Assembly: GCA_965205505.1 (NCBI GenBank)
Contig: CBDBHB010000008.1
Location: 96,001-160,000, forward strand
Source: Acidobacteriota bacterium
GTDB lineage: Bacteria > Acidobacteriota > UBA890 > WLXD01
Length of the DNA stretch: 64,000 nucleotides
Reading direction: 5' to 3'
Below, piece by piece: positions 1 through 64,000 of this stretch. The notes under the pieces are model-generated. The model saw only the letters and a program-made list of their open reading frames with translations, was not told where the DNA came from and did no database searches. Made by a program: the position numbers and the translations under genes. Positions within the stretch are counted from its first letter, which is position 1; every line of letters starts with the position of its first letter.

Positions 1-19
1 AACTGCCGGCATCTTGTGA

Positions 20-814
<795 letters not shown>

Positions 815-824
815 GAGGGGGGCA

Positions 825-1838
825 ATGACGATGGATCCGATAACCACCACACTTCTCGATGACGCAGCAATGGTTCGCGCGCCGCCCGAGCAGAGCATCG
901 TATTTCCGAAGAACCTCGTCGGCATCCGGCCACTCGAATCCGAGCAGATCGGACTCGTGCTGGACACAGCGGAGCACTTCAGAGCGATCTCCGAGCGTCC
1001 CATCAAGAAGGTGCCGGCCCTTCGCGGCAAGACAGTCGTGAACCTGTTCTTCGAACCATCGACCCGGACCCGGACGAGCTTCGAGATAGCCGGCAAGCGG
1101 CTCTCGGCCGACGTCCAAAGCGTTTCAGCGTCAACCAGCAGCGTGGTCAAAGGAGAGACCCTTCTGGATACCGCTCGCAATATCGAGGCGATGCTCCCCG
1201 ATATCCTGGTGCTGCGTCACGCGTGCGCCGGAGCTACCGACTTCCTCGCGCGGCACTGCTCAGCCGCCGTGGTCAACGCCGGCGACGGAGCCCACGAGCA
1301 CCCGACCCAAGCGTTACTCGATGCCCTCACGATCCGCCGCAGCAAGGGCAGCATCGCCGGGCTGCGGGTGGTGATCGTGGGCGACATCGGCCATAGCCGG
1401 GTGGCGCGATCGAACATCCTGTGCCTGCGCAAGCTGGGGGCCGACGTTGCTGTGGCAGCGCCGCCGACGCTCATGCCCGTGCAGGTGGAATCGCTCGGCG
1501 TGACTGCCCACCACCGAATCGAGCCGGCGCTCGAGGGCGCCGATGTGGTCATGATGCTGCGTATCCAAGCAGAGCGTGGCGGCAAGCTCAACGTGCCCAG
1601 CGCGGCGGAGTACTTCAAGCTGTTCGGCCTCACGGAGAGCCGCCTGGCGCTTGCCCGCGACGATGCCATCGTCATGCATCCGGGACCAATGAACCGGGGC
1701 GTCGAGATCGCTTCGGATATCGCCGACGGGCCCCGATCGATGATTCTCGAACAGGTTACCAACGGGCTAGCGGTTCGGATGGCGATCCTCTATTTGCTGG
1801 CAGGAGGAAATCCGAAGAATGTCGATTCTTCTGCTTAG
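825..1838 (+). CDS. pyrB: Aspartate carbamoyltransferase catalytic subunit
   Basis: [25 protein letters not shown] motifs. Confidence 0.97.
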
Positions 1839-3099
1839 GGGCGGCCGCCTGATCGACCCGACGAATGGCGTAGATACGGTCGGCGACTTGCTCGTCGTCG
1901 ACGGCGTCATCGAGAAGACGGGAACCAAGATCGACGCTACCGCCGCCGAGACGATCGAGTGCGGTGGCATGATTGTCGCTCCCGGTTTCGTTGACATGCA
2001 CGTTCACCTTCGAGAGCCGGGCTTCGAGCACAAGGAGACGATCGCCACGGGGACCATGGCAGCCGCTGCCGGCGGTTTTACCGCTGTCGCCTGCATGCCC
2101 AACACCAGGCCGGTGAACGACCACCGCGCGGTGACGGAGTTCATCGTCGAGCGGGCCAACCTCGAGGGGCACGTCCGGGTCCATCCGATCGGAGCAGTGA
2201 GCATCGATCAAGCCGGCGAGGCGTTGGCGGAGATTGGCGAACTAGTCGCAGCGGGCTGCGTGGCCGTCTCCGACGACGGGTATCCGGTGGCCACCGCACA
2301 GCTCATGCGCAAGGCGCTCGAGTACAGCCGTATGTTCGATATCCCGGTGATCGATCACTGTGAGGAGCGCTCGATGACCACCCGGTCTGTGATGCATGAG
2401 GGTGCGGTTTCTACCGCCCTGGGGATGCGTGGCTGGCCGGCGGCCGCCGAAGAGATCATCGTCGCCCGCGATCTATTGCTGGCCGAGGCGACCGGTGGAC
2501 GGCTGCACCTGGCACATCTTTCTACAGCCGGATCCATGCGACTCGTGCGCGACGCCAAGGAACGCGGCGTCGACGTAACGTGCGAGGTAATGACGCACCA
2601 TTTCTCGCTCACCGACGAGGCCGTGCGTGGCTTCGACACCAACACCAAGATGAACCCGCCGCTGCGCGCCGAGTCGGACCGTCAGGCGCTGCTCGAGGCG
2701 ATCGGCAACGGCACGGTCGACGCCATCGCCACCGACCACGCTCCGCATCATCGAGACGAAAAGCTGCTGGAATACGACCAGGCGCCGTTTGGCATCGTCG
2801 GCCTCGAGACTGCGATCCCACTCGCTTGCACTCACCTGCTGCGTACCGATGTCGTCGACGTCGCCCGGCTCGTGGAGCTCATGTCGGTCAACCCGAGCAG
2901 GATTCTCGGAATCGACGGCGGGACCCTGACCACCGGGGCGCCAGCCCACCTCACCGTCATCGATCCAGAACGCCAAGCAACGATCGACGCTTCGGCGTTT
3001 CACAGCAAGTCCCGAAACACCCCCTTCGATGAACAGACCCTCTACGGCTGGCCCATGCTGACCGTCGTCGACGGACAGATTGCCTGGCGTCGAACGTGA
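1819..3099 (+). CDS. pyrC: Dihydroorotase
   Basis: [28 protein letters not shown]. Confidence 0.96.
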
Positions 3100-3674
3100 G
3101 CCCAGCGCCCAACGTCCGCGCCCTGTTGCTCGACAGCGAAGCCCTGCTGGAGGGTCACTTCGCGCTCTCCTCGGGCCGGCATTCGGACCGCTATCTACAA
3201 TGTGCTCGCGCCCTTCAGCATCCGGACGTCGCCGAGCGACTCGGAGCGGAGCTCGCCCAGCTCTGCCGCGACGAGCTGACAGAGGCCCCCGAAGTGGTTG
3301 TGTCTCCCGCCCTCGGTGGTCTGATCATCGGACATGAAGTGGGGCGAGCCCTGGGGCTGCGAGCGTGCTTCACGGAGCGCGTCGAAGGTGTTATGGAGCT
3401 GCGGCGTGGGTTCGCACTGACCCCTGGCGAGCGTGTGTTGATGGTGGAGGATGTCGTTACGACCGGCCTCAGCAGTCGTGAAACGCTGCAGGTAATCCGC
3501 CAGCACGGCGGCCATCCGGTCGGTGCCGCCTGCATCGCCAATCGCCTCGGGGCCGCGGAGGTCGACGAGCTGCCGCTGCTGGCTCTCTTGATGCTCGATG
3601 CGCCGGTTTGGGAGCCGCATGAGTGTCCGTCATGTGCCGCCGGGAGCACGGCGATCAAGCCAGGGAGTCGCTAG
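3096..3674 (+). CDS. pyrE: Orotate phosphoribosyltransferase
   Basis: GHFALSSGRHS, VEDVVTTGLS, C-terminal CPSC..KPGSR. Confidence 0.95.
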   Translation: MSPAPNVRALLLDSEALLEGHFALSSGRHSDRYLQCARALQHPDVAERLGAELAQLCRDELTEAPEVVVSPALGGLIIGHEVGRALGLRACFTERVEGVMELRRGFALTPGERVLMVEDVVTTGLSSRETLQVIRQHGGHPVGAACIANRLGAAEVDELPLLALLMLDAPVWEPHECPSCAAGSTAIKPGSR

Positions 3675-3949
3675 CAGGCCGTGGTGGAAGTGTGGCGGGT
3701 CTGGTTACGGCGAGTTGGGGCCAGATGCAAGGCGGCCTGACACTGGCGATGCCCTAGCCATCGTCGAGGAAGGCCAACGCCGCAAATGGCCCCAAATCGC
3801 CGTAACCCTTCGGGCGACAGGGGGTTGCGCACGTATGCTGCGTCGTTCCTCGTCAACGATGGGGTAACCATCGCCTCCTCCTCCCTCCTTGCCTCCGCCT
3901 CGCAAGACCCTGTCGCCAGGCCCGCCACACTTCCACCACGGCCTGCTAG
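3671..3949. mobile_element. 279-bp MITE-like element (family A), full copy 1
   Basis: CTAG at both ends; 30-bp TIR CAGGCCGTGGTGGAAGTGTGGCGGG(T/C)CTGG with 1 mismatch; same-length copy at 60507-60785; no transposase. Confidence 0.9.
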
Positions 3950-3950
3950 G

Positions 3951-5705
3951 TCAGTGACGCCCGAGTTGGCGTTCGATTGAGCGGTGATCGAGCCGCAGCA
4001 TGATCGGACGCCCGTGTGGACAGCGGGTCGGCGACTCACACTCTCCAAGCTGAGAAATCAGGCTCGCCATGACCTCCCGTGTCAGTGGCTGATTCGCCTT
4101 GACAGCCGCGTGACACGCGATCGAAGCGGCAACCTGATTCTGGATCTGTTCAGCCGCTTCGCCGCCACGCTCATCGGCCAACGACGCGAGCAGGGCGCGC
4201 AGCGTCGGCGCACCGCGCCGCGCCCCCAACACCTCCGGAACAGTGCGCAGTGTCCAGGTTTGTCCCCCGAACGGCTCGATCTCGAAACCGAACGTGGCCA
4301 GCAGCTCTTGGTGTTGCTCGGCCGCCGCCACCTCTACGGCAGTCAGCTCCACGGTCTCGGGTACCAGCAATCCTTGCACCGGGACGCGGCGACGTCGACG
4401 TTGCTCCAGCACCTGCTCGTAGAGGACCCGCTCGTGCGCCACGTGCTGATCGATGATCAGCAGCCCGTCGTCGTCGACGGCGAGGATGTACGTGTTGGCG
4501 TACTGCGCGATCGCCTGGACGGCGCCGGGGGTGCCCCCAATCGGTGCTGCGACCTGGCTTTCGCGGATATCCCCTCCGATCCCCGAGCCACCGATCGACA
4601 CCCAGTCGCGCAGGGGCAGGCTGGGCGCCCACGGCGCGCGCACTGGGATTCCCGAGGTACCGTCAGGGGCATCTCGAACCACCCCGTCGGACATCGGCTG
4701 TGGCCATGCGCTCGGTGGCGGCAGCCGACTCGCGAGCGACGTCGCCACGGCTCGCCGCAGCACCGCGAAGACGCGGCCCGGCTCGACGAAGCGCACCTCG
4801 GCCTTGCGCGGATGCACGTTCACGTCTACCTCGGCGGGATCGAGTGCAAGAAACAACACCGCCACCGGGAACCGCCGGCGTTCCAGCAGCGAATCGAAGC
4901 CCGACACGACCGCATGTGCCAGGCGACCATCGCTGACCACCCTGCCGTTCACGAACAGGTGGATGTGGCGCCGGTTGGATCGCGTATGCTCCGGGCTCGT
5001 CACGCCTCCGACCACACGTATTTCGCTGCCGCCCTCGACCAGCACCCAGCACTCGGCGACCGCCGCGCCGAGCACCTGATGGATGCGTTCGTCGAGCGCC
5101 GCGACCGGAGGAGCCACGAGGCGCTCGCGGCCGTCTACGGAGAGCGTCAGACCGATGTCCGGCCGCAACAACGCGAAGTCTTCGACCACCGCAGCAACGT
5201 GCCCGGTCTCGGTGGCGTCGGTACGCAGGTGCTTTAGCCGCGCCGGCGTGTTGTAGAAGAGTTCGTGCACGCGCAGACGCGTGCCGCGCGGGCCTACGGA
5301 CGTGCGTACGCTCGGCCTTTCACGCTCTCCGACGCGAATCTCGGCACCAACCCCCTCGCCTGTGCCGGTATGCATCTCGACGCGAGCCACCGCGGCAATG
5401 CTGGCGAGAGCCTCGCCGCGGAAGCCGAGCGTGCGTATGTCGTCGAGATCCTCGACCGTCGCGATCTTGCTCGTCGCGTGTTGCCGGAACGCCAAGACCG
5501 CATCCTCGGACGTCATCCCGTGGCCGTCGTCGTCAACTTCAATCAGCCGCCGGCCGCCGGCCTCGATACGAACATCGATGCGGGAGGCACCCGCATCGAG
5601 AGCGTTCTCGATCAACTCCTTGACGACAGAGGCGGGGCGCTCGACGACCTCCCCTGCCGCGATGCGATCGATGACGGCACCATCGAGCATGTGAATGGCG
5701 TTCAT
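3951..5705 (-). CDS. mutL: DNA mismatch repair endonuclease MutL
   Basis: IAAGEVVERPASVVKELIEN, GFRGEAL, DQHVAHER, ACH, CPHGRP. Confidence 0.97.
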   Translation of the reverse strand: MNAIHMLDGAVIDRIAAGEVVERPASVVKELIENALDAGASRIDVRIEAGGRRLIEVDDDGHGMTSEDAVLAFRQHATSKIATVEDLDDIRTLGFRGEALASIAAVARVEMHTGTGEGVGAEIRVGERERPSVRTSVGPRGTRLRVHELFYNTPARLKHLRTDATETGHVAAVVEDFALLRPDIGLTLSVDGRERLVAPPVAALDERIHQVLGAAVAECWVLVEGGSEIRVVGGVTSPEHTRSNRRHIHLFVNGRVVSDGRLAHAVVSGFDSLLERRRFPVAVLFLALDPAEVDVNVHPRKAEVRFVEPGRVFAVLRRAVATSLASRLPPPSAWPQPMSDGVVRDAPDGTSGIPVRAPWAPSLPLRDWVSIGGSGIGGDIRESQVAAPIGGTPGAVQAIAQYANTYILAVDDDGLLIIDQHVAHERVLYEQVLEQRRRRRVPVQGLLVPETVELTAVEVAAAEQHQELLATFGFEIEPFGGQTWTLRTVPEVLGARRGAPTLRALLASLADERGGEAAEQIQNQVAASIACHAAVKANQPLTREVMASLISQLGECESPTRCPHGRPIMLRLDHRSIERQLGRH

Positions 5706-6493
5706 AGGTGAATCTTATTCGACGCCATCCAGCGCGAGTTGCTAGTGTCGCGCAGGCGCTGCATGACGCGCAGCGAGCGCGGCGTGCGGTCGAGGTGCCC
5801 GACGATGAGGACTCGGGTTATCGCGCCCAGTCCGCGCACGGCGGCCGGGTCGGGATGCTCCGCCACGAGCCTGCTGGGTGCCTCTCGCAGAATCGCCGCC
5901 AGGAGATGCCTCGCCTCCGGCGCCAGGCGGCGCCGTGCGATTACCTGTCCACAGTTGCGGCCACAGAGGAATCCCAGCGTCACATCCGATACCCAGATCT
6001 CCCCGCCAAGCTGCCGGCCGCAGTTACTACATTCCTCGACGCCGGGGAGCAAACCGGCCAGACGCAGCATCCAGACCTCGAAGTAGCGCATCAGCGCATC
6101 TGGGGCGCCATCGATCTCAAGGCAGTCGAGACAGGCACCAATCAATCGATAAAGCGTCGGTGAGGCGTCGTGCTCGGGGGCGAACCCGATGATCAGCTCG
6201 GCCAGATACGCCGCCAGCGCAGCTTCCTCGGGCTTTCCCAATGCCTCGAAGTACGAACGCTCGAGCTCGCATGACGACAAGCGACCCAGGTCGTCCTTCT
6301 CGCGCTGGAAGTAAACGATGCGCGACCTAGTAAAAGGTTCGAAGGCGCTGCCGAAACGACTCTTGATGCGTCGCGCCGACTTGGCCACGGCGCGTACCCG
6401 ACCATACTCACGGGTGAAGAAGTCGGCGATCAGATCGGCCTCTCCCAGCGGTCGCGTACGAAGCGCATATCCGCTCGCCTGCTTGATTGCCAC
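5702..6493 (-). CDS. recO: DNA repair protein RecO
   Basis: GEADLI..FTREYG, zinc finger CSNC..C; GTG start at 6493 just after the mgtE stop. Confidence 0.9.
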   Translation of the reverse strand: MAIKQASGYALRTRPLGEADLIADFFTREYGRVRAVAKSARRIKSRFGSAFEPFTRSRIVYFQREKDDLGRLSSCELERSYFEALGKPEEAALAAYLAELIIGFAPEHDASPTLYRLIGACLDCLEIDGAPDALMRYFEVWMLRLAGLLPGVEECSNCGRQLGGEIWVSDVTLGFLCGRNCGQVIARRRLAPEARHLLAAILREAPSRLVAEHPDPAAVRGLGAITRVLIVGHLDRTPRSLRVMQRLRDTSNSRWMASNKIHL

Positions 6494-6494
6494 G

Positions 6495-7865
6495 TCAGGA
6501 CACGACGAGGAGGCTGGCGATGCTGAAATACGCGACGATGCCCAAAACGTCGATCGCCGTCGTGACAAAAGGCCCGGTGGCGATTGCCGGGTCAACACCG
6601 AACCGCTTGAGCAGAATCGGGGTCGACGCACCGACGGTGGCGGCCAGCACCATGCACGAGACCAACGATAAGGCAACCACCGCCGCCAGCGCCGGGATCT
6701 CGGGGTTCCGAAAGTAAACCGTAATACCCAGCAAGGCCCCGAATACCAGGCCTAACGTGAGCGCCACTCGTAGCTCGCGCAGCACAGTCACCATGCGCTG
6801 CCCGGCGACCAGCCGTCCAGTGGCCATCCCGCGCACTACAATCGTCGCCGCTTGCGTACCCACGTTACCGCCCATACCGACGATGATCGGGATGAACACG
6901 GCCAGGACGATCAGTTGCGACAACATGTCCTCGAAGTGCTCGATGACCTGCGCTGCAACGATGCCGCCGATCCACGCAGCGAACAGCCACGGCAGACGTA
7001 AGAGCACGTTGCGCCACAGCGGTGCGGTCAGCACTTCTTCCTCGTCCTCGCCCACGCCGGCCATAAGCAGGATGTCCTCTGTTTCCTCCTCCCGCATGAT
7101 GTCGATGACGTCATCGACGGTAACCATACCCGTCAACTTGTTGTCGTGGTCCACGACCGGCAACGCCAGATAGTTGTAGCGCGCCACCAAGTTCGCAACC
7201 TCCTCCTGGTCGGTATCGACACTCACCGCAACCAATCGCGTTTTCATGACGTCTCTCAAGCGCTCGCTGGCGCCGCGAAGCAGCAGATCGCGCAGCGAGC
7301 ACACGCCCATCAGGTGACCATGCTCGTCGACCACGTACAGGTAGAACGCCATCTCCAGGTCCTCGGAGCGGGATTGCCGCAGCGCCTCGATGGCCTCGGC
7401 GATCTTCGAGTCCTCGTGCAGCGCGAACACCTCTGGGCTCATGATTCTGCCGGCGGTGTCCTCGTCGTAGCCGAGCAGGCCCTCGACCTCTTCGTGTCCG
7501 GTTCGCTCGAGCTGCGCGAGCACGCGCTCGGCGACATCCTCGGGTAACGCGGTTACCAGGTCAGCGGCGTCGTCGGCACCCACCTCCGACAGGATCTTGG
7601 CGATCTCGGTATCAGGCCGCCCCTGCAGTAGCCGCGCCACGTCGGAGGGCTCCAGCTCCGCCAGCACCTCGCCGGCGCGTCTTGGCGCATCGGCGAGAAC
7701 CAGGCTGAACACATCGGTACTCTCATCCTCGTCGAGTCGCCAGATCAGCCGGGCCACGTCGGCAGCATGCAGCTTGGAGACGAAATTCTCCGCGTGAGCA
7801 CGCGCGCCGCGGTGCAGTAATCTCCGCAACGGCTGCACCATCAGACTGACGCGTTGGTGATGCAT
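6495..7865 (-). CDS. mgtE: Magnesium transporter MgtE
   Basis: MgtE_N, CBS pair, GMGGNVGTQ, DPAIATGPFVTT; ATG overlaps era stop (TGATG). Confidence 0.95.
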   Translation of the reverse strand: MHHQRVSLMVQPLRRLLHRGARAHAENFVSKLHAADVARLIWRLDEDESTDVFSLVLADAPRRAGEVLAELEPSDVARLLQGRPDTEIAKILSEVGADDAADLVTALPEDVAERVLAQLERTGHEEVEGLLGYDEDTAGRIMSPEVFALHEDSKIAEAIEALRQSRSEDLEMAFYLYVVDEHGHLMGVCSLRDLLLRGASERLRDVMKTRLVAVSVDTDQEEVANLVARYNYLALPVVDHDNKLTGMVTVDDVIDIMREEETEDILLMAGVGEDEEEVLTAPLWRNVLLRLPWLFAAWIGGIVAAQVIEHFEDMLSQLIVLAVFIPIIVGMGGNVGTQAATIVVRGMATGRLVAGQRMVTVLRELRVALTLGLVFGALLGITVYFRNPEIPALAAVVALSLVSCMVLAATVGASTPILLKRFGVDPAIATGPFVTTAIDVLGIVAYFSIASLLVVS

Positions 7866-8791
7866 CAGGTGATCTCCATCTCGTCGAGCAACCGGGCCTG
7901 CTGCCTCCATTCCGGCTTCACCTTGACCCATAGCTCGAGCACCACGTGCCGACCGATGAGCTCCTCGATCTGACGGCGAGCCGCCGTGCCTACCCGGCGC
8001 AACATCGATCCGCCCTTGCCGATAACGATGGGTTTCTGCCCGTCGCGCTCAACGTAGATCGTAGCGCCGATCTGGACAGTACTCTCACCATCATCGCTCT
8101 CCTCCCAGCGATCTACGGTCACCGCCGTCGTGTAGGGGAGCTCCTCGCGAGTACGGTGCAAGAGCTCCTCGCGCACCATCTCTGCGACCATGAAGCGCGC
8201 CGATCGATCCGTAGTGGTTTCGTCGGGATACAGCAACGGACCCGGCGGAAGGTGACGAAAAACGGCGTCTAGGAACGCGTCCAAGTTGTCGCCCGCGACA
8301 GCAGAGATCGGGATGATATCGGCAAAATCGTGCCGCCGTTGGAACCAGTCGATGGTCGGGAGCAACTGTGGCTTCGCGATGCGATCGATCTTGTTGAGTA
8401 GCAGAACGGTCGGAGCAGCGACGGTGCCCAGAGTGTCTATGAGATAGTCGATGCCGCCGCCTCGCCGCTCGCTGGCATCGACGATCACTGCTACCAGATC
8501 GACGTTGAGCATCGCCTGGCGAGTCGCTCGCATCATGCGACGGTTCATACGGTAGTGGGGGCGGTGCACCCCCGGCGTATCCACGAATACCGCCTGACCG
8601 CGATCCTCCGTCAGAACCCCGCTGATGCGATGCCGCGTAGTTTGCGGCTTGTTCGACACAATGGAGATCTTGGTGCCGACCAGCCGGTTCAGCAGAGTCG
8701 ACTTGCCGGCGTTGGGCCGCCCGACGAGGGTTACCGTGCCGCATCGAAACCCATCAACCGGGGACGTAGTATCGGAAACTATAGTGTCCAT
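7865..8791 (-). CDS. era: GTPase Era
   Basis: GRPNAGKSTLLN, KPQTTR, DTPG, NKID, KH domain VIGKGG. Confidence 0.97.
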   Translation of the reverse strand: MDTIVSDTTSPVDGFRCGTVTLVGRPNAGKSTLLNRLVGTKISIVSNKPQTTRHRISGVLTEDRGQAVFVDTPGVHRPHYRMNRRMMRATRQAMLNVDLVAVIVDASERRGGGIDYLIDTLGTVAAPTVLLLNKIDRIAKPQLLPTIDWFQRRHDFADIIPISAVAGDNLDAFLDAVFRHLPPGPLLYPDETTTDRSARFMVAEMVREELLHRTREELPYTTAVTVDRWEESDDGESTVQIGATIYVERDGQKPIVIGKGGSMLRRVGTAARRQIEELIGRHVVLELWVKVKPEWRQQARLLDEMEIT

Positions 8792-8824
8792 GAAAATCCG
8801 GTGTTCTCAACGCCGTCGGCTAGC

Positions 8825-10051
8825 TCAGAGTGTCGTGATGCGAATCCGGTGAATGCGCCGTTCGTCGGCGTCGAGGACCTCGATATGTAGACCCTCGAAG
8901 TCGAAGCGCTCCCCGGCTTCGGGGACGCGGCCGAGGTGTGTGAAGACCATACCGCCGATGGTATGGAACTCGCCCTCTCGTATGGGGCGGCCAATGGCCT
9001 CTTCAACATCCTCGATCTCGGCCTTCCCGGCAACGATCGCACCGTCGGCGCGGATCTCGACCAGCCGCTCCTCGGGCTCATCCTCATCCTGGATCTCACC
9101 GACGATCTCCTCGAGCACGTCCTCGAGCGTGGCCAGACCGGCCGTCCCTCCGTACTCGTCGACGACGATCGCCATTTGCTCCCGTCGATGCTGAAACTCG
9201 GCCAGCAACTCGTTGACGTGTTTGCTCTCGGGAACGAAGAAAGCTGGGCGCGCGATGCTGGTTACGGGCTCTTCGTCGAGCTGGCCCTGGAGCGCGGTAA
9301 GGAGGTCCTTCAGGTTCACCAGCCCGACGATGTTGTCCAGATCATCGGTGACGACGGGAATACGTGAGAATCGGTGCTCCGCGATCAGCCGCCGTAGTTG
9401 GACAAGGCTCTCCTTGGCGTCGATGGCGATCACGTCGACGCGCGGTGTCATCACCTCGCGGACAATTGTCTCATCGAAGTCGGCCACGCCACGCAGTAGC
9501 GCTTCCTCGGACTCGCTGACCAAACCCTCTTCTTCCGCCAGGTCCAGGAATGCCCCCAGGTCGTCGCGCTCCGCATCATCCGTGTTGGCCAGGTTGCGAG
9601 CTCGGGCGCGGTCAGCCGTACGCGAGAGATAGGCCGCGAGGGGACCGAACACGAGCCGCACCAAACGGGACCACGGCGCGCCGGCCCGGAGCACCCGGTC
9701 TGAGCCGACAAGCGCGACTAGCCAATAGGGCAGCAGCTTGTCGACGATCAGATATGCCGCGATGGTGACAACCAGCGGGGCGACCAGCCATGGCTGCCAC
9801 GCATGGCGCACGCCATGCACGGCAATCTGTACCGACAGGCCGACCAGCAGCAACTGCCGGGCCACGCCCATCGACACGAACGCGATTTCGACCGCCGAAG
9901 ATCCCACCTCGTCGACCTCGTCGGCCAGGGTTCCACTGGCCCATTCGCGCCGTTGCAAACGGCTCAGGCTGCGTCCGGCGACGGTCACTGCCGCGGAGAT
10001 CGCCAAGAGCACGCCGGTCCCGATGAGCGCAGCGACCTCCCCAGCTGTCAT
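8825..10051 (-). CDS. HlyC/CorC (CNNM-CBS-CorC) family membrane protein
   Basis: N-terminal TM region, VREVMTPR, SRIPV, VVDEYGGTAGL.TLED; ATGA overlap with ybeY. Confidence 0.88.
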   Translation of the reverse strand: MTAGEVAALIGTGVLLAISAAVTVAGRSLSRLQRREWASGTLADEVDEVGSSAVEIAFVSMGVARQLLLVGLSVQIAVHGVRHAWQPWLVAPLVVTIAAYLIVDKLLPYWLVALVGSDRVLRAGAPWSRLVRLVFGPLAAYLSRTADRARARNLANTDDAERDDLGAFLDLAEEEGLVSESEEALLRGVADFDETIVREVMTPRVDVIAIDAKESLVQLRRLIAEHRFSRIPVVTDDLDNIVGLVNLKDLLTALQGQLDEEPVTSIARPAFFVPESKHVNELLAEFQHRREQMAIVVDEYGGTAGLATLEDVLEEIVGEIQDEDEPEERLVEIRADGAIVAGKAEIEDVEEAIGRPIREGEFHTIGGMVFTHLGRVPEAGERFDFEGLHIEVLDADERRIHRIRITTL

Positions 10052-10515
10052 GTTGGTGTCCCTGCAGACACGCACCGCGGGCGCAAAGCGCGCTCCAGCC
10101 GCGACATCGTGCCGCCGTCGCTCGTGTGGTCGTATCCGAACAGATGCAACACCCCGTGCAGCGCCAACACGTTCAGCTCGTAGAGGTACGGATGACCGAG
10201 CTCCCGAGCCTGACGGGCCGCCTGGTCGGTACAAATCATCACATCGCCCCAATACTCTGGGTCGCCCGCATCTGGCCGCATCGCCTTCGTGTCCAGCAGC
10301 GCTCCATCGTTCACCGGAAACGACAGCACGTCAGTGGTGGTGTCCTTGCCGATGAACCGGCCGTGATGATCAGTCATGAGCGCATCGTCCACGAATGCGA
10401 AGGCGATTGTTCCCGTGCCCCGGTCGCCGCAAGCGCGGGCGACTTCCGCCACCCGGCGGAGATTCGATGCCGCCAGCACCGGTCGAAGCTGATAGTTCCG
10501 CACGACTACGTTCAA
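10048..10515 (-). CDS. ybeY: rRNA maturation endoribonuclease YbeY
   Basis: TDVLSFP, HGVLHLFGYDH. Confidence 0.95.
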   Translation of the reverse strand: MNVVVRNYQLRPVLAASNLRRVAEVARACGDRGTGTIAFAFVDDALMTDHHGRFIGKDTTTDVLSFPVNDGALLDTKAMRPDAGDPEYWGDVMICTDQAARQARELGHPYLYELNVLALHGVLHLFGYDHTSDGGTMSRLERALRPRCVSAGTPT

Positions 10516-12833
10516 TTGGACGCCGCCGGCGCGCGGGATTGGACGTCAGCCGGGCCTGCCGCCTCCGAGTCCAATGGCTCGGCAGGCTCCGAGCGGTCCT
10601 CGGGGTATTCGATCCGATAGTGGTGCATGCCCGACAGTACCCCGACGAACGCCTCGGTGACCTTCGACAGATCGGCGAGGGTCATGTCGCACTCGTCGAG
10701 CTGGCCGTCATCAAGGATGTCGCGAACGTTCTTGCGAATCATCTCACGGAGCTTGACCTCGGTCGGCTCGTCGATGAGGCGTGACATCGCCTCTACCCCG
10801 TCGGCGAGCATGATGAGCGCCGCCTCCCTGCTTTGCGGTCTCGGCCCCGGGTAGCGGAAGTCCTCTTCGCGCACCTGGCTCCTTTCGTCCCCTGCCTGTT
10901 GCTTGGCGCGTTCGTGGAAATAATGCATGCATCTCGTGCCATGGTGCTGCGGCACGATGTCGATGAGTGGCTGCGGCAGCCGGTGCTCCCTGGCGTACGC
11001 GATACCGTCTTTGACGTGGCGTACGAGGATGAGGGCGCTCATGTGTGGCGCCAGCCCATCGTGCGGGTTCCGCCCATCCTTTTGATTCTCGACGAAGTAC
11101 TCCGGCTGACGCATCTTCCCGACGTCGTGGTAGTAGGCTGCGACGCGCGCGAACAGCGGGTTGGCTCCGATCGCCTCCGCAGCTTTTTCGGCCAGCGTGC
11201 CAACAACAACACTGTGGTGATAGGTCCCTGGAGCAACGACCGCCAGCTGTTTGAGCAACGGCAGGTTCATGTTCGACAGCTCGAGAAGCTTGATGTCGGT
11301 GAGCGTGTTGAATACGGATTCGAGCGGTGGCAAGACAGCCATCGCCAGCACCGCGACCTGGATACCACCGAATAGCGCCAAGGCGCCCTCGAAACCGGTG
11401 AGTGACCAGGGAGGCGCTGGCTGGGCCAGCAGTGCGAAGCCGAGTACGACCAGAACGTTGACCAGGCCGACCACCACGACCGTCCGCGCCATGGCCGTCC
11501 GCTGGCTGTACCGCACCAGCGCGAACACCGCGGCGAACGAGCTCAGCAACGCATACAGCGCCAGCTCCAGACTGCTCGTCATGACGCCCAAGATCACCGC
11601 CTGAACCGCCGCATAAATCCACGCCACATCGGCGTCAACGAGTAGCACCACCAGCAGCGCGCCGGCGGCTACCGGCAACGCGTAGGGATAAGCCTCCGCC
11701 ACGTTGTAGGGGGCCTGGGCAAATGAACGCGCTACGGCATCGCCGACAAACAGCAGGATGCGTGTGGCCATTGTCGAGCCCACGAGCAGCACCAACAGCA
11801 GGTGATGCAACCTCGCGACCCGAATCACACGATTCCGGCGCCGGTAGTAGCGCACGTAGCGCCACATTGCGACGACTGCCAACCCCACCAGCAACAGAAT
11901 GCCCCCGGTCGCCGTACGAGACCCGCCCGGCGCCCCTTGCTGTCGGAAGGCTGCCAGCTCGCGGAGCACGCGATCGGTAACGGCATCGCCCTCACGGGCG
12001 ATGGTGCGACCCCTCTTCACCTGATAGAAGACCTGGTCGACAGCACTGGCAGCGCCCTGTCTACGCGACTGTGTCTCGTTGCTGTTGTACGTCAGGTTCG
12101 GCCGCAGCAGCTGGCCGAGCAGCGCCGCCAGCCCCTCTTCCATTGCGACATCGACGTCGAGCGTCTCCATCGCCTGACGTCGTATACGACCGCGGGCAGT
12201 TTCGAGGTCGACAATATTGCTCAAGTCGTCGAGCACACGCTCTTGCTGATCGGCGATGTCCCGTATGCGAATGGCGTTGTTACGGCCAAAGCTCAGCACC
12301 TGCGTCGTGCCGAGTAACGAGTGCTGCACCTGGTTTCGAAGCAGCCTCTCCGCCGCCAGCTCGGTTTCGGCGGTGAAGCCTTCGTCCCAGGCGATGCCGA
12401 CGAGATCGTCGGGCAGCATCAACCCCACGAGCGCGTCCGCCTCCGAGGTCACCTGCGTGCCACGATCGCGCTCCAGCTCTGACCAGGGACCAGCATCGAG
12501 AACCTGCTCGCGACCCCAGGCAAACAAAGCATTCAACGATGCCACCGGCTCGCGCCACGCGAACGGATCGAAGTCGTAGACGTCGAGCACAGCGGCACGC
12601 GCTTCGTCGCGCCTACGCCCGGTAGACTCCGGGTCTGGCACGCGCAGCTCGATCGGCGCCGCAATGTCGGCCTCCACTACATCGCCGGCCGAGTAGTCGT
12701 AGGTGCGGATGCTCTGCTGGCCGCTGATCAGAAACACGATGGCCAGACCGGCGATCACGGACCAGAGATGTTCGCGATCCAACAAGCTCTCGAGCTGACC
12801 GGCTTTGCGCGTTCGGCCGGTCCCCTCAGTCAT
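10512..12833 (-). CDS. 7TM-HD membrane phosphohydrolase (PgpH-like c-di-AMP phosphodiesterase family)
   Basis: TM, extracellular domain, several TMs, then APGTYHHS, YYHDVGK, FVENQ, HHGT, MLAD; phoH-HD-ybeY context. Confidence 0.88.
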   Translation of the reverse strand: MTEGTGRTRKAGQLESLLDREHLWSVIAGLAIVFLISGQQSIRTYDYSAGDVVEADIAAPIELRVPDPESTGRRRDEARAAVLDVYDFDPFAWREPVASLNALFAWGREQVLDAGPWSELERDRGTQVTSEADALVGLMLPDDLVGIAWDEGFTAETELAAERLLRNQVQHSLLGTTQVLSFGRNNAIRIRDIADQQERVLDDLSNIVDLETARGRIRRQAMETLDVDVAMEEGLAALLGQLLRPNLTYNSNETQSRRQGAASAVDQVFYQVKRGRTIAREGDAVTDRVLRELAAFRQQGAPGGSRTATGGILLLVGLAVVAMWRYVRYYRRRNRVIRVARLHHLLLVLLVGSTMATRILLFVGDAVARSFAQAPYNVAEAYPYALPVAAGALLVVLLVDADVAWIYAAVQAVILGVMTSSLELALYALLSSFAAVFALVRYSQRTAMARTVVVVGLVNVLVVLGFALLAQPAPPWSLTGFEGALALFGGIQVAVLAMAVLPPLESVFNTLTDIKLLELSNMNLPLLKQLAVVAPGTYHHSVVVGTLAEKAAEAIGANPLFARVAAYYHDVGKMRQPEYFVENQKDGRNPHDGLAPHMSALILVRHVKDGIAYAREHRLPQPLIDIVPQHHGTRCMHYFHERAKQQAGDERSQVREEDFRYPGPRPQSREAALIMLADGVEAMSRLIDEPTEVKLREMIRKNVRDILDDGQLDECDMTLADLSKVTEAFVGVLSGMHHYRIEYPEDRSEPAEPLDSEAAGPADVQSRAPAASN

Positions 12834-13842
12834 GTCGGCCTTTCGACAAACTGGAACCGCCCTTACTATTCCGCTGATCGTGTGTCTCGTACGCTCGGAC
12901 GATTTGTTTGACCAGCTCGTGGCGCACCACATCACCGCGACTGAACTCGACGTGGGCGATGCCCTCGATTCCAGCAAGCACTTCACGCGCCTCGACGAGA
13001 CCGGAGAGCTGATCACCGCGCAGATCCGTCTGGGTCACGTCGCCGTTGACCACCGCGCGCGAGTTCAGCCCGAGGCGAGTCAGCAACATCTTCATCTGCT
13101 CTGGCGTGGTGTTCTGTGCCTCGTCGAGAATTACGAAGGCATCGGACAGCGTGCGGCCGCGCATGAAAGCCAGCGGCGCGATCTCGATCTGATCCCGCTC
13201 GATCAGGCGATTGGCTCGATCGAAGCCGACCAACGAGTAGAGGGCATCGTAGAGTGGACGCAGATACGGGTTGACCTTCTCGATCATGTCGCCCGGAAGA
13301 AACCCCAACCGCTCGCCCGCCTCGATGGCGGGTCGCGCCAGTACGATGCGGCGTACACGGCGCATGTTGAGCGCCTCGATCGCCATGGCCATCGCCAGGA
13401 ACGTCTTACCAGTGCCGGCCGGCCCCACCGCGAAGACGAGATCATGCGTCCGAATCGCCTCCAGGTAGAGCCTCTGGTTCGGCCCCTTGGGTCGGACCGA
13501 GCGCCCCTTGTACGTCGGAATCTCGATATCGGTGAAGAAGTCCTCGAGCGATAGCTCCGGCTGTTCGGTCGCCACCTGGATCGCCGTTCGAACTTCCGCG
13601 GCTTTGATCTCGTGGCCTCGTTCCGCCAGTCGGCCGAGTGTCGTCAAGATGCGAGCTGCGGTCTCGACGCGCTCGGAATCGCCTTCGAGAAATATGTCCT
13701 GATCGCGCGCCGAGATCTGCACCCCGAGCTCCTGCTCGAGCAGTTGCAGGTTCTCGTCGTGGATGCCGAAGAGCGCCTGAGCGGCGCGCTCTGCAAGCTC
13801 GATCCGGCGTCCGGGCTCGGCGCGCAGCTTACCCTGCGTCAT
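12826..13842 (-). CDS. phoH: PhoH-like ATPase
   Basis: GPAGTGKTFLA, LGFLPGD, FMRGRTL, LDEAQN. Confidence 0.95.
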   Translation of the reverse strand: MTQGKLRAEPGRRIELAERAAQALFGIHDENLQLLEQELGVQISARDQDIFLEGDSERVETAARILTTLGRLAERGHEIKAAEVRTAIQVATEQPELSLEDFFTDIEIPTYKGRSVRPKGPNQRLYLEAIRTHDLVFAVGPAGTGKTFLAMAMAIEALNMRRVRRIVLARPAIEAGERLGFLPGDMIEKVNPYLRPLYDALYSLVGFDRANRLIERDQIEIAPLAFMRGRTLSDAFVILDEAQNTTPEQMKMLLTRLGLNSRAVVNGDVTQTDLRGDQLSGLVEAREVLAGIEGIAHVEFSRGDVVRHELVKQIVRAYETHDQRNSKGGSSLSKGRHD

Positions 13843-15622
13843 CCGGCCCACCTCCGGCTACGGCGGTCGGTAGCCCCCGCACGCATATGTGTAACTCCTC
13901 GAGTTGCTCGTCAGAAGCCGGCCCGGGTGCCTCGGTCAGCAGGTCCGAGGCGCGTGTCGTCTTGGGAAACGCGATCACCTCTCGCAAGCTGTTCCTGCCA
14001 GCCATCATCATCACGATACGATCGAACCCCAGGGCAACGCCACCGTGGGGGGGTGCCCCGTAGCGGAGCGCACGGAGCAAGAAACCAAACTTCTCCTTGG
14101 CCTCGTTCTCATCGATGCCGAGCACAGCAAACACGCGCTCCTGAAGATCGCCATGATGAATTCTGATGCTGCCACCGCCCAGCTCAACACCGTTGAGCAC
14201 CAAATCGTATGACTGCGCCTTGACCGACAGCGGATCGCTTTCGAGCAAATCGACGTCCTGCTCCACCGGCGCCGTGAATGGATGATGACGCGCGGCCAGT
14301 CGACCGGCGTCGCCAGCAGCCTCCAGAAGCGGGAACTCGTTGACCCAGAGAAAGCGCAGCCCGGGGCCAACCCAACCCTCGGACTTGGCCAACGATATAC
14401 GCAAGGTCCCGAGGGTCGTAGCGGCCACTTCCCACTCGTCGCCGACCATCACCACTGCATCCCCGTTCTCGAGCGCCGCGACGTCGGCCACCGACTCCAA
14501 AAGGCCGGCCTCGAGAAACTTCGCGATCGGTGAGCTGACCTCGCCGTCGGCCCGCTTGGCCCAAACCAGGCCCTTGGCACCGCACTCCCGCGCACGCTCG
14601 GTAAGCTTGTCGAAACGAGCCCGCCCCCAGCTCGCCGCACCCGGGATACGCAACGCCTTGACCGCTCCGCCGCCGGAAGCCACATCGGCGAAAGCGCGAA
14701 AGCCGCGGTCGGCAAAATGTTCCGTAACGTCGACGAGCTCGTATCCGTACCGCATATCAGGACGATCCGAGCCGAAACGATTGATCGCCTCGCGGAATTC
14801 CAGCTGCGGGAACCCCGGTTCAACCTCGTGACCACTGATCGCCAGCAGCCGCATCATGAGCGACTCTGCAAGCACACGCACGTCGTCGGCGTCGACGAAG
14901 CTCATCTCGATATCGATCTGGGTGAACTCGGGCTGTCGATCGGCGCGCAGATCCTCATCGCGGAAGCAACGCACGATCTGAAAGTAACGATCGAACCCCG
15001 ACACCATCAGCAGCTGCTTGAACAGCTGGGGGCTCTGAGGAAGCGCGTAGAAGCAACCGGGCTGCACACGGCTAGGCACCAGATAGTCGCGCGCGCCTTC
15101 CGGAGTGGAGCGCGTCAACATCGGCGTCTCGATCTCCAGGAACCCTTGCTCATCGAGCAAATCGCGCGTCGCCATCGCCAACCGGTGTCGTAGCGCCAAC
15201 GCTTCCTGCAAGGGCGGCCGCCGCAGGTCGAGGAAGCGCTCGCGCAGGCGTAGCTCCTCCGAGGCTCTGCCGTCCTCCTCGATGAGAAACGGTGGCGTCT
15301 CGGCGGTCGACACCGTCATCACGGTTTCGACGCGGACTTCGACATCACCGTTCGGCATGGCCGGATTGACCGTATCGGCCGAGCGCTCGACGACGACGCC
15401 TCGCACCTCGACGACATACTCCGGTCGCCAATCGCCAGCAATCATGTGTGCTTCGGCTGCCTGCTCCGGGTTGAGCACACACTGGATCGACCCCGCGCGG
15501 TCACGTAGGTCGACGAATATCAGACCACCGAGGTCACGACGGTGCCAGACCCACCCCTGGAGGCATACCTGTGCTCCGACCTGCTTGCCTGAGATCTCGC
15601 CACAACGATGCGTTCTGCGCAT
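13829..15622 (-). CDS. aspS: Aspartate--tRNA ligase
   Basis: RDLGGLIF, TPEGARDY, LPQSPQ, FRDEDLRADRQPEF, PPHGG. Confidence 0.97.
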   Translation of the reverse strand: MRRTHRCGEISGKQVGAQVCLQGWVWHRRDLGGLIFVDLRDRAGSIQCVLNPEQAAEAHMIAGDWRPEYVVEVRGVVVERSADTVNPAMPNGDVEVRVETVMTVSTAETPPFLIEEDGRASEELRLRERFLDLRRPPLQEALALRHRLAMATRDLLDEQGFLEIETPMLTRSTPEGARDYLVPSRVQPGCFYALPQSPQLFKQLLMVSGFDRYFQIVRCFRDEDLRADRQPEFTQIDIEMSFVDADDVRVLAESLMMRLLAISGHEVEPGFPQLEFREAINRFGSDRPDMRYGYELVDVTEHFADRGFRAFADVASGGGAVKALRIPGAASWGRARFDKLTERARECGAKGLVWAKRADGEVSSPIAKFLEAGLLESVADVAALENGDAVVMVGDEWEVAATTLGTLRISLAKSEGWVGPGLRFLWVNEFPLLEAAGDAGRLAARHHPFTAPVEQDVDLLESDPLSVKAQSYDLVLNGVELGGGSIRIHHGDLQERVFAVLGIDENEAKEKFGFLLRALRYGAPPHGGVALGFDRIVMMMAGRNSLREVIAFPKTTRASDLLTEAPGPASDEQLEELHICVRGLPTAVAGGGPDDAG

Positions 15623-15651
15623 TCATTCCTCGCCGATGCCTGCTGCGCCGT

Positions 15652-16929
15652 TCATCCCGACGTGCCGCCCGCATCGGACAGTAGCTGTGCAACCTTGGTG
15701 GGCAGTCCGGAGGCGGCGATCTCTACGCGCTCACCGTCGGCGATCCGCCTAAGAGTGTATCGGCCGGCGGCGATCTCATCCGGCCCCACGACGAGCTGCC
15801 AAGCAGCCCCCGAACGTTTGGCCGCCCGCGATTGCGCCTTCTTGTTGCGAGCGTCGTATGCTGCGCTGAGCGTACGCACCCCAGCGGCCCGGAGTCCGTG
15901 CACCAGGTCGTGGGCGACCTCGGTTGAATCCTCATCGAACGCCACGACAAAAACGTCCACGGCGCTACTGTCGGCCTCGTCCGGCATGGCAAGCAAGATA
16001 CGTTCCACGCCAGAGGCGAATCCCGTGCCGGGGCGATCATCTCCTCCCATTTGCGCTACGAGCCCGTCGTATCTACCGCCTCCCAGCAGCGAGTCCTGTG
16101 CACCGAGCGCCTCCGAGGTGATCTCGAAGACCGTCTCCCGATAGTAGTCAAGCCCGCGCACAAGCCGCGGATCGAGGTCATAGTCGACGTGCCAGAGATC
16201 AAGCAGCTGTTGCACGCGTTCGAAGTGTTTGGCCGATCGCGACGATAGCGAATCGTGGATGGTCGGCAACTGGTCGAGGATTGGTTGGCACTCCGGAACC
16301 TTGCAGTCGAAAACCCGCAACGGATTGGTCGCATGGCGCCGATGACAGTCCTTGCATAGACCGTCGAGGTGCTCCGCTTGGGCCCGCACCAGCTCCGCCA
16401 AGTATGTGGCCCGCGTTTCCTGATCGCCCACCGTGTTCAGCGTGAGGCGTGGCCGGCACACGCCGAGCTCGTGTAGCCAACGCATGGCCATCTCCATGAT
16501 CTCGGCATCAACGCGCGGCGACCCCGAGCCGAGCGCCTCGACGCCGATCTGATGGAACTGCCGGTAGCGACCCTTCTGAGGACGCTCGTAGCGAAACATC
16601 GGGCCCACGTAGTAGAAACGGTCCATGGAGAGACCCTGCCCGAGGCCATGTTCCAAGTAGGCGCGAATGACCGGTGGGGTCCCTTCGGGACGAAGCGTAA
16701 GGTCGTTTCCACCGAGATCCTCGAAGCGGTACATCTCCTTCTGCACGATGTCGGTGGCCTCACCGGTCCCCTTCAAGAACACCGCACTGTCCTCGAAGAT
16801 CGGCGTGCGCAATTCCCGGAAGCCGTAGAGCGCGAACGTCTCGCGTGCAGCAGACTCGACGCGTTGCCAGCGCTCGACCTCGCCGGGCAGGATGTCCCTA
16901 GTGCCGCGGATCGCCTTCAGGCTCACCAT
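15652..16929 (-). CDS. hisS: Histidine--tRNA ligase
   Basis: LRPEGT, FRYERPQKGRYRQF, LVRGLDYY, GGGRYD; GGAGG before ATG 16929. Confidence 0.97.
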   Translation of the reverse strand: MVSLKAIRGTRDILPGEVERWQRVESAARETFALYGFRELRTPIFEDSAVFLKGTGEATDIVQKEMYRFEDLGGNDLTLRPEGTPPVIRAYLEHGLGQGLSMDRFYYVGPMFRYERPQKGRYRQFHQIGVEALGSGSPRVDAEIMEMAMRWLHELGVCRPRLTLNTVGDQETRATYLAELVRAQAEHLDGLCKDCHRRHATNPLRVFDCKVPECQPILDQLPTIHDSLSSRSAKHFERVQQLLDLWHVDYDLDPRLVRGLDYYRETVFEITSEALGAQDSLLGGGRYDGLVAQMGGDDRPGTGFASGVERILLAMPDEADSSAVDVFVVAFDEDSTEVAHDLVHGLRAAGVRTLSAAYDARNKKAQSRAAKRSGAAWQLVVGPDEIAAGRYTLRRIADGERVEIAASGLPTKVAQLLSDAGGTSG

Positions 16930-17759
16930 CGCCTCCTTACCCGGATCAGCTCCCCGACCTCGACTTCGTGGGTTCGGCCATCGACAACGACCCTGAGTCC
17001 GCCGCTCGAGGAGAGACCCGCACAGCGGCCATGGAGCAGGCCATGGTGAGTACAAACGTCGACCAGGCTGCCCACCGCCGACGGCGCCAGCATCAGCCAG
17101 CGATCGATTACCGCCGGCAGGCCGGCATCACGAGCAATGTCGTCCCAGCGTTGCATACCGGTCATGAGCCGTACCAGCAAGCCCTCGCGATCGATCGAAT
17201 GGCCAGCCAGGAGTCGTGCGCTGGTGGCACCGCTCAGCTCGTCGGAGAAATCGGCGCGTCTCTGGTTGACGTTGACGCCGAACCCACACACGAGGAAATC
17301 CAGTTCCGGCCCTATCGCCTCGCCCTCGACAAGCACTCCGGCGATCTTCTGACCGAGGCAATAGCAGTCGTTCGGCCAGAGAAGCTCCGCGGCGTGCGGC
17401 TGGACGTGCGCAAGGGCTTCAGCAACAGCGATGCCGGCGGCCAACTGCACCGCGGCAGCGTAGTCGACCGAAGGCGTCGGCGGACGCAGCACCACCGACG
17501 CGTAAAGCCCCAACCCCGCGGGAGACTCCCAATGACGCCGACGGCGGCCACGGCCAGCCGTCTGCTCCTCGGCGAGTACCAGAGTTCCATCACCGGCGCC
17601 GGCGCGGCCGAGCTCACGTGCCACGGTGTTCGTCGACGCTACCGTCTGGTGAGCCACAACATCGCGAGCCATACGGGACGGCGCCGCCAGGTCCCGAAAC
17701 CGCGCCACGTCCAGGGGTCGGCTGGTTGGCGCGCTGGCCGTACTCATCGCAACCCTCAC
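16923..17759 (-). CDS. birA: Biotin--[acetyl-CoA-carboxylase] ligase without an HTH domain
   Basis: STN, AEEQTAGRGR, WPND, KIAGVL. Confidence 0.9.
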   Translation of the reverse strand: MRVAMSTASAPTSRPLDVARFRDLAAPSRMARDVVAHQTVASTNTVARELGRAGAGDGTLVLAEEQTAGRGRRRRHWESPAGLGLYASVVLRPPTPSVDYAAAVQLAAGIAVAEALAHVQPHAAELLWPNDCYCLGQKIAGVLVEGEAIGPELDFLVCGFGVNVNQRRADFSDELSGATSARLLAGHSIDREGLLVRLMTGMQRWDDIARDAGLPAVIDRWLMLAPSAVGSLVDVCTHHGLLHGRCAGLSSSGGLRVVVDGRTHEVEVGELIRVRRRW

Positions 17760-20434
17760 CCGCCGATCGCGGAGAGGCGCTCTTCGAGCCGCTGCCGCTC
17801 GGCAATTAGCTCGGCCTGTCGTTGCCGCGACTTCGCCACCACCTGCTCCGGCGCCTTGGCCAGGAAGCCCTGATTGGTCAGTCGCCCGTCGATCCCCGCA
17901 AGCTCGCCGATGGCCCGGTCCAGTACCTTCTTGAGGCGCGCTCGCTCGCGTGCGAGATCGACATCCTCGAGAGGAATCAGTACCTGGATGTCGCCGACCA
18001 CACCAACGACGCGGTCAGCGACCGGATCATCATCGGCAACAATGCGAACCTCCTTGCAGCCCGCCAAGCTGCGGACCAACGACTCCGCCGCTGCGAGCTC
18101 GTGGCGACGCTCTTCGGACTCCGCGATCAGCACCAGCTGAATCTTCTTCCGTGGCTCGACACCGATCTCGGCGCGCAGCCGGCGCACCTCGGTCACGACA
18201 CCCTGCACCGTACGAACGGCCGCTTCCACGTCGTCGTTGCGCCACTCATCCTGGGCCGCAGCAAATGGCGCGAGGGCCAGTAGATCTCGGTCTCCCGGCA
18301 ACCGGCTCCAGAGCTCCTCGGTAAGAAACGGCATCACTGGATGGAGCGCGCGCAGCACGATCTCGAGCGTTGCCAGGAGGGTCGCCCGCGTCTCGCGTCG
18401 AGCGTGAGGCTCGTCAGCATTGAGTGCCACCTTTGCCATCTCAAGGTACCAGTCGCAGAACTCGTGCCAGATGAACTGGTAGAGCCCTTGCGCCGCCTCA
18501 TCGAAACGGAACTTGGACATATCGCGCTCGAAGCGCTCCACGACGCTGACGGTGCGCGACAGGATCCAACGATCCGGCAAGCTCGTGGCGCTCGGGTCCG
18601 CGGCATCGGCGCTCGCTTGCAACGCCCCTGCACCGTCACCGAGATTCATCAGGCTGAAGCGCGTCGCATTCCATAGTTTGTTGGCGAAGGCGCGATAGCC
18701 GGCAACGCGCTCCTCGGAAAAGACGAGATCAGTGCCGGGCGTCGTCGAGGCCACGAGCATGAAGCGCAACGCGTCGGCACCGTACTTGTCGACGATCTCC
18801 TGCGGATCGACGCCGTTGCCACGCGATTTGCTCATCTTGACGCCATCGGCGTCGCGAATCAGCCCGTGCAAGAACACGTCCTTGAACGGCGGCTCACCCT
18901 GGAAATGAAGCCCCATCATCACCATACGAGCGACCCAGAAGAAGAGGATGTCGTAGCCGGTGACCAGCACGTCGGTCGGGTAGTAACGGCGCAGATCGAC
19001 GGTGTCCTCAGGCCAGCCCAAGGTGGAGAAGGGAAACAGCCCAGAGGAGAACCAGGTGTCTAGAACATCCGGATCCTGGCGTAGGCCGAGGGCGGGATCG
19101 GGCTCCTCGAGCGTGACGATGATCTCGCCGGTGGCATCGTTGTGCCAGGCCGGGATGCGATGGCCCCACCAAAGCTGGCGCGAGATGCACCAGTCGCGGA
19201 TATTGGTCATCCATTCGCGAAATACTTTGAACTGGCTCTCGGGGTGAAATCGCACCCGCCCGTCTTGCGCCGCCGCCAGCGCCGCCTCGGCAAGCGGTGC
19301 GGTCTTTACGAACCACTGGGTCGATATCTGTGGCTCGATGACGGCCCCGCTACGCTCGCTGTGCCCCACAGCATGCCTGTGGGCGCGCTCGCCCATCAGC
19401 AGCGAGTGCTCGCGTAGATGCTCGAGGATACGTTCACGAGCCTCGAAGCGGTCCATCCCCGCATACGGACCGGCGCTATCGGTCATGCGGCCGTCGAAGC
19501 CGATGACCTGAATGCTCTCCAGCTCGTTGCGCTTGCCGATCTCGTAGTCATTGGGATCGTGGGCTGGCGTTACTTTCACCACGCCCGTACCGAACTCCGG
19601 ATCAACGACCGTGTCCGCAATGACGCGAATCTCACGGCCGAGTAATGGCAGCACAGCCGTACGACCGACGGCGGCGGCATAGCGAGCGTCGCTGGGGTGG
19701 ACCGCCAACGCGGTGTCGCCGAGCATGGTCTCTGGCCGCGTCGTCTCGACCTCCAGCCAGTCGCGCCCCTCACCCTCGGGATCGGGTGTCAGCGGGTAGC
19801 GGATCTTCCACAGCTTCCCGTCGACCTCTTCGTGCTTCACCTCGAGATCGGAGATCGCCGTCTGGTCGTGCGGACACCAGTTGACCATGTACTCGCCGCG
19901 ATAGATGAGGCCCTGTTCGTAGAGGTCCACGAACACCCTCCGTACGGCTTTCGACATGTCCGGGTCGAGGGTGAAGCGTAGTCGCGACCAGTCCACCGAG
20001 AGTCCCAAGCTCCGCATTTGATCGAGAATCCTGCCGCCGTACTGCTCCTTCCACTCCCAGACACGCTTCTCGAAAGCGGCGCGTCCGATCGAGCGCCGCT
20101 CGACACCTTCACTCAGCAGTGCCTTCTCGACCACGTTTTGGGTGGCGATGCCTGCATGATCGGTGCCCGGGAGCCAGAGCACGTCAAGCCCGTGCATGCG
20201 CTTCCATCGCGCCATGACGTCCTGAAGAATCTGATCGAGCGCGTGCCCCAGGTGCAGGACCCCGGTAACATTGGGCGGCGGTATCACCATCGAGAACTTG
20301 GCCGCCCCGGAGTGGGGATCGGCGCGGCCGATCTCGGCCTCCTCCCAGGCGACTCGCCAACGCTCTTCGACCGCCTCAGGCTCAAAGCCCTTCGGCATGT
20401 CTTCGCTGATCGATGGTGCAGCTGTCCTGTCCAT
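17756..20434 (-). CDS. valS: Valine--tRNA ligase
   Basis: PPPNVTGVLHLGH, DWCISRQLWWGH, KMSKS; start uncertain (20434 or 20398). Confidence 0.97.
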   Translation of the reverse strand: MDRTAAPSISEDMPKGFEPEAVEERWRVAWEEAEIGRADPHSGAAKFSMVIPPPNVTGVLHLGHALDQILQDVMARWKRMHGLDVLWLPGTDHAGIATQNVVEKALLSEGVERRSIGRAAFEKRVWEWKEQYGGRILDQMRSLGLSVDWSRLRFTLDPDMSKAVRRVFVDLYEQGLIYRGEYMVNWCPHDQTAISDLEVKHEEVDGKLWKIRYPLTPDPEGEGRDWLEVETTRPETMLGDTALAVHPSDARYAAAVGRTAVLPLLGREIRVIADTVVDPEFGTGVVKVTPAHDPNDYEIGKRNELESIQVIGFDGRMTDSAGPYAGMDRFEARERILEHLREHSLLMGERAHRHAVGHSERSGAVIEPQISTQWFVKTAPLAEAALAAAQDGRVRFHPESQFKVFREWMTNIRDWCISRQLWWGHRIPAWHNDATGEIIVTLEEPDPALGLRQDPDVLDTWFSSGLFPFSTLGWPEDTVDLRRYYPTDVLVTGYDILFFWVARMVMMGLHFQGEPPFKDVFLHGLIRDADGVKMSKSRGNGVDPQEIVDKYGADALRFMLVASTTPGTDLVFSEERVAGYRAFANKLWNATRFSLMNLGDGAGALQASADAADPSATSLPDRWILSRTVSVVERFERDMSKFRFDEAAQGLYQFIWHEFCDWYLEMAKVALNADEPHARRETRATLLATLEIVLRALHPVMPFLTEELWSRLPGDRDLLALAPFAAAQDEWRNDDVEAAVRTVQGVVTEVRRLRAEIGVEPRKKIQLVLIAESEERRHELAAAESLVRSLAGCKEVRIVADDDPVADRVVGVVGDIQVLIPLEDVDLARERARLKKVLDRAIGELAGIDGRLTNQGFLAKAPEQVVAKSRQRQAELIAERQRLEERLSAIGG

Positions 20435-20615
20435 GAATCTCGATCGAGGGTCGGGCGGGGGAACCGCCTGGAGGTGTGCGAACTGGGGCCTGGCAGGCCA
20501 TACCGGCGATTCAACTGAGATAGGCAATCAAAGCGCGACGTCGGCGACCTGTCAATGTACCCACAGCGGTGCGCCTGGCAGGTCGGCGGCCGCCGAGCCC
20601 CCTATAATCCGGCCG

Positions 20616-21407
20616 ATGGTGATCGCCAAGAAGAAATGGGGGCAGCACTGGCTGGCGAACGACGCCCTGGCCGAGACTCTCGCGACGGCGGTCAGTGTGC
20701 GTCCTGGCGAGACCTTCCTCGAGATCGGGCCCGGAACCGGGCGCCTCACCGGCGCGCTGCTGCGCCACCAAGCAAGGGTGGTCGCGGTCGAGGTAGACCC
20801 TGAGTGCTGCGAAGAGCTGCGGCAGCGCTACGCTGGCGCAGCTCTCACCTTGATTCAGGGCGACGCGCTGGCGATCGATGTGGAGTTACCGTGGCAAACG
20901 AACCCGCTACGCCTGATCGGGAACCTGCCCTACAACCTCAGTGGACCCTTCTTGCGGTGGACGGCGACGCATCGGACCGACATCGTTGATGCTCACTACA
21001 TGCTGCAACGTGAGGTTGCTGATCGTGCCGCAAGCGCGCCGGGAACCAAGTCCTACGGCGTGCTGTCTGTGCGTACGCAATGGGAGTTCGAGGTCAACGT
21101 GGTCAAGCGTTTGACCGCCGGCTCCTTTCGCCCGATGCCGAAAGTCGATTCGGCCTTCGTACGACTGACCCCGCGCCCCCTCTCGGAGGCACCGAAACCA
21201 TCGGAGCACGAGATGCGAACGCTGCAAGCGGGGTTCGCGCATCGCCGCAAAACACTCGTGAATGGGCTGGTGCACGCCAGTTGGAACGCCGAGGCGGTCG
21301 CCGAGGCATGCCTCCAGATCAGCCTACCCAGCGGTGCGCGCGCTGAAACGCTCGCACCTCACCAGTGGCGCTCGCTCGCCGCGACGCTGCCGTTCCTGCC
21401 ACGATGA
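20616..21407 (+). CDS. rsmA: 16S rRNA adenine dimethyltransferase KsgA
   Basis: KKWGQHWL, EIGPGTG, GNLPYN, F.PMPKVDS. Confidence 0.95.
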   Translation: MVIAKKKWGQHWLANDALAETLATAVSVRPGETFLEIGPGTGRLTGALLRHQARVVAVEVDPECCEELRQRYAGAALTLIQGDALAIDVELPWQTNPLRLIGNLPYNLSGPFLRWTATHRTDIVDAHYMLQREVADRAASAPGTKSYGVLSVRTQWEFEVNVVKRLTAGSFRPMPKVDSAFVRLTPRPLSEAPKPSEHEMRTLQAGFAHRRKTLVNGLVHASWNAEAVAEACLQISLPSGARAETLAPHQWRSLAATLPFLPR

Positions 21408-22210
21408 GCGCCACCGGGCCGGCGCTGGGCACTGCCATCCTCCTCGGGATCCTCCAGGGCCTGACCGAGTTCTTGCCGATATCCAGCAGCGGTCACCTGG
21501 GAGCCGCACAACTGCTGTTTCCCGACACGGCGTATCCCGGTGTCACCCTCGAGCTTGCCACCCATCTGGGAACGACGGTCGCGGTGTTGTTCTACCATCG
21601 AGAACTTGTTTCAGGCTTGTTCCGTCACCGGCCGGGGGCAGCCCTCCTGGGCATCGAGCGCTCGCAGTGGTGGCTCCTACTCCTGGTTGGCAGCTTGCCG
21701 ACCGCCATGCTCGGACTCCTGTTACGCGATGCCGACTACGCTGCGTTCGGCAGCCTGCATGCGATCGCCGCGGCCTTCTTGGTGTCCGGTGCGTTCTTGA
21801 TGGCCTCGCGTCTGCAACCACGCACCGATCGACAGATCACCTGGAGAACTGCCCTATTGATGGGCATCGTGCAGGGGTTCGCTATCTTCCCTGGCCTTTC
21901 GCGTTCCGGCTTGACGATCAGCGTGGCGCTGCTGGCCAAGGTGCGGCCGGCGCATGCGGTCACCTTCTCGCTTCTCATGTCAGTCCCGGCGATCCTGGGA
22001 GCGACAGTGCTCGACGCTGTGCAATCGAGTCTCTCGTCGGCCCCCGCCGCGCTCTTGTCCAGCCATATACTCTTTGCTACTCTTGCGGCCGGGCTCGTTG
22101 GTTACTTTTGCATCGGGTTCGTACACCGCGCTGCCCGGGTTGGCTGGTGGTACCGTTTCGCATGGTACTGTTGGCTCGGAGCGCTGGTGTTGCTCGCGGC
22201 CGCGCGTTAG
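21404..22210 (+). CDS. uppP: Undecaprenyl-diphosphatase
   Basis: QGLTEFLPISSSGH, PGLSRSG; ATGA overlap with rsmA. Confidence 0.95.
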   Translation: MSATGPALGTAILLGILQGLTEFLPISSSGHLGAAQLLFPDTAYPGVTLELATHLGTTVAVLFYHRELVSGLFRHRPGAALLGIERSQWWLLLLVGSLPTAMLGLLLRDADYAAFGSLHAIAAAFLVSGAFLMASRLQPRTDRQITWRTALLMGIVQGFAIFPGLSRSGLTISVALLAKVRPAHAVTFSLLMSVPAILGATVLDAVQSSLSSAPAALLSSHILFATLAAGLVGYFCIGFVHRAARVGWWYRFAWYCWLGALVLLAAAR

Positions 22211-22256
22211 GGGCGAAAGCCGGCCGAGACCGACGTACTGACATCGAGGTCAGACA

Positions 22257-24665
22257 TTGGCTCGGACACGCACGGCTCAGACACAGGCGGCTCGCGCTAC
22301 CACGGCCCGTAAGCGAGCGACACGCAAAGCGCGCCGATCCCACGCCAAGAGTCGGCATCCGAGCCGCCGAGGTGAGTTCCTCGGCATGATCATGCTCGCA
22401 GCGACCACCTTCCTGCTCGTGTCGCTGTACTCATACGACGCCGCCGACGGAGACCTGTTCATCCACATCGCCGGCGACCCGCCCAAAAACCTCGGCGGCA
22501 CCGTTGGCGCTACGTTCGCGGCGCTCGCTTTCCAGATGTTGGGCATCGGCGCGTGGGTCGGAGTCGCGACTTGCGGAACCCTGGGCTGGTGCCGCATTCG
22601 AGGGGAACACATTCCCGCAGTGATCACCAAGACCATCGGGTTGGTCACATTCGTAGGCTTCGGTTGCATTCTGGCGCACTACGGACTCGGGGATGTTTGG
22701 CTCGGTGGACGCCCCTCGCCCGCTGGCGGGTTGCTCGGCGTATCTGGTGGCCATACGTTGCTGGGGGCGTTCGGATCGGTTGGGGGTCCGCTGGTGGCCG
22801 CCACGGCATCGCTGTTGGCGCTGATCGCCGTTACCAAGCTATCGCTCGCTCGCGGCGCGGTCGTGCTGTGGTCGACATGTACGGCCGGCATCAGGCAGGC
22901 GCGTACGACAACAGCGCGCTGGAGGGAACGGCGCCGCAAGACACGTCAGCGTCGCACGGTGATCAAGAAGTACGCTGCCCGGCACGTCGACGAAGAGATC
23001 GAGACAATATCGACAGTCACCGACTCGGGTGCTCTGCTGACATTGCGCGTCCCGGTCAATGCCACCCGCCTGGGAGCACCGGTTCCTGAGCTCTTGCTCG
23101 ACCCCGACGCCGGGCTTGAAGCCAACGCCGATACCGGCATGCCGCGAATCGAGCTCACCGAGCCGAGCGCGTCCGCGGCGCTGCCGTTCGAACAGCCGGC
23201 CGGCCCCGATGGCGACTACGCCCTACCGGAAACCGAGCTACTGAATCAGTCTGAAGCCGGCCAGGCAATCGACCAGAAAGAGCTGATGGAGAAGGCCAAA
23301 GCCATCACCTCCAAGGCGGCTGAGTTCCGCGTCACCGGCGAGGTGGTAGCGATCCACCCCGGCCCGGTGGTGGCCACTTTCGAGTTCCGGCCTGGCACCG
23401 GCGTCAAGTACAGCCGCATAACCAACCTTGAAGATGACCTCAGCCTGGCGCTCAAAGCCGAGTCGATCCGTATCGCCCGTCTACCCGGCAAGGCCACTGT
23501 CGGCATTGAGGTGCCCAACAACGACCGCGCCACAATCGGTTTCCGCGACATCATCGAGTCGGCCGAGTTCCAAGGCTCTAAGTCAAAGCTCACGTTAGCG
23601 CTCGGCAAGCAGATCCACGGTGAGACGACGGTCACCGACCTCGCACGCATGCCGCACCTGCTTATCGCCGGCACGACCGGTGCCGGCAAGAGCGTGGCGC
23701 TCAACTGCATGCTGTTGAGCTTGCTCTACAAGGCCACGCCCGACGAAGTGAAGGTCGTGCTGATCGACCCCAAACGCCTGGAATTCGGTCTCTACAAGGA
23801 CATCCCGCATCTGCTCACGCCCGTCGTTGTCGAGCCCAAGTTGGCCGCCAACGCGCTGGCCTGGGCTGTGCGAGAGATGGAGCAACGCTACAAGCTGCTG
23901 GCGGAGTACGGCGTACGTAGCGTCGATCAGTTCAACCTGATCCTCAAGCGCGGGGGCCGGGAGCTAGGCGACATAGACGAGGCTGCCGAAGAGCTCAAGC
24001 CCCTCCCCTACATCGTGGTCATCATCGACGAGCTCGCCGATCTCATGATGACCTCTTCGAACCTTGTCGAGGAAGCGATCATCCGACTGTCGCAAATGGC
24101 GCGAGCGGTCGGCATTCACCTGATTCTGGCTACTCAGAGGCCCTCCGTTGACGTGCTCACCGGCGTCATCAAGAACAACCTGCCGGCGAGAATGAGCTTC
24201 CGCGTCGCTTCACGGATCGACTCGCGAGTGATTCTCGACACGCACGGGGCCGAGACCCTGCTCGGGCACGGCGACATGCTCTTCCTGGCACCCGGAACGT
24301 CCCGACTGTCTCGAGTACACGCCGCTTTCGTTACCGAGCAGGAGGTAAAGTCGGTAGTCGCCTTCTGGCGCGATCAAGCGCGTCCGACCTACTCGACTGA
24401 GGTTACCCAGGCACCCCCGGCGTCGGCTGGCAGGGGCAAGGGCGCAGATCCGTCGGCGCGCGACGAGTTCTTCGCTGACGCCGTGCGCGTCGTGGTAAAT
24501 GCCGGCGAGGCCTCAGTCTCCAACATTCAGCGCAAGCTCAGTCTCGGATACGCGCGCGCCGGTCGCATCATGGACATGATGGAAGTGGAAGGAATCGTCG
24601 GACCGCCGAGTGGCTCGAAACCCCGCAGGGTGCTGGTGGACTCGAGCTATCTGGCGTCTCTCTAG
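22257..24665 (+). CDS. ftsK: DNA translocase FtsK
   Basis: N-terminal TMs, PHLLIAGTTGAGKS, IDELADLM, ATQRPS, gamma domain. Confidence 0.97.
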   Translation: MARTRTAQTQAARATTARKRATRKARRSHAKSRHPSRRGEFLGMIMLAATTFLLVSLYSYDAADGDLFIHIAGDPPKNLGGTVGATFAALAFQMLGIGAWVGVATCGTLGWCRIRGEHIPAVITKTIGLVTFVGFGCILAHYGLGDVWLGGRPSPAGGLLGVSGGHTLLGAFGSVGGPLVAATASLLALIAVTKLSLARGAVVLWSTCTAGIRQARTTTARWRERRRKTRQRRTVIKKYAARHVDEEIETISTVTDSGALLTLRVPVNATRLGAPVPELLLDPDAGLEANADTGMPRIELTEPSASAALPFEQPAGPDGDYALPETELLNQSEAGQAIDQKELMEKAKAITSKAAEFRVTGEVVAIHPGPVVATFEFRPGTGVKYSRITNLEDDLSLALKAESIRIARLPGKATVGIEVPNNDRATIGFRDIIESAEFQGSKSKLTLALGKQIHGETTVTDLARMPHLLIAGTTGAGKSVALNCMLLSLLYKATPDEVKVVLIDPKRLEFGLYKDIPHLLTPVVVEPKLAANALAWAVREMEQRYKLLAEYGVRSVDQFNLILKRGGRELGDIDEAAEELKPLPYIVVIIDELADLMMTSSNLVEEAIIRLSQMARAVGIHLILATQRPSVDVLTGVIKNNLPARMSFRVASRIDSRVILDTHGAETLLGHGDMLFLAPGTSRLSRVHAAFVTEQEVKSVVAFWRDQARPTYSTEVTQAPPASAGRGKGADPSARDEFFADAVRVVVNAGEASVSNIQRKLSLGYARAGRIMDMMEVEGIVGPPSGSKPRRVLVDSSYLASL

Positions 24666-24719
24666 ATTCCCGCAAACGGAGGTTCGTTGCGTATTGCCGG
24701 GGCGAGATAGCGCGGGCAA

Positions 24720-25160
24720 TCAGCCGTCGTTGCTTTCGGCAGACAGGCTCTTCACCAACGAGATACACGTGCCCCCACCGTCCGGGAACGAGAAGCTCAC
24801 CTCGTCCATGAACTGGCGCATGAGGTAAACGCCGCGACCGCCTTCGCTGAGCAGGTTCTCGGCCGACAAGGGGTCGCCCAGTGCTCCTGGGTCGAAACCC
24901 TCGCCTTGATCGCACACCGATATCTCGACGCGGCCGTCGCCGAGCCGATAGTCCACGCTGACGGCGGTATCGGGGCGCTCCTTGTTGCCGTGCAGGACAG
25001 CATTCATCACTGCCTCCCGGACCGCCAGGACTGGCCAGTACGCCTCCTCGTCGTCGAAGCCGGCCATCGTGAAGATGCGCTCGGAGAACGCCTGCAGAGG
25101 ATCGATCCACTCGCGCCGGCTGCCGCATCGGACTGTCACGTTCATTTTCTTGACCGCCAT
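24720..25160 (-). CDS. RsbW/SpoIIAB-like ATP-binding protein (anti-sigma kinase fold)
   Basis: EAVMNAVLHGN, DQGEGFD, GGRGVYLMRQFMD. Confidence 0.88.
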   Translation of the reverse strand: MAVKKMNVTVRCGSRREWIDPLQAFSERIFTMAGFDDEEAYWPVLAVREAVMNAVLHGNKERPDTAVSVDYRLGDGRVEISVCDQGEGFDPGALGDPLSAENLLSEGGRGVYLMRQFMDEVSFSFPDGGGTCISLVKSLSAESNDG

Positions 25161-27391
25161 TGTCCTCCGGTCTCCGTTGGTGAGCGATCGGCGTTGCCGG
25201 GATCGGCGACAACCACCACGACCTTCCCGGCGCTGCGATTCAGCGCCGTGTCAGTCACCTGAACGACCACCGTATGCTCACCGGGAGTAAGGTCTCCGAT
25301 GCTGAATTCAATAGCCTCGATCGCCGAATCGGCAGCACCATCGGCGGGTAATACTGTATGCCAAACTGCACCGTCCACAGAATACCGGAGCTGCCGCAGA
25401 AGCGATGTGGCATCGTGAACGCGGCCGGAAACGCGCACCTCGTCACCATCGATAGTAGCGTTCAACGCATCGAACACTGGCGCCGTGTTGTCGACGGTGA
25501 AGGCTCTTGACGTCGCGCTCCCCGACTTGGCCAAAAGCTGCGGGTTGGACGGGCGATCGCTCGCGGATACGCGCACTGCATACCTGCCGTCGGCCAGGCG
25601 GGCCGTATCGAAGGTGAACTGCGTTGTGTCGAGCTGCTCGGCGAGCGGTTTCCAGGTCGTTTCCTCCTCGCCGCGGAACTCGAGGGTGTATTCGAGCCCG
25701 TCGCCGTTGGGGTCGCTCGCTTCCCATGTGAAGGTGCGCAAGCCGTGCATGTAAAGCGGCCGGCCGAGGAACGGGCGGGCGGCGCTGACGGAGGTCGACG
25801 AATCCATGCTACGAAGCGCCTCGGCCACGGACGGTGGGATCTGCGCGAAGGGCAGGCCATCCTCGAATGCGGCGGTCTGGCGATAGATCACTCCGGCCGG
25901 ATGAACTTGAAGCTCGTCGAGCCTAGGGGGGAGATTACCGGGAACGTAGGCGATCTCGACGCGATACAACGTCGGAGTCCGCCCGCCGTCGGAAGTCACC
26001 AACTCGGCGCGCCACTGCAGGAAGCGCGCCGCCGGCGAGGCAACCCCACTGGCGTTCGTATCGCCCGGCGGCCTCGACCACGCACTCCACGTATCATCAG
26101 GCGTGCCGGTATTGCCGCTGCGCGTGTAGAGCCGCACCGCCGTTCCATCCGGAGTCTCGGCCCGCCAACGGAGCGTTCCCCACGTGGAGGTCGTGCCGGT
26201 GTCCTTGACCTGCGAAAGGTACTCTCCCTGGGCGCGATAGGACGCTTCCAGACAGTGTACACGCCCGATGTTGCTGGTCGCGGCCAACGTCACCGAGCTG
26301 TTTACTCGTACCAACTCCACGACCTGTTCCGCGTCGAGCTGGCTCAGCAACGTCGCGCTTCGATCGGCGCCGACGCGGTAGACGTGCCCACCGGGCCCCG
26401 TGCCCGCAAGCACACCGCCCGGTGCCGTCGCGAGCGCGTAAACACCCTCGCTAGCGCTCTCCCAAACCGTCTGTGCGAACCCGTCCGCATCAAGTCGATA
26501 CACCGCTCCCGATGCCTTGGCCGCCCCGTCTGCGGGAGCAGACAGCGACACACGCCCGCCCAACGGCGCCTCTGCGTCCGAGCCTGCGTTGCCGTCGGCC
26601 GTTCCGAACGCACCGACCCACACCGATCCATCCGCCAGTAATATGTCGGTAATTTCGGGCAACGGGGCATCGTAGAGAACGAACACCTCGCCGGACTCCG
26701 AGATGCGATACACGTAGCCGTTGCCGTCGGTGCCGGCGACAACCCCACCGGCAGCGTCAACCGCGACCGTCGTTACGTTGGGCTCCGCTGTCTCGTACAA
26801 ACGCTCTAGACGGCCGTCCTCGATGCGGACGATGCTTGCGGCGCCGCCGGTAGCGGCGACCAAGCGGCCCCGCGGATCAACGGCCAGATCCCAAACATAC
26901 GCCACGTCGAGCTCGGCCCAGGCCTCCAGCTCGTCGCCCGCGTAGTCGTCGGGTACCCGATATATGGAGCCACGCGGTCCTGCAGCCACGAACAGATGTC
27001 CGTCGGGGGCCCAAGCAATGGCCTGAACGAGTCCCTCGCCAGGGACGGTGAAGAACACCTCGGCCTCGGCATCTGGCCGCACTCGCGTCACACTCCCCTG
27101 TTCGCCCGCGGCGACGAAAACGCTGCCCGCGCCATCGGTCGCAACTCCCCAGATACGCGGCCGATCAGCGTCGAACACTGTGGCGATCGATGGCGCCAGG
27201 CGGAGAGCACCGTCCGCCGCAATCGAAACCCCCAGCGGCTCGCCGGCCGAGAAGTCTTTGGCGCCAGCCTGCAACCACACAGCCGGGCCGCTACCCAGCC
27301 CCGCGCCGGCGATCACCAGTGCAGCCGCAGCAACCCCAGTGGCAGCCCTGCTATGCAAGCTTCCTCCATGTCGGGGCCAGGCACCAAGCAC
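25142..27391 (-). CDS. Secreted hypothetical protein, probable beta-propeller plus FN3/Ig-like C-terminus
   Basis: 749-aa ORF with hydrophobic N-terminus, repeated 'AGT..G.VYR' blades, W.ASDPNGD and VDNTAP motifs; start uncertain. Confidence 0.7.
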   Translation of the reverse strand: MLGAWPRHGGSLHSRAATGVAAAALVIAGAGLGSGPAVWLQAGAKDFSAGEPLGVSIAADGALRLAPSIATVFDADRPRIWGVATDGAGSVFVAAGEQGSVTRVRPDAEAEVFFTVPGEGLVQAIAWAPDGHLFVAAGPRGSIYRVPDDYAGDELEAWAELDVAYVWDLAVDPRGRLVAATGGAASIVRIEDGRLERLYETAEPNVTTVAVDAAGGVVAGTDGNGYVYRISESGEVFVLYDAPLPEITDILLADGSVWVGAFGTADGNAGSDAEAPLGGRVSLSAPADGAAKASGAVYRLDADGFAQTVWESASEGVYALATAPGGVLAGTGPGGHVYRVGADRSATLLSQLDAEQVVELVRVNSSVTLAATSNIGRVHCLEASYRAQGEYLSQVKDTGTTSTWGTLRWRAETPDGTAVRLYTRSGNTGTPDDTWSAWSRPPGDTNASGVASPAARFLQWRAELVTSDGGRTPTLYRVEIAYVPGNLPPRLDELQVHPAGVIYRQTAAFEDGLPFAQIPPSVAEALRSMDSSTSVSAARPFLGRPLYMHGLRTFTWEASDPNGDGLEYTLEFRGEEETTWKPLAEQLDTTQFTFDTARLADGRYAVRVSASDRPSNPQLLAKSGSATSRAFTVDNTAPVFDALNATIDGDEVRVSGRVHDATSLLRQLRYSVDGAVWHTVLPADGAADSAIEAIEFSIGDLTPGEHTVVVQVTDTALNRSAGKVVVVVADPGNADRSPTETGGQWRSRK

Positions 27392-27396
27392 GACGC

Positions 27397-29238
27397 CTAG
27401 CGATTCCGTACTTGCACTTCGATCTGGTGGGAGCCGCTGACCACGTAGTCAACTGGCTGCACGATCTCGAGGATCAGCGCACGATCAAGCCGAACCACGT
27501 CGCCCTTTGCCTGCTCGGAGCTCAACACTTGCAGGACCGAGGGAGGCAACGCCGGCAGCGTCTCTCCGTTCAGCAGCGCTCCCGTGGCGGCGCGCGTCGC
27601 CCGCATGTACAGCCGATCACTGCGGCGGAGATTGTTCAACAACCGAATCACTTGAGCGAGATTCCGCGGTCGGTTGGAACTCTGAATCGCGGCCGCCTCC
27701 CGCTGCTCGATCGACGCGGCATCGCCGACCACGAGCGTCACCGGGCCGGGCGGCGTGCCCGGCGGCACGGTGAACTTCAGCTGCTCGAGAACCTCCGGCC
27801 CCCGAAATGGCTTCAGCGCCACCGTCACCGTCACCGTCTCGCCCGGTCTGACGCTCGCCCGGTCGTACCAAATGCGGCTGATCGTCGCGCTTCTGCGATC
27901 GTGCCGCAGGTTGATGGACAGCTCGATCCCCTGCACCTCGACCGGCTCAAACGCGTTGTCGTAGAGCGCCCCGAATAGACCGGCCAGGGCCGACGACAGC
28001 GACAAGATCGCCTGGTTGGGAGACGAGAACAGGTTGTCGAAACGCACCGGATCGAGCCCGTCACCAAGTTCGATCTGTGCGTCGACCTCAATGGAGCCCT
28101 CGCCGAAGGTACGGTCGAGGCTCTGAATACCGCTGACCAGGCCGAAGAACAGATACAGCGGTGTGATGAGCCGGTCGGCGACGATCTCGAAATCAAGGCG
28201 CTCCGTTCTTCCCGCCGCTTCGATCCGCGTACGCACCGGGACCATCCGCGGCTGTGCGCCGATGATCCCCAGGATCGCGGCTTGCCGGTCCTGCCGAACG
28301 GCACCCACCACCTGATCTCCGGCAACCGCGAGCTTGGAGGAAGCTTGCGAGCTACTGAGCACAGTCACGACCTGCGCCGCGACCATCGGAAAATCGACGT
28401 TGCCCCCGTGCAGGAACGGGTGTCCAAAAGCGAGGAGCCGATCTCCATCGCGATAGGTAACCGTCCCGGAAGCGGTGATGTTGATGTCCCCTCGGACGAG
28501 TTGAACGGCAACCATGCCGCCGGGCTCGAGATTGGCCTCGATCTCCATCGAACCGGCGGTTCCGCCAAGCGTGGGCGTCCACCCGAGCAAATCAAACAGC
28601 GGAGCGAGGCGCCCGACGAGCGTCGGCGCCAATCCCCCGATGGCGATCGGTGTCGAGATCGGCCGTACCCCTTGCATGGCACCGTGTAGCGGCAGCAGCG
28701 CCTCGGCACTGCCCGCGCCGGTCAACAGATCGGCCGCAGCCTGCAAGACAAGCTCCGGCGAGACATCCACTGCCACCGACGTCCCCGGGCCGCCGGATTC
28801 GAGCGCCGACACCTGCAACATTTCTTCGATGGACACGATCCCGGCGACCGCCTCGTGCCCGAAGTTCACCAGCCGATAGGCCACGGCGCCCAGGAGGCGG
28901 CCGTCGATGTACACCGGACTGCCGCTCATCCCAGCCAGCACGCCAGCGTGCTCGAGACCCAGCCCGGTGAGCCGCGCGACGATCAGATCGTGCTTCGGGA
29001 ACACGTTGTGCAGCACACCGAGCACCTCGGCGCTGAAGCTCTCGGGCTCCGTACCACGCACGACCGTATACCCGGTGCCCACCATGCCAACGCGGACCTC
29101 CGAGAAACTCATCAGCTCGGGTGTCGTCGCCGCGCTTGCCTGCGCTCGCGGCGCCGATCCCAGCGCCGGGCCGCCAGCCACGACGGCGAGCGCAAGGGCC
29201 CCGAGAAATGGTCTGAGAAGATGGGCAGATCGGCTCAT
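27397..29238 (-). CDS. SpoIVB-like peptidase S55 domain protein, secreted
   Basis: Signal peptide, GMSGSPVYIDG, GTVTY, AFGHP. Confidence 0.85.
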   Translation of the reverse strand: MSRSAHLLRPFLGALALAVVAGGPALGSAPRAQASAATTPELMSFSEVRVGMVGTGYTVVRGTEPESFSAEVLGVLHNVFPKHDLIVARLTGLGLEHAGVLAGMSGSPVYIDGRLLGAVAYRLVNFGHEAVAGIVSIEEMLQVSALESGGPGTSVAVDVSPELVLQAAADLLTGAGSAEALLPLHGAMQGVRPISTPIAIGGLAPTLVGRLAPLFDLLGWTPTLGGTAGSMEIEANLEPGGMVAVQLVRGDINITASGTVTYRDGDRLLAFGHPFLHGGNVDFPMVAAQVVTVLSSSQASSKLAVAGDQVVGAVRQDRQAAILGIIGAQPRMVPVRTRIEAAGRTERLDFEIVADRLITPLYLFFGLVSGIQSLDRTFGEGSIEVDAQIELGDGLDPVRFDNLFSSPNQAILSLSSALAGLFGALYDNAFEPVEVQGIELSINLRHDRRSATISRIWYDRASVRPGETVTVTVALKPFRGPEVLEQLKFTVPPGTPPGPVTLVVGDAASIEQREAAAIQSSNRPRNLAQVIRLLNNLRRSDRLYMRATRAATGALLNGETLPALPPSVLQVLSSEQAKGDVVRLDRALILEIVQPVDYVVSGSHQIEVQVRNR

Positions 29239-29335
29239 GGTGCTCAGAGAAAAGACGCGCCTAGTTTCATGCTAGCAGGGGCCGCTCGCGGCGCACAACG
29301 CGGCCACATTGAGCTGGTTGCGTGCGTCTCGCGAC

Positions 29336-31082
29336 TCAATCGCCCTGCGGCACCCAGCCCGTGTCTCCCATCAGCTTCGGGACGCCGCTGGCGATAACCG
29401 CGGGGCCGTCGCCGTCGAGCGCGTACAGCATCCAGCCGCCATCGGTGTGGCGCAGCAGCGCATCGGCTTTGCCGTCGCCGTTGAAATCGGCGATCGAGAC
29501 AATCTGGAAGCCAAGGTCGGTACTCATGGCGAGCGCCCCTTCGCTCAGGATCGTCCGGCCGTCCAGCGAGTAGAGGAACCAGGTGCCATCCACGTTTCGC
29601 AACAGTGCATCGGCCTTGCCGTCGCCGCTGAAATCGGCGTGTGACTGCAGGGTGAAGTCGGTATCCGCCGAAATCCCCGGGTCGCCCTTCCGACGGACTT
29701 TCGCTCCGTCGAGCAGGTAGAGGAGCCACTTGCCACCGGCATGACGCACCAGCACGTCGGTGAAACCGTCGCCGTCGAAGTCGGCCAAGGCCTGGACGGT
29801 GAACTTCTGGCTCCTGGCGATCTTCGGCTTGTGCAGGGTCGATCCGCCGTCGCTGTCGAGCACGTACAGCAGCCACGTACCGTTGGCGCGTCGCACCAGC
29901 ACGTCGGCGCGGCCGTCGTTGTTGAAGTCGGCGGTGCCCACGAGGTGTGTCGGTCAGGCTGGTGCTCAAGTCGAGGGCAAGCTCCGACTTCACCGTCTGG
30001 GCCTCGAGCAGATAGAGCCGCCAGCGGCCATCGACGGCGTTGCGTAGCAGCACGTCGGCCCGGCCATCGCCGTCGAAATCAGCGGTCGAGATCAACTTGA
30101 AGTCAGCATCGGCGGTGAGGTCGACAGCACCGTCGGAGATCACCTTCCTACCAACCAGGGTCGCCAGGCGCCACCGGCCGGCGGCTACCGTGCCTCCAGC
30201 GATTGCCGTACCTACGGCGCCGGCCGATCCACGCGATGGCGCGGCCATCTCGCGGAGCAACACGTCGGGCTCGCCATCACCGTCGAAGTCGCTGCGCGAG
30301 ACGGTTTTGAACGCCGCATCCCGGGTCAGGCGAACTGACCCCTTCTGCTCGATCTCCACCGCGTCGCCATCGAAGCGGAGCTTGTACGAGAACCAGCGCC
30401 GGTCGCGACTACGGCTCAACAGCACGGAAGGGGTGATCGCCGTCACGTCAGAGGCCGAAAGCGTGGTGAAGACAAGGTTCTCCCGGCGGATCTCGTTCGG
30501 CGCCGTGTAGTTGATCAGCGGCAAATCGGAGAAAACCCCGCCCGCGTTGAAGATCGGAACCGCCGCGATCGCGTCGACCACCGCCATGCCGGAACCTATC
30601 ACTCGGCCGAAGACGGTGAAGCCGCCGTTCTGCCCATCGAGGGCGGACGCGTTGTTGGCCAGGTTGATGAACCACTGGCTGGTGGCGTTGTTCGGGTCGC
30701 CACCCACCTTCGCCATGGCAATGGTTCCCCGCAGGTTGGAGCGGTTGAACTCGTTCACGATCGGTGGAGCCTGCGCCACCTCGCCCGTGATGGCATCGGC
30801 GTTGAAGGTGAATCCCCCACCCTGGATCACGAACCCAGGCACGCTGCGGTGGATAAAGGAGTCGGTGAAATCGCCGTCGGTGACGTACTCGAGGAAGTTG
30901 GCGACGGTCACCGGGGCGACGTCTGGGAACAGCTCGAGCTCGAAGCTACCGAGCGGCGTGTCGACGTGGACGATGGCCACAACGTCTGCCGCTCGCGAGA
31001 TCGGCGCGGCCGCCAGACTCGCGATTACCAGAAGAGAAACCAGGAAGGCTCGCGGCCGGATGGGGTGCCTACGCTTATTCAC
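29336..31082 (-). CDS. Secreted cyclophilin-type PPIase fused to six FG-GAP-like repeats, frameshifted near 29945
   Basis: APVTVANF, HRSVPGFVIQGGG, GTIAMAK, SQWFINL, VFGRV; six DFxGDG..DxLxR repeats spread over ORFs 29244-31082 and 29336-29941. Confidence 0.8.
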
Positions 31083-31287
31083 TCTCGAGCTCTCGTTTTC
31101 AGGGGTGGTTTCGCGTCGTCCGGAGCGGCAGACCCGAGCGCGTCCCGAGATCCGGAGCGTCGGGAGCGGATCGCGCCCTGCTCCGAGGTTACGCTATCGC
31201 CTGGCGCGAGTAACGTGCGCCTTAGCCCGCCAACCCGCACGTTGGCGGCCTTCGAGAGCCCCGTCATCGCGACCCCGCATATACGGG

Positions 31288-33300
31288 CTACATGCGCTCG
31301 GGGAGCGGAATCCCGAGCAGGTGGAGGATCGCGGACAATCGCTTCTGGAAGGCGTAGGCAACCAGAACGCGGAGCGCGCGGTCGTCCTCGTCGTTGGCCT
31401 GCAGGATCGGGTAGCCGTGGTAAAAGCGGCTGAAGTGCTGCGCCAGGGTAAAGGCGTAGCGCGCCAGGCTCGAGATCTCAAGCGAGCTCGCTGTCTGGCT
31501 CAACACCTCCCTGTAGCCGCCCAGGGCAAGCACCAGGCCCCAGAGCTGCCCGTCGTCCGCCTGTAGGCGTGCACCGATAGCGGCGCGATCGATGGGCAGC
31601 GCGCTCTCGTCGCCCCTCAACGCTGCTTCGAGTGCCTCGGACACGTCCGTACCCAGTCGCTCCGAGAGCTTGTCGAAGATTCGCGCCGCGCGCACCGCCG
31701 CATACTGGATATACGGCCCGGTCTCACCCTCGAAGTTCAGTGCCTCGTTGAGGTCAAAGACGATAACCGTGTTCCGCGCGTATCGGAGCAGTAAGTAACG
31801 GGCCGCCCCGATGGCAATCTGGGCGCCGAGAGCTGCCTGCGCATCCGGCGCGAGGTGCTCGTTGCGGCTAGCCACCTCCGCGGTAGCGCGACGCACCAGC
31901 CCATCGAGCAGATCGTCCGCCTTGACCCCGTATCCGCGCCGACCGGACATCTCGATGAATTGCCGATCTTCGCCGCCCGCTCCGGGCTCAGGCGCTACGA
32001 TCGGAATACCGAGCGCTTTGGCCGTTCGCGGCGATAGTGCCACCATCTCGTAGTCGAAGTGCGTGAAGCTATCGCCGGCCGCATCCTCGCCGATCAGATA
32101 GAAGGCCTGCTCGACGATCGACTGCAGGTACGATTGCCGAACGTCGATGACCGAGATGGCCCGGTCGGCGCGACCGAATCGCGCCTCCAGCCCCGCGTCC
32201 GACGTCGTGCGCCACACTCGGTCGCCGTCGCGCTTAGGGCGGCTTCCGGGCACGATCTCGTAGTTGAAGTCTCGTTCCAGCAGCCCGTACTTCCAGAAGT
32301 GGTGGGCGATGTCCTTGGCCACGTACGTGGCCGTGCCGTTGGAGCGCACCAGAACCTTGTCGGCCTCCTCGAGCTGCTCGAAGCCCTCCGTGCCGCTCAG
32401 ACGGATCACCCAGCAGCCGGCGTGCTTACCCTCCTCTACGTAGACAACTTGAGGGCTCGACTTGAGGCGCTCGAACGCCTCCGACCATAGATCGAGCTCC
32501 AGGATGTCGCCCTCCTTTACCAACAGGTCGTACTCGATCCCCAGTCGCCCCATGGTGAGCAGGTGGCGCGTGACGACGCGCTCCGAGACTACGCGACCCA
32601 TCTCGGCCTCGACGCTGTCGCCCTCCTCCAGCGCCAGCAGTACCTCGCGGCGTCTCTCGGCTAGCCCTTCGTCTTCCTGCAGGCGAGCGCTCACCTCCGT
32701 ATACAGGTCCCAGCAGAGGTAGTCGAAGGGCTCGGGAAGCTCACGGACCTCATCGGGTGACAAGCCACGCACGTCGAGGAAACCGATCACGACGTCGGCA
32801 ACCTGCACGCCCGTATCGTCGATGTAGTTGTGGACCTCGATGGGGTGTCCGACCGCCGCGCAGATCTTCGCCAGCGTGTCGCCCATACACGCGTTCCGGA
32901 GGTGTCCGACGTGCGCCGCCTTGTTGGGGTTGACGCTGGTGTGCTCGATCAAGACCTTCTCGCGACGCGCCTCCGGCACATCGCTGCCGAGGCCGTCGAT
33001 GAGTGTTAGGAGGGCAGCCCCACGATCGAAGCGGGCATTGAGAAATCCGGGCCCGGCGATGCTCCATGACAACACACCGGCAACGGCAGTCGCCTCCAGG
33101 CGCTCGACGAGTTGTTGCGCTAGCTCGCGTGGGTTGCGGCCCAGCTTCTTGGACAGCTGCAGAGCGATGGCACACGCCAGGTCGCCTACCTCGGGCCGAG
33201 GCGGATCCTCGACCACCGGCAGCTCGATCTGCTCACCGGTAACATCGGCCACCGCAACACGGATCGCCTCCGCGACGCGTGATCTCAATATCTGCAGCAA
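31288..33300 (-). CDS. argS: Arginine--tRNA ligase
   Basis: EHTSVNPNKAAHVGHLRN, RSNGTATY, MSGRRG, GPYIQYA; TTG start at 33300 assumed. Confidence 0.95.
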   Translation of the reverse strand: MLQILRSRVAEAIRVAVADVTGEQIELPVVEDPPRPEVGDLACAIALQLSKKLGRNPRELAQQLVERLEATAVAGVLSWSIAGPGFLNARFDRGAALLTLIDGLGSDVPEARREKVLIEHTSVNPNKAAHVGHLRNACMGDTLAKICAAVGHPIEVHNYIDDTGVQVADVVIGFLDVRGLSPDEVRELPEPFDYLCWDLYTEVSARLQEDEGLAERRREVLLALEEGDSVEAEMGRVVSERVVTRHLLTMGRLGIEYDLLVKEGDILELDLWSEAFERLKSSPQVVYVEEGKHAGCWVIRLSGTEGFEQLEEADKVLVRSNGTATYVAKDIAHHFWKYGLLERDFNYEIVPGSRPKRDGDRVWRTTSDAGLEARFGRADRAISVIDVRQSYLQSIVEQAFYLIGEDAAGDSFTHFDYEMVALSPRTAKALGIPIVAPEPGAGGEDRQFIEMSGRRGYGVKADDLLDGLVRRATAEVASRNEHLAPDAQAALGAQIAIGAARYLLLRYARNTVIVFDLNEALNFEGETGPYIQYAAVRAARIFDKLSERLGTDVSEALEAALRGDESALPIDRAAIGARLQADDGQLWGLVLALGGYREVLSQTASSLEISSLARYAFTLAQHFSRFYHGYPILQANDEDDRALRVLVAYAFQKRLSAILHLLGIPLPERM

Positions 33301-33354
33301 GCTCTCTCTCTCCCGATGCGCTGAGCGGTGGCTCCTCAGCGCCGTAACCACGGC

Positions 33355-33381
33355 CGCTACACCACCACCACGGCCGGCTAG
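33355..33381. repeat. Decayed terminal stub of family A
   Basis: CGCTACACCACCACCACGGCCGGCTAG resembles TIR CGCCACACTTCCACCACGGCCTGCTAG. Confidence 0.65.
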
Positions 33382-33492
33382 TGTCCTGAGTCAGTGATCC
33401 GTTGCGTATTGCTGGGTCGAGATGCGGCAAGCCTGGATCCGACTCGGTTGCGCTTGCCACGATACGCAACGAACCTCTGCTACAGCACACTA
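33379..33492. mobile_element. 114-bp MITE-like element (family B) bounded by TA
   Basis: Imperfect 31-bp TIRs TAGTGTCCTGAGTCAGTGATCCGTTGCGTAT and TAGTGTGCTGTAGCAGAGGTTCGTTGCGTAT (reverse complement); single copy in window. Confidence 0.7.
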
Positions 33493-34141
33493 AAAGGGTA
33501 GCGTCCCCTGCACCCGGAACGTGCGATTGCTGGGTCGAGATGGGGCAAGCCTGGATCCGATGCACCTCAGAAAACCCCCGGCTCATGATCGCAGCGCGAT
33601 GCTCAGCAGTGGCGTATCCCATGTTGCGAGTCAGCCCGTAACCACGAATGCTCTTGCCATACTGCCGGATAAGATCGTCACGCACACACTTGGCGACTAT
33701 GGATGCGGCGGCGATCGAGCAGCACCGCGCGTCGCCCTTGATGATCGGGGTTTGCGGAATATCGAGGGCGTCAAGCTCCATGGCGTCGATCAGCAGATGA
33801 TCGGGGCGCCTTCGCAGCCCACGTACTGCCCTCACCATGGCGAGCCGCGAAGCGCGCAGGATGTTGATCTGGTCGATCTCGGCCGCCGACGCCAAGCCTA
33901 TCGCCCAGTCAACCGCATGCTCCTGCAGTTGGATGAACAGCTCGAGCCGTTGGGCGGCACTAAGCTGCTTGGAGTCGTTCAGGCCGGCCACCGGGCCTTC
34001 CGGATCCAGTACCACCGCGGCAGCCAGCACAGGGCCGAACAGGGCACCGCGACCTACCTCGTCGATCCCCGCGACGTGTTCCGCCCCGCGTCGCTGTAGG
34101 TCCGCTTCGAACGGCTCCATCGCCACAACCTGTTGCGGCAT
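33490..34141 (-). CDS. rnhB: Ribonuclease HII with a 31-nt insertion near its 3' end
   Basis: AGIDEVGRG, DSKQL, IKGD, SIAAASIVAK; removing 33526-33556 restores HRRTFRVQGTLPF-TAG. Confidence 0.9.
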
Positions 34142-34145
34142 GGGC

Positions 34146-34499
34146 TCAGCGGATACGCTTTTCCTTGATCCGAGTCGCCTTGCCACGCAGCTCGCGGAGG
34201 TAGTAGAGCTTGGCACGACGCACCTTGCCCAACCGAACCACCTCGATCTTCTCGACGTTCGGCGAGTGCAGCGGAAAGATGCGCTCGACGCCGATACCCG
34301 AGGAGATCTTGCGCACGGTAAAGGTGGCGTTCGTGCGGCTACCGCGGCGGCCGATCACCACCCCTTCGAATACCTGGATTCGTTGCTTGTTCCCCTCGAT
34401 CACACGCAAGTGCACCTTGACCGTGTCGCCAGCGGCGAACTCCGGCCGATCGTCGCGCATGTAGGGGGCATCGACGGCGTTCAGTAGTTCCATTGTCAT
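34146..34499 (-). CDS. rplS: 50S ribosomal protein L19
   Basis: [32 protein letters not shown]. Confidence 0.98.
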
Positions 34500-34560
34500 C
34501 TGTCACCCGCTCCTGCGCCGGTCGGTCGAATGAAGGCCGCGCTGCCCGGCGCGTCGGGCG

Positions 34561-35349
34561 CTATTGTACCTCAGTAGGCTCTTTCTCGCGGTCGCTCTCG
34601 GCGCCGCGTAGCAGCGCATCGACGAAGCGCCGATCCTCGCCATCGAGCTCTATCCCGTCGAGCAGATCGGGCCGCTTCAACGCCGTGTTGCGGAGAGCCT
34701 CCCGGCGCCTCCAGCGCTCGACAGCGGCGTGATTTCCCGACCCCAGCACCTCGGGCACCCGCCGCCCGGCGTACTCCGCCGGTCGCGTGTAGTGCGGGTG
34801 ATCGAGAAGTCCATCAACGAACGAGTCGTGCCGTGCCGAGTCCGGATCGCCGAGCGCGCTCGGTATCAACCGTACGACGCACTCGATGAGCACCATAGCA
34901 GCCAGTTCCCCGCCGGTGAGCACATAGTCGCCAATCGATAGCTCGAGATCGACGCGATGCTGGCGTACACGCTCGTCGACCCCCTTGTAACGACCGCAGA
35001 CCAGAGTGAGCTGACGAGCCACTGCAAGCTCCTGCGCCAGACCGTGATCGAGCCGCCGTCCCTGTGGGGTGAGCAACGCCACCAGGCCCGGTTCGAGCTT
35101 GCTCGAACGAACGCTGGCGGCGACATGATCGAGGGCGCGGTAGAGCGGCTCCGGTTTGTAGACCATTCCGGCACCGCCACCGAACGGCTCGTCGTCGACC
35201 TGGCGATGCGGTGGGTCAGCGAAGTCGCGCAGGTCGTGGGCTTGGATCGAGAACAGGCCTCGATCGTTGGCCTTGCCGATGATCCCAGCAGCGAGCGGGC
35301 CCGGGAACATTTCCGGGAAAATCGTAATGATGTCGAACCGATGGCTCAT
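34561..35349 (-). CDS. trmD: tRNA (guanine37-N1)-methyltransferase
   Basis: VDDEPFGGGAGM, SIGDYVLTGGE, PHYTRP. Confidence 0.97.
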   Translation of the reverse strand: MSHRFDIITIFPEMFPGPLAAGIIGKANDRGLFSIQAHDLRDFADPPHRQVDDEPFGGGAGMVYKPEPLYRALDHVAASVRSSKLEPGLVALLTPQGRRLDHGLAQELAVARQLTLVCGRYKGVDERVRQHRVDLELSIGDYVLTGGELAAMVLIECVVRLIPSALGDPDSARHDSFVDGLLDHPHYTRPAEYAGRRVPEVLGSGNHAAVERWRRREALRNTALKRPDLLDGIELDGEDRRFVDALLRGAESDREKEPTEVQ

Positions 35350-35350
35350 C

Positions 35351-35878
35351 TCAGCCCTGACGCTTCGGGCCATTGGCCTCGAGCAGGCCGTCGGGCAGCC
35401 GCACGACGATATGTCGAGCAGCGGGATCGGTGCTGACGAGCCACTCCCTCACCATCGGAACGAGGACGGTTTCGCCGTCCCACGCCACCTCGAGCATGTC
35501 GTGAGTGCCCTCTATGACGGCCGTCACCCGTCCCGTGCCGCCGCCGACCGCATCCTCGACACGGTACCCAACCAGGTCGTCGACATACCACTCGCCGTCG
35601 GGCAGCTCGGCCAGCCGATCGCGTTTCACCTGCACGTCCGCCCCCCGGAGGCGCTCGGCGCCATCGCGATCGTCGCAGCCATCGAGCGTCACCAGCAAGC
35701 GGCCCTGGTGCGAGCGCACGGATCCGATTCGGTAGGGGTTCGGTCGCCCGACCCAGATCGGGATTGACGGCGAGAGCGAGCCCAACGTGTCGCCGAGAGG
35801 AGCGATCACGAGCTCACCCCGTATGCCGTGGGGCTTGACCACTCGCCCTACCCGAACAAGATCGGGCTCGCCGCCCAT
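35351..35878 (-). CDS. rimM: Ribosome maturation factor RimM
   Basis: VGRVVKPHGIRGE, Y.DDLVG; position between khpA and trmD. Confidence 0.93.
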   Translation of the reverse strand: MGGEPDLVRVGRVVKPHGIRGELVIAPLGDTLGSLSPSIPIWVGRPNPYRIGSVRSHQGRLLVTLDGCDDRDGAERLRGADVQVKRDRLAELPDGEWYVDDLVGYRVEDAVGGGTGRVTAVIEGTHDMLEVAWDGETVLVPMVREWLVSTDPAARHIVVRLPDGLLEANGPKRQG

Positions 35879-35883
35879 CGTGC

Positions 35884-36120
35884 CTATTCGAGGATCTCGA
35901 GCACTGCCCGCATCTCGTGCTTCATGCCAGCGGCAGCAAGCAGCGTGCGCATGGCACGTGCCGTGCGACCCTGTTTGCCGATTACCTTGCCGAGGTCGCC
36001 CTGCGCCACTCGGAGCTCCAGCACCGTCGTCTGCTCACCCTGGACCTCTGTGACGACTACGTCGTCCGGGTTGTCGACGAGGGCGCGTGCTACCTCTTCG
36101 ATCATCTGCTTGAGATTCAT
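35884..36120 (-). CDS. khpA: KH-domain RNA-binding protein
   Basis: [20 protein letters not shown]. Confidence 0.92.
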
Positions 36121-36195
36121 CGATCGCACCTCTTCTTCAGCGTTGTCCGTCAGTTCGTGGTGGTGGCGATCAGGCCGCTGCGCCGGCTTTGGTAC

Positions 36196-36666
36196 TCAGC
36201 CCTCGTTCGGCTCTCCCTCATCCTCCTCATCCGCCGAGGCGTCGCCCTCTACCTCGCCTTCCGCCGCGTCCGCTGCCGGCTCGGCATCAGCTTCATCGGC
36301 CGCCTCCAGAGCAGCGGTGTCGCCCTCGGGGTCGGCGCTCACGTCAGCTGTCTCTACTTCTGCCGCCGCTTCGAGCTCCGCGTCGCTCGGAGCCGCGGGC
36401 GGGGGCGCCTCAGGCACCTCCTCCATGGGACCTCTTTTGGCGCGCCGGTAGAGACTGCGCACGGTGTCGCTCATGCGGGCACCTTGGCCAAGCCAAGTTT
36501 CAGTCCGTTCCATGTTGAAGAAGACTTCGGCCGGCCGCTGGCGCGGATGATAATGCCCCAGGATCTCCAAGAACGCGCCATCACGGCCCGCCGCTCGGTC
36601 GGCAACAACGACCCGATAGTGCGGATCCTTCTTGGCGCCCGTACGGCGCAAGCGAATCATCAGCAC
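36196..36666 (-). CDS. rpsP: 30S ribosomal protein S16 with acidic C-terminal extension
   Basis: IRLRRTGAKKDPHYRVVVAD..RDG. Confidence 0.96.
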   Translation of the reverse strand: MLMIRLRRTGAKKDPHYRVVVADRAAGRDGAFLEILGHYHPRQRPAEVFFNMERTETWLGQGARMSDTVRSLYRRAKRGPMEEVPEAPPPAAPSDAELEAAAEVETADVSADPEGDTAALEAADEADAEPAADAAEGEVEGDASADEEDEGEPNEG

Positions 36667-36715
36667 GATGTTCCTCCTCTCACAGGTTGTAGCCCGAGCC
36701 TACGCGATCTTCGGA

Positions 36716-38047
36716 TCACAGGCCCGGCAGGTTCGCCCAACGCATCCCGCCTCGACCCTTCTTGCCGAGCTTCTTCATCATCTTCTTCGTCTGGGCGAAT
36801 CGTTTGAGCAATCGATTGACGTCTGGTACGCCCCTACCGCTGCCTGCCGCTATCCTCAGCTTGCGGCTGCGGCTGATGATCTGCGGTCGCCTCCGCTCTT
36901 GCACGGTCATCGAATCGATGATCGCTTGGATCTTGCGCAGCTCGTCCTCGTCGGGTGCCATCTGCTTCAGGCCCGGTGTCGAGCTCGCCCCTGGAAGCAT
37001 CTCGAGCAGCTGCGACAACGGCCCCATCTTACGAATCTGAGAAAGTTGCTGCTGGAAGTCCTCGAGGTTGAGGTCGCCACGCCGGGCACGCTTCTCCATA
37101 TTCGCAGCCGCTTCGACGTCGACATTCTGCTGTACCTTCTCGATGAGCGTCAGCACGTCCCCCATACCGAGGATGCGCGAGGCTATGCGATCCGGGTGGA
37201 AGATCTCGAAGTCCTCGATCCCCTCGCCCATCCCGGCGAAAAAGATCGGCAACCCCGTGACCGCCACCACCGATAGAGAAACGCCTCCTCGCGCGTCGCC
37301 ATCGAGCTTGGTCAACACGTGGCCGTCGAGCTCCAGCGCCTTACCGAACGCCGTCGCAGCCTGGACGGCATCCTGGCCAGCCATCGCATCGGCGACATAG
37401 AGCACGCTCTCCGGGCTCACCGTGCGCGCAATGTCCTTGGCCTCCGACATCATCTCGGCATCGATGTGAAGGCGGCCGGCGGTATCCACCAGCAGAACGT
37501 CGTCGCCGCGGCGGCGCGCCGCCGCGAGCGCCGCTCCCGCCAGGTCGACTGCCGTCGATTCGTCCCCGTCGTAGACGTGCAAGCTGGCGCTCTCGCCAAG
37601 AATGCGCAGCTGGTCGCGCGCCGCTGGCCGATGCACATCGACGCTTACCAAGTGTGGCGATCGGCCTCTCGAGCGCAGCCAGTTCCCCAGCTTGGCGACC
37701 GTAGTCGTCTTACCCGTACCTTGCAGGCCAACAACCATGAGCACATGCGGCGTCGGGCCGTGCAATCGCAGCTGCTGCGGCGCCCCTCCGAGCAGCTCGA
37801 TGAGCTCCTCATGGACGATCTTTATCACCTGTTGGCCTGGCGACAGCGAGCCCGTCACCTCCTCGCCCAGCGCCTTGTCCTTGACGCGCGCCAGGAACTG
37901 GTTGACAACGCCGAAGTGGACGTCGGCCTCGAGCAGCGCCAGTCGGAGATCACGCGCTACCTCTGCGAAGCTCTCCTCATCGATCTTGACGGTGCCGCGG
38001 AGCTTGCGCAGTGTCCCCTGCAGGCGTTCAGTGAGCTGCTCGAACAT
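36716..38047 (-). CDS. ffh: Signal recognition particle protein
   Basis: ALLEADV, GLQGTGKTT, DTAGR, TKLDGDARGG, M domain. Confidence 0.97.
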   Translation of the reverse strand: MFEQLTERLQGTLRKLRGTVKIDEESFAEVARDLRLALLEADVHFGVVNQFLARVKDKALGEEVTGSLSPGQQVIKIVHEELIELLGGAPQQLRLHGPTPHVLMVVGLQGTGKTTTVAKLGNWLRSRGRSPHLVSVDVHRPAARDQLRILGESASLHVYDGDESTAVDLAGAALAAARRRGDDVLLVDTAGRLHIDAEMMSEAKDIARTVSPESVLYVADAMAGQDAVQAATAFGKALELDGHVLTKLDGDARGGVSLSVVAVTGLPIFFAGMGEGIEDFEIFHPDRIASRILGMGDVLTLIEKVQQNVDVEAAANMEKRARRGDLNLEDFQQQLSQIRKMGPLSQLLEMLPGASSTPGLKQMAPDEDELRKIQAIIDSMTVQERRRPQIISRSRKLRIAAGSGRGVPDVNRLLKRFAQTKKMMKKLGKKGRGGMRWANLPGL

Positions 38048-38068
38048 GCGTCTGTGGGTCTCCGAGTC

Positions 38069-39274
38069 TCAGACAGACTCGAGCCGGTGGCCGAGCTTGT
38101 CTTTCTTGGTCTTGAGATAACGGCGCGTCAGCTCAGAGCGCGGAGGGATCTCGATGGGTACCCGTTCAACGACTTCCAGGCCGTACCCCGACAGCCCCAC
38201 GAACTTTCGTGGGTTGTTGGTCATCACACGCAGCTTCGAAGCGCCTAGATCGGTCAGCATCTGAGCGCCAATGCCGTATTCGCGCTGATCCGGTTTGAAG
38301 CCAAGTGCTTCATTGGCCTCAACCGTATCGGCGCCTTCGTCCTGGAGCTCATAGGCCCGGAGCTTGTTGTGTAGCCCGATCCCGCGGCCTTCCTGGCGCA
38401 GGTAGATGACAATGCCCCGGCCCTCCTGAGCGATGAGTCGCATGGCGAAATCCAGTTGCTCACCGCAGTCGCACCGCACGGACCCGAACACATCTCCGGT
38501 CAGGCACTCGGAATGCACCCGGACCAGAACCGGCTCGGGAGTGCCTACGTCACCCATCACCAACGCCACGTGCTCCTTGCCATCAAGCTCGTTCTCGTAG
38601 GCGTAAATGCGAAAGTCGCCGTGCCGGGTGGGCAACTCCGGAGCCGCCACCCTCTTCACGAATCGCTCGGTCTGCAACCGATACTGAATAAGGTCAGCGA
38701 TGGCCACTACCTTGATGCCGTGTAACTCGGCGAAACGCTCGAGGTCGGGGACACGCGCCATGGTGCCGTCCTCGTTCATCACTTCGCAGATGACACCCGC
38801 CGGGTAGAGCCCAGCGATTCGCGCCAAGTCGACGGCGGCCTCGGTCTGGCCGGCGCGCTGCAGCACGCCGCCGTCCACGGCGCGCAGCGGAAACATATGA
38901 CCCGGGCGCGCCAAGTCATCCGACGTCGTGTCCGGCTGAATCGCAGTAAGCACGGTGGCGCTACGATCAGCGGCGGATATCCCCGTCGACACTCCGCGCC
39001 TCGCCTCGATCGACACGCAGAATGCCGTGTTAAAGCGCGAGGAGTTCTCCGACACCATGAGCGGGATCTCGAGCTCCGCGAGGCGCTGACGAGTCATAGG
39101 AAGGCAGATCAGCCCGCGACCATGCTTGGCCATGAAGTTGATCGCCTCCGGCGTGACCTTCTGAGCGGCGATGGTCAGATCGCCCTCATTCTCCCGATCC
39201 TCATCGTCGACGACGACCACCATGCGACCGGCACGGATGTCGGCGATCGCCTCTTCTATCTTCGCAAAGGGCAT
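38069..39274 (-). CDS. ribBA: Bifunctional DHBP synthase / GTP cyclohydrolase II
   Basis: [27 protein letters not shown]. Confidence 0.97.
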
Positions 39275-39289
39275 GGTGGAGTCTTCCCG

Positions 39290-39928
39290 TCAGCCGGCAC
39301 CGGGGCCTTCAGGGCCCTCGGCAGTAAGGCCGACTTCGTGTTCATGGTTAAGCAGTTGGGCAACGTATTTTCCCAGGATGTCGACTTCGAGGTTGAGCGT
39401 CTCGCAGCGGTCCTCGGCGGTGAGGTTGGTCTGCTCGAGCGTATGCGGTACCAGTTGTACATCGAACGAGCGATCTTCGATGCTGGCAACGGTCAACGAT
39501 ACCCCGTTTACCGACACCGAGCCTTTCGGCACGAGGTAGGCGCGCAGCCCGACGGGGATTTCGAACGTAACGCGCAGAAAGTCCTCCTCCTCGAGCGTCC
39601 GCACGACGCGGGTCACACCATCGACGTGGCCCTGGACAAAGTGTCCGCCGAGACGCTGCCCCACGCACAACGGGCGTTCGAGATTCACGGCAGTTCCGAT
39701 CCGGTAGAGTGCTACGTTGCTGCGGGCGATCGTTTCGGGCGAGACATCCGCCGAGAAAGCGTCGCCATCGATATCGAGCGCCGTCAGGCACACGCCGTCG
39801 ACCGCGATGCTGTCTCCCTGCTCGAGCTCGGCGAGCACGCCCTTCGCCGCGATGCGAAGGCGCGAGCTTCGTGCGAGCGCGTCGACGCCAACCACGGCGC
39901 CGACCTCCTCGACCAGACCGGTGAACAT
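39290..39928 (-). CDS. ribE: Riboflavin synthase alpha chain
   Basis: MFTGLVEE start, GVCLT, GGHFVQGHVDG. Confidence 0.96.
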   Translation of the reverse strand: MFTGLVEEVGAVVGVDALARSSRLRIAAKGVLAELEQGDSIAVDGVCLTALDIDGDAFSADVSPETIARSNVALYRIGTAVNLERPLCVGQRLGGHFVQGHVDGVTRVVRTLEEEDFLRVTFEIPVGLRAYLVPKGSVSVNGVSLTVASIEDRSFDVQLVPHTLEQTNLTAEDRCETLNLEVDILGKYVAQLLNHEHEVGLTAEGPEGPGAG

Positions 39929-39987
39929 GACGATGAGGCTCCAAGCGCCGTGCAAGTCGCTGGCGCCGACGAAACGAAGGATGAGAT

Positions 39988-40001
39988 CCACGGCCTGCTA
40001 A
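39988..40001. repeat. Short terminal stub of family A at the ribD stop
   Basis: CCACGGCCTGCTA(A); reads TAG-CAGGCCGTGG on the minus strand. Confidence 0.6.
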
Positions 40002-41134
40002 GCAGGCGGTTCGGGGGGCTGGAGATACCCTTCTACGGCCCAATCGGGACCGAGCCGGTGCAGGCGAACTCGCTGCACCCGAGGCGCTGAGGCGAGCTCC
40101 GCGATGCCGTCGCCGCCCCAGAGCGGGAGCGCCTCTTGCCCGCCGATCAACAGCGGAGCGTAAAACAGCATCACCTTGTCGATTATACCAAGCTCGAAAG
40201 CGTTGGTTAGCAGGGCGCTACCGCCCTCCATCAACACCGACGCCACATCGAGCTCACCGAGTCGAGCCAGCATGTCATCGAGATCGACACGGCCGCTGGA
40301 TGTCGCCTGGGCGCCGACGACCTGAGCCCCGCTGGCCACCAGACGTCGGCGCAACTTGGCATCGCCCGCCGAGGTGGTAACCACCAGCGGCACGCCGGCT
40401 TTCTCCTGCAGGAGCCGTGCGTCGGGCGGCGTATCGAGCCGTCCATCTACGACGACACGATAGCGAGGCTGATGGGCGCCCGGCGCACGCGCGGTGAGTC
40501 GCGGATCGTCCGCGAGCAATGTCCCGATTCCGACGACGACGGCGTCAACAGTGCCGCGCACCTGGTGAGCGAAGTTCCGTGCCTCCTCGCCGGTGATCCA
40601 CTGGGAGCCTCTGCTGCTGGTGGCCATACGGCCGTCAAGCGACAAGGCCGCCTTGGCAATGACCAGAGGTCTACCGGTGCGCTTGAGCTTCAGGTAGCCG
40701 GCGTTGAGCTCGGCAGCCTCGGTCGCCAACGGCCCAATCAAGACCTCCACTCCAGCGCCCCGCAGCGCCTCGAAGCCGCGGCCGTCGACACGCTCGTCGG
40801 GATCGCCGTGCGATGCCACGACAGCGCGCACGCCGGCCGCAATGATCGCTTCTACGCACGGTGGGGTGCGCCCCTGGTGGCAGCAAGGTTCTACATTGGT
40901 GTACAGCGTCGCGCCGCGCGCCGCATTGCCGGCCTGTGCCAGGGCCACCTGCTCGGCGTGCGGATCGCCACTGCGCCGGTGATACCCGCGGCCGATGACC
41001 TCACCGTTGGTGACCAGCACGGCGCCTACGAGTGGATTCGAGCCAGTGTCGCCACGCGCTTTGACCGCCAGATCGAGACACTCCTGAATATGGATCAGGT
41101 GCATTTCGTCGTGGCTAGCCGGTCGATTGCTCAT
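39998..41134 (-). CDS. ribD: Riboflavin biosynthesis deaminase/reductase
   Basis: NPLVGAV, HAE, EPCCHQGRTPPC, SLDG, EGG. Confidence 0.97.
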   Translation of the reverse strand: MSNRPASHDEMHLIHIQECLDLAVKARGDTGSNPLVGAVLVTNGEVIGRGYHRRSGDPHAEQVALAQAGNAARGATLYTNVEPCCHQGRTPPCVEAIIAAGVRAVVASHGDPDERVDGRGFEALRGAGVEVLIGPLATEAAELNAGYLKLKRTGRPLVIAKAALSLDGRMATSSRGSQWITGEEARNFAHQVRGTVDAVVVGIGTLLADDPRLTARAPGAHQPRYRVVVDGRLDTPPDARLLQEKAGVPLVVTTSAGDAKLRRRLVASGAQVVGAQATSSGRVDLDDMLARLGELDVASVLMEGGSALLTNAFELGIIDKVMLFYAPLLIGGQEALPLWGGDGIAELASAPRVQRVRLHRLGPDWAVEGYLQPPEPPA

Positions 41135-42030
41135 CCGTCGGTCTCTCCGATCAGCGCTTCAACATAACCGGCGGCGTCGAAACTCGCGAGATCCTCGGCC
41201 CCTTCGCCCGTTCCTACAAACCGTATCGGTAGTGCCAGCCGGCGCGCGATGGTCAGGGCCACCCCTCCCTTGGCGGTGCCGTCGAGCTTGGCGAGCACGA
41301 GGCCGGTGACGTCGGCGTAACGGAGAAACTGCTCGGCTTGTCGGAGACCGTTCTGACCCGTCGTGCCATCGAGCACCAGGAAGGTCTCGTGTGGCGCATC
41401 CTCCACAACCCGTGCCGCAACGCGTCGGATCTTGTCGAGCTCGGACATCAAGTTGTCGTGCGTCTGCAGTCGGCCGGCGGTGTCGATGATGCCGACATCG
41501 GCCTTCCGTGCCACCACCGCCTCGCAGGTGTCGAACGCCACCGCTGCCGGATCGCCACCGTGCGGGTGAGCAATGACCCTCACGTCGAGCCGGCAACCCC
41601 AAGTCTGCAGCTGCTCGACTGCCGCAGCCCGGAACGTGTCTGCGGCGCCCAGGATAGGCGTTTGCCCTCGAGCTTGATACCAGCACGCCAGCTTGGCAGC
41701 GGTAGTCGTCTTGCCCGACCCGTTGACCCCGACCAGAAGGACGATCAGCGGCCACGGCTGCCGTTCCGGTGGATCGCTCTCGGCGGCCGCGAGCAACTCG
41801 ACCATTGCCTCCACGAGCACCGCCCGGGCGGCGCCCGGATCAGTGCCAGCGCCGCGAACTACCTGTAGCAGTTCATCGACGGTGTCGGCTGCAACGTCGG
41901 CACCGATGAGCGCTTCTTCCAGGGCCTCGAGGTCACGCTCCGCGAGCAGCCCGCCGGGGAGCAGCCGTCCCAGTGCCGACGCCAACCGGACGCGGCTATT
42001 GCTCAGCGAGCGAATCAGGAAGTTGGCCAC
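41131..42030 (-). CDS. ftsY: SRP receptor FtsY (NG domain only)
   Basis: GVNGSGKTTT, DTFRAAA, DTAGR, KLDGTAKGG. Confidence 0.96.
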   Translation of the reverse strand: MANFLIRSLSNSRVRLASALGRLLPGGLLAERDLEALEEALIGADVAADTVDELLQVVRGAGTDPGAARAVLVEAMVELLAAAESDPPERQPWPLIVLLVGVNGSGKTTTAAKLACWYQARGQTPILGAADTFRAAAVEQLQTWGCRLDVRVIAHPHGGDPAAVAFDTCEAVVARKADVGIIDTAGRLQTHDNLMSELDKIRRVAARVVEDAPHETFLVLDGTTGQNGLRQAEQFLRYADVTGLVLAKLDGTAKGGVALTIARRLALPIRFVGTGEGAEDLASFDAAGYVEALIGETDG

Positions 42031-42033
42031 CGT

Positions 42034-42047
42034 CCACGGCCTGCTAG
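42034..42047. repeat. Short terminal stub of family A at the IS630 insertion site
   Basis: CCACGGCCTGCTAG, exact match to the TIR end. Confidence 0.7.
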
Positions 42048-43134
42048 TGTAGCGTCTCTAAAATGGCTTTACAGCGATTAACTTTGTCGATGATCTGCTG
42101 GGCGGAAGCACTCCAAACATAGGGCTTGGGATCGTCGTTGTAGTTGGCAATGAAGTTCTCGATGTTTTGGATGAGTGCTTGGACGGAAGGAAACGCAGCT
42201 CGTCGGACGCTTTTTGTTGTCAGCTCAGCGAACCAGCGCTCCACCAGGTTCAGCCACGAGGAGCTTGTTGGAATGAAGTGCAGGTAAAAGCGACGATGCC
42301 GAGACAACCACTTCTTCACATTGGGGTGCGTGTGGGTGCCGTAGTTGTCAACGATCAGATGCAGATCTAGTTCCTGGGGGAACTCGCGGTCGAGCTTGCG
42401 TAGGAACTTCAAGAACTCTTGATGCCGATGACGCGGCAGACACTGACCGATGACGGTTCCGTCCAGCATGTTCAGGGCGGCGAAAAGGCTCGTCGTACCG
42501 TGGCGCTTGTAGTCGTGGGCATGGTTCCGGCACGGCCCTTCTTGAGCGGCAACGACGGCTGCGTGCGGTCCAAAGCCTGAATCTGAGACTTCTCATCCAC
42601 GCACAGCACTACAGCCCGATCTGGCGGATTCATGTACAGGCCGACCACGTCGGTGAGCTTGTCCACGAAGTGGGGATCCTTGGAGAGCTTGAACGTCTTG
42701 ACCAAGTGAGGCTTGAGTCCGTGAGCGTCCCAGATCCGCTGGACCGTGGCGGCACTGACCCCTTGCGCCTTGGCCATCGTTCGGCACGACCAATGAGTGG
42801 CGTTGGGTGGCTTGGTGTGCAACGTTGCTTCGACGATCTGTTTGATCTTGTCCCGGGAGATGGACCGGGGTCGTCCACGTCCCGGCCTGGTCTGCCCCAG
42901 CGCCACGGGACCTGCTTTCTCGAACCGCCTTCTCCACATGATCACAGTCGGCCGGCTGATGCCGAGCTGATCAGCAATCCCGCTATTGGACTCGCCATCT
43001 GCCGCCAGCAGGATGATCCCGGCACGAGTCGCTACTGACTGTGGTGTGCTGGGGGCTCGGAGCCAGGCTTCCAGAACGTCTCGATCCTTGTCCGCGAGCG
43101 CTATCGGTTCTGCTTTTGTGGCCATGCGAAGCAC
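42044..43134 (-). pseudogene. IS630 transposase with a 1-nt frameshift near 42520
   Basis: [18 protein letters not shown]; HDYKRHG continues in another frame; [17 protein letters not shown]. Confidence 0.85.
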
Positions 43135-43185
43135 AATACAATGGTCTTCATCTAATGTAAAGCTATTTACGATACACTATACTAG
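42044..43185 (-). mobile_element. IS630-family insertion sequence
   Basis: Imperfect ~29-bp TIRs (TAGTGTAGCGTCTCTAAAATGGCTTTACA and TAGTATAGTGTATCGTAAATAGCTTTACA), TA duplication within CTAG, DDE transposase. Confidence 0.95.
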
Positions 43186-43975
43186 ATCCCGAGTGTTGTA
43201 GCTGTCGTAGGATCTCCAGCGCCTGATCGGCCAGAGCACTGCCCGGTGCCAGTCGGAGCACCTGTTGCAAATGATCGACCGCCTGTTCGCTGGTGCCGAG
43301 ATCTCGATGCGCCAGGCCTCGCAGTAGCTCGCCCCGCGGCGTCGACGGTACAACTCCCAGGCTCTCCAGCGCCCCGAGCGCCTCCTGTGGCCGTCCGTTC
43401 TTGATCAACGCCTCGGCAAGCGACATGTGCATGAGCGGATACAACGGATCGTTCGACGGGACCGCGACGCGCGTCGCCTCGCTGAGGGCCGGGATGGCTG
43501 CTTCAACGTCGCCCTGTCGCAAGTAGACGTTGCCCAAGTTTACCAGCACACGAGCGCGTGAGATGCGAGGGTAGACCGGGTCGTCCAGAGCAGCCCGATA
43601 GTGCTCGACGGCACGCGCCATGTCGCCACGCCGAACCCAGTGGACACCGAACCAGTTATGCGCCTCGGTCAGCTGCGGGTTGATCTGCAAGGCGGAGCGA
43701 AACTCCGCCTCGGCCGACTCGAACTCGTCGAGCTGCGTGTAGACGACCCCCAACCACATCCGCGACTCGGCGTTTTCCGCGTAGATACCCACCGACTTGC
43801 GGAGAGCCACCAACGCCTGGCGGATCTGGTTGCTGGCTATGAACTGAACCGCCAGCTGCTGCAGCTCGGTCGGATCCTCGCTGTTGGCGATCAACGGATC
43901 GATGGCTCGCTGGGCCGCGACTGACGGCACACCGGAGCTAGCGATCAGCAGTGCAAGAGCGATGCTCCGGAGCAT
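43163..43975 (-). CDS. Tetratricopeptide-repeat protein with N-terminal signal or anchor (PilF-like)
   Basis: Hydrophobic N-terminus, repeated LG.VY...A...F..AL...P pattern; stop lies inside the IS630 TIR. Confidence 0.82.
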   Translation of the reverse strand: MLRSIALALLIASSGVPSVAAQRAIDPLIANSEDPTELQQLAVQFIASNQIRQALVALRKSVGIYAENAESRMWLGVVYTQLDEFESAEAEFRSALQINPQLTEAHNWFGVHWVRRGDMARAVEHYRAALDDPVYPRISRARVLVNLGNVYLRQGDVEAAIPALSEATRVAVPSNDPLYPLMHMSLAEALIKNGRPQEALGALESLGVVPSTPRGELLRGLAHRDLGTSEQAVDHLQQVLRLAPGSALADQALEILRQLQHSGSSIVYRK

Positions 43976-44111
43976 GCGCGTCCCCCAACCAGAGTACGTT
44001 CAGAACCTGATAGCCCCCCACATGGCGATCACCGAGATCGTAGCATGCCCGGTGCGTGGAGGGACCAGAGGACTGCGTACGCCCGGGTGCTCCGTTGGCC
44101 TGACGGCGCGC

Positions 44112-45137
44112 CTAGCCCCACTCCTCGACCAAGGCTCGTGCTAGCAACTCATCGATAGCCTGTCTCGCCGCCTTGCCGCCGTAGAGCACTCGATAGACTT
44201 GCTCGGCGATCGGCATCTCCACCCCGTGGCGTCGGGCGATCTGACGCACTGAGCGCGTTGTGGCGACCCCTTCGGCCACCATCGTCATGTCCCGTGTCGC
44301 CTCATCGAGGGACTGGCCGCGACCGATAGCCACCCCGACACCGCGATTGCGGCTCAACGGCCCGTTGCAGGTGAGCACGAGATCCCCGAGACCTGCCAGC
44401 CCCATCATTGTCTCGGCCCGCCCACCGAGCTCCAGAGCAAGCGTCGTCATTTCTTTCAGACCCCGACATATCAAGGCGGCGCTGCTGTTGGCACCGAGCC
44501 CAAGGCCGGCGACGATCCCTGCGGCCACGGCGATCACATTCTTCAGTGCGCCGGCGATCTCCACTCCGACGATGTCAGCGTTGCGGTAGACGCGCAGCGG
44601 ACCGTAGCTAAGGGCGGTCTGGACGTCCTCGGCGGCTGCCGCATCGGCACAACCGAGGGTCACTGCCGTAGGCTGGCCTTCGGCCAACTCGCGCGCGAAC
44701 GAGGGTCCCGACAACGAGGAAAGAGACCGCACGGAGACCGGGACCACCTCCTGCAACAACTGCGTCATACGCAGGCCACTGTCTTCTTCGATTCCCTTCG
44801 TAGCCGATATCAGGTGTGCCCCGGCCTCGACACACGCCCCCAGACTTACCCACACGTCACGCAGAAAGCGGGAGGGAACCGCGCTGATCACGAGTCTCGC
44901 GCCACCCAACGCTTCCTCGGCTACCGCAGTCACGCGCATTGTTTCCGGGAAGGGAATACCCGCCAAGTAGACGGCGTTCTCGCGCTCCTCGCGCATGCGT
45001 GCCACCTTGCTGGGGTCGTGACCCCAGAGGACGACATCGTGTCCCGCAGAGGCAGTGTGAATCGCCAGCGCCGTGCCCCACGACCCGGCGCCCACCACCG
45101 CGACCGACGTGGCCTGCGGCACCGGTGACCCGGTCAT
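44112..45137 (-). CDS. gpsA: NAD(P)H-dependent glycerol-3-phosphate dehydrogenase
   Basis: GAGSWGTALA, SGPSFA, GALKNVIA, GLGDLVLTC, SRN. Confidence 0.97.
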   Translation of the reverse strand: MTGSPVPQATSVAVVGAGSWGTALAIHTASAGHDVVLWGHDPSKVARMREERENAVYLAGIPFPETMRVTAVAEEALGGARLVISAVPSRFLRDVWVSLGACVEAGAHLISATKGIEEDSGLRMTQLLQEVVPVSVRSLSSLSGPSFARELAEGQPTAVTLGCADAAAAEDVQTALSYGPLRVYRNADIVGVEIAGALKNVIAVAAGIVAGLGLGANSSAALICRGLKEMTTLALELGGRAETMMGLAGLGDLVLTCNGPLSRNRGVGVAIGRGQSLDEATRDMTMVAEGVATTRSVRQIARRHGVEMPIAEQVYRVLYGGKAARQAIDELLARALVEEWG

Positions 45138-45733
45138 GGTCGTTCGCTCCCGGCCCGAGCCTCGTTGCCGGCGCGGAGCCGAGCGATGTTGTCAGCGTGG
45201 CGCACGACAACGACGGCCGCCACCAGCACCGCACCCACCACTACCGCCGTCGGCTCACCCGTCACGAGGCCGCCGATCGGCAGCAACAGCGCGGCGCTGA
45301 GCGACGCCAGCGATACCGTTCGAGACCATCCGGCCACCAGCGCGAAGGCTATCAGCGCGACCGCGGAGGCCCACGGGCTCATCACGCCGAAGGCGCCCAG
45401 CATTGTCGCCACCCCTTTGCCACCGCGCCACCGTAGCCAAGGCGTAAAGCAATGGCCCAGTACGGCACCGAGTCCACCGGCAACCGCGACCGCCGGAACG
45501 CCGGTCGCCAACATGCCGCCCAGCAAGACTCCCGCCGCCCCCTTGCCGGCGTCGGCGGCAAGCGTCAGCGCCCAACCAACCGGGCCGAGCACGCGGCCGA
45601 CGTTTGTTGCACCGATGTTGCCGCTACCCACAGAACGAATATCCCCTCGACCAAGCAGGCGCACCAGGAGAAACCCGAACGGCACGCTGCCGACAGCGAA
45701 CCCCGCGACAAGCGCGACGACGGCTGTTCCCAA
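45134..45733 (-). CDS. plsY: Glycerol-3-phosphate acyltransferase
   Basis: GSGNIGATN, GGKGVAT, RH..NI.RL. Confidence 0.96.
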   Translation of the reverse strand: MGTAVVALVAGFAVGSVPFGFLLVRLLGRGDIRSVGSGNIGATNVGRVLGPVGWALTLAADAGKGAAGVLLGGMLATGVPAVAVAGGLGAVLGHCFTPWLRWRGGKGVATMLGAFGVMSPWASAVALIAFALVAGWSRTVSLASLSAALLLPIGGLVTGEPTAVVVGAVLVAAVVVVRHADNIARLRAGNEARAGSERP

Positions 45734-45736
45734 CGC

Positions 45737-46255
45737 TTACTCCTGAACGCGAGCGGGGTCGTGATCGCGCACGACCTCCTCAATGAGGCAACGCAACAGG
45801 CCTCCCGTGGCGGCTCGGCGCACGGCGATGCGATCGCCATCGTATACGCACCGCAGCGCTCGGACTCGGTTGGCTCCCGAAACCACCAGGTAGGCCGTCC
45901 CCACCGGGTCAGGACCATCTGTGGTCGGCCCGGCCCAACCAGTAACGGCCGCCCCGTACGAGCTCCGTGCGAGGTTACGCACACGACCCGCCAGACCACG
46001 CGTGATGGCCTCCGACACCGTGCCGTGCGTACCAAGCTCGTCGGCGGATACGCCGATCAACTGGCGCTTCGCTTCGGCAGTGTAGGCCACCACCGATCCC
46101 CAGAAGCATACCGACGCCCCGGGCACCCTGGTCAGCGCTGCGCCGACTTCACCGCCTGTGCACGACTCCACTACCGCGAGCGTCTCCCCGCCGGCGGTCA
46201 GCATCGCCACTAGGCGCGCGGCGAGCTCGTCGACAGTGTTCAGATCGGCAACCAT
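45737..46255 (-). CDS. CinA C-terminal domain protein (NMN deamidase PncC family)
   Basis: ESCTGG, PGAS, G.VSE, TGWAGP. Confidence 0.88.
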   Translation of the reverse strand: MVADLNTVDELAARLVAMLTAGGETLAVVESCTGGEVGAALTRVPGASVCFWGSVVAYTAEAKRQLIGVSADELGTHGTVSEAITRGLAGRVRNLARSSYGAAVTGWAGPTTDGPDPVGTAYLVVSGANRVRALRCVYDGDRIAVRRAATGGLLRCLIEEVVRDHDPARVQE

Positions 46256-46698
46256 GGCGCCACCAGGTGCACCAACGCCAGTGCGTAAAGGCCAGCAAGC
46301 ACATCGTCGGCCATGATCCCCCACCCTGCCGGCAAGGCCTCGGCCTGACGTACCGGGAACGGCTTAGCGATATCGAAGAATCGGAAGAGGAAGAACGCCA
46401 GCACTCCGGAGCCCCAGCCGCTCGTGCCCAGCAAAGCGACCCACATGCCGGCGAGCTCGTCGACCACCACCTCGGAAGGATCTTCCGTCGCTAGGGATCG
46501 GCTAACGCGGGTTGCGGCCAACACACCGACAACGATCACCACGAGCGTAGCAACGGCCTGGACAGCAACAGGTCGAGCGGCGAGCAGCGTCCAGAAGAGG
46601 GCTACTCCCAGCAGGGAGCCCCAGGTTCCCGGCGGCCAAACGAACCCGATACCCAGGCAACTTGTCAGCAGCCGCGATGCCCAGGTGACCGGGCTCAC
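46240..46698 (-). CDS. pgpA: Phosphatidylglycerophosphatase A
   Basis: PGTWGS, DPSEVVVDE..G, FRFFDIAKP, MADD. Confidence 0.93.
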   Translation of the reverse strand: MSPVTWASRLLTSCLGIGFVWPPGTWGSLLGVALFWTLLAARPVAVQAVATLVVIVVGVLAATRVSRSLATEDPSEVVVDELAGMWVALLGTSGWGSGVLAFFLFRFFDIAKPFPVRQAEALPAGWGIMADDVLAGLYALALVHLVAPWLPI

Positions 46699-47990
46699 GG
46701 CTCCAGACGCCCGAGCATGCGTGGGAACGGAATTGTCTCGCGCAGGTGCGGCCGGCCGGTGACCCAAGCAACGAGGCGCTCCAACCCCATTCCGAAGCCC
46801 GAGTGCGGCACCGTTCCGTAGCGTCTCAGGTCCATGTACCAGGAGTACGGCTCGAGGGGCAAGCCATGCTCCCGCAACCGAGACTCCAGCAGATCCGGAT
46901 CGTGAATTCGCTGGCCGCCGCCGACCAGCTCTCCGCAGCCCTCTGGGGCGATCATGTCGCATCCGAGCACCAGATCCGGCCGCTCGGCATCCGGTTCCAT
47001 GTAGAAAGGTTTGATCTTGGCCGGGAATCGGTTGATGAAGACCGGACGATCGTAGGCGTCCGAGATGATCGTCTCGTGGCCGCCGCCGAAGTCGCTGCCC
47101 CAATCGAACTCCTCCCCGGCCTCCTGGAGGATCTGCACCGCCTCGTCGTAGTGGAGGCGCGGGAAAGGGCTGAGCACGGTCTGCAGCCGTTGGGTGTCGC
47201 GCTCGAGCGTCGCCAGCTCGCTGGCGCAAGCCGTCAGTGCTCCTTGCACCACCGTGACGATGAAGTCCTCCGCCAGGTCCATGATGTCTTCGAGGTCGGC
47301 GAACGCGACCTCCGGCTCGAGCATCCAGAACTCTGTCAAGTGACGGCGCGTCTTCGACTTTTCGGCGCGGAAGGTGGGCCCGAAGCAGAAGACTTTGCCG
47401 TGCGCCATTGCGCCAGCCTCTTGATACAGCTGTCCGCTCTGCGTCAGAAAGGCTGAACGTCCGAAGTAGTCGGTCTCGAACAGACTCGTCGTACCTTCGA
47501 CCGACAGCGGCGTCAAGACCGGACTGTCGATGAGGGTAAAGCCGCGATCATGGAAATAGTCGCGGCACAGCTTCTCGAGCTTGCTGCGAACACGCAGGAT
47601 GGCGTGTTGCTTTGATGAGCGCAGCCACAGGTGGCGCCGGTCCATCAGAAACTCGATACCGTGCTCCTTGGGGGTGATCGGGTAGTCGTGAACCTGCTGA
47701 AGCACTTCCATGTCGGCTAGACCGATCTCGACGCCGCCGAGAGCGCGATCGTCCGCCTTCACCCGACCGGTGACGATGATCGATGACTCCTGGCCCAGTC
47801 GATCGATCAGCCCCCAAAGCGCCTCGTCGATCTTGCTGCGAACCGCCACCACCTGCACGACGCCGGTGCCATCGCGCACCTGTATGAATGCGATCTTGCC
47901 GCTGGAACGCTTGTTGTAGAGCCAGCCACGGAGACACACCTCCGAATCGACGTGATCGGTGAGATCCTCGACGTAGACGAACGGTGGCAA
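46695..47990 (-). CDS. asnS: Asparagine--tRNA ligase
   Basis: RHLWLRS, LTQSGQLY, FRAEKSKTRRHLTEFWM, PHSGFG. Confidence 0.95.
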   Translation of the reverse strand: MPPFVYVEDLTDHVDSEVCLRGWLYNKRSSGKIAFIQVRDGTGVVQVVAVRSKIDEALWGLIDRLGQESSIIVTGRVKADDRALGGVEIGLADMEVLQQVHDYPITPKEHGIEFLMDRRHLWLRSSKQHAILRVRSKLEKLCRDYFHDRGFTLIDSPVLTPLSVEGTTSLFETDYFGRSAFLTQSGQLYQEAGAMAHGKVFCFGPTFRAEKSKTRRHLTEFWMLEPEVAFADLEDIMDLAEDFIVTVVQGALTACASELATLERDTQRLQTVLSPFPRLHYDEAVQILQEAGEEFDWGSDFGGGHETIISDAYDRPVFINRFPAKIKPFYMEPDAERPDLVLGCDMIAPEGCGELVGGGQRIHDPDLLESRLREHGLPLEPYSWYMDLRRYGTVPHSGFGMGLERLVAWVTGRPHLRETIPFPRMLGRLEP

Positions 47991-48050
47991 TTGCTGGCTC
48001 CGTCAGCGATTGGTAGTGACGGAGAACGGTACCGTTGGACTCAGTACAAG

Positions 48051-49061
48051 TCACGCCGTGAGGCGATCGAAATCCTGCAGCTGCCGCAAGACATCGTCCC
48101 AACCCAGCGCCACCAGGGCGGCGCGGGCGTTCTTCCACGTCCGCGGCGCATAGCGTGCATAGTCGGAATTTCCGGCGATGGTCACCTGGTATCCGAATGT
48201 TCCGAGAGCCTTGAGGCAGCGCTGCACGCCGACCAGGCAGAAGGCCTGCCGGGCCGACGCCGGCAGGCCGGCCGGGCCCGCCGGAATCTCGGCGCCATCA
48301 GAGGCTTCGAGCCGGCAGCGGCAGCCTGCCCAGAAACTCGCCAATGTGGCGGTCGCTACGGCCGGGTCGACGTCGCAGTAGTTGTCCCAGACCAGAGAAG
48401 CCATGTCGTACAGCAGCGGCCCCGGCATGACATCCTGGAAGTCGAGCACCATTAACCGGTTGCCGGTCACCAGCAGATTGCGCGCGTGGTAATCACGATG
48501 GCACAGCGCAAGCGGCTGCCGCTCGACCTCGGATACCAGGCGATCATAGGCTCTTGCCCGACGGCCGCCACCGCCACCGACCCCGAGCCAACCGCGCAGC
48601 GCGTGCTGCTCCATGAAATCAAGCTCCCGGCGGAGCCGAGAAGCGTCCAGGCGCAGATCCGAGTTGGGGGCCACGGCGCGGCGCCCGTGGCGCTGCAAAC
48701 GTACGATGGCCCGTGCCGCCTGACGGTACAGTCGCATGAGTCGTCCCGGCTTCGCCTGGTCGAGCAGTTCGTCGCCGCCGTCTTCTACCAGCAAGGCGCG
48801 AGCACCGACAGATCGCACCCGCGGTACTCGAACGCCGGCGCGCCGGAAGAACTCCGACGTGTTCATGTAGCGGGCCGCACCATCGCGCTCGTCCGGGGGA
48901 TAGACCACCAGAACGCTCGACTCTGCCGCTGTGGCCATGCGAAAGAACCTACGGCTCGACGCGTGACCGGTGAGGCGCTCCAAGTGCGCGCCGGTAGGTA
49001 GCGCCAGACCCTCCAGCACGCCCTCGGCCGCGAGATCGGCGAGTATCGCTTTACCCGTCAT
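48051..49061 (-). CDS. Aminoglycoside-phosphotransferase-fold kinase, AmgK-like
   Basis: ASSRRFFR, HRDYHARNL, DFQD, QR.LKALG.F. Confidence 0.8.
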   Translation of the reverse strand: MTGKAILADLAAEGVLEGLALPTGAHLERLTGHASSRRFFRMATAAESSVLVVYPPDERDGAARYMNTSEFFRRAGVRVPRVRSVGARALLVEDGGDELLDQAKPGRLMRLYRQAARAIVRLQRHGRRAVAPNSDLRLDASRLRRELDFMEQHALRGWLGVGGGGGRRARAYDRLVSEVERQPLALCHRDYHARNLLVTGNRLMVLDFQDVMPGPLLYDMASLVWDNYCDVDPAVATATLASFWAGCRCRLEASDGAEIPAGPAGLPASARQAFCLVGVQRCLKALGTFGYQVTIAGNSDYARYAPRTWKNARAALVALGWDDVLRQLQDFDRLTA

Positions 49062-50116
49062 GGACGGCTGGCCGGCCGCGACGTGGCGCCAAAGGGGACC
49101 ATTCCCTCGTGCGTGAACACCGCCTCCTCGGCCTCGGTACCGGGCGGTACCGCTACCCCATCCATTACAACCACCCGGTGCAATCGGCACCGCGGCCCTA
49201 CGTTGGCGCCCGTCCAGAGCACGCTATGGGTCACTCGGCTACCGGCCTCGATGCGACAAACATCCGCCGCTACGAGACCCCTCAGTATGCTGCCGTGCTT
49301 GAGGCGTGTTCCAGCGCCGACCAGAAAGGGCGGTTCCAACCGGACGTTCTCTATGTGAGTATCGGGGCTCACGTAACCGCTGCTCAACAGGCGCGTCGCT
49401 CGGGCGTACCCGAGCGACGCGTGGCCGTGTTCCAGGGCCGCGAGCTGAGCATCGATATAGCGGCCCGGATCACCGGCTTCGTACCAGCTGCCGGCTAGCG
49501 GCAGCGCGTGCACCGGGAGCTCGGCGCGCAGCAGCGATCGATACACTGGGTCGACCATGCCAAGCGGCTTGCCCACCGGAAGCGATTCCAACACCTCGCG
49601 CTCCACTAGGTGCACGCCGGAGAATACTCCCTCCACGGTACGCTCGTCCGACGGCGCCGGATCACCGGGAAACGCCAGCAAGCGTCCTGTATCGGTCGCG
49701 GTTACGGTCGGATAACCGCGCGCCGATTGCCCACGGTACAGGCCTAGAGTAGCGAGAGCCCCACTACGATGCTGATGTAGTAGCGGGCCGAGAGCCATGG
49801 ACGAGACCGTGTCCCCATTGACCAGGAGCGTCGTCGCACCGAGCTGATCGAGGACACGCCGAGGCCCCCCGGCGGTGCCGAGCAGACGTTCCTCGACGCT
49901 GTAGCGGATCGTCATGTCGAACGCCCGCCCGCCGTACGTGCCCGCGATTGAATCCGGCTGGTGGTGGAGGTTGACCCAGACCTGTCGAAAGCCGCAGCGG
50001 CGAAGCCAGTCGAGCGTATAGTCGAGGAGCGGTCGGTTCAGAAACGGCACCACGGCCTTGGCGCGATCGTCTGTCAGCGGCCGCAGGCGGATCGCCTTCC
50101 CGGCCGCCAATACCAT
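49058..50116 (-). CDS. NDP-sugar nucleotidyltransferase (MurU / mannose-1-P guanylyltransferase-like)
   Basis: VLAAGK.IRLRPLT...K, LGTAGG, NGD, C-terminal beta-helix-like region. Confidence 0.82.
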   Translation of the reverse strand: MVLAAGKAIRLRPLTDDRAKAVVPFLNRPLLDYTLDWLRRCGFRQVWVNLHHQPDSIAGTYGGRAFDMTIRYSVEERLLGTAGGPRRVLDQLGATTLLVNGDTVSSMALGPLLHQHRSGALATLGLYRGQSARGYPTVTATDTGRLLAFPGDPAPSDERTVEGVFSGVHLVEREVLESLPVGKPLGMVDPVYRSLLRAELPVHALPLAGSWYEAGDPGRYIDAQLAALEHGHASLGYARATRLLSSGYVSPDTHIENVRLEPPFLVGAGTRLKHGSILRGLVAADVCRIEAGSRVTHSVLWTGANVGPRCRLHRVVVMDGVAVPPGTEAEEAVFTHEGMVPFGATSRPASRP

Positions 50117-50169
50117 GACACCGAGCCGTATGCTGTCGAAATGACGCGGTTCGTCTCTCAGGTCTGTCC

Positions 50170-50739
50170 TCAGAACGTGAGGAGCTCCTGTCGCTTGGCC
50201 TCGGCCAGTTCCTCGACGCGCTCGCAGAACCTGTCGGTCAGCTCTTGACCCTGCTTGAGCGCGCGGTGCGCATCGTCCTCTGAGAGTTCCTTGTCGTTCT
50301 CGAGCTGCTTGACCTGGTCGTTCATGTCGCGACGAATCTGCCTTATCTCCGTCTTCCCGTGCTCTGCAATCGTCCCGACGTTCTTGGCCAAGTCGTGCCG
50401 ACGCTCCTCCGTCAGCTCGGGGATCGGCACGCGGATCACAGTTCCGTCGTTGTTCGGGTTCAGCCCCAGGTCCGACTTCAGGATCGCCTTCTCGATGGCG
50501 ACGATGGAGCCCCTGTCGTAGGGCTGCACAACGAGCAGCTGTGGCTCCGGAGCCGCCAGGCTGGCGAGTTGGTTCAACGGCGTCGCTGTGCCGTAGTAGT
50601 CGACCAGCACGTCGTCGAGGACTGCGGTGCTTGCGCGACCGGTCCGAATCGTCCGTAGTTCACGACTCATTGCTTCGAACGCGTCGTTCATCCGCTGCTG
50701 CCCGGCGCGTAACGCCTGCTGGACGCCATCTTCCGTCAT
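50170..50739 (-). CDS. frr: Ribosome recycling factor
   Basis: IRTGRA, VDYYG, LGLNP, P.LTEERR. Confidence 0.97.
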   Translation of the reverse strand: MTEDGVQQALRAGQQRMNDAFEAMSRELRTIRTGRASTAVLDDVLVDYYGTATPLNQLASLAAPEPQLLVVQPYDRGSIVAIEKAILKSDLGLNPNNDGTVIRVPIPELTEERRHDLAKNVGTIAEHGKTEIRQIRRDMNDQVKQLENDKELSEDDAHRALKQGQELTDRFCERVEELAEAKRQELLTF

Positions 50740-50751
50740 CGCTCGAGCCCC

Positions 50752-51498
50752 TCAGTTGCTATGCGAGTACTCCGCGGGTGCGATTAACGATCCGATCGCC
50801 TCACCGCAGACTGCCCTCACGATATTACCGGATTCCCGCATGTTGAAGATCAGAATGGGGAGCTCGTTCTCCATACAGTGAGCAACGGCCGCTGAGTCCA
50901 TTACCCCGAGTCGACGGCTCAGCACTTCCTCGAACGTGGTCCGCTCGATCAGCTGCGCGCTCGGGTCACTGACTGGATCCGCGGTGAACACTCCGTCGAC
51001 CTTGGTGCCCTTCATCAATACATCGGCGCCCATCTCCAGCGCCCGCAGCGCGGCCGCCGTATCAGTAGAGAAATACGGGCTACCGGTGCCGGCCGCAAAG
51101 ATGACTACGCGACCCTTTTGTAGATGCCGCAGTGCCCGACGACGAATGAAGGGCTCGGCCACCTGGTCCATGCGCAGAGCGGACATGACACGGGTGTCGA
51201 GCCCTGTCTTCTCGAGGGCCTCCTGCAACGCCAAGCTGTTCATTACCGTTGCCAGCATGCCGATGTGGTCGGCGGTGACACGATCGATTCCGAGATCTTT
51301 GGCATTTATGCCCCGGAAGATATTCCCACCGCCGATGACGATGCCCATTTCGTCGCACGCTGAGCGCGCTTCGCGGATCTGCTCAGCGATGCTGTGGGCG
51401 ACCCGGTGATCGATTCCGTAGCCCACCGAGCCCATCAACACCTCGCCGGACAGTTTCAGAAGCACGCGGCGATACGCCGGCCGAGCGTCGTTGGTCAT
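50752..51498 (-). CDS. pyrH: UMP kinase
   Basis: RVLLKLSGE, GGGNIFRG, FSTDTAAALRA. Confidence 0.97.
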   Translation of the reverse strand: MTNDARPAYRRVLLKLSGEVLMGSVGYGIDHRVAHSIAEQIREARSACDEMGIVIGGGNIFRGINAKDLGIDRVTADHIGMLATVMNSLALQEALEKTGLDTRVMSALRMDQVAEPFIRRRALRHLQKGRVVIFAAGTGSPYFSTDTAAALRALEMGADVLMKGTKVDGVFTADPVSDPSAQLIERTTFEEVLSRRLGVMDSAAVAHCMENELPILIFNMRESGNIVRAVCGEAIGSLIAPAEYSHSN

Positions 51499-51599
51499 GC
51501 GACCCGCAAATCCCATCTGCGATAGGCAACGATCATCTGTTTACAGGCCACTTCTAAGAGAAGGCCTAGTTCGGTCAAGGGCAATGTGGTGCCCAGCGA

Positions 51600-51800
51600 A
51601 GAATCGATCTGCACGCCATGCTCCTATTCGCACTCTGGTGGACGAGGATTCAGGTCGTCCGGTGCATTCTGGGGTCCGTCCCGATTCGAGGCGCTGCAAT
51701 CTAGCTGCCGAGCTCGAAGCTCGTAGTGACCTTCGCAGTCGCCCGGACCGGGCGGTCAGATCGATAACCGTTGGGTCGCGTCGCCCTACCGACCTCCTGG
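51600..51800 (-). ncRNA. Putative bridge/seek RNA of the IS110 element
   Basis: Stem-internal loop-stem at 51690-51743 and a second stem-loop at ~51620-51668; loop segments match the element's own junction; boundaries approximate. Confidence 0.55.
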
Positions 51801-51812
51801 TTGCGGGTTAGT

Positions 51813-52315
51813 TCATGCTGCTGAAACCTCTACAGGTGCGCGCAACGGTTCGTACTCGTCTCCACTCAGCCACAGTCGGTGCAGCACAACGGCGAGCTTA
51901 CGGGCGACAGCAACTGCTGCCTTTTTGTTGCCATGAGGACCACCGCGTCCGGCCAGCTTGAGCCCCCAGCGTCTGAGCTCAGTATCGGGCCCGAAGGGGC
52001 CCAGGATGTAATGCGCCGAGCCCACCAACAGGCGTCGGAGCATTTTGTCGCCCGCCTTGGTTATTCGTAGCGCAGGGTCCTTGTCCCCCGACTGCCGTTT
52101 CTTCGGTCTCAGTCCCAGGTACGGGCCCACGGCTCTGGAGGTATTGAACCGCTCCGGCTCCTCGAGCGTCAGCACATACGCCAGTGCGGTCAGAGCTCCG
52201 ACCCCGGCCACTTGCTGGAGCTGCTGTGTCTCCGGGTATCGCCCCTGGCACAGCTGCACGATCTGACGCTCGTATTGCTGGATGTTGCCCGTCAGCATGG
52301 CGATCGTTTCAAGCA
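51813..52315 (-). pseudogene. IS110 recombinase C-terminal fragment (N-terminal DEDD domain missing)
   Basis: GVG.LTA, YLGL.P...QSG, RITKAG...LRRLLV, AVAVARKLAV.LH. Confidence 0.9.
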
Positions 52316-52380
52316 CTCCTTGCCTGCACTTCGCAAGACCCTGTCGCCAGACCCACCACACTTTCACCACGGCCTGCTAG
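52316..52380. mobile_element. Partial family A copy (65 bp) at the tsf stop
   Basis: CTCCTTGCCT..CGCAAGACCCTGTCGCCAGACCCACCACACTTTCACCACGGCCTGCTAG. Confidence 0.85.
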
Positions 52381-53012
52381 TCGGAGCTGACAGCGTTGCT
52401 CACCGCCAAAGTGGCATCTGAATCACCAATCGCCAGCCGTGAGAAACGCCCAACGCGGATGTTCTCTCCAAGCTTCGTGACAGCGTCGGTGATCAGATCG
52501 GTGACCTTCTTGTCGGGCTCTTTGACGAAGCCCTGCTCGAGCAGGCACGTCTCGGCCAGGAACCGGTTGATCTTTCCGTCGACGATCTTGTCGATGATGT
52601 TGTCCGGCTTGCCTTCTGACACCGCCTGCTCACGGTACACCTGCCGTTCGGCTTCCAACGTCGTGGCATCGACCTCGTCGCGACCGATGTGCTTGGGGTT
52701 TGCTGCCGCCACGTGCATGGCCAGGTCGCGGGCGAGGGAAACGAATTCCTCGTTTCGTGCAACGAAGTCAGTCTCGCAGTTGAGCTCGAGCAACACCGCG
52801 ATCTTGCCTCCCATGTGCACGTATGTCTCGATGCGTCCCTCGGTCGCCGCGCGGCCGGCCTTTTTGGCGGCCTTCGCCTTGCCCATGGTGCGGAGAACCT
52901 TGATTGCCTCGTCGATATCTCCGTTCGCTTCCCGCAGCGCCTGCTTGCAATCCATGAAGCCGACGCCGGTGCGCTCTCTTAGTTCCTTGACGAGGATCGC
53001 ACTGATGTCCAT
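52377..53012 (-). CDS. tsf: Elongation factor Ts (short form)
   Basis: VKELRERTG, ELNCETDFVA, LAMHVAA. Confidence 0.97.
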   Translation of the reverse strand: MDISAILVKELRERTGVGFMDCKQALREANGDIDEAIKVLRTMGKAKAAKKAGRAATEGRIETYVHMGGKIAVLLELNCETDFVARNEEFVSLARDLAMHVAAANPKHIGRDEVDATTLEAERQVYREQAVSEGKPDNIIDKIVDGKINRFLAETCLLEQGFVKEPDKKVTDLITDAVTKLGENIRVGRFSRLAIGDSDATLAVSNAVSSD

Positions 53013-53091
53013 CTGTTGTCTTCCTCGTGAGCAAAGTACGTGGCAGTCACGGAGGTGTCCGCTCCACCAGCGGTTTGGTAGCAGTTGGGCG

Positions 53092-54509
53092 TCAGGCCTC
53101 GTCGGTCGCCGACGCAGTCTCCGAGTCGGTGTCGGGCTCCTCCAGCGCGACGGCCTCAGCTGTCTTGTCGTCGGCCAGGCCTTCCTCCGCCAACGCAGCC
53201 GCCTCTTCTGCTGCGAGCTCGTCTCCCGCCTCTGCATCGTCGGACGCCGCCGCCTCCGACGAATCCGCTGCCTCGACTACCTCATCTGCGGCCTCAGTGA
53301 CCTCAGTGACCTCAGCGACCTCAGCGACCTCAGCGACCTCCGCGACCTCCGCGACCTCAGCGACCTCAGCGACCTCAGCGACCTCAGCGACCTCAGCGAC
53401 CTCAGCGACCTCAGCGACCTCAGCGACCTCAGCGACCTCAGCGACCTCAGCGACCTCAGCGACCTCAGCGACCTCCGCGACCTCCGCGACCTCCGCGACC
53501 TCCGCGACCTCAGCGACCTCAGCGACCTCAGCGACCTCAGCGACCTCAGCGACCTCAGCGACCTCAGCGACCTCCGCGACCTCCGCGACCTCCGCGACCT
53601 CCGCGACCTCCGCGACCTCCGCGACCTCAGCGCAGCGACCTCAGCGACCTCAGCGACCTCAGCGACCTCAGCGACCTCCGCGACCTCCGCGACCTCGACC
53701 TCCGCGACCTCAGCGACCTCAGCGACCTCAGCGACCTCAGCGACCTCAGCGACCTCAGCGACTTCCGCGACCCCAGCGACTTCCGCGACCTCAGCAGCTT
53801 CGACGACCTCATCGAGGGTGGCCTCATACGTGCCTCGACCCGCCAGGAGTGCATTCGACGCCGCCCCGCAGAACAGTCGGATCGCACGCAGGGCATCGTC
53901 ATTGCCCGGAACGACGAAGTCGATCCCGTCCGGATCGCAATTCGTATCAACGATCGCGACGACCGGGATCCCCAGCTTCAAAGCCTCATCGACCGCTATC
54001 CGCTCGCGCCGGATGTCCATCACGAAGACGACGTCGGGCAGGCCCCCCATGTGCTTGATTCCGACGAGGTTGCGGTCGAGCTTGAAGAGCTCACGCTTGA
54101 GCTTCAGCACCTCCTTCTTGGGCAGAAGATCGAAGCGCCCATCCTCCGCCATCGCCTCGAGATCCTTGTAGCGATCGATGCTCTTGCGGATCGTTTGATA
54201 GTTGGTGAGCAGCCCCCCGAGCCAGCGGTGGTTGACGTAGTACTGACCGCAGCGGGTCGCCTCCTCGGCGATGATCTCCTGAGCCTGACGCTTCGTACCG
54301 ACGAAGAGCACCTTGCCGCCCTGTGCCGCTTCCTGCTCGAGGAAGCTGAGCGCGTCCTTCCACGCCGCCTGGGTCTTCTGCAGGTCGATGATGTAGATAC
54401 CGTTCTTCTTCCCGAAGATGAATGGCTTCATCTTGGGATTCCAGCGCCCGGTCTGATGGCCGAAATGGACCCCGGCCTCGAGCAGCTGCCGCAGCGAAAC
54501 GCCGACCAC
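53092..54509 (-). CDS. rpsB: 30S ribosomal protein S2 with a very long (EVA)n acidic tail; frameshift at ~53632
   Basis: [30 protein letters not shown]; the acidic frame resumes after the repeat and ends at TGA 53092. Confidence 0.93.
53291..53796. repeat. 9-bp tandem array GACCTC(A/C)GC, about 55 units
   Basis: Directly visible; one 5-nt unit at 53632-53636 and one 6-nt unit at ~53691. Confidence 0.97.
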
Positions 54510-54517
54510 GATTCCTC

Positions 54518-54910
54518 CTAACGCTTGCTGAACTGGAACCTGGCGCGCGCACCCTTGAGACCGTACTTCTTGCGCTCCTTCCTGCGAGCGTCACGCGTCA
54601 GCAATCCGTGTTCCTTGAGGGCGGCGCGGAGGCCGGGATCGGAGTCGAGAAGCGCGCGCGCCACACCGTGTCGCACTGCCCCTGCCTGTCCCGACGGCCC
54701 GCCGCCTTTCACCGTAATCAACAAATCGACCTTACCTTCGGCCTCGGTCACCCTTAGCGGCAAGATCACCGCCGCTCGATGCGTTGCAATTGGGAAGTAG
54801 TGTTCGAGCGTCCGTCGATTGACAGTGATCTCTCCGGTGCCCGGGCGCATGAATACCCGCGCGATGGACGACTTCCGCTTGCCAGTTCCGTAGTACCGAA
54901 CCTCTGTCAT
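54518..54910 (-). CDS. rpsI: 30S ribosomal protein S9
   Basis: [27 protein letters not shown]. Confidence 0.98.
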
Positions 54911-54920
54911 CGTCTCCTCG

Positions 54921-55358
54921 TCAAGCCTTGCCGCCGACGAACTGCTCGGGATGCTGGCTCGCATGCGGATGCTCGGGACCTGCGTACACGCGCAGCTTGC
55001 CGTACATCTGCCGACCCAGCCGGGTCTTCGGGAGCATTCCCTTCACCGCGGCTTCGAGAACTCGCTCGGGATGCGTCTCCAGGATGCGTCGTGCGTTGGT
55101 TTCCTTCAGGCCTCCCGGATAACCGCTGTAACGGTAGTACTTCTTGTCATCGAGCTTGTTGCCCGTCAAGACGATCTTCTCGGCATTCACCACCACGACG
55201 TGGTCACCGCAATCCAGAAAAGGTGTGTAGATCGCCTTGTGCTTCCCCATCAGCAGGCGGGCGATCGTCGTGGACAGACGGCCCAGCACCTGGCCTTCAG
55301 CATCGATTGACCACCAACGACGCTCGATGTCCTTGGCGGATGGGTATGGCGTACTCAT
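54921..55358 (-). CDS. rplM: 50S ribosomal protein L13
   Basis: [26 protein letters not shown]. Confidence 0.98.
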
Positions 55359-55442
55359 CGACTCAACCTTGTCTTGCGGGCTCGACCACCGGCGTGAGCT
55401 TCGCGGTACCCCGCGTCTCGTTGCTCGGCTGCGGCAGCATCC

Positions 55443-57539
55443 CTAGACCTCGACAGAAGCACGCTCGGCCTCGGTCAGCGCCTTCAGCGACAGCCGAATG
55501 CGATTCGGAGCCTCAATCTTGACCACCTTGACCGTAAGCTCCTGCCCTTCACTCACATGCTCACGCATATCATCGACGTGATGCTCTGCAACTTCGGAAA
55601 TGTGCAGCAAGCCGTCTGTTCCCGGCAGGATCTCGACGAACGCACCGAAATCCTTGATCGAGCGCACCTTACCGCGATACACCTTGCCGACCTCGGCCTC
55701 CTGTGTGAGGTCCGAGATCATCTTCTGGGCAGCCGCACAGGCATCGGAGTCCGGTGACGCGATCTGCACGGTGCCGTCGTCCTCGACGTTGATCTTGCAA
55801 CCCGTGTCCTCCTGCATCTGCCGAATGATGCGCCCACCCGGGCCGATGATGTCGCGGATACGATCGACCGGGATCTTCACGCTTATGATCTTCGGTGCCC
55901 AGCGACTAGTTTCGGCGCGCGGCGCCGCCAGCGCCTCACTCATCGTCTTCAAGATGTGTATGCGGTTCTGTCGCGCTTGCTCGAGCGCCTGCTCCAAGAT
56001 CTCCCTCGACAAACCGGAGACCTTGATGTCCATCTGCAGCGCGGTGATACCGCGTGGCGTACCCGCCACCTTGAAGTCCATGTCTCCGTAGTGGTCTTCC
56101 TCGCCGGCGATGTCGGACAGGATGACGACGGTGTCCTCGTCCTTCATGAGGCCCATTGCGATCCCTGCCACGGGCGCGCGGATCGGCACCCCGGCGTCCA
56201 TCAGCGATAGCGTGGCGCCACATATCGTGGCCATCGATGATGACCCGTTCGACTCGAAAATCTCCGATACGGTCCGCAATACGTAAGGCCAGTCGTCGTC
56301 CGTCGGCAAGACCGGTTCGATGGCCCGCTCGGCAAGATTTCCATGGCCGATCTCGCGACGACCCGGGCCACGCATGAAGCGCGCCTCACCAACGGAGAAC
56401 GGCGGGAAGTTGTAGTGGAGCATGAAGCGCTTCCAGAATTCGCCGTCATATCCCTCGACCTTGCGGGCATCGTCCGTCGTGCCGAGGGTCGTGGTAACAA
56501 AGGCCTGCGTCTCACCGCGCGTAAACAACGCCGAGCCATGGGCGCGTGGTGAGTAGCCCACCTCGCACCGAATCGGTCGGACCTCATCAAAGGTTCTACC
56601 GTCGAAGCGCTTGCCCTCAGTCAGCGCCGAGTGGCGCGTAGCACGCTTCACCAGCTCCGAGATGGCCTCGCCAGCATCGGCGGACCAATCGGCGTTCTCC
56701 TCGGCGATGGCGTCCTTGATCTCGTTCTTGATCTCCCCCATCCGGTCCCGGCGCTCGATCTTGTCGGCGATCGTCAGGGCCTCGCGGATCCCATCGCCAC
56801 CGATCTCCTCGACGCGCGTGCACAGATCCGCGTCGAGCACGGCCGGCTCAAAGACGAATTTCTCCACGCCGAGCTGCTCGCGGACACGCTCCTGTAGATC
56901 GATATAAGCCTCGACATACGGCTGCGCAAACTCGAACGCCCCGATGACCTCGGCTTCACTGACCTCGTCGGCGCTAGCCTCGACCATCATCACCGCGTCG
57001 CGGCGCGCGCAAAGGATGAGATCGAGGCAGCTGTTGTCCAACTGCGTCGAGGTGGGATTGAGCAGGTAGCCGTCCTCGTCGAGCCCGACGCGGAAGGCCG
57101 CGAACGGTGTATCGAACGGGATGCGCGAGCAATTCAGCGCCATCGACGCGCCCATCTTGGCCAAGATCGCCGGATCGTTCTCGCCGTCGGCCGAAAGCAC
57201 CATCCCGATCACCTGCGTCTCGTACCGATACCCTTTCGGGAACAGTGGACGGATGCTGCGATCGATCATGCGAGAGGTGAGGATCTCCTTGTCTGCAGGC
57301 CGCCCTTCACGCTTGAAAAAGCCCCCTGGAATACGGCCCCCAGCATACGTCCACTCACGATAGTCGACCGTAAGCGGCAGAAACGATGCGGCTTTCGGCT
57401 TGCGGTCCATTACCGCGGTGACCAGCACCTTGGTGTCACCACAGGACACCACCACGGAGCCATCCGCCTGGCGAGCCACATGGCCGAGCTCGAACTCGAT
57501 TGTCTGGCCATTTAGCTCGATCTTCTCTTGCACGATCAT
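55443..57539 (-). CDS. pnp: Polyribonucleotide nucleotidyltransferase
   Basis: IPGGFFKREG, RREIGHG, ESNGSSSMA, GDMDFKVAG, KH and S1 domains. Confidence 0.98.
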   Translation of the reverse strand: MIVQEKIELNGQTIEFELGHVARQADGSVVVSCGDTKVLVTAVMDRKPKAASFLPLTVDYREWTYAGGRIPGGFFKREGRPADKEILTSRMIDRSIRPLFPKGYRYETQVIGMVLSADGENDPAILAKMGASMALNCSRIPFDTPFAAFRVGLDEDGYLLNPTSTQLDNSCLDLILCARRDAVMMVEASADEVSEAEVIGAFEFAQPYVEAYIDLQERVREQLGVEKFVFEPAVLDADLCTRVEEIGGDGIREALTIADKIERRDRMGEIKNEIKDAIAEENADWSADAGEAISELVKRATRHSALTEGKRFDGRTFDEVRPIRCEVGYSPRAHGSALFTRGETQAFVTTTLGTTDDARKVEGYDGEFWKRFMLHYNFPPFSVGEARFMRGPGRREIGHGNLAERAIEPVLPTDDDWPYVLRTVSEIFESNGSSSMATICGATLSLMDAGVPIRAPVAGIAMGLMKDEDTVVILSDIAGEEDHYGDMDFKVAGTPRGITALQMDIKVSGLSREILEQALEQARQNRIHILKTMSEALAAPRAETSRWAPKIISVKIPVDRIRDIIGPGGRIIRQMQEDTGCKINVEDDGTVQIASPDSDACAAAQKMISDLTQEAEVGKVYRGKVRSIKDFGAFVEILPGTDGLLHISEVAEHHVDDMREHVSEGQELTVKVVKIEAPNRIRLSLKALTEAERASVEV

Positions 57540-57730
57540 CTAGTGTCTTCCTCCAAGCCGCACAGCGACCTCGGTACAGGCGAGCGAGCGCGCAGCTTGG
57601 TTACACGATCAGGGGTGGGGTGGAGTGTGCTTCCCCGAGGTGTGTTCCCAGCAGGCTTCGAAGTTCCCCTTCGCCGCGCCCGCGTTCCGCTTCTTTTCTT
57701 ACCCCGTTTCCTTCCGCAGCAGGCGCACGA

Positions 57731-57991
57731 CTAGTGTCGCAATCCTAGCCTCTTTATTAGATTCTGGTACCGTGCCACATCTACGCGCCGCAGGTAATCA
57801 AGCAGGCGGCGACGCTTGCCGACGAGCATCTGCAACCCGCGCTGGGTCGCATAGTCGCTCCGGTTGGCCTTCATGTGTTCCGTGAGGTGCCGGACGCGCG
57901 AGCTTAGCTGCGCGATTTGAACCTCTGACGACCCCGTGTCCGCCGGGTGCTGCCGGTACTCGTCGATCGCTATCTCCGCTTGATTCATCAT
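57731..57991 (-). CDS. rpsO: 30S ribosomal protein S15
   Basis: DTGSSEVQIA, GKRRRLLDYL, LGLR. Confidence 0.96.
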   Translation of the reverse strand: MMNQAEIAIDEYRQHPADTGSSEVQIAQLSSRVRHLTEHMKANRSDYATQRGLQMLVGKRRRLLDYLRRVDVARYQNLIKRLGLRH

Positions 57992-58147
57992 CCTCTTCGC
58001 GTAACTCGCTATCTACCGTGTTCATGGGTTTGCCAAGGCACACAAGGTTCACAGGCGTCCGGACGCACGAGCGCCAGGCAGGCGGCAACGGTAGCATGGG
58101 GCCTGTTGGCTGTAAACGCGCCGCAGGCGCCAGGGAGCGGCAGCGCG

Positions 58148-58239
58148 TCGTCAACGATGGGTCACCATCGCCTTCTCCTTGCCTTCGCCTCCCAAGACCC
58201 TGTCGCCAGACCCACCACACTTCCACCACGGCCTGCTAG
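58148..58239. mobile_element. Partial family A copy (92 bp) at the truB stop
   Basis: TCGTCAACGATGGGTCACCATCGCC...CCACACTTCCACCACGGCCTGCTAG. Confidence 0.88.
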
Positions 58240-59159
58240 AGCAGCACGATGCGCGGTTGCAGCATCCCCCCGGGAAGCAGCTCCGCCGCGGCCAGTAGAT
58301 GCGCTTCCGGATCCATCACTCGCACCCAGCCTCCGCGGCTCCGCGACGGTGCCGAGCCGTCAGCCGGAACGCGCTCGACGATGCAATGAGGCTCTAACAC
58401 CCCGCCGTGGCGAAGGACGTCGACGCCCACCCGATCTACCACCACGCCGGGCCACTCTTGCACCATGGCGGCCGCCGGCAAAATGCCGGCCTCGATGTCC
58501 TCGACCGGGCCGCTGGCCAAGATCTCCCAGCTCAGCGCCCCCGACAGATCGAACCGTCCGATTCGCAAGCGGCGCAGCGAAGCAAGGTGCGCCGGACACC
58601 CCACCGCCACCCCGATGTCGTGCGCCAGGGTACGCACATACGTGCCCGATCCGCAGTGCACGCGCAACTTCAGGACGTCGGCATCGTGATCGATCAGATC
58701 AATGGAGTAAACACGCACGGGCACCGGCTCGTGAACGACCACTTCTCCACGCCGAGCCCGCTTGTAGGCCGGCTGACCGCGAATCTTCTTGGCCGAATAA
58801 ACAGGCGGAACCTGCTGGATCTCGCCGACGAATGACTCCAGGATCTCTGCCAGTCGTTGCGGCTCTATGGCCGGCACAGGAATGCGACTGCCTACCATCT
58901 CGCCTTCGGAGTCGTAGGTATCCGTGGCCCAACCGAGCCGAATGCCGCATTCGTACAGCTTGTCCTGGCTTTGCAGAAACCTCGCCAACCGCGTCGCACG
59001 GCCCAAGCACAGGATCAACACACCAGTTGCCTGTGGATCGAGCGTCCCGGTGTGCCCAACGCGGCACCGGAGCCGTTGTCGCACCTTGGCAACGACGTCG
59101 TGGGACGTCACGGCGGGAGGCTTGTCGGCCACCAGCATGCCGGCCAGCTTGTTGTTCAA
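58236..59159 (-). CDS. truB: tRNA pseudouridine(55) synthase
   Basis: DKP..TSHD, GHTGTLDP, PPVYSAKK, GTYVRTL. Confidence 0.97.
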   Translation of the reverse strand: MNNKLAGMLVADKPPAVTSHDVVAKVRQRLRCRVGHTGTLDPQATGVLILCLGRATRLARFLQSQDKLYECGIRLGWATDTYDSEGEMVGSRIPVPAIEPQRLAEILESFVGEIQQVPPVYSAKKIRGQPAYKRARRGEVVVHEPVPVRVYSIDLIDHDADVLKLRVHCGSGTYVRTLAHDIGVAVGCPAHLASLRRLRIGRFDLSGALSWEILASGPVEDIEAGILPAAAMVQEWPGVVVDRVGVDVLRHGGVLEPHCIVERVPADGSAPSRSRGGWVRVMDPEAHLLAAAELLPGGMLQPRIVLL

Positions 59160-60130
59160 CCGACTACGCCTCGTGATCGCTTGGACCTGATCTTCGTCAT
59201 GATGCTCGCACGCACCTCCTCGAGCGAGCCATCGAGCTGGCAGCCGGCGGCGCGCGGATGGCCGCCGCCCCCATAGGACGCGGCGAGCTCGGCAACGTCT
59301 ACGCTCCCATCGGAGCGTAGGCTGACCCGGAAACGATCGCGGGCGACCTCCTTGAAGAGCAGCGAGACTCCGACGCCGGCGATCGCTTGCGCCTGATTGA
59401 TCAGCCCCTCGGTATCACCGCCGCCCCGACGCGCGAAATCACGACGCCAGAGCACCATCCAGGCAACGTAGCCATGTTCCTCCAACTTCAGCGTCGCGAG
59501 CGCGTCGGCAAGGAGGTAGACGCGCGCCGCCGGCACGTTGCCGTACACCGCCTCCGCGATCGCAGACGCGTCGGCGCCCAAGCTGACCATGTCGGCAGCA
59601 AACTGGAGGGCTGCCGCGTCGGTATTGGAATGGTGGAACGAACCAGTATCGGTAAGCACCGCGACGTACAGCAGAGTGGCTATTGAGGGTGTGATCTCGG
59701 CTCCCAAGGGCTCGGCTAGACGCGCCACCATCATGCTGGTAGCGGCGACCTGCGGATCGATCCAGTTCACGTTGGCGAACATTGCGTTCTGACTGTGATG
59801 ATCGATGTTCAGCGACTCGATTCGATCGAGCCCCGAGACCCCGGCACGAGCAAAATCCGAGCACTCGACCAGAATGCTAGCGCGAGCCCGGCGCGACACC
59901 GCATCGAGCGACTGTACTCGGGAGCACTCCGGCAACCAGCCAAACCGCTGAGGGAATGGCTGCTGGATCACCACCTCTGACCGCTTACCGACCTGATCGA
60001 GCATGAGCGACAGGCCGAGCGATGAGCCCAGCGAATCGCCGTCTGGATCGGTGTGCGAGGCGATGACAAAATCGTCGCGTCGGTCGATCCACCGGACTGC
60101 CCGGTCTATTCCGTCACCCGTCGGCGGCAT
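59156..60130 (-). CDS. nrnA: DHH family phosphoesterase (NrnA-like)
   Basis: H..PDGD, IDHH, TDTG, SLRS, GGGH..AAG. Confidence 0.88.
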   Translation of the reverse strand: MPPTGDGIDRAVRWIDRRDDFVIASHTDPDGDSLGSSLGLSLMLDQVGKRSEVVIQQPFPQRFGWLPECSRVQSLDAVSRRARASILVECSDFARAGVSGLDRIESLNIDHHSQNAMFANVNWIDPQVAATSMMVARLAEPLGAEITPSIATLLYVAVLTDTGSFHHSNTDAAALQFAADMVSLGADASAIAEAVYGNVPAARVYLLADALATLKLEEHGYVAWMVLWRRDFARRGGGDTEGLINQAQAIAGVGVSLLFKEVARDRFRVSLRSDGSVDVAELAASYGGGGHPRAAGCQLDGSLEEVRASIMTKIRSKRSRGVVG

Positions 60131-60491
60131 CCGTCCCACCTTCCTCCGGCTCCTGCGGCGCACCCTGACGGATCAGCTCATCGATTCGATCGCCGTGATC
60201 GAGGGTACGGTCGACCTCGAAATGCAACTCGGGTGTTCGACGCAGCTGTACCCGTCGCCCGACCTCCCTGCGGAGGAAACCGCTCGCCCGAGTCAGGCTT
60301 TGCATCGACTTCGTTTCCGCATCGGCGTCGCCGAGCACGCTGATGAATACACGGGCGTGACACAGGTCAGCGCTCATGCGTACCTCGGTCACTGTGACGA
60401 AGCCCAGCCCTGGATCCTTGACCTCGTTCAACAACAGGTCAGCCAGCGCTGCCCGCAGGCTGTCTCCAACACGTCGTGGTCGATGCCGCAT
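60114..60491 (-). CDS. rbfA: Ribosome-binding factor A
   Basis: KDP, VTVTEV..SADL, LRRTPELHF. Confidence 0.96.
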   Translation of the reverse strand: MRHRPRRVGDSLRAALADLLLNEVKDPGLGFVTVTEVRMSADLCHARVFISVLGDADAETKSMQSLTRASGFLRREVGRRVQLRRTPELHFEVDRTLDHGDRIDELIRQGAPQEPEEGGTDAADG

Positions 60492-60506
60492 CGTTCGGTT
60501 CCTTGC

Positions 60507-60785
60507 CTAGCAGGCCGTTGTGAAAGTGTGGCGGGCCTGGTTACGGCGAGTTGGGGCCAGATGCAAGGCGGCCTGACGCAGGCGATGCCCTAGCCATCGT
60601 CCAGGAGGGCCAACGCCGCAGATGGCCCCAAATCGCCGTAACCCTCCGGGCGATAGGGGGTTGCGCGCGTATGCTGCGTCGTTCCTCGTCAACGATGGGG
60701 TAACCATCGCCTCCTCCTTTCTCCTTGCCTCCCCCTCGCAAGACCCTGTCGCCAGGCCCGCCAAACTTCCACCACGGCCTGCTAG
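60507..60785. mobile_element. 279-bp MITE-like element (family A), full copy 2
   Basis: Colinear with 3671-3949, CTAG at both ends, scattered substitutions. Confidence 0.9.
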
Positions 60786-60801
60786 CACGCCGTTGTGGAA
60801 G
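60782..60801. repeat. Decayed family A terminal stub sharing its CTAG with copy 2
   Basis: CTAGCACGCCGTTGTGGAAG versus CTAGCAGGCCGTGGTGGAAG. Confidence 0.65.
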
Positions 60802-60867
60802 CCCGGCTGCGAGATATTCAGCCCGGTATTACGCCGTTACCCGCCACGAGCGCAAGCGTCAGCGCGC

Positions 60868-61146
60868 CTACAGGTACTCGATGCGATGGCGCAGCAACTG
60901 GGCGTCGTGGGCCTCAGCCTCGCGAACGACACGTTCAAACAACCCCTCCAGGGGGCGCTGCGATGCCGATATCGACGCCACTGCTACGCCAGCTCGCTGC
61001 CGCAAATCCTGATGCTCCACCTCGGCGACCGCAACGTTGAAGCGAGCCTTCAGCCGCCCTTTCAGACGGTTGAGAAACATGCGCTTTTCCTTGAGGCTCC
61101 TGCAGCCTGCGAGATGAAACTCAAGGCTGCAGACCCCGATGATCAT
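60868..61146 (-). CDS. DUF503 (YlxP-like) protein
   Basis: SLKEKR, FNVAVAEV..QD; position between infB and rbfA. Confidence 0.9.
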   Translation of the reverse strand: MIIGVCSLEFHLAGCRSLKEKRMFLNRLKGRLKARFNVAVAEVEHQDLRQRAGVAVASISASQRPLEGLFERVVREAEAHDAQLLRHRIEYL

Positions 61147-61209
61147 GACTTGGCCTCACCACCGCTCGGCGCCGGGAGAGCCAGTCCGATCGACGTCAGG
61201 GCGGGACGT

Positions 61210-63467
61210 TCAGAGGCTGGGAGCAATCTCCTTGAGATCGTACGCCTCGAGCACGTCACCGATCTTGACGTCGTTGAAATTCTCCAGCCCAATGCCACAC
61301 TCGTAGCCTTGCTGCACTTCGCGCACATCTTCCTTGAACCGACGCAGGGAGCCGACCTTGCCCTCGTAGATGATGCGTGAATCGCGTACCAGGCGAGCCC
61401 GCGTACCACGGGAGAACTTACCGTCGGTCACGTAACAACCCGCCACGACGCCGGCGCGCGGCACCCGGAAGGTATCGCGTACTTCCGCAGACCCCGTCGC
61501 CCGTTCTTCGAACGTCGGGTCCAGCTTGCCGACCATGGCCTCCCGCACCTCGTCGATAAGCCGGTAGATGACGGTATGTAGCCGCAGATCGACACGCTCG
61601 TGCGTCGCTGCGTCGGCCACCCCACGTTCCGGCCGCACGTTGAAGCCCACGATGATGGCGTCGGATGCCGACGCCAACAGTACGTCCGTCTCGGTCACGC
61701 CACCAACAGCGGCGAGCATGATCTCCACCTGCACCGAGTCGCCCGAGAGCTTGCTCAGGGCATCGCTGAGCGTCTGCACGGATCCCTTCGTGTCAGCCCT
61801 CAGTACCACCCGGAGCTTCACGCGTTCGCCCTCGAGGATGCGAGCGTGAAGGTCTTCAAGCGTCAAGCGCGAGCCGGCGGCTAGGTTTTCCGTACGCGCC
61901 TTGAACTGACGTAATTCAGCGACCTTCCGCGCCACTGAAGCCTCTTCGACCACCTGGAAGCTATCGCCGGCTTCCGGCACGCCGGAAAACCCGAGCACCT
62001 CTACAGCGGTCGCCGGAGGCGCATCCTTCGTCTGCTGGCCGCGCGCGTCGATCATCGCACGCACCTTGGCGCTCTCGGTGCCGGCAACGAGCGAATCGCC
62101 TACGCGCAAGGTACCTTCCTGAACCAGCAAGGTTGCCAAGGCGCCCCGCTGGCGATCCAGCTGAGCTTCGAGCACGGTGCCGCGTGCCGAAATCTCCGGG
62201 TTCGCTTTCAGCTCGAGGAGCTCCGACGATAGGATGATCATCTCCAACAGCTCGTCGAGATTCTCCTTGGTCTTGGCCGATACTGATACGCACACCGTGT
62301 CTCCACCCCAATCCTCAGGCGTCAACTGGTGCTCGATGAGCTGCTGCTTGGCACGCTCGACGTTGGCTTGCGGCAGGTCGATCTTGTTGATGGCCACCAG
62401 AATCGGCACGTTCGCCGCGCGCGCGTGACCAATAGCCTCAACGGTCTGCGGCATGATGCCGTCGTCGGCGGCCACCACGAGGACGACGATGTCGGTGATC
62501 TGCGCGCCGCGAGCCCGCATACGTGTGAACGCCTGGTGGCCAGGCGTGTCGATAAGCACGATGCGATTGCCCTTCCACTCAACTTCGGAGGCGCCGATAT
62601 GCTGCGTGATCCCGCCCGCTTCCCGTGCCACGACGTTGGTTTCCCGAATCGAATCCAGTAGTTGCGTCTTGCCGTGGTCGACGTGGCCCATGATCGTCAC
62701 CACCGGGGCGCGCGGCGCCAAATCCGCCTCGTCGCCGGCGTCCTGTTCGCCGAGCAGCCGCTCGTCGGCGGTAACAACTCTGAGGTTTACACCGTGCTCT
62801 GCGGCGATCGCCATCGCCACCTCGGCGTCGAGCGACTGAGTGAGGTTGGCCATGATGCCCTTGGCCATGAGCTTGGTGATGATCTCCGTAGGACTGATTC
62901 CGGCCGCTTCCGCAAGCTCACGGACGGTAACGCCTTCTTCGACCTCGATTGGCTCCGAGTCGAGCGTCGCTGCAACCGTCCCGTTCGCCTCGGTCACGTC
63001 GTCGACGGCCTGTGGCTCGTCGACAACGTCGGCTTCGGCTTCTTCGACCTCCGACATCGCGTCGACCGGCTCAGGCTTCGCCTCGATCTCTACCGGCGGC
63101 TCGGGCTTGGCTCGGGCTTGGCCTCGGATTTCGCCTTGGCCTCGGATTTCGCCTTGGCCTTGGGCTTCGCCTTGACCTTGGGCTTCGCCTTGACCTTGGG
63201 CTTCGCCTTGACCTTGGGCTTCGCCTTGACCTTGGGCTTCGCCTTGGCCTTGGGCTTCGCCTTGACCTTGGGCTTCGCCTTGACCTTGGGTTTGACTTTG
63301 GCGTCGGCCGCGTCGGTCCGACCCGCGAGCAGCTCGCGAAGCCGGCCAGCGTCGGCATCCGAGATGGCGTTGGCGTGCGATTTCACCGCTACGCCAAGGT
63401 CGTTGAGCCGCTCGATGGCAACCTTGCTCGCGATGTCGAGCTCCTTGGCGATCTCGTGTACTCGCAT
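61210..63467 (-). CDS. infB: Translation initiation factor IF-2; 1-nt frameshift near 63110
   Basis: [11 protein letters not shown]-domain (63090-63467), then [25 protein letters not shown] in 61210-63057. Confidence 0.95.
63119..63300. repeat. 18-bp tandem repeat, about 10 units, encoding (KAKPKV)n in infB
   Basis: GGCTTCGCCTTGACCTTG units directly visible. Confidence 0.92.
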
Positions 63468-63547
63468 CGGATCTCTCTGTCTCTAGGTTCTGGACTTCGT
63501 TTCGTGTGGGTTCTGCGACTAGGTGTGGGTTCTGCGAAGGGTGCCGG

Positions 63548-63561
63548 CCATGGCCTGCTAG
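63548..63561. repeat. Short terminal stub of family A at the nusA stop
   Basis: CCATGGCCTGCTAG, 13/14 match to the TIR end. Confidence 0.55.
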
Positions 63562-64000
63562 GCGGGTTCCGCCTCCGACTCCGTTGTGTCTGCGCCTGTC
63601 TCCGGCTCAGGTGTGACATTCTGCTCGGCTGCCGAAGGCTCGACAATCTCAGAGGTCGAGGCAGCCTGCTGGATCTTCGCCGCGGATTTCGGCCCGATGC
63701 CGTCGACCGCGACCAACGCTTCTATGTTCGCTGCAACGATATCCGCGGCGCTCGTGAAACCCGCCGCAAGCAGCGCCGCCGCAGCCTTCGGTCCGACACC
63801 CGGTATCTGCCGCAGCGCTGCCACCGACGAAGCCTCTGAGCCCGCCGAATCACCCCCGGCGTCGATCGTCTCAACCACCGGTGGTGCCAGCTCCTGCCGC
63901 TTCTGCTCGTGGCTCTTCACGTCGATCTTGCGGCCAAGGAGCTTTCCGGCGAGGCGCACGTTCTGTCCTCGCTTGCCGATCGCCAGCGACAGCTGGTCCT
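63558..64000 (-). CDS. nusA: Transcription factor NusA, 3' part (runs off the window)
   Basis: DQLSLAIGKRGQNVRLA.KL (second KH domain), HhH motifs IPGVG and VDGIG; upstream of infB. Confidence 0.93.
   Translation of the reverse strand, partial: DQLSLAIGKRGQNVRLAGKLLGRKIDVKSHEQKRQELAPPVVETIDAGGDSAGSEASSVAALRQIPGVGPKAAAALLAAGFTSAADIVAANIEALVAVDGIGPKSAAKIQQAASTSEIVEPSAAEQNVTPEPETGADTTESEAEPA

Follow-up and report, generated by a model that had tools for sequence, protein, structure and literature searches.

Correia elements of Neisseria, like IS630-derived MITEs of the MITEEc1 type, are small inverted-repeat elements that abound both between genes and within operons, are moved in trans and have TA as the core of their target; they also have documented effects on transcription. 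MITEEc1 is named in the available portion of PMC11602168. In Pseudomonas syringae, the element MITEPsy1 duplicates CTAG or YTAA and is thought to derive from ISPsy2, according to the accessible part of PMC3189936, and IS5 of Escherichia coli, as presented in the sections available of PMC5493358, encodes a DDE transposase and duplicates a Py-T-A-Pu target that is most often CTAG. For IS870 of Agrobacterium vitis and ISMt1 of Mycobacterium tuberculosis, a transposase frame that ends at the TAG of the junction CTAG is described in the excerpt available of PMC13630536, which cites Fournier 1993. REP/REPIN sequences, in the part of PMC3733652 at hand, are palindromic units of 20-40 bp that are linked to a RAYT transposase and have no target duplication.

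Here we describe a family of non-coding MITEs bounded by CTAG, found in a 64,000-nucleotide stretch of Acidobacteriota DNA (the window). Between its two CTAGs the element has 275 bp of DNA that is non-coding and pairs strongly with itself; it is small, carries no transposase gene, and has TIRs, dispersed copies, polymorphic sites and IS-like ends, and is thus a MITE. It is a real family and an ordinary case of a known element type, involving no new mechanism. Like MITEPsy1, as far as the accessible part of PMC3189936 describes it, the element is small and non-coding, with IS-like TIRs and the tetranucleotide on both sides; in the same text MITEPsy1 is 100 nt long with 18-nt repeats and was caught transposing, whereas we infer the movement of the present MITE. 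The latter is also distinct in its length of 279 bp, its repeats of approximately 33-47 nt, its long inner hairpin and its Acidobacteriota host, and the two have no sequence likeness. Correia elements and MITEEc1 differ from it in their ends and presumed transposase family, and we rejected an identity with REP/REPIN given its 279-bp unit, long TIRs and CTAG on both sides. Among the papers listed in literature searches, none describes this element or any Acidobacteriota MITE family; to this phylum we add a well-delimited family together with a candidate partner IS.

We detected 12 matches to the 14-mer end in the window with at most two mismatches, compared to 0.71 expected, and 100 shuffles reached three at most. 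The nine loci at which the initial annotation had placed a 279-bp TIR family were thereby borne out, and copies and stubs together are far more frequent than background would produce. A profile trained on 18 full copies and run over the window recovered the same set, with no other significant match: two full and seven partial copies, of which three are longer remnants and four are short end-stubs. One additional match at 35380 lacks CTAG and sits in the trmD/rimM coding overlap, and probably arose by chance.

The two full copies, at 3671-3949 and 60507-60785 (both on the + strand), are 279 bp each and 95% identical, with inverted arms of 47 nt that are 85% complementary in the first and 81% in the second. 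The first lies between the convergent genes pyrE and mutL, with the pyrE stop (TAG, 3672-3674) contained in its left CTAG and the mutL TGA (3951-3953) 1 nt past its right CTAG. The second lies between a DUF503 gene and rbfA, away from any gene stop, and shares a CTAG with an inverted 20-nt end-stub (60782-60801, - strand) that is the remnant of a nested or adjacent insertion. Two right-end remnants on the + strand contain gene stops: by local alignment, the 92-nt remnant at 58148-58239 corresponds, across a gap of 7 nt, to consensus 179-279 and includes the truB stop (TAG, 58236-58238), and the 65-nt remnant at 52316-52380 corresponds to consensus 214-279 with one mismatch and includes the tsf stop (TAG, 52377-52379). 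At its inner edge, this tsf remnant adjoins an IS110-family transposase gene (51813-52315, - strand), of which the C-terminal half is present and which is truncated exactly there.

The remaining end-stubs are each 14 nt long and on the + strand. The stub at 39988-40001 contains the ribD stop, as CTA at 39998-40000 (CTAA on the + strand); a second, at 42034-42047, lies just upstream of the ftsY start; and the third, at 63548-63561, has one mismatch and provides the TAG stop of an ORF (63558-63959) upstream of infB. Local alignment to the consensus spans only 13-14 nt at these three stubs, and a search for longer remnants around them found nothing beyond shuffled controls. The initial annotation had taken the terminal TAG as the stop codon at pyrE, ribD, tsf and truB, with which the coordinates agree, and also at nusA, where the TAG does end the ORF at 63558-63959; this ORF contains helix-hairpin-helix domains only and is probably nusA, a name given because of its position upstream of infB. 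For annotation, the family accounts for recurring sequence after TAG and for intergenic debris in ribosomal and translation operons, as well as for some gene-end extensions.

The element has a predicted folding energy of -182 kcal/mol (z = -13) and folds very stably on both strands, and a tRNA scan of the whole window found nothing. Of 18 full copies, 15 keep a 66-codon frame open; a coding role for it is not supported, as in 15% of composition-matched shuffles a frame likewise stays open throughout and stops at the terminal TAG.

A scan with the 21-nt end located at least 68 loci, mostly in Acidobacteriota MAGs, with all copy numbers being lower bounds. One MAG contains at least 16 distinct full copies that are 93-97% identical to the first copy of the window, and no match to the 279-mer was found in a plasmid collection. 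CTAG is present at both ends in 15 of 19 full-length copies, one end of each having been set by the search pattern. In several two-ended copies, one end has CTAG and the other a tetranucleotide that is changed in its outermost base alone (for example CTAA, CTAT or CTAC), and equally many variant ends have changes at other positions of the tetranucleotide.

Orthologous sites provided a comparison of filled and empty states. One MAG locus (L028) is orthologous to window positions 17445-39397 at approximately 91% identity. The window has a single CTAG at 27397-27400, an empty target site that contains the stop of an ORF (27397-29238), and at the corresponding position L028 carries the complete 279-bp element between two CTAGs; eight extra bases (CTAGTGGC) beside the element are unexplained by a simple insertion model. 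The reverse state is found at the rnhB stop, where the window has a remnant and the L028 site is empty. CTAG thus occurs once at empty and twice at filled sites, as had been anticipated for a duplicated target, and these two polymorphic sites suggest that the MITE has been mobile. Because CTAG is a palindrome, duplications of two and of four bases read the same. A more distant relative (L015, approximately 67-72% identity), the sole locus among the matches listed that covers ribE-ribD-ftsY, has no stub at the ribD stop; upstream of ftsY, at the spot of stub 42034-42047, it carries different copies of the family. Orthologues of the pyrE/mutL, tsf, truB, rbfA and nusA sites were absent among the matches listed.

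The scan also located a candidate partner IS, a 1505-bp element at positions 8517-10021 of another locus (L024), in which 20-21 of the outer 21 nt of each end are as in the MITE. It encodes a 472-aa ORF, a DDE transposase of IS1182/IS5-like kind. The L024 transposase frame crosses the end repeat and closes at the terminal TAG, and in 63 of the 120 homologues listed the C-terminus consists of the residues encoded by the end repeat while the preceding residues vary. The ORF matches the IS1182 NCBIfam model with an E-value of 2.5e-46 (158.6 bits, cut-off 270) and the IS5 model with an E-value of 2.3e-22 (79.7 bits, cut-off 140), and since both scores fall under the curated cut-offs its family placement is approximate. 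In Pfam, DUF772 is above its cut-off and DDE_Tnp_1_6 is below (21.9 compared to 25.1 bits). The L024 transposase resembles IS5 in matching IS5-family models below cut-off, and differs in that its IS is 1505 bp long, its 472-aa protein is nearer the IS1182 model, and the palindrome conceals whether two or four bases are duplicated. The link to the IS5 group made in the initial annotation is supported by this IS of IS5/IS1182-like kind with matching ends, and the transposase gene that was expected between such TIRs was found in this one case; as also claimed there, the window has no cognate transposase, and neither it nor any of the other 67 loci among the matches listed contained a relative of the L024 protein. 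The MAG that contains the IS is other than the copy-rich one. Four unrelated elements of approximately 166 bp, in four other MAGs, have only their ends in common with the MITE. A second apparent partner IS (L034, 10001-11285) proved to be a membrane-protein gene with a stub-like 3' end. The L024 IS and an IS630-family element in the window are similar to IS870 and ISMt1, as described in the available excerpt of PMC13630536, in having no internal transposase stop and ending at the junction TAG; the elements in that excerpt are autonomous, whereas the present MITE is non-autonomous and its terminal TAG serves host genes.

We propose that a DDE transposase of the L024 type (IS5/IS1182 kind) moves the MITE in trans by recognising the outer 17-21 nt of its end repeats, the trans step being suggested by the common ends. 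Insertion at CTAG leaves CTAG on both sides, as the filled and empty orthologous sites show, and because CTAG has TAG on both strands a gene stop in the target is kept in either orientation of the element. The genome appears compact, with CTAG scarce and with stop codons at approximately 40% of those that lie outside genes' interiors, and for this reason surviving insertions would gather at gene ends, those of core operons included. Copies would then decay by ordinary deletion; the forms observed are internal deletions in which the two ends survive, repeated loss of the hairpin in the middle, one-sided truncation, and disruption by other mobile elements that likewise use the duplicated CTAGs. 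Taken as a whole, movement in trans, insertion at CTAG, survival at gene ends and ordinary decay are probably the best explanation of these observations.

To evaluate the concentration at stop codons, we called gene stops with a codon-usage classifier that recovered 50 of the 56 annotated stops in the window, applied to mixed MAG DNA picked for nearness to MITE copies. Of 77 insertion events, 32 fell at predicted gene stops, as did 107 of the 707 CTAGs that served as background (odds ratio 4.0, p=3e-7); 438 of the 707 lie inside genes, and when only the 269 CTAGs outside gene interiors are considered, 107 of which are at stops, the difference disappears (odds ratio 1.08, p=0.79). The enrichment that the initial annotation had predicted is therefore present relative to all CTAGs and absent relative to those outside gene interiors, and its premise that CTAG falls mostly at stop codons does not hold, the actual share being 15%. 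In the window alone, where CTAG is rare (58 compared to 111 expected), a count by hand gave six of eight loci at stops, above the share in the wide sample. That insertion at a stop leaves the gene intact was correctly recognised, as a CTAG stop survives it. As insertions are concentrated at stops to the same degree as non-interior CTAGs are, the pattern reflects the survival of harmless insertions rather than the targeting of stops, and CTAG targeting together with the loss of gene-breaking insertions is enough to account for it. The family is thus a worked example of a CTAG-target transposon for which core-gene stops are tolerated targets, not aimed at.

It is possible, albeit unlikely, that the CTAG end is itself an adaptation of the IS lineage, in which the terminal TAG closes the transposase frame and also restores the host stop in either orientation, thereby providing a safe niche. 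If the adaptation were real, the stop codons of essential genes would, in compact genomes, be this niche for IS and MITEs alike, and because each insertion would duplicate it, the gene ends of core operons would become self-renewing landing pads for CTAG-seeking elements.

Returning to decay by ordinary deletion, the remnants form a continuum of lengths, and many are internal deletions with both ends kept. Stubs of 14 nt recurred because the search used a 14-mer: seeding with 7-mers yielded end matches of 10, 11, 13, 14, 17, 18 nt and upward, so that 14 nt was a detection floor and a special stub length was ruled out. Nor is the visible decay series that had been described a series of ages, since the tsf remnant, which is cut off against the IS110-family fragment, matches the consensus at all but 1 of 65 positions. 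The initial annotation had further claimed that copies are selectively trimmed on the side away from the upstream gene, a full copy being polar on downstream operon genes, which we consider distinctly unlikely. In the window, the end with the stop of the upstream gene is indeed retained in five truncated copies, those at tsf, truB, ribD, the nusA-like ORF and, without its two inserts, rnhB, all of them in tightly packed operons. However, of 99 retained ends of truncated copies in the wide sample, outside the window, 28 lay at a predicted gene stop, no more commonly than the ends of full-length copies (9 of 22), and by stub length the counts were 11 of 25 (10-20 nt), 13 of 56 (21-40 nt) and 4 of 18 (41-139 nt). 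Remnants with both ends are common, and a full copy persists between the DUF503 gene and rbfA, within the infB-rbfA-truB gene string. Moreover, at the L028 site orthologous to the CTAG with the ftsK stop (window 24662-24665), an internal MITE fragment has lost the gene-side end repeat. Retention of the gene-side end requires no polarity argument, because its loss deletes the stop codon.

Other mobile elements are in contact with the family in the window, as the IS110-family fragment and an IS630-family element each touch copies of it. The latter (42047-43182, - strand, 1136 bp) is inserted into the CTAG of stub 42034-42047, with TA duplicated at 42045-42046 and 43183-43184; its own ends match each other at 21 of 30 positions, and its transposase, split over two frames, closes at the TAG of the junction CTAG. 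This raises the alternative that an IS630/Tc1-mariner-type transposase moves the MITE by inserting at the TA in CTAG, with TA alone duplicated and the element running from G to C. IS630-type elements prefer CTAG and duplicate TA, as this one did in the stub, and the copies that differ only in the outermost base fit a 2-bp duplication more simply than a 4-bp one. We nevertheless regard an IS630-type mover as very unlikely, because the ends of the window's IS630-family element have no likeness to those of the MITE, variant ends are as often changed at other tetranucleotide positions, and the sole IS with matching ends among the matches listed encodes an IS1182/IS5-like protein. Moreover, no further IS630 copy was found in the loci among the matches listed, where the IS110 and IS630 proteins of the window gave only short spurious matches to the end repeat.

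That the host retains copies or post-stop stubs as terminators, processing sites or protein-binding sites is highly improbable: although both strands fold very stably and the hairpin of the 3671-3949 copy, between convergent genes whose stops lay 1 nt apart before insertion, could terminate transcription both ways, an Rfam scan of the whole window gave no match at gathering score, terminator-like matches in 57600-61300 number 3 compared to 1.8 expected, orthologous sites vary between relatives (empty, filled or differently decayed), and stub lengths are continuous.

Insertion of a further element into a CTAG of the family is evident downstream of rnhB. Here the diverged end remnant (33329-33381, - strand) extends over 53 nt at 77% identity, longer than the stub at 33355-33381 reported from the initial reading. 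An unrelated small inverted-repeat element, family B (33382-33489), lies between it and rnhB at the remnant's CTAG, with flanks of CTAG and CTAA. Too few copies of family B were found for its characterisation. The earlier claim that the terminal TAG is the rnhB stop once family B is removed holds only if a second insert is taken out as well: besides the family B element (112 bp) there is a B-like insert of 38 bp, which frameshifts the last 11 codons of rnhB.

The non-coding 279-bp inverted-repeat elements with CTAG at both ends (hereafter the MITE) form a family whose observation is sound and well delimited. Allowing up to two mismatches, the window contains 12 matches to the 14-nt end motif, against a mean of 0.71 and a maximum of 3 in shuffles, and its two 279-bp copies (3671-3949 and 60507-60785) share 95% identity, each with 47-nt inverted arms that are 81-85% complementary. 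A search profile derived from 18 full-length copies recovered the copies listed in the initial annotation and nothing further of note in the window. In local alignments, the right-part remnant at 58148-58239 corresponds to consensus positions 179-279 and the remnant at tsf (52316-52380) to positions 214-279; the remnant near rnhB is also present and exceeds its initially given length, covering 42-53 nt and ending at 33381. Three short stubs match over 13-14 nt only, with no extension past shuffled controls in these alignments. An end-motif match at 35380 lacks CTAG, lies within coding sequence and was regarded as chance. The MITE is predicted to adopt a very stable, Y-shaped fold (-182 kcal/mol, z = -13), and no Rfam family matched anywhere in the window. 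Literature searches returned no earlier description, and as far as they show the family is new, its kind being well known. A 66-codon frame on the minus strand of 3671-3949, preceded by a purine-rich stretch and ending at the terminal TAG, stays open in 15 of the 18 full copies; fully open frames of this kind arise in 15% of shuffles, and the frame is probably incidental.

We named the genes around the copies using NCBIfam and Pfam. As proposed, pyrE, ribD, tsf, truB and an ORF that precedes infB each use the terminal TAG as their stop codon; at ribD the stop tetranucleotide reads CTAA on the + strand. The last of these ORFs yielded helix-hairpin-helix domains only, and its naming as nusA is based on gene order. 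Because the stops of the convergent genes pyrE and mutL lay 1 nt apart before insertion, the CTAG was the sole harmless site there. The second full copy (60507-60785), flanked by a DUF503 gene and rbfA, contacts no stop. At rnhB, the assertion that the TAG is the gene's stop once a nested element is removed proved too simple, as two inserts intervene. One is a copy of family B, a second, unrelated small inverted-repeat element (about 112 bp, within 33382-33560, flanked by CTAG and CTAA), which stands between the MITE remnant and rnhB; the other is a 38-bp B-like piece that frameshifts the last 11 codons of rnhB, so that the ORF now continues through both family B-type elements. A B-like piece also lies 3' of the ftsK stop (24680-24710), and B-type ends adjoin stubs in loci L011 and L029 of the genome scan described next.

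Species-representative genomes were scanned with the 21-nt end, which returned at least 68 loci, the majority of those listed being from Acidobacteriota MAGs. Gene stops were called across the window and all loci (~1 Mb, duplicates removed) with a simple codon-usage classifier that recovered 50 of the 56 annotated window stops. CTAG is found at half its expected frequency in the window (58 occurrences versus 111 in shuffles), and the 707 background CTAGs outside the family comprised 107 at predicted gene stops, 438 within genes and 162 between genes, contrary to the earlier suggestion that CTAG falls mostly at stop codons. After 11 of 88 insertion events were dropped for lying <250 bases from a contig end, 32 of the remaining 77 adjoined a predicted gene stop. 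The proposed enrichment over CTAGs at large was thus upheld (32/77 versus 107/707, a fourfold difference in odds; p = 3e-7), and the proportion equals the share of stops among CTAGs outside gene interiors (107/269; p = 0.79). The simplest reading is CTAG targeting, then loss of gene-breaking insertions; the target that the MITE uses accounts for its association with stop codons.

One MAG carries at least 16 distinct full-length copies, about 93-96% identical to the window copy at 3671-3949. L028, a locus of this copy-rich MAG, is orthologous to window 17445-39397 (~91% identity) and provides the empty versus filled comparison that had been called for: at window 27397 a lone CTAG contains the stop of ORF 27397-29238, and its L028 counterpart holds a full copy with CTAG on either side, together with 8 extra bases beside the copy that are without explanation. 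Conversely, the rnhB stop is empty in L028, where it lies within CTAG, and filled in the window, while the ftsK stop in L028 carries an internal MITE fragment whose end repeat is gone. In the more distant locus L015 (67-72% identity), the ribD stop has no stub, and other family copies lie shortly before the start of ftsY, at a spot where the window has its stub in the opposite orientation. These differences indicate that the MITE has moved since the lineages parted, and that certain sites have been hit repeatedly.

Further features were noted in the window and these loci. Window 29302-31287 (~2 kb) contains a peptidyl-prolyl isomerase-domain gene followed by 147-nt repeats, in place of which L028 has ~73 nt (12185-12257). 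A sister repeat family (L012 7526 and 12476, L058 16990, four sites in L059, and L036 4973) shares the first eight end bases with the MITE, differs in the rest of the outer end repeat, and is MITE-like again inside it. At L034 11271-11291, the final residues and TAG of a membrane-protein gene resemble a stub with 3 mismatches, and this gene end may have been extended into an old remnant.

Each MITE insertion creates a second CTAG, and CTAGs duplicated in this way often carry stacks of stubs, other copies, family B or an IS630 element. Two further mobile elements contact the family and went unmentioned in the initial annotation. An IS630-family element (42047-43182; 1136 bp) has inserted into the CTAG that belongs to the 42034-42047 stub, duplicating TA; the target supplies the end of the element's transposase gene, whose stop codon is formed from the duplicated TA and the flanking base. 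The coding sequence of this transposase is divided between two frames close to where its DDE domain begins, as a result of frameshift or decay. Within 41800-43975, without the element and one TA, the frame of a TPR protein has no stop and continues in frame via the stub into ftsY; with the element present, it stops six codons into the IS. The second is part of an IS110-family transposase gene, its C-terminal half (51813-52315), which breaks off precisely where the tsf remnant has its inner edge. Since 1 of its 65 positions departs from the consensus, this remnant was cut recently, probably in a single deletion across MITE and IS110 rather than by slow wear. The 860-bp tsf-pyrH spacer (51517-52376) is mobile-element debris, with the MITE remnant fused to the IS110-family gene half.

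Remnants are real and common, but their decay did not follow the course first proposed, trimming from the downstream side for a putative relief of polarity. Internal deletions are common, many remnants being mini-elements of 33-66 bp that keep both ends, in some cases with a short match of bases at the deletion junction. Gene stops were predicted next to 28 of the 99 ends retained by truncated copies, versus 9 of 22 full-length-copy ends. Those gene-side ends that persist are accounted for by the requirement for a stop codon. The left inner hairpin is absent in four copies, and their slightly different breakpoints suggest repeated hairpin-driven deletion. A special stub length of 14 nt was rejected: 7-mer seeding gave end matches of 10, 11, 13, 14, 17, 18 nt and longer, and the common 14-nt length was therefore set by the 14-mer search word.

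A candidate partner IS was found in locus L024 (8517-10021; 1505 bp). Its ends are the same as those of the MITE at 20-21 of the outer 21 nt and diverge further in, and four unrelated ~166-bp elements in four other MAGs likewise have only their ends in common with the MITE. The comparison points to mobilisation of the MITE in trans by an L024-type lineage. This IS was seen once among the loci listed, and neither in the copy-rich MAG's loci nor in the window. In Pfam, its 472-aa ORF matches DUF772 above the cut-off and falls just short of it for DDE_Tnp_1_6, with best NCBIfam matches to IS1182 and IS5 models, each below the curated cut-off; this supports in kind the earlier guess of an IS5-type partner. 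The reading frame includes the end repeat and is closed by the terminal TAG. A large protein collection contains at least 8000 relatives of the protein, and among the matches listed five residues encoded by the end repeat form the C-terminus in 63 of 120 homologues while the preceding residues vary freely, which fits a constraint on DNA rather than protein. Close precedents for such behaviour at CTAG are IS5, reported to duplicate Py-T-A-Pu targets, most commonly CTAG (PMC5493358), MITEPsy1, with CTAG or YTAA duplications (PMC3189936), and IS870 and ISMt1, whose stop codon is described as supplied by the CTAG target (PMC13630536).

Repeats also occur at infB and rpsB. Nine copies of an 18-nt repeat (63091-63324) precede the annotated start of infB in a frame open throughout, and the annotated start of IF-2 may not be the real one. 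In rpsB (53277-54509), a 9-nt period is repeated 56 times in register (53168-53700), so that ribosomal protein S2 carries a long, repetitive tail at its C-terminus, and this region weakly matches a 'sunset domain variant' model, below the model's cut-off.

Follow-up and report, generated by a model that had tools for sequence, protein, structure and literature searches.

The window (the whole stretch of DNA analyzed here, 64,000 nt) carries on its minus strand the genes rpsB (Ribosomal_S2) and tsf (EF_TS) and, beyond a gap, a gene of the amino-acid-kinase family that occupies the pyrH position, and then frr (RRF). The gap, located between tsf and pyrH at positions 51502 to 52381, is the site of a piece of an insertion sequence (IS) and of MITE remnants, and the IS remnant shares its strand with rpsB, tsf, pyrH, and frr. 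For the pyrH-like gene, the longest frame opens at 51516, within a MITE remnant, and the ATG at 51498 (MTNDARP...), just beyond that remnant, looks like the true start. On the other side of the gap, the TAG stop codon of tsf (52377 to 52379, minus strand) falls within the terminal CTAG of a family A MITE. The long open frame of rpsB holds a 9-bp tandem array (GCGACCTCA; 57 copies with 93% matches, window positions 53288 to 53795); since the S2 domain takes up only residues 9 to 224 of 410, this array would either add a long repetitive tail to the protein or fill the rpsB-tsf spacer.

The IS piece (51553 to 52316, minus strand) is a 5'-truncated IS1111-type copy that represents 764 of 1406 bp; its identity to 28 full-length copies begins at 52316 and stops at the right end. 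Searching the same genome with positions 51520 to 52400 returned approximately 30 places, 98 to 100% identical, and each of these matches begins at window position 52316, which means that the left end and transposase residues 1 to 181 are missing from the window copy. Lost with them is the DEDD domain, while the right end, the whole 260-nt non-coding region, and transposase codons 182 to 348 are retained. The open frame found here (51813 to 52370, minus strand, 185 aa) is IS-derived only at 51816 to 52316 (residues 182 to 348), its first codons coming from the MITE-A remnant. It matches PF02371 only (63.4 bits); in a search with the intact transposase, residues 179 to 348 are matched here, and the string GLRPKKRQSG, read by eye, corresponds to the GL-P----S(t)G motif of the C-terminal domain. 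At its internal break, the IS is fused to a family A MITE piece (52317 to 52381), the first 64 to 65 nt of a ~280-bp MITE with the tip CTAGCAGGCCGTGG...; at its right end, it is followed by a MITE remnant of ~50 bp (51502 to 51552), derived from the ~270-bp MITE whose tip took the insertion, with contigs diverging at 51502.

The window copy is a dead, 5'-truncated insertion sequence of the IS1111 family with an intact RNA gene, and it cannot move because it has neither a left end nor a catalytic domain. The first-pass annotation had called this end orphaned, an apt label given the absent left end, the absent residues 1 to 181, and the fusion of the break to the family A piece. It had also taken the region for a bridge-RNA-like end of the IS110/IS1111 kind; that this is the right, non-coding end of an element of IS1111 type, located 3' of a truncated transposase, agrees with the PF02371-only frame and with the comparison with the intact 348-aa copy described below.

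Intact copies, family membership, and homologs

A BLAST search of the same genome with a longer copy identified 28 full-length copies, one copy that is ~180 bp short, one interrupted copy, and the window piece (797 bp). To set the end positions, right ends (30) and left ends (27) were aligned and compared with uninterrupted ~270-bp MITE copies (empty sites). An intact copy is 1406 bp long and reads, on the IS strand, AGATGAG-ATGAGAAGGCC-...-GGCCTTCTCAT-AGA. It thus has 11-bp subterminal inverted repeats, ATGAGAAGGCC and GGCCTTCTCAT, with terminal extensions of 7 nt on the left (AGATGAG) and 3 nt on the right (AGA), the shared AG being counted once. In the window, the right end (51553 to 51566, minus strand) is made up of the 11-bp subterminal inverted repeat GGCCTTCTCTT, which has one mismatch to the usual ...CAT, and the 3-nt extension AGA; the non-coding region extends over 260 nt from the stop codon (51813 to 51815) to the end at 51553. 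Insertion is specific for site and orientation and produces no true target duplication, as the empty sites hold a single AG.

The intact copy in locus L002 encodes a 348-aa protein that contains PF01548 (64.6 bits) and PF02371 (62.3 bits) and matches the NCBIfam model NF033542 (IS110 family RNA-guided transposase) over residues 5 to 333 with 202.8 bits, at a cut-off of 140. The definition of the IS1111 family, in the parts of the account by Siddiquee et al. (2024, PMC11187229) cited here and below, includes DEDD N-terminal and PF02371 C-terminal domains in a transposase of 330 to 350 aa, subterminal repeats of ~11 to 13 bp with 7-bp left and 3-bp right extensions, a long downstream non-coding region, the GL-P----S(t)G motif, and site- and orientation-specific insertion without true target duplication. 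The element fits this definition in its domains, protein length, repeats, extensions, non-coding region, motif, and mode of insertion.

The transposase frame is uninterrupted in only 10 copies. It is split at two recurrent places, residues ~90 to 92 (at least 9 copies) and residues ~134 to 138 (6 copies), in loci L037 to L051 and others; these recurrent splits could represent mutations common to the copies or an error that the assembly makes systematically at a base run. The depth of the IS contig in one DNA run is 174 versus ~7 in the flanks, in line with the copy number. The non-coding ends are highly uniform: 30 copies show 0 to 3 differences from the consensus, and one further copy has an indel. 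The window end is one base off the consensus, in the subterminal repeat and hence outside the guides, and is identical to those of five other copies. Among the copies in this genome, the target loop (see below) is invariant and the donor strand is changed in one copy elsewhere.

For comparative analysis, a protein search returned thousands of homologs; an alignment of 38 was used, and 80 loci were fetched at 49 to 60% identity. End motifs, namely, AGATG.. followed by ATGAGAAGG.. on one side and ..CTCAT followed by.GA on the other, nearly always with AG after it, are common to 58 of the 81 loci. The 23 loci without both motifs were dropped, and identical non-coding ends were collapsed, leaving 48 rows. 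Locus L073 and close duplicates were excluded from the alignments. L073, L088, L091, L096, L097, L102, L105, L107 to L109, and L124 have non-coding ends of 420 to 500 nt, some 150 to 200 nt above the rest, and in several of these the extra sequence follows the stop codon and precedes the RNA scaffold. A locus search in genomes with the single protein gave 1 relative, an order-level genome search gave matches at E of 1e-40 in 3 of 26 genomes, including the window's own, and a metagenome locus search gave 7 loci, none of them with >60% identity.

The RNA scaffold, its guides, and the target

On the minus strand, positions 51743 to 51690 read GGCGACUGCGA-AGGUCACU-A-CGAGC-UUCGA-GCUCG-GCAGCUAG-A-UUGCAGCGCC and form the predicted target-binding stem-loop, in which GGCG-A-CUGCGA and UUGCAGCGCC make up the outer stem, CGAGC-UUCGA-GCUCG folds into the inner hairpin, and an internal loop separates the two. 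This combination of stem, internal loop, and hairpin appears in the minimum-free-energy fold of the non-coding end; the fold of the whole 263-nt non-coding sequence is not unusually stable (z-score of -1.80, with 8 of 200 shuffles folding as well). Among the homologs, a simple pattern, ..gaCUGCG-(loop ending in CU)-hairpin-(loop ending in AG)-(A/G)U.-GCAGC.., is found in 46 of the 48 non-redundant rows. RNAalifold on 36 sequences retains the outer stem and a second stem, both with compensatory changes, such as UA in 23, CG in 10, and UG in 3 sequences at the outer-stem column pair 12/91, and CG in 32, GC in 3, and AU in 1 at another pair. By eye, the outer stem of the window element can be lengthened by CCCGGU / AUCGGG; this addition does not fit all relatives and was left uncounted.

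A covariance model (R1) trained on 35 homologs, not including the window sequence, has a single match in the 64-kb window, at 51611 to 51752 on the minus strand (67.8 bits, E of 4.9e-15), which is full length (model positions 1 to 161) and delimits the putative seekRNA/bridge-RNA region with its target-binding and donor-matching arms; the model also matches 15 of 21 further loci. A scan of positions 51300 to 52600 against Rfam, with E up to 10, gave no family match, the sole hit being a chance one to an unrelated family (13.9 bits, E of 4.5). All strings and coordinates cited in the first-pass annotation are present in the sequence, and the hairpin that it had pointed out at 51743 to 51690 proves to be the conserved target-binding loop, judging from the scaffold pattern in 46 of 48 rows, the covariation of guides with flanks described below, and the sole match of the covariance model that it had proposed to build against IS1111 non-coding ends.

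The 5' strand of the internal loop, AGGUCACU (51725 to 51732, minus strand), pairs with the target strand 5'-AGTGGCCT-3', that is, the core AG and the right flank, at 8 of 8 positions with one G:U pair. The 3' strand, GCAGCUAG (51701 to 51708, minus strand), contains CUAG in the same sense as the left flank CT plus the core AG. Dinucleotide shuffling shows how short these matches are: an 8-nt pairing with the flank, with G:U allowed, turns up in 1767 of 20,000 shuffles (8.8%), and such a pairing with CTAG 15 to 60 nt downstream in 200 of 20,000 (1.0%). The window sequence alone is weak evidence for guides, and the observation rises well above chance only through the comparative data, namely, the conserved scaffold, the covariance-model match, and guide-flank covariation.

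That covariation was evaluated in 46 elements, with L095 (no scaffold by the pattern) and L121 (flank too short) excluded. Across the elements, the 5' loop strand complements the core and the right flank, and the 3' strand repeats the left flank and the core, so that the complement of the top strand lies 5' of the bottom-strand match; the same order has been reported for IS1111 seekRNAs (PMC11187229). Guides score 7.74 of 9 and 6.41 of 7 against their own flanks, compared to 6.08 and 5.25 for cross pairs, and none of 5000 permutations reaches the observed summed score, a test that overstates independence because many of the homologs are close kin. In 18 of the 46 elements, the match to the element's own right flank extends to only 5 to 7 of the 9 positions. 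The clearest case is the nearest relative, L023/L026, from the same order, with a transposase that is 68% identical and a gene that is interrupted. It has the same ends and scaffold, and its loops, CGGACUCU and GAGUAG, match its own flanks, AGAGTCCG and GAGT-AG. Thus, the loops change with the targets, the opposite of the invariant loops that the first-pass annotation had named as evidence against its reading.

In the genome of the window, right flanks of the element read AGTG(G/A)CCT in all 28 cases (27 with G and 1 with A), and left flanks end in CT in 25 of 27. Empty sites read nCTAGTGGCCTGTAACAG and occupied ones nCT-IS-AGTGGCCT; there are 109 unoccupied CTAGTGGCCT sites in the genome, versus ~13 expected from base composition. 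On the plus strand of the window, the target reads AGGCCA-CT-AG, the core AG of the IS strand being CT on plus. What remains of it at 51545 to 51552 (plus strand, AGGCCACT) is AGGCCA and the core CT, or AG TGGCCT on the IS strand, with CTTCTA at 51551 to 51556. The target AGGYCA-CT-AGC predicted in the first-pass annotation therefore stands for the most part: the tabulated flanks of the copies (right, 28 of 28; left, 25 of 27) and the 109 empty sites fit AGGYCA-CT-AG, and the final C, which on the IS strand is a G ahead of CTAG, has to be dropped. On the IS strand, CTAG is preceded by G in 9, T in 8, A in 8, and C in 2 of the 27 occupied sites and by A in 62, G in 21, T in 14, and C in 14 of the 111 empty ones; a preference for this base (G in 9 of 27 occupied versus 21 of 111 empty sites) is not convincing.

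The element inserts at the tips of an abundant MITE. Most of its right ends are followed by a member of a genome-wide family of ~270 bp with the tip CTAGTGGCCTGTAACAGATGATCG (207 BLAST rows). Family A, which is distinct from it, has long terminal inverted repeats starting with CTAGCAGGCCGTGGTGAAAGTGTGG (266 BLAST rows), and family-A-like left flanks are seen in three intact copies elsewhere. The family A remnant in the window is not an insertion flank, because the point to which it is joined is a break inside the transposase gene. Accordingly, the earlier suggestion of an insertion at a MITE boundary holds for the right-end side, where the MITE tip at 51502 to 51552 was hit, and fails for the family A remnant at 52317 to 52381, which had been taken for the other flank. 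Variant MITE families open with TGGCCTGAGTCAG.. or TGTCCTGTAACAGAGG..; all of them share with family A an initial CTAG and a tip resembling GGCC.

The target arm is followed downstream by another conserved arm, ..CCCA.C.-UGCAC-hairpin-GUGCG-.AU.GAAG.., in which the strand after GUGCG repeats the right-end tip and the core, with AUGGAAG in elements that have CATGGA ends and AUAG.AG in those with CATAGA ends. In 45 of 45 rows (3 more rows have no pattern match) and in 9 of 9 further loci, this donor strand changes together with the right extension (GGA or AGA). In the window, it is AAUAGGAG (51621 to 51628, minus strand), in the same sense as the right-end tip ATAGA plus the core AG, with 6 of 7 matches plus a wobble. 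The UAGGAG (minus strand, 51626 to 51621) that had been noted as complementary to the element end occupies this conserved donor-matching position. As for a strand pairing with the left end, relatives carry CCCA(A/C)CU, which fits AGATGGG at 6 of 7 positions, so that a fit is seen in most of them, and two variants covary (L061 and L054), whereas others do not; among these is the window element, which has CCCCAGAA in its place, with no fit to AGATGAG. The outward TTGACC near the end (51574 to 51579, minus strand), also pointed out in the first-pass annotation, is part of a conserved feature, as TTGAC(A/C/G/T) precedes the subterminal repeat by 10 to 12 nt in each of the 18 aligned elements. If the right and left ends were joined, GAAGAT would come to lie 18 nt after TTGACC, and by analogy with the literature (PMC11187229, as far as cited here) the two are likely to form a circle-junction promoter, with TTGACC as its -35 box.

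Proposed mechanism and the possible activity of the truncated copy

It is very probable that this region is a dead IS1111 copy whose non-coding end encodes a seekRNA/bridge RNA that guides insertion at MITE tips. The conserved stem (..GACUGCG / GCAGC..) would close the internal loop that holds both target guides; its 5' strand AGGUCACU would pair with the target strand AG-TGGCCT and the CUAG of its 3' strand with the opposite strand at CT-AG. With both strands of the loop reading the target, the recombinase would insert at the AG core (CT on the plus strand) of CT-AG-TGGCCT, a MITE tip. The AAUAGGAG of the second arm, matching the element's own right tip, may serve donor recognition, and the promoter to which TTGACC would contribute would be complete only once the ends join in a circular intermediate. 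The anatomy of the element, the flanks of its copies, the empty sites, the conservation of the scaffold, and the covariation both in the stem and between guides and flanks are computational observations. The published work on IS1111/IS110 elements suggests, in addition, that the RNA is produced, that it binds the transposase, and that it guides recombination.

The truncated copy could also be something other than inert. Read-through from rpsB-tsf might transcribe it in the sense direction and thereby supply guide RNA in trans to intact transposases, of which the genome has 10 copies with an intact frame. The strand that the orphan shares with rpsB, tsf, pyrH, and frr would allow this, and its RNA region, one base off the consensus outside the guides, would give an RNA identical to that of intact copies. 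A promoter/terminator pattern scan of positions 51350 to 52550 found nothing promoter-like and a single terminator-like site, which lies within tsf on the plus strand; on the minus strand, the stretch from tsf to the IS piece has no terminator-like site, although such a scan is a simple pattern match. The contigs of RNA libraries (two runs of one study) contain an IS variant, with a single contig spanning both its transposase gene and its non-coding end. However, these contigs continue as intact IS past 52316, such libraries can contain DNA, and the strand, the ends, and the source copy are not visible in contigs. Among the RNA-library contigs matching positions 50700 to 53100, none bridges 52316 or any other copy-specific junction and none covers tsf or pyrH. 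Furthermore, with ~30 other copies of the same RNA gene, there is no evident need for the orphan. We consider a supply in trans unlikely. It is likewise rather doubtful that the orphan acts as a stand-alone guide-RNA gene, constantly transcribed by read-through from the rpsB-tsf genes, which are strongly expressed, and independent of the circle-junction promoter; if it did, this constant supply could help explain the presence of ~30 copies in the genome.

Another alternative is that the truncation is an assembly artefact, a false join of the IS to MITE-A at 52316/52317 in place of a copy that is really intact. Indeed, none of the contigs from the DNA run bridges 52316: the pieces stop there, and loose ends continue as intact IS or as intact MITE. 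However, such stops say little, since short-read contigs break at any repeat boundary, and an assembly in 9 contigs with 28 IS copies placed suggests the use of long reads. We regard an artefact as very unlikely. Finally, that the loop-flank matches arise by chance or as a by-product, with the transposase protein itself reading the MITE tip and the hairpin serving as a terminator or stability element, would account for the short matches in the single sequence (8-nt pairing in 8.8% of shuffles) and the modest fold z-score of -1.80 but is exceedingly improbable, given that loops vary with flanks in 46 elements (0 of 5000 permutations as high), that the nearest relative keeps the ends and scaffold with different loops and target, and that published IS1111 elements require the RNA and can be reprogrammed (PMC11187229, as far as cited here).

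Comparison with known IS110 and IS1111 elements

The reading of the window region as a dead IS1111 copy with a guide RNA gene places it among well-described systems. In the parts of Siddiquee et al. (2024, PMC11187229) used here, the seekRNA-bearing IS1111 elements are ISEc11, ISPa11, ISKpn4, and ISPst6, and the seekRNA is an RNA of 70 to 100 nt that copurifies with the transposase and is needed for movement. The present element shares with these four a DEDD transposase of 330 to 350 aa, subterminal repeats of 11 to 13 bp, the 7-nt and 3-nt extensions, and a long downstream non-coding region in which the complement of the top strand lies 5' of the bottom-strand match. As with ISPa11, which targets a REP sequence, its target is a repeat. 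In contrast to these elements, however, that target is a MITE tip with only 2 conserved bases left of the core; the likeness is one of features, read computationally.

The similarity extends to IS621 (Durrant et al. 2024, PMC11208160, again as far as cited here), with which the element shares an internal loop whose two guide strands address both DNA strands around a 2-nt core (CT, on the plus strand) and a second, donor-matching region; a PDB chain of the IS621 transposase matches residues 188 to 339 with an E of 9.6e-8. Nevertheless, the RNA of IS621 comes from non-coding sequence at the left end, which lies upstream of its recombinase gene, whereas here it lies downstream, in the right end; the order of the loop strands is reversed, and the subterminal repeats are long. 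IS621 has two internal loops; here, only the target loop is clear, and the donor part shows a strand matching the right end rather than a simple internal loop. According to Durrant et al. (PMC11208160), many IS1111 elements have their donor-binding bases in a multi-loop.

The element also resembles ISPpu9, an IS110-family element located in repeats that has the Ssr9 RNA gene downstream of its transposase gene and extra copies of the RNA gene elsewhere, in the description used here (PMC12288879). In contrast to that case, the stand-alone RNA gene in the window is clearly what a deletion has left, with half of the transposase gene still attached.

Insertion into the terminal repeats of another mobile element has a parallel as well. 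IS4321 and IS5075 of the IS1111 family reportedly (work of Partridge and Hall in 2003) insert within terminal inverted repeats that belong to transposons of the Tn21 family. The hosts differ, being MITEs in the present case and Tn21-family elements in the other.

The mechanism contains nothing new, as it was published in 2024 for IS1111/IS110 elements, and the element is a clear but ordinary example of RNA-guided IS1111 insertion. It accounts for one abundant repeat in this genome and for its position at MITE tips. It also illustrates that one can start from raw sequence, read off the guide loops of an IS1111-type element together with its target, and afterwards check them. The homologs make up a natural series, in which one conserved RNA scaffold carries many guide pairs, each matched to its own flanks, and which could help in the design or survey of RNA-guided recombinases. 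Natural retargeting between relatives, as seen here, parallels that between ISEc11 and ISXne4 (PMC11187229, in the parts cited). Among the relatives, two seem to have a core that differs from AG: L061 has GG at the end of both its left flank and its 3' loop strand, and the right flank of L135 starts with TG.
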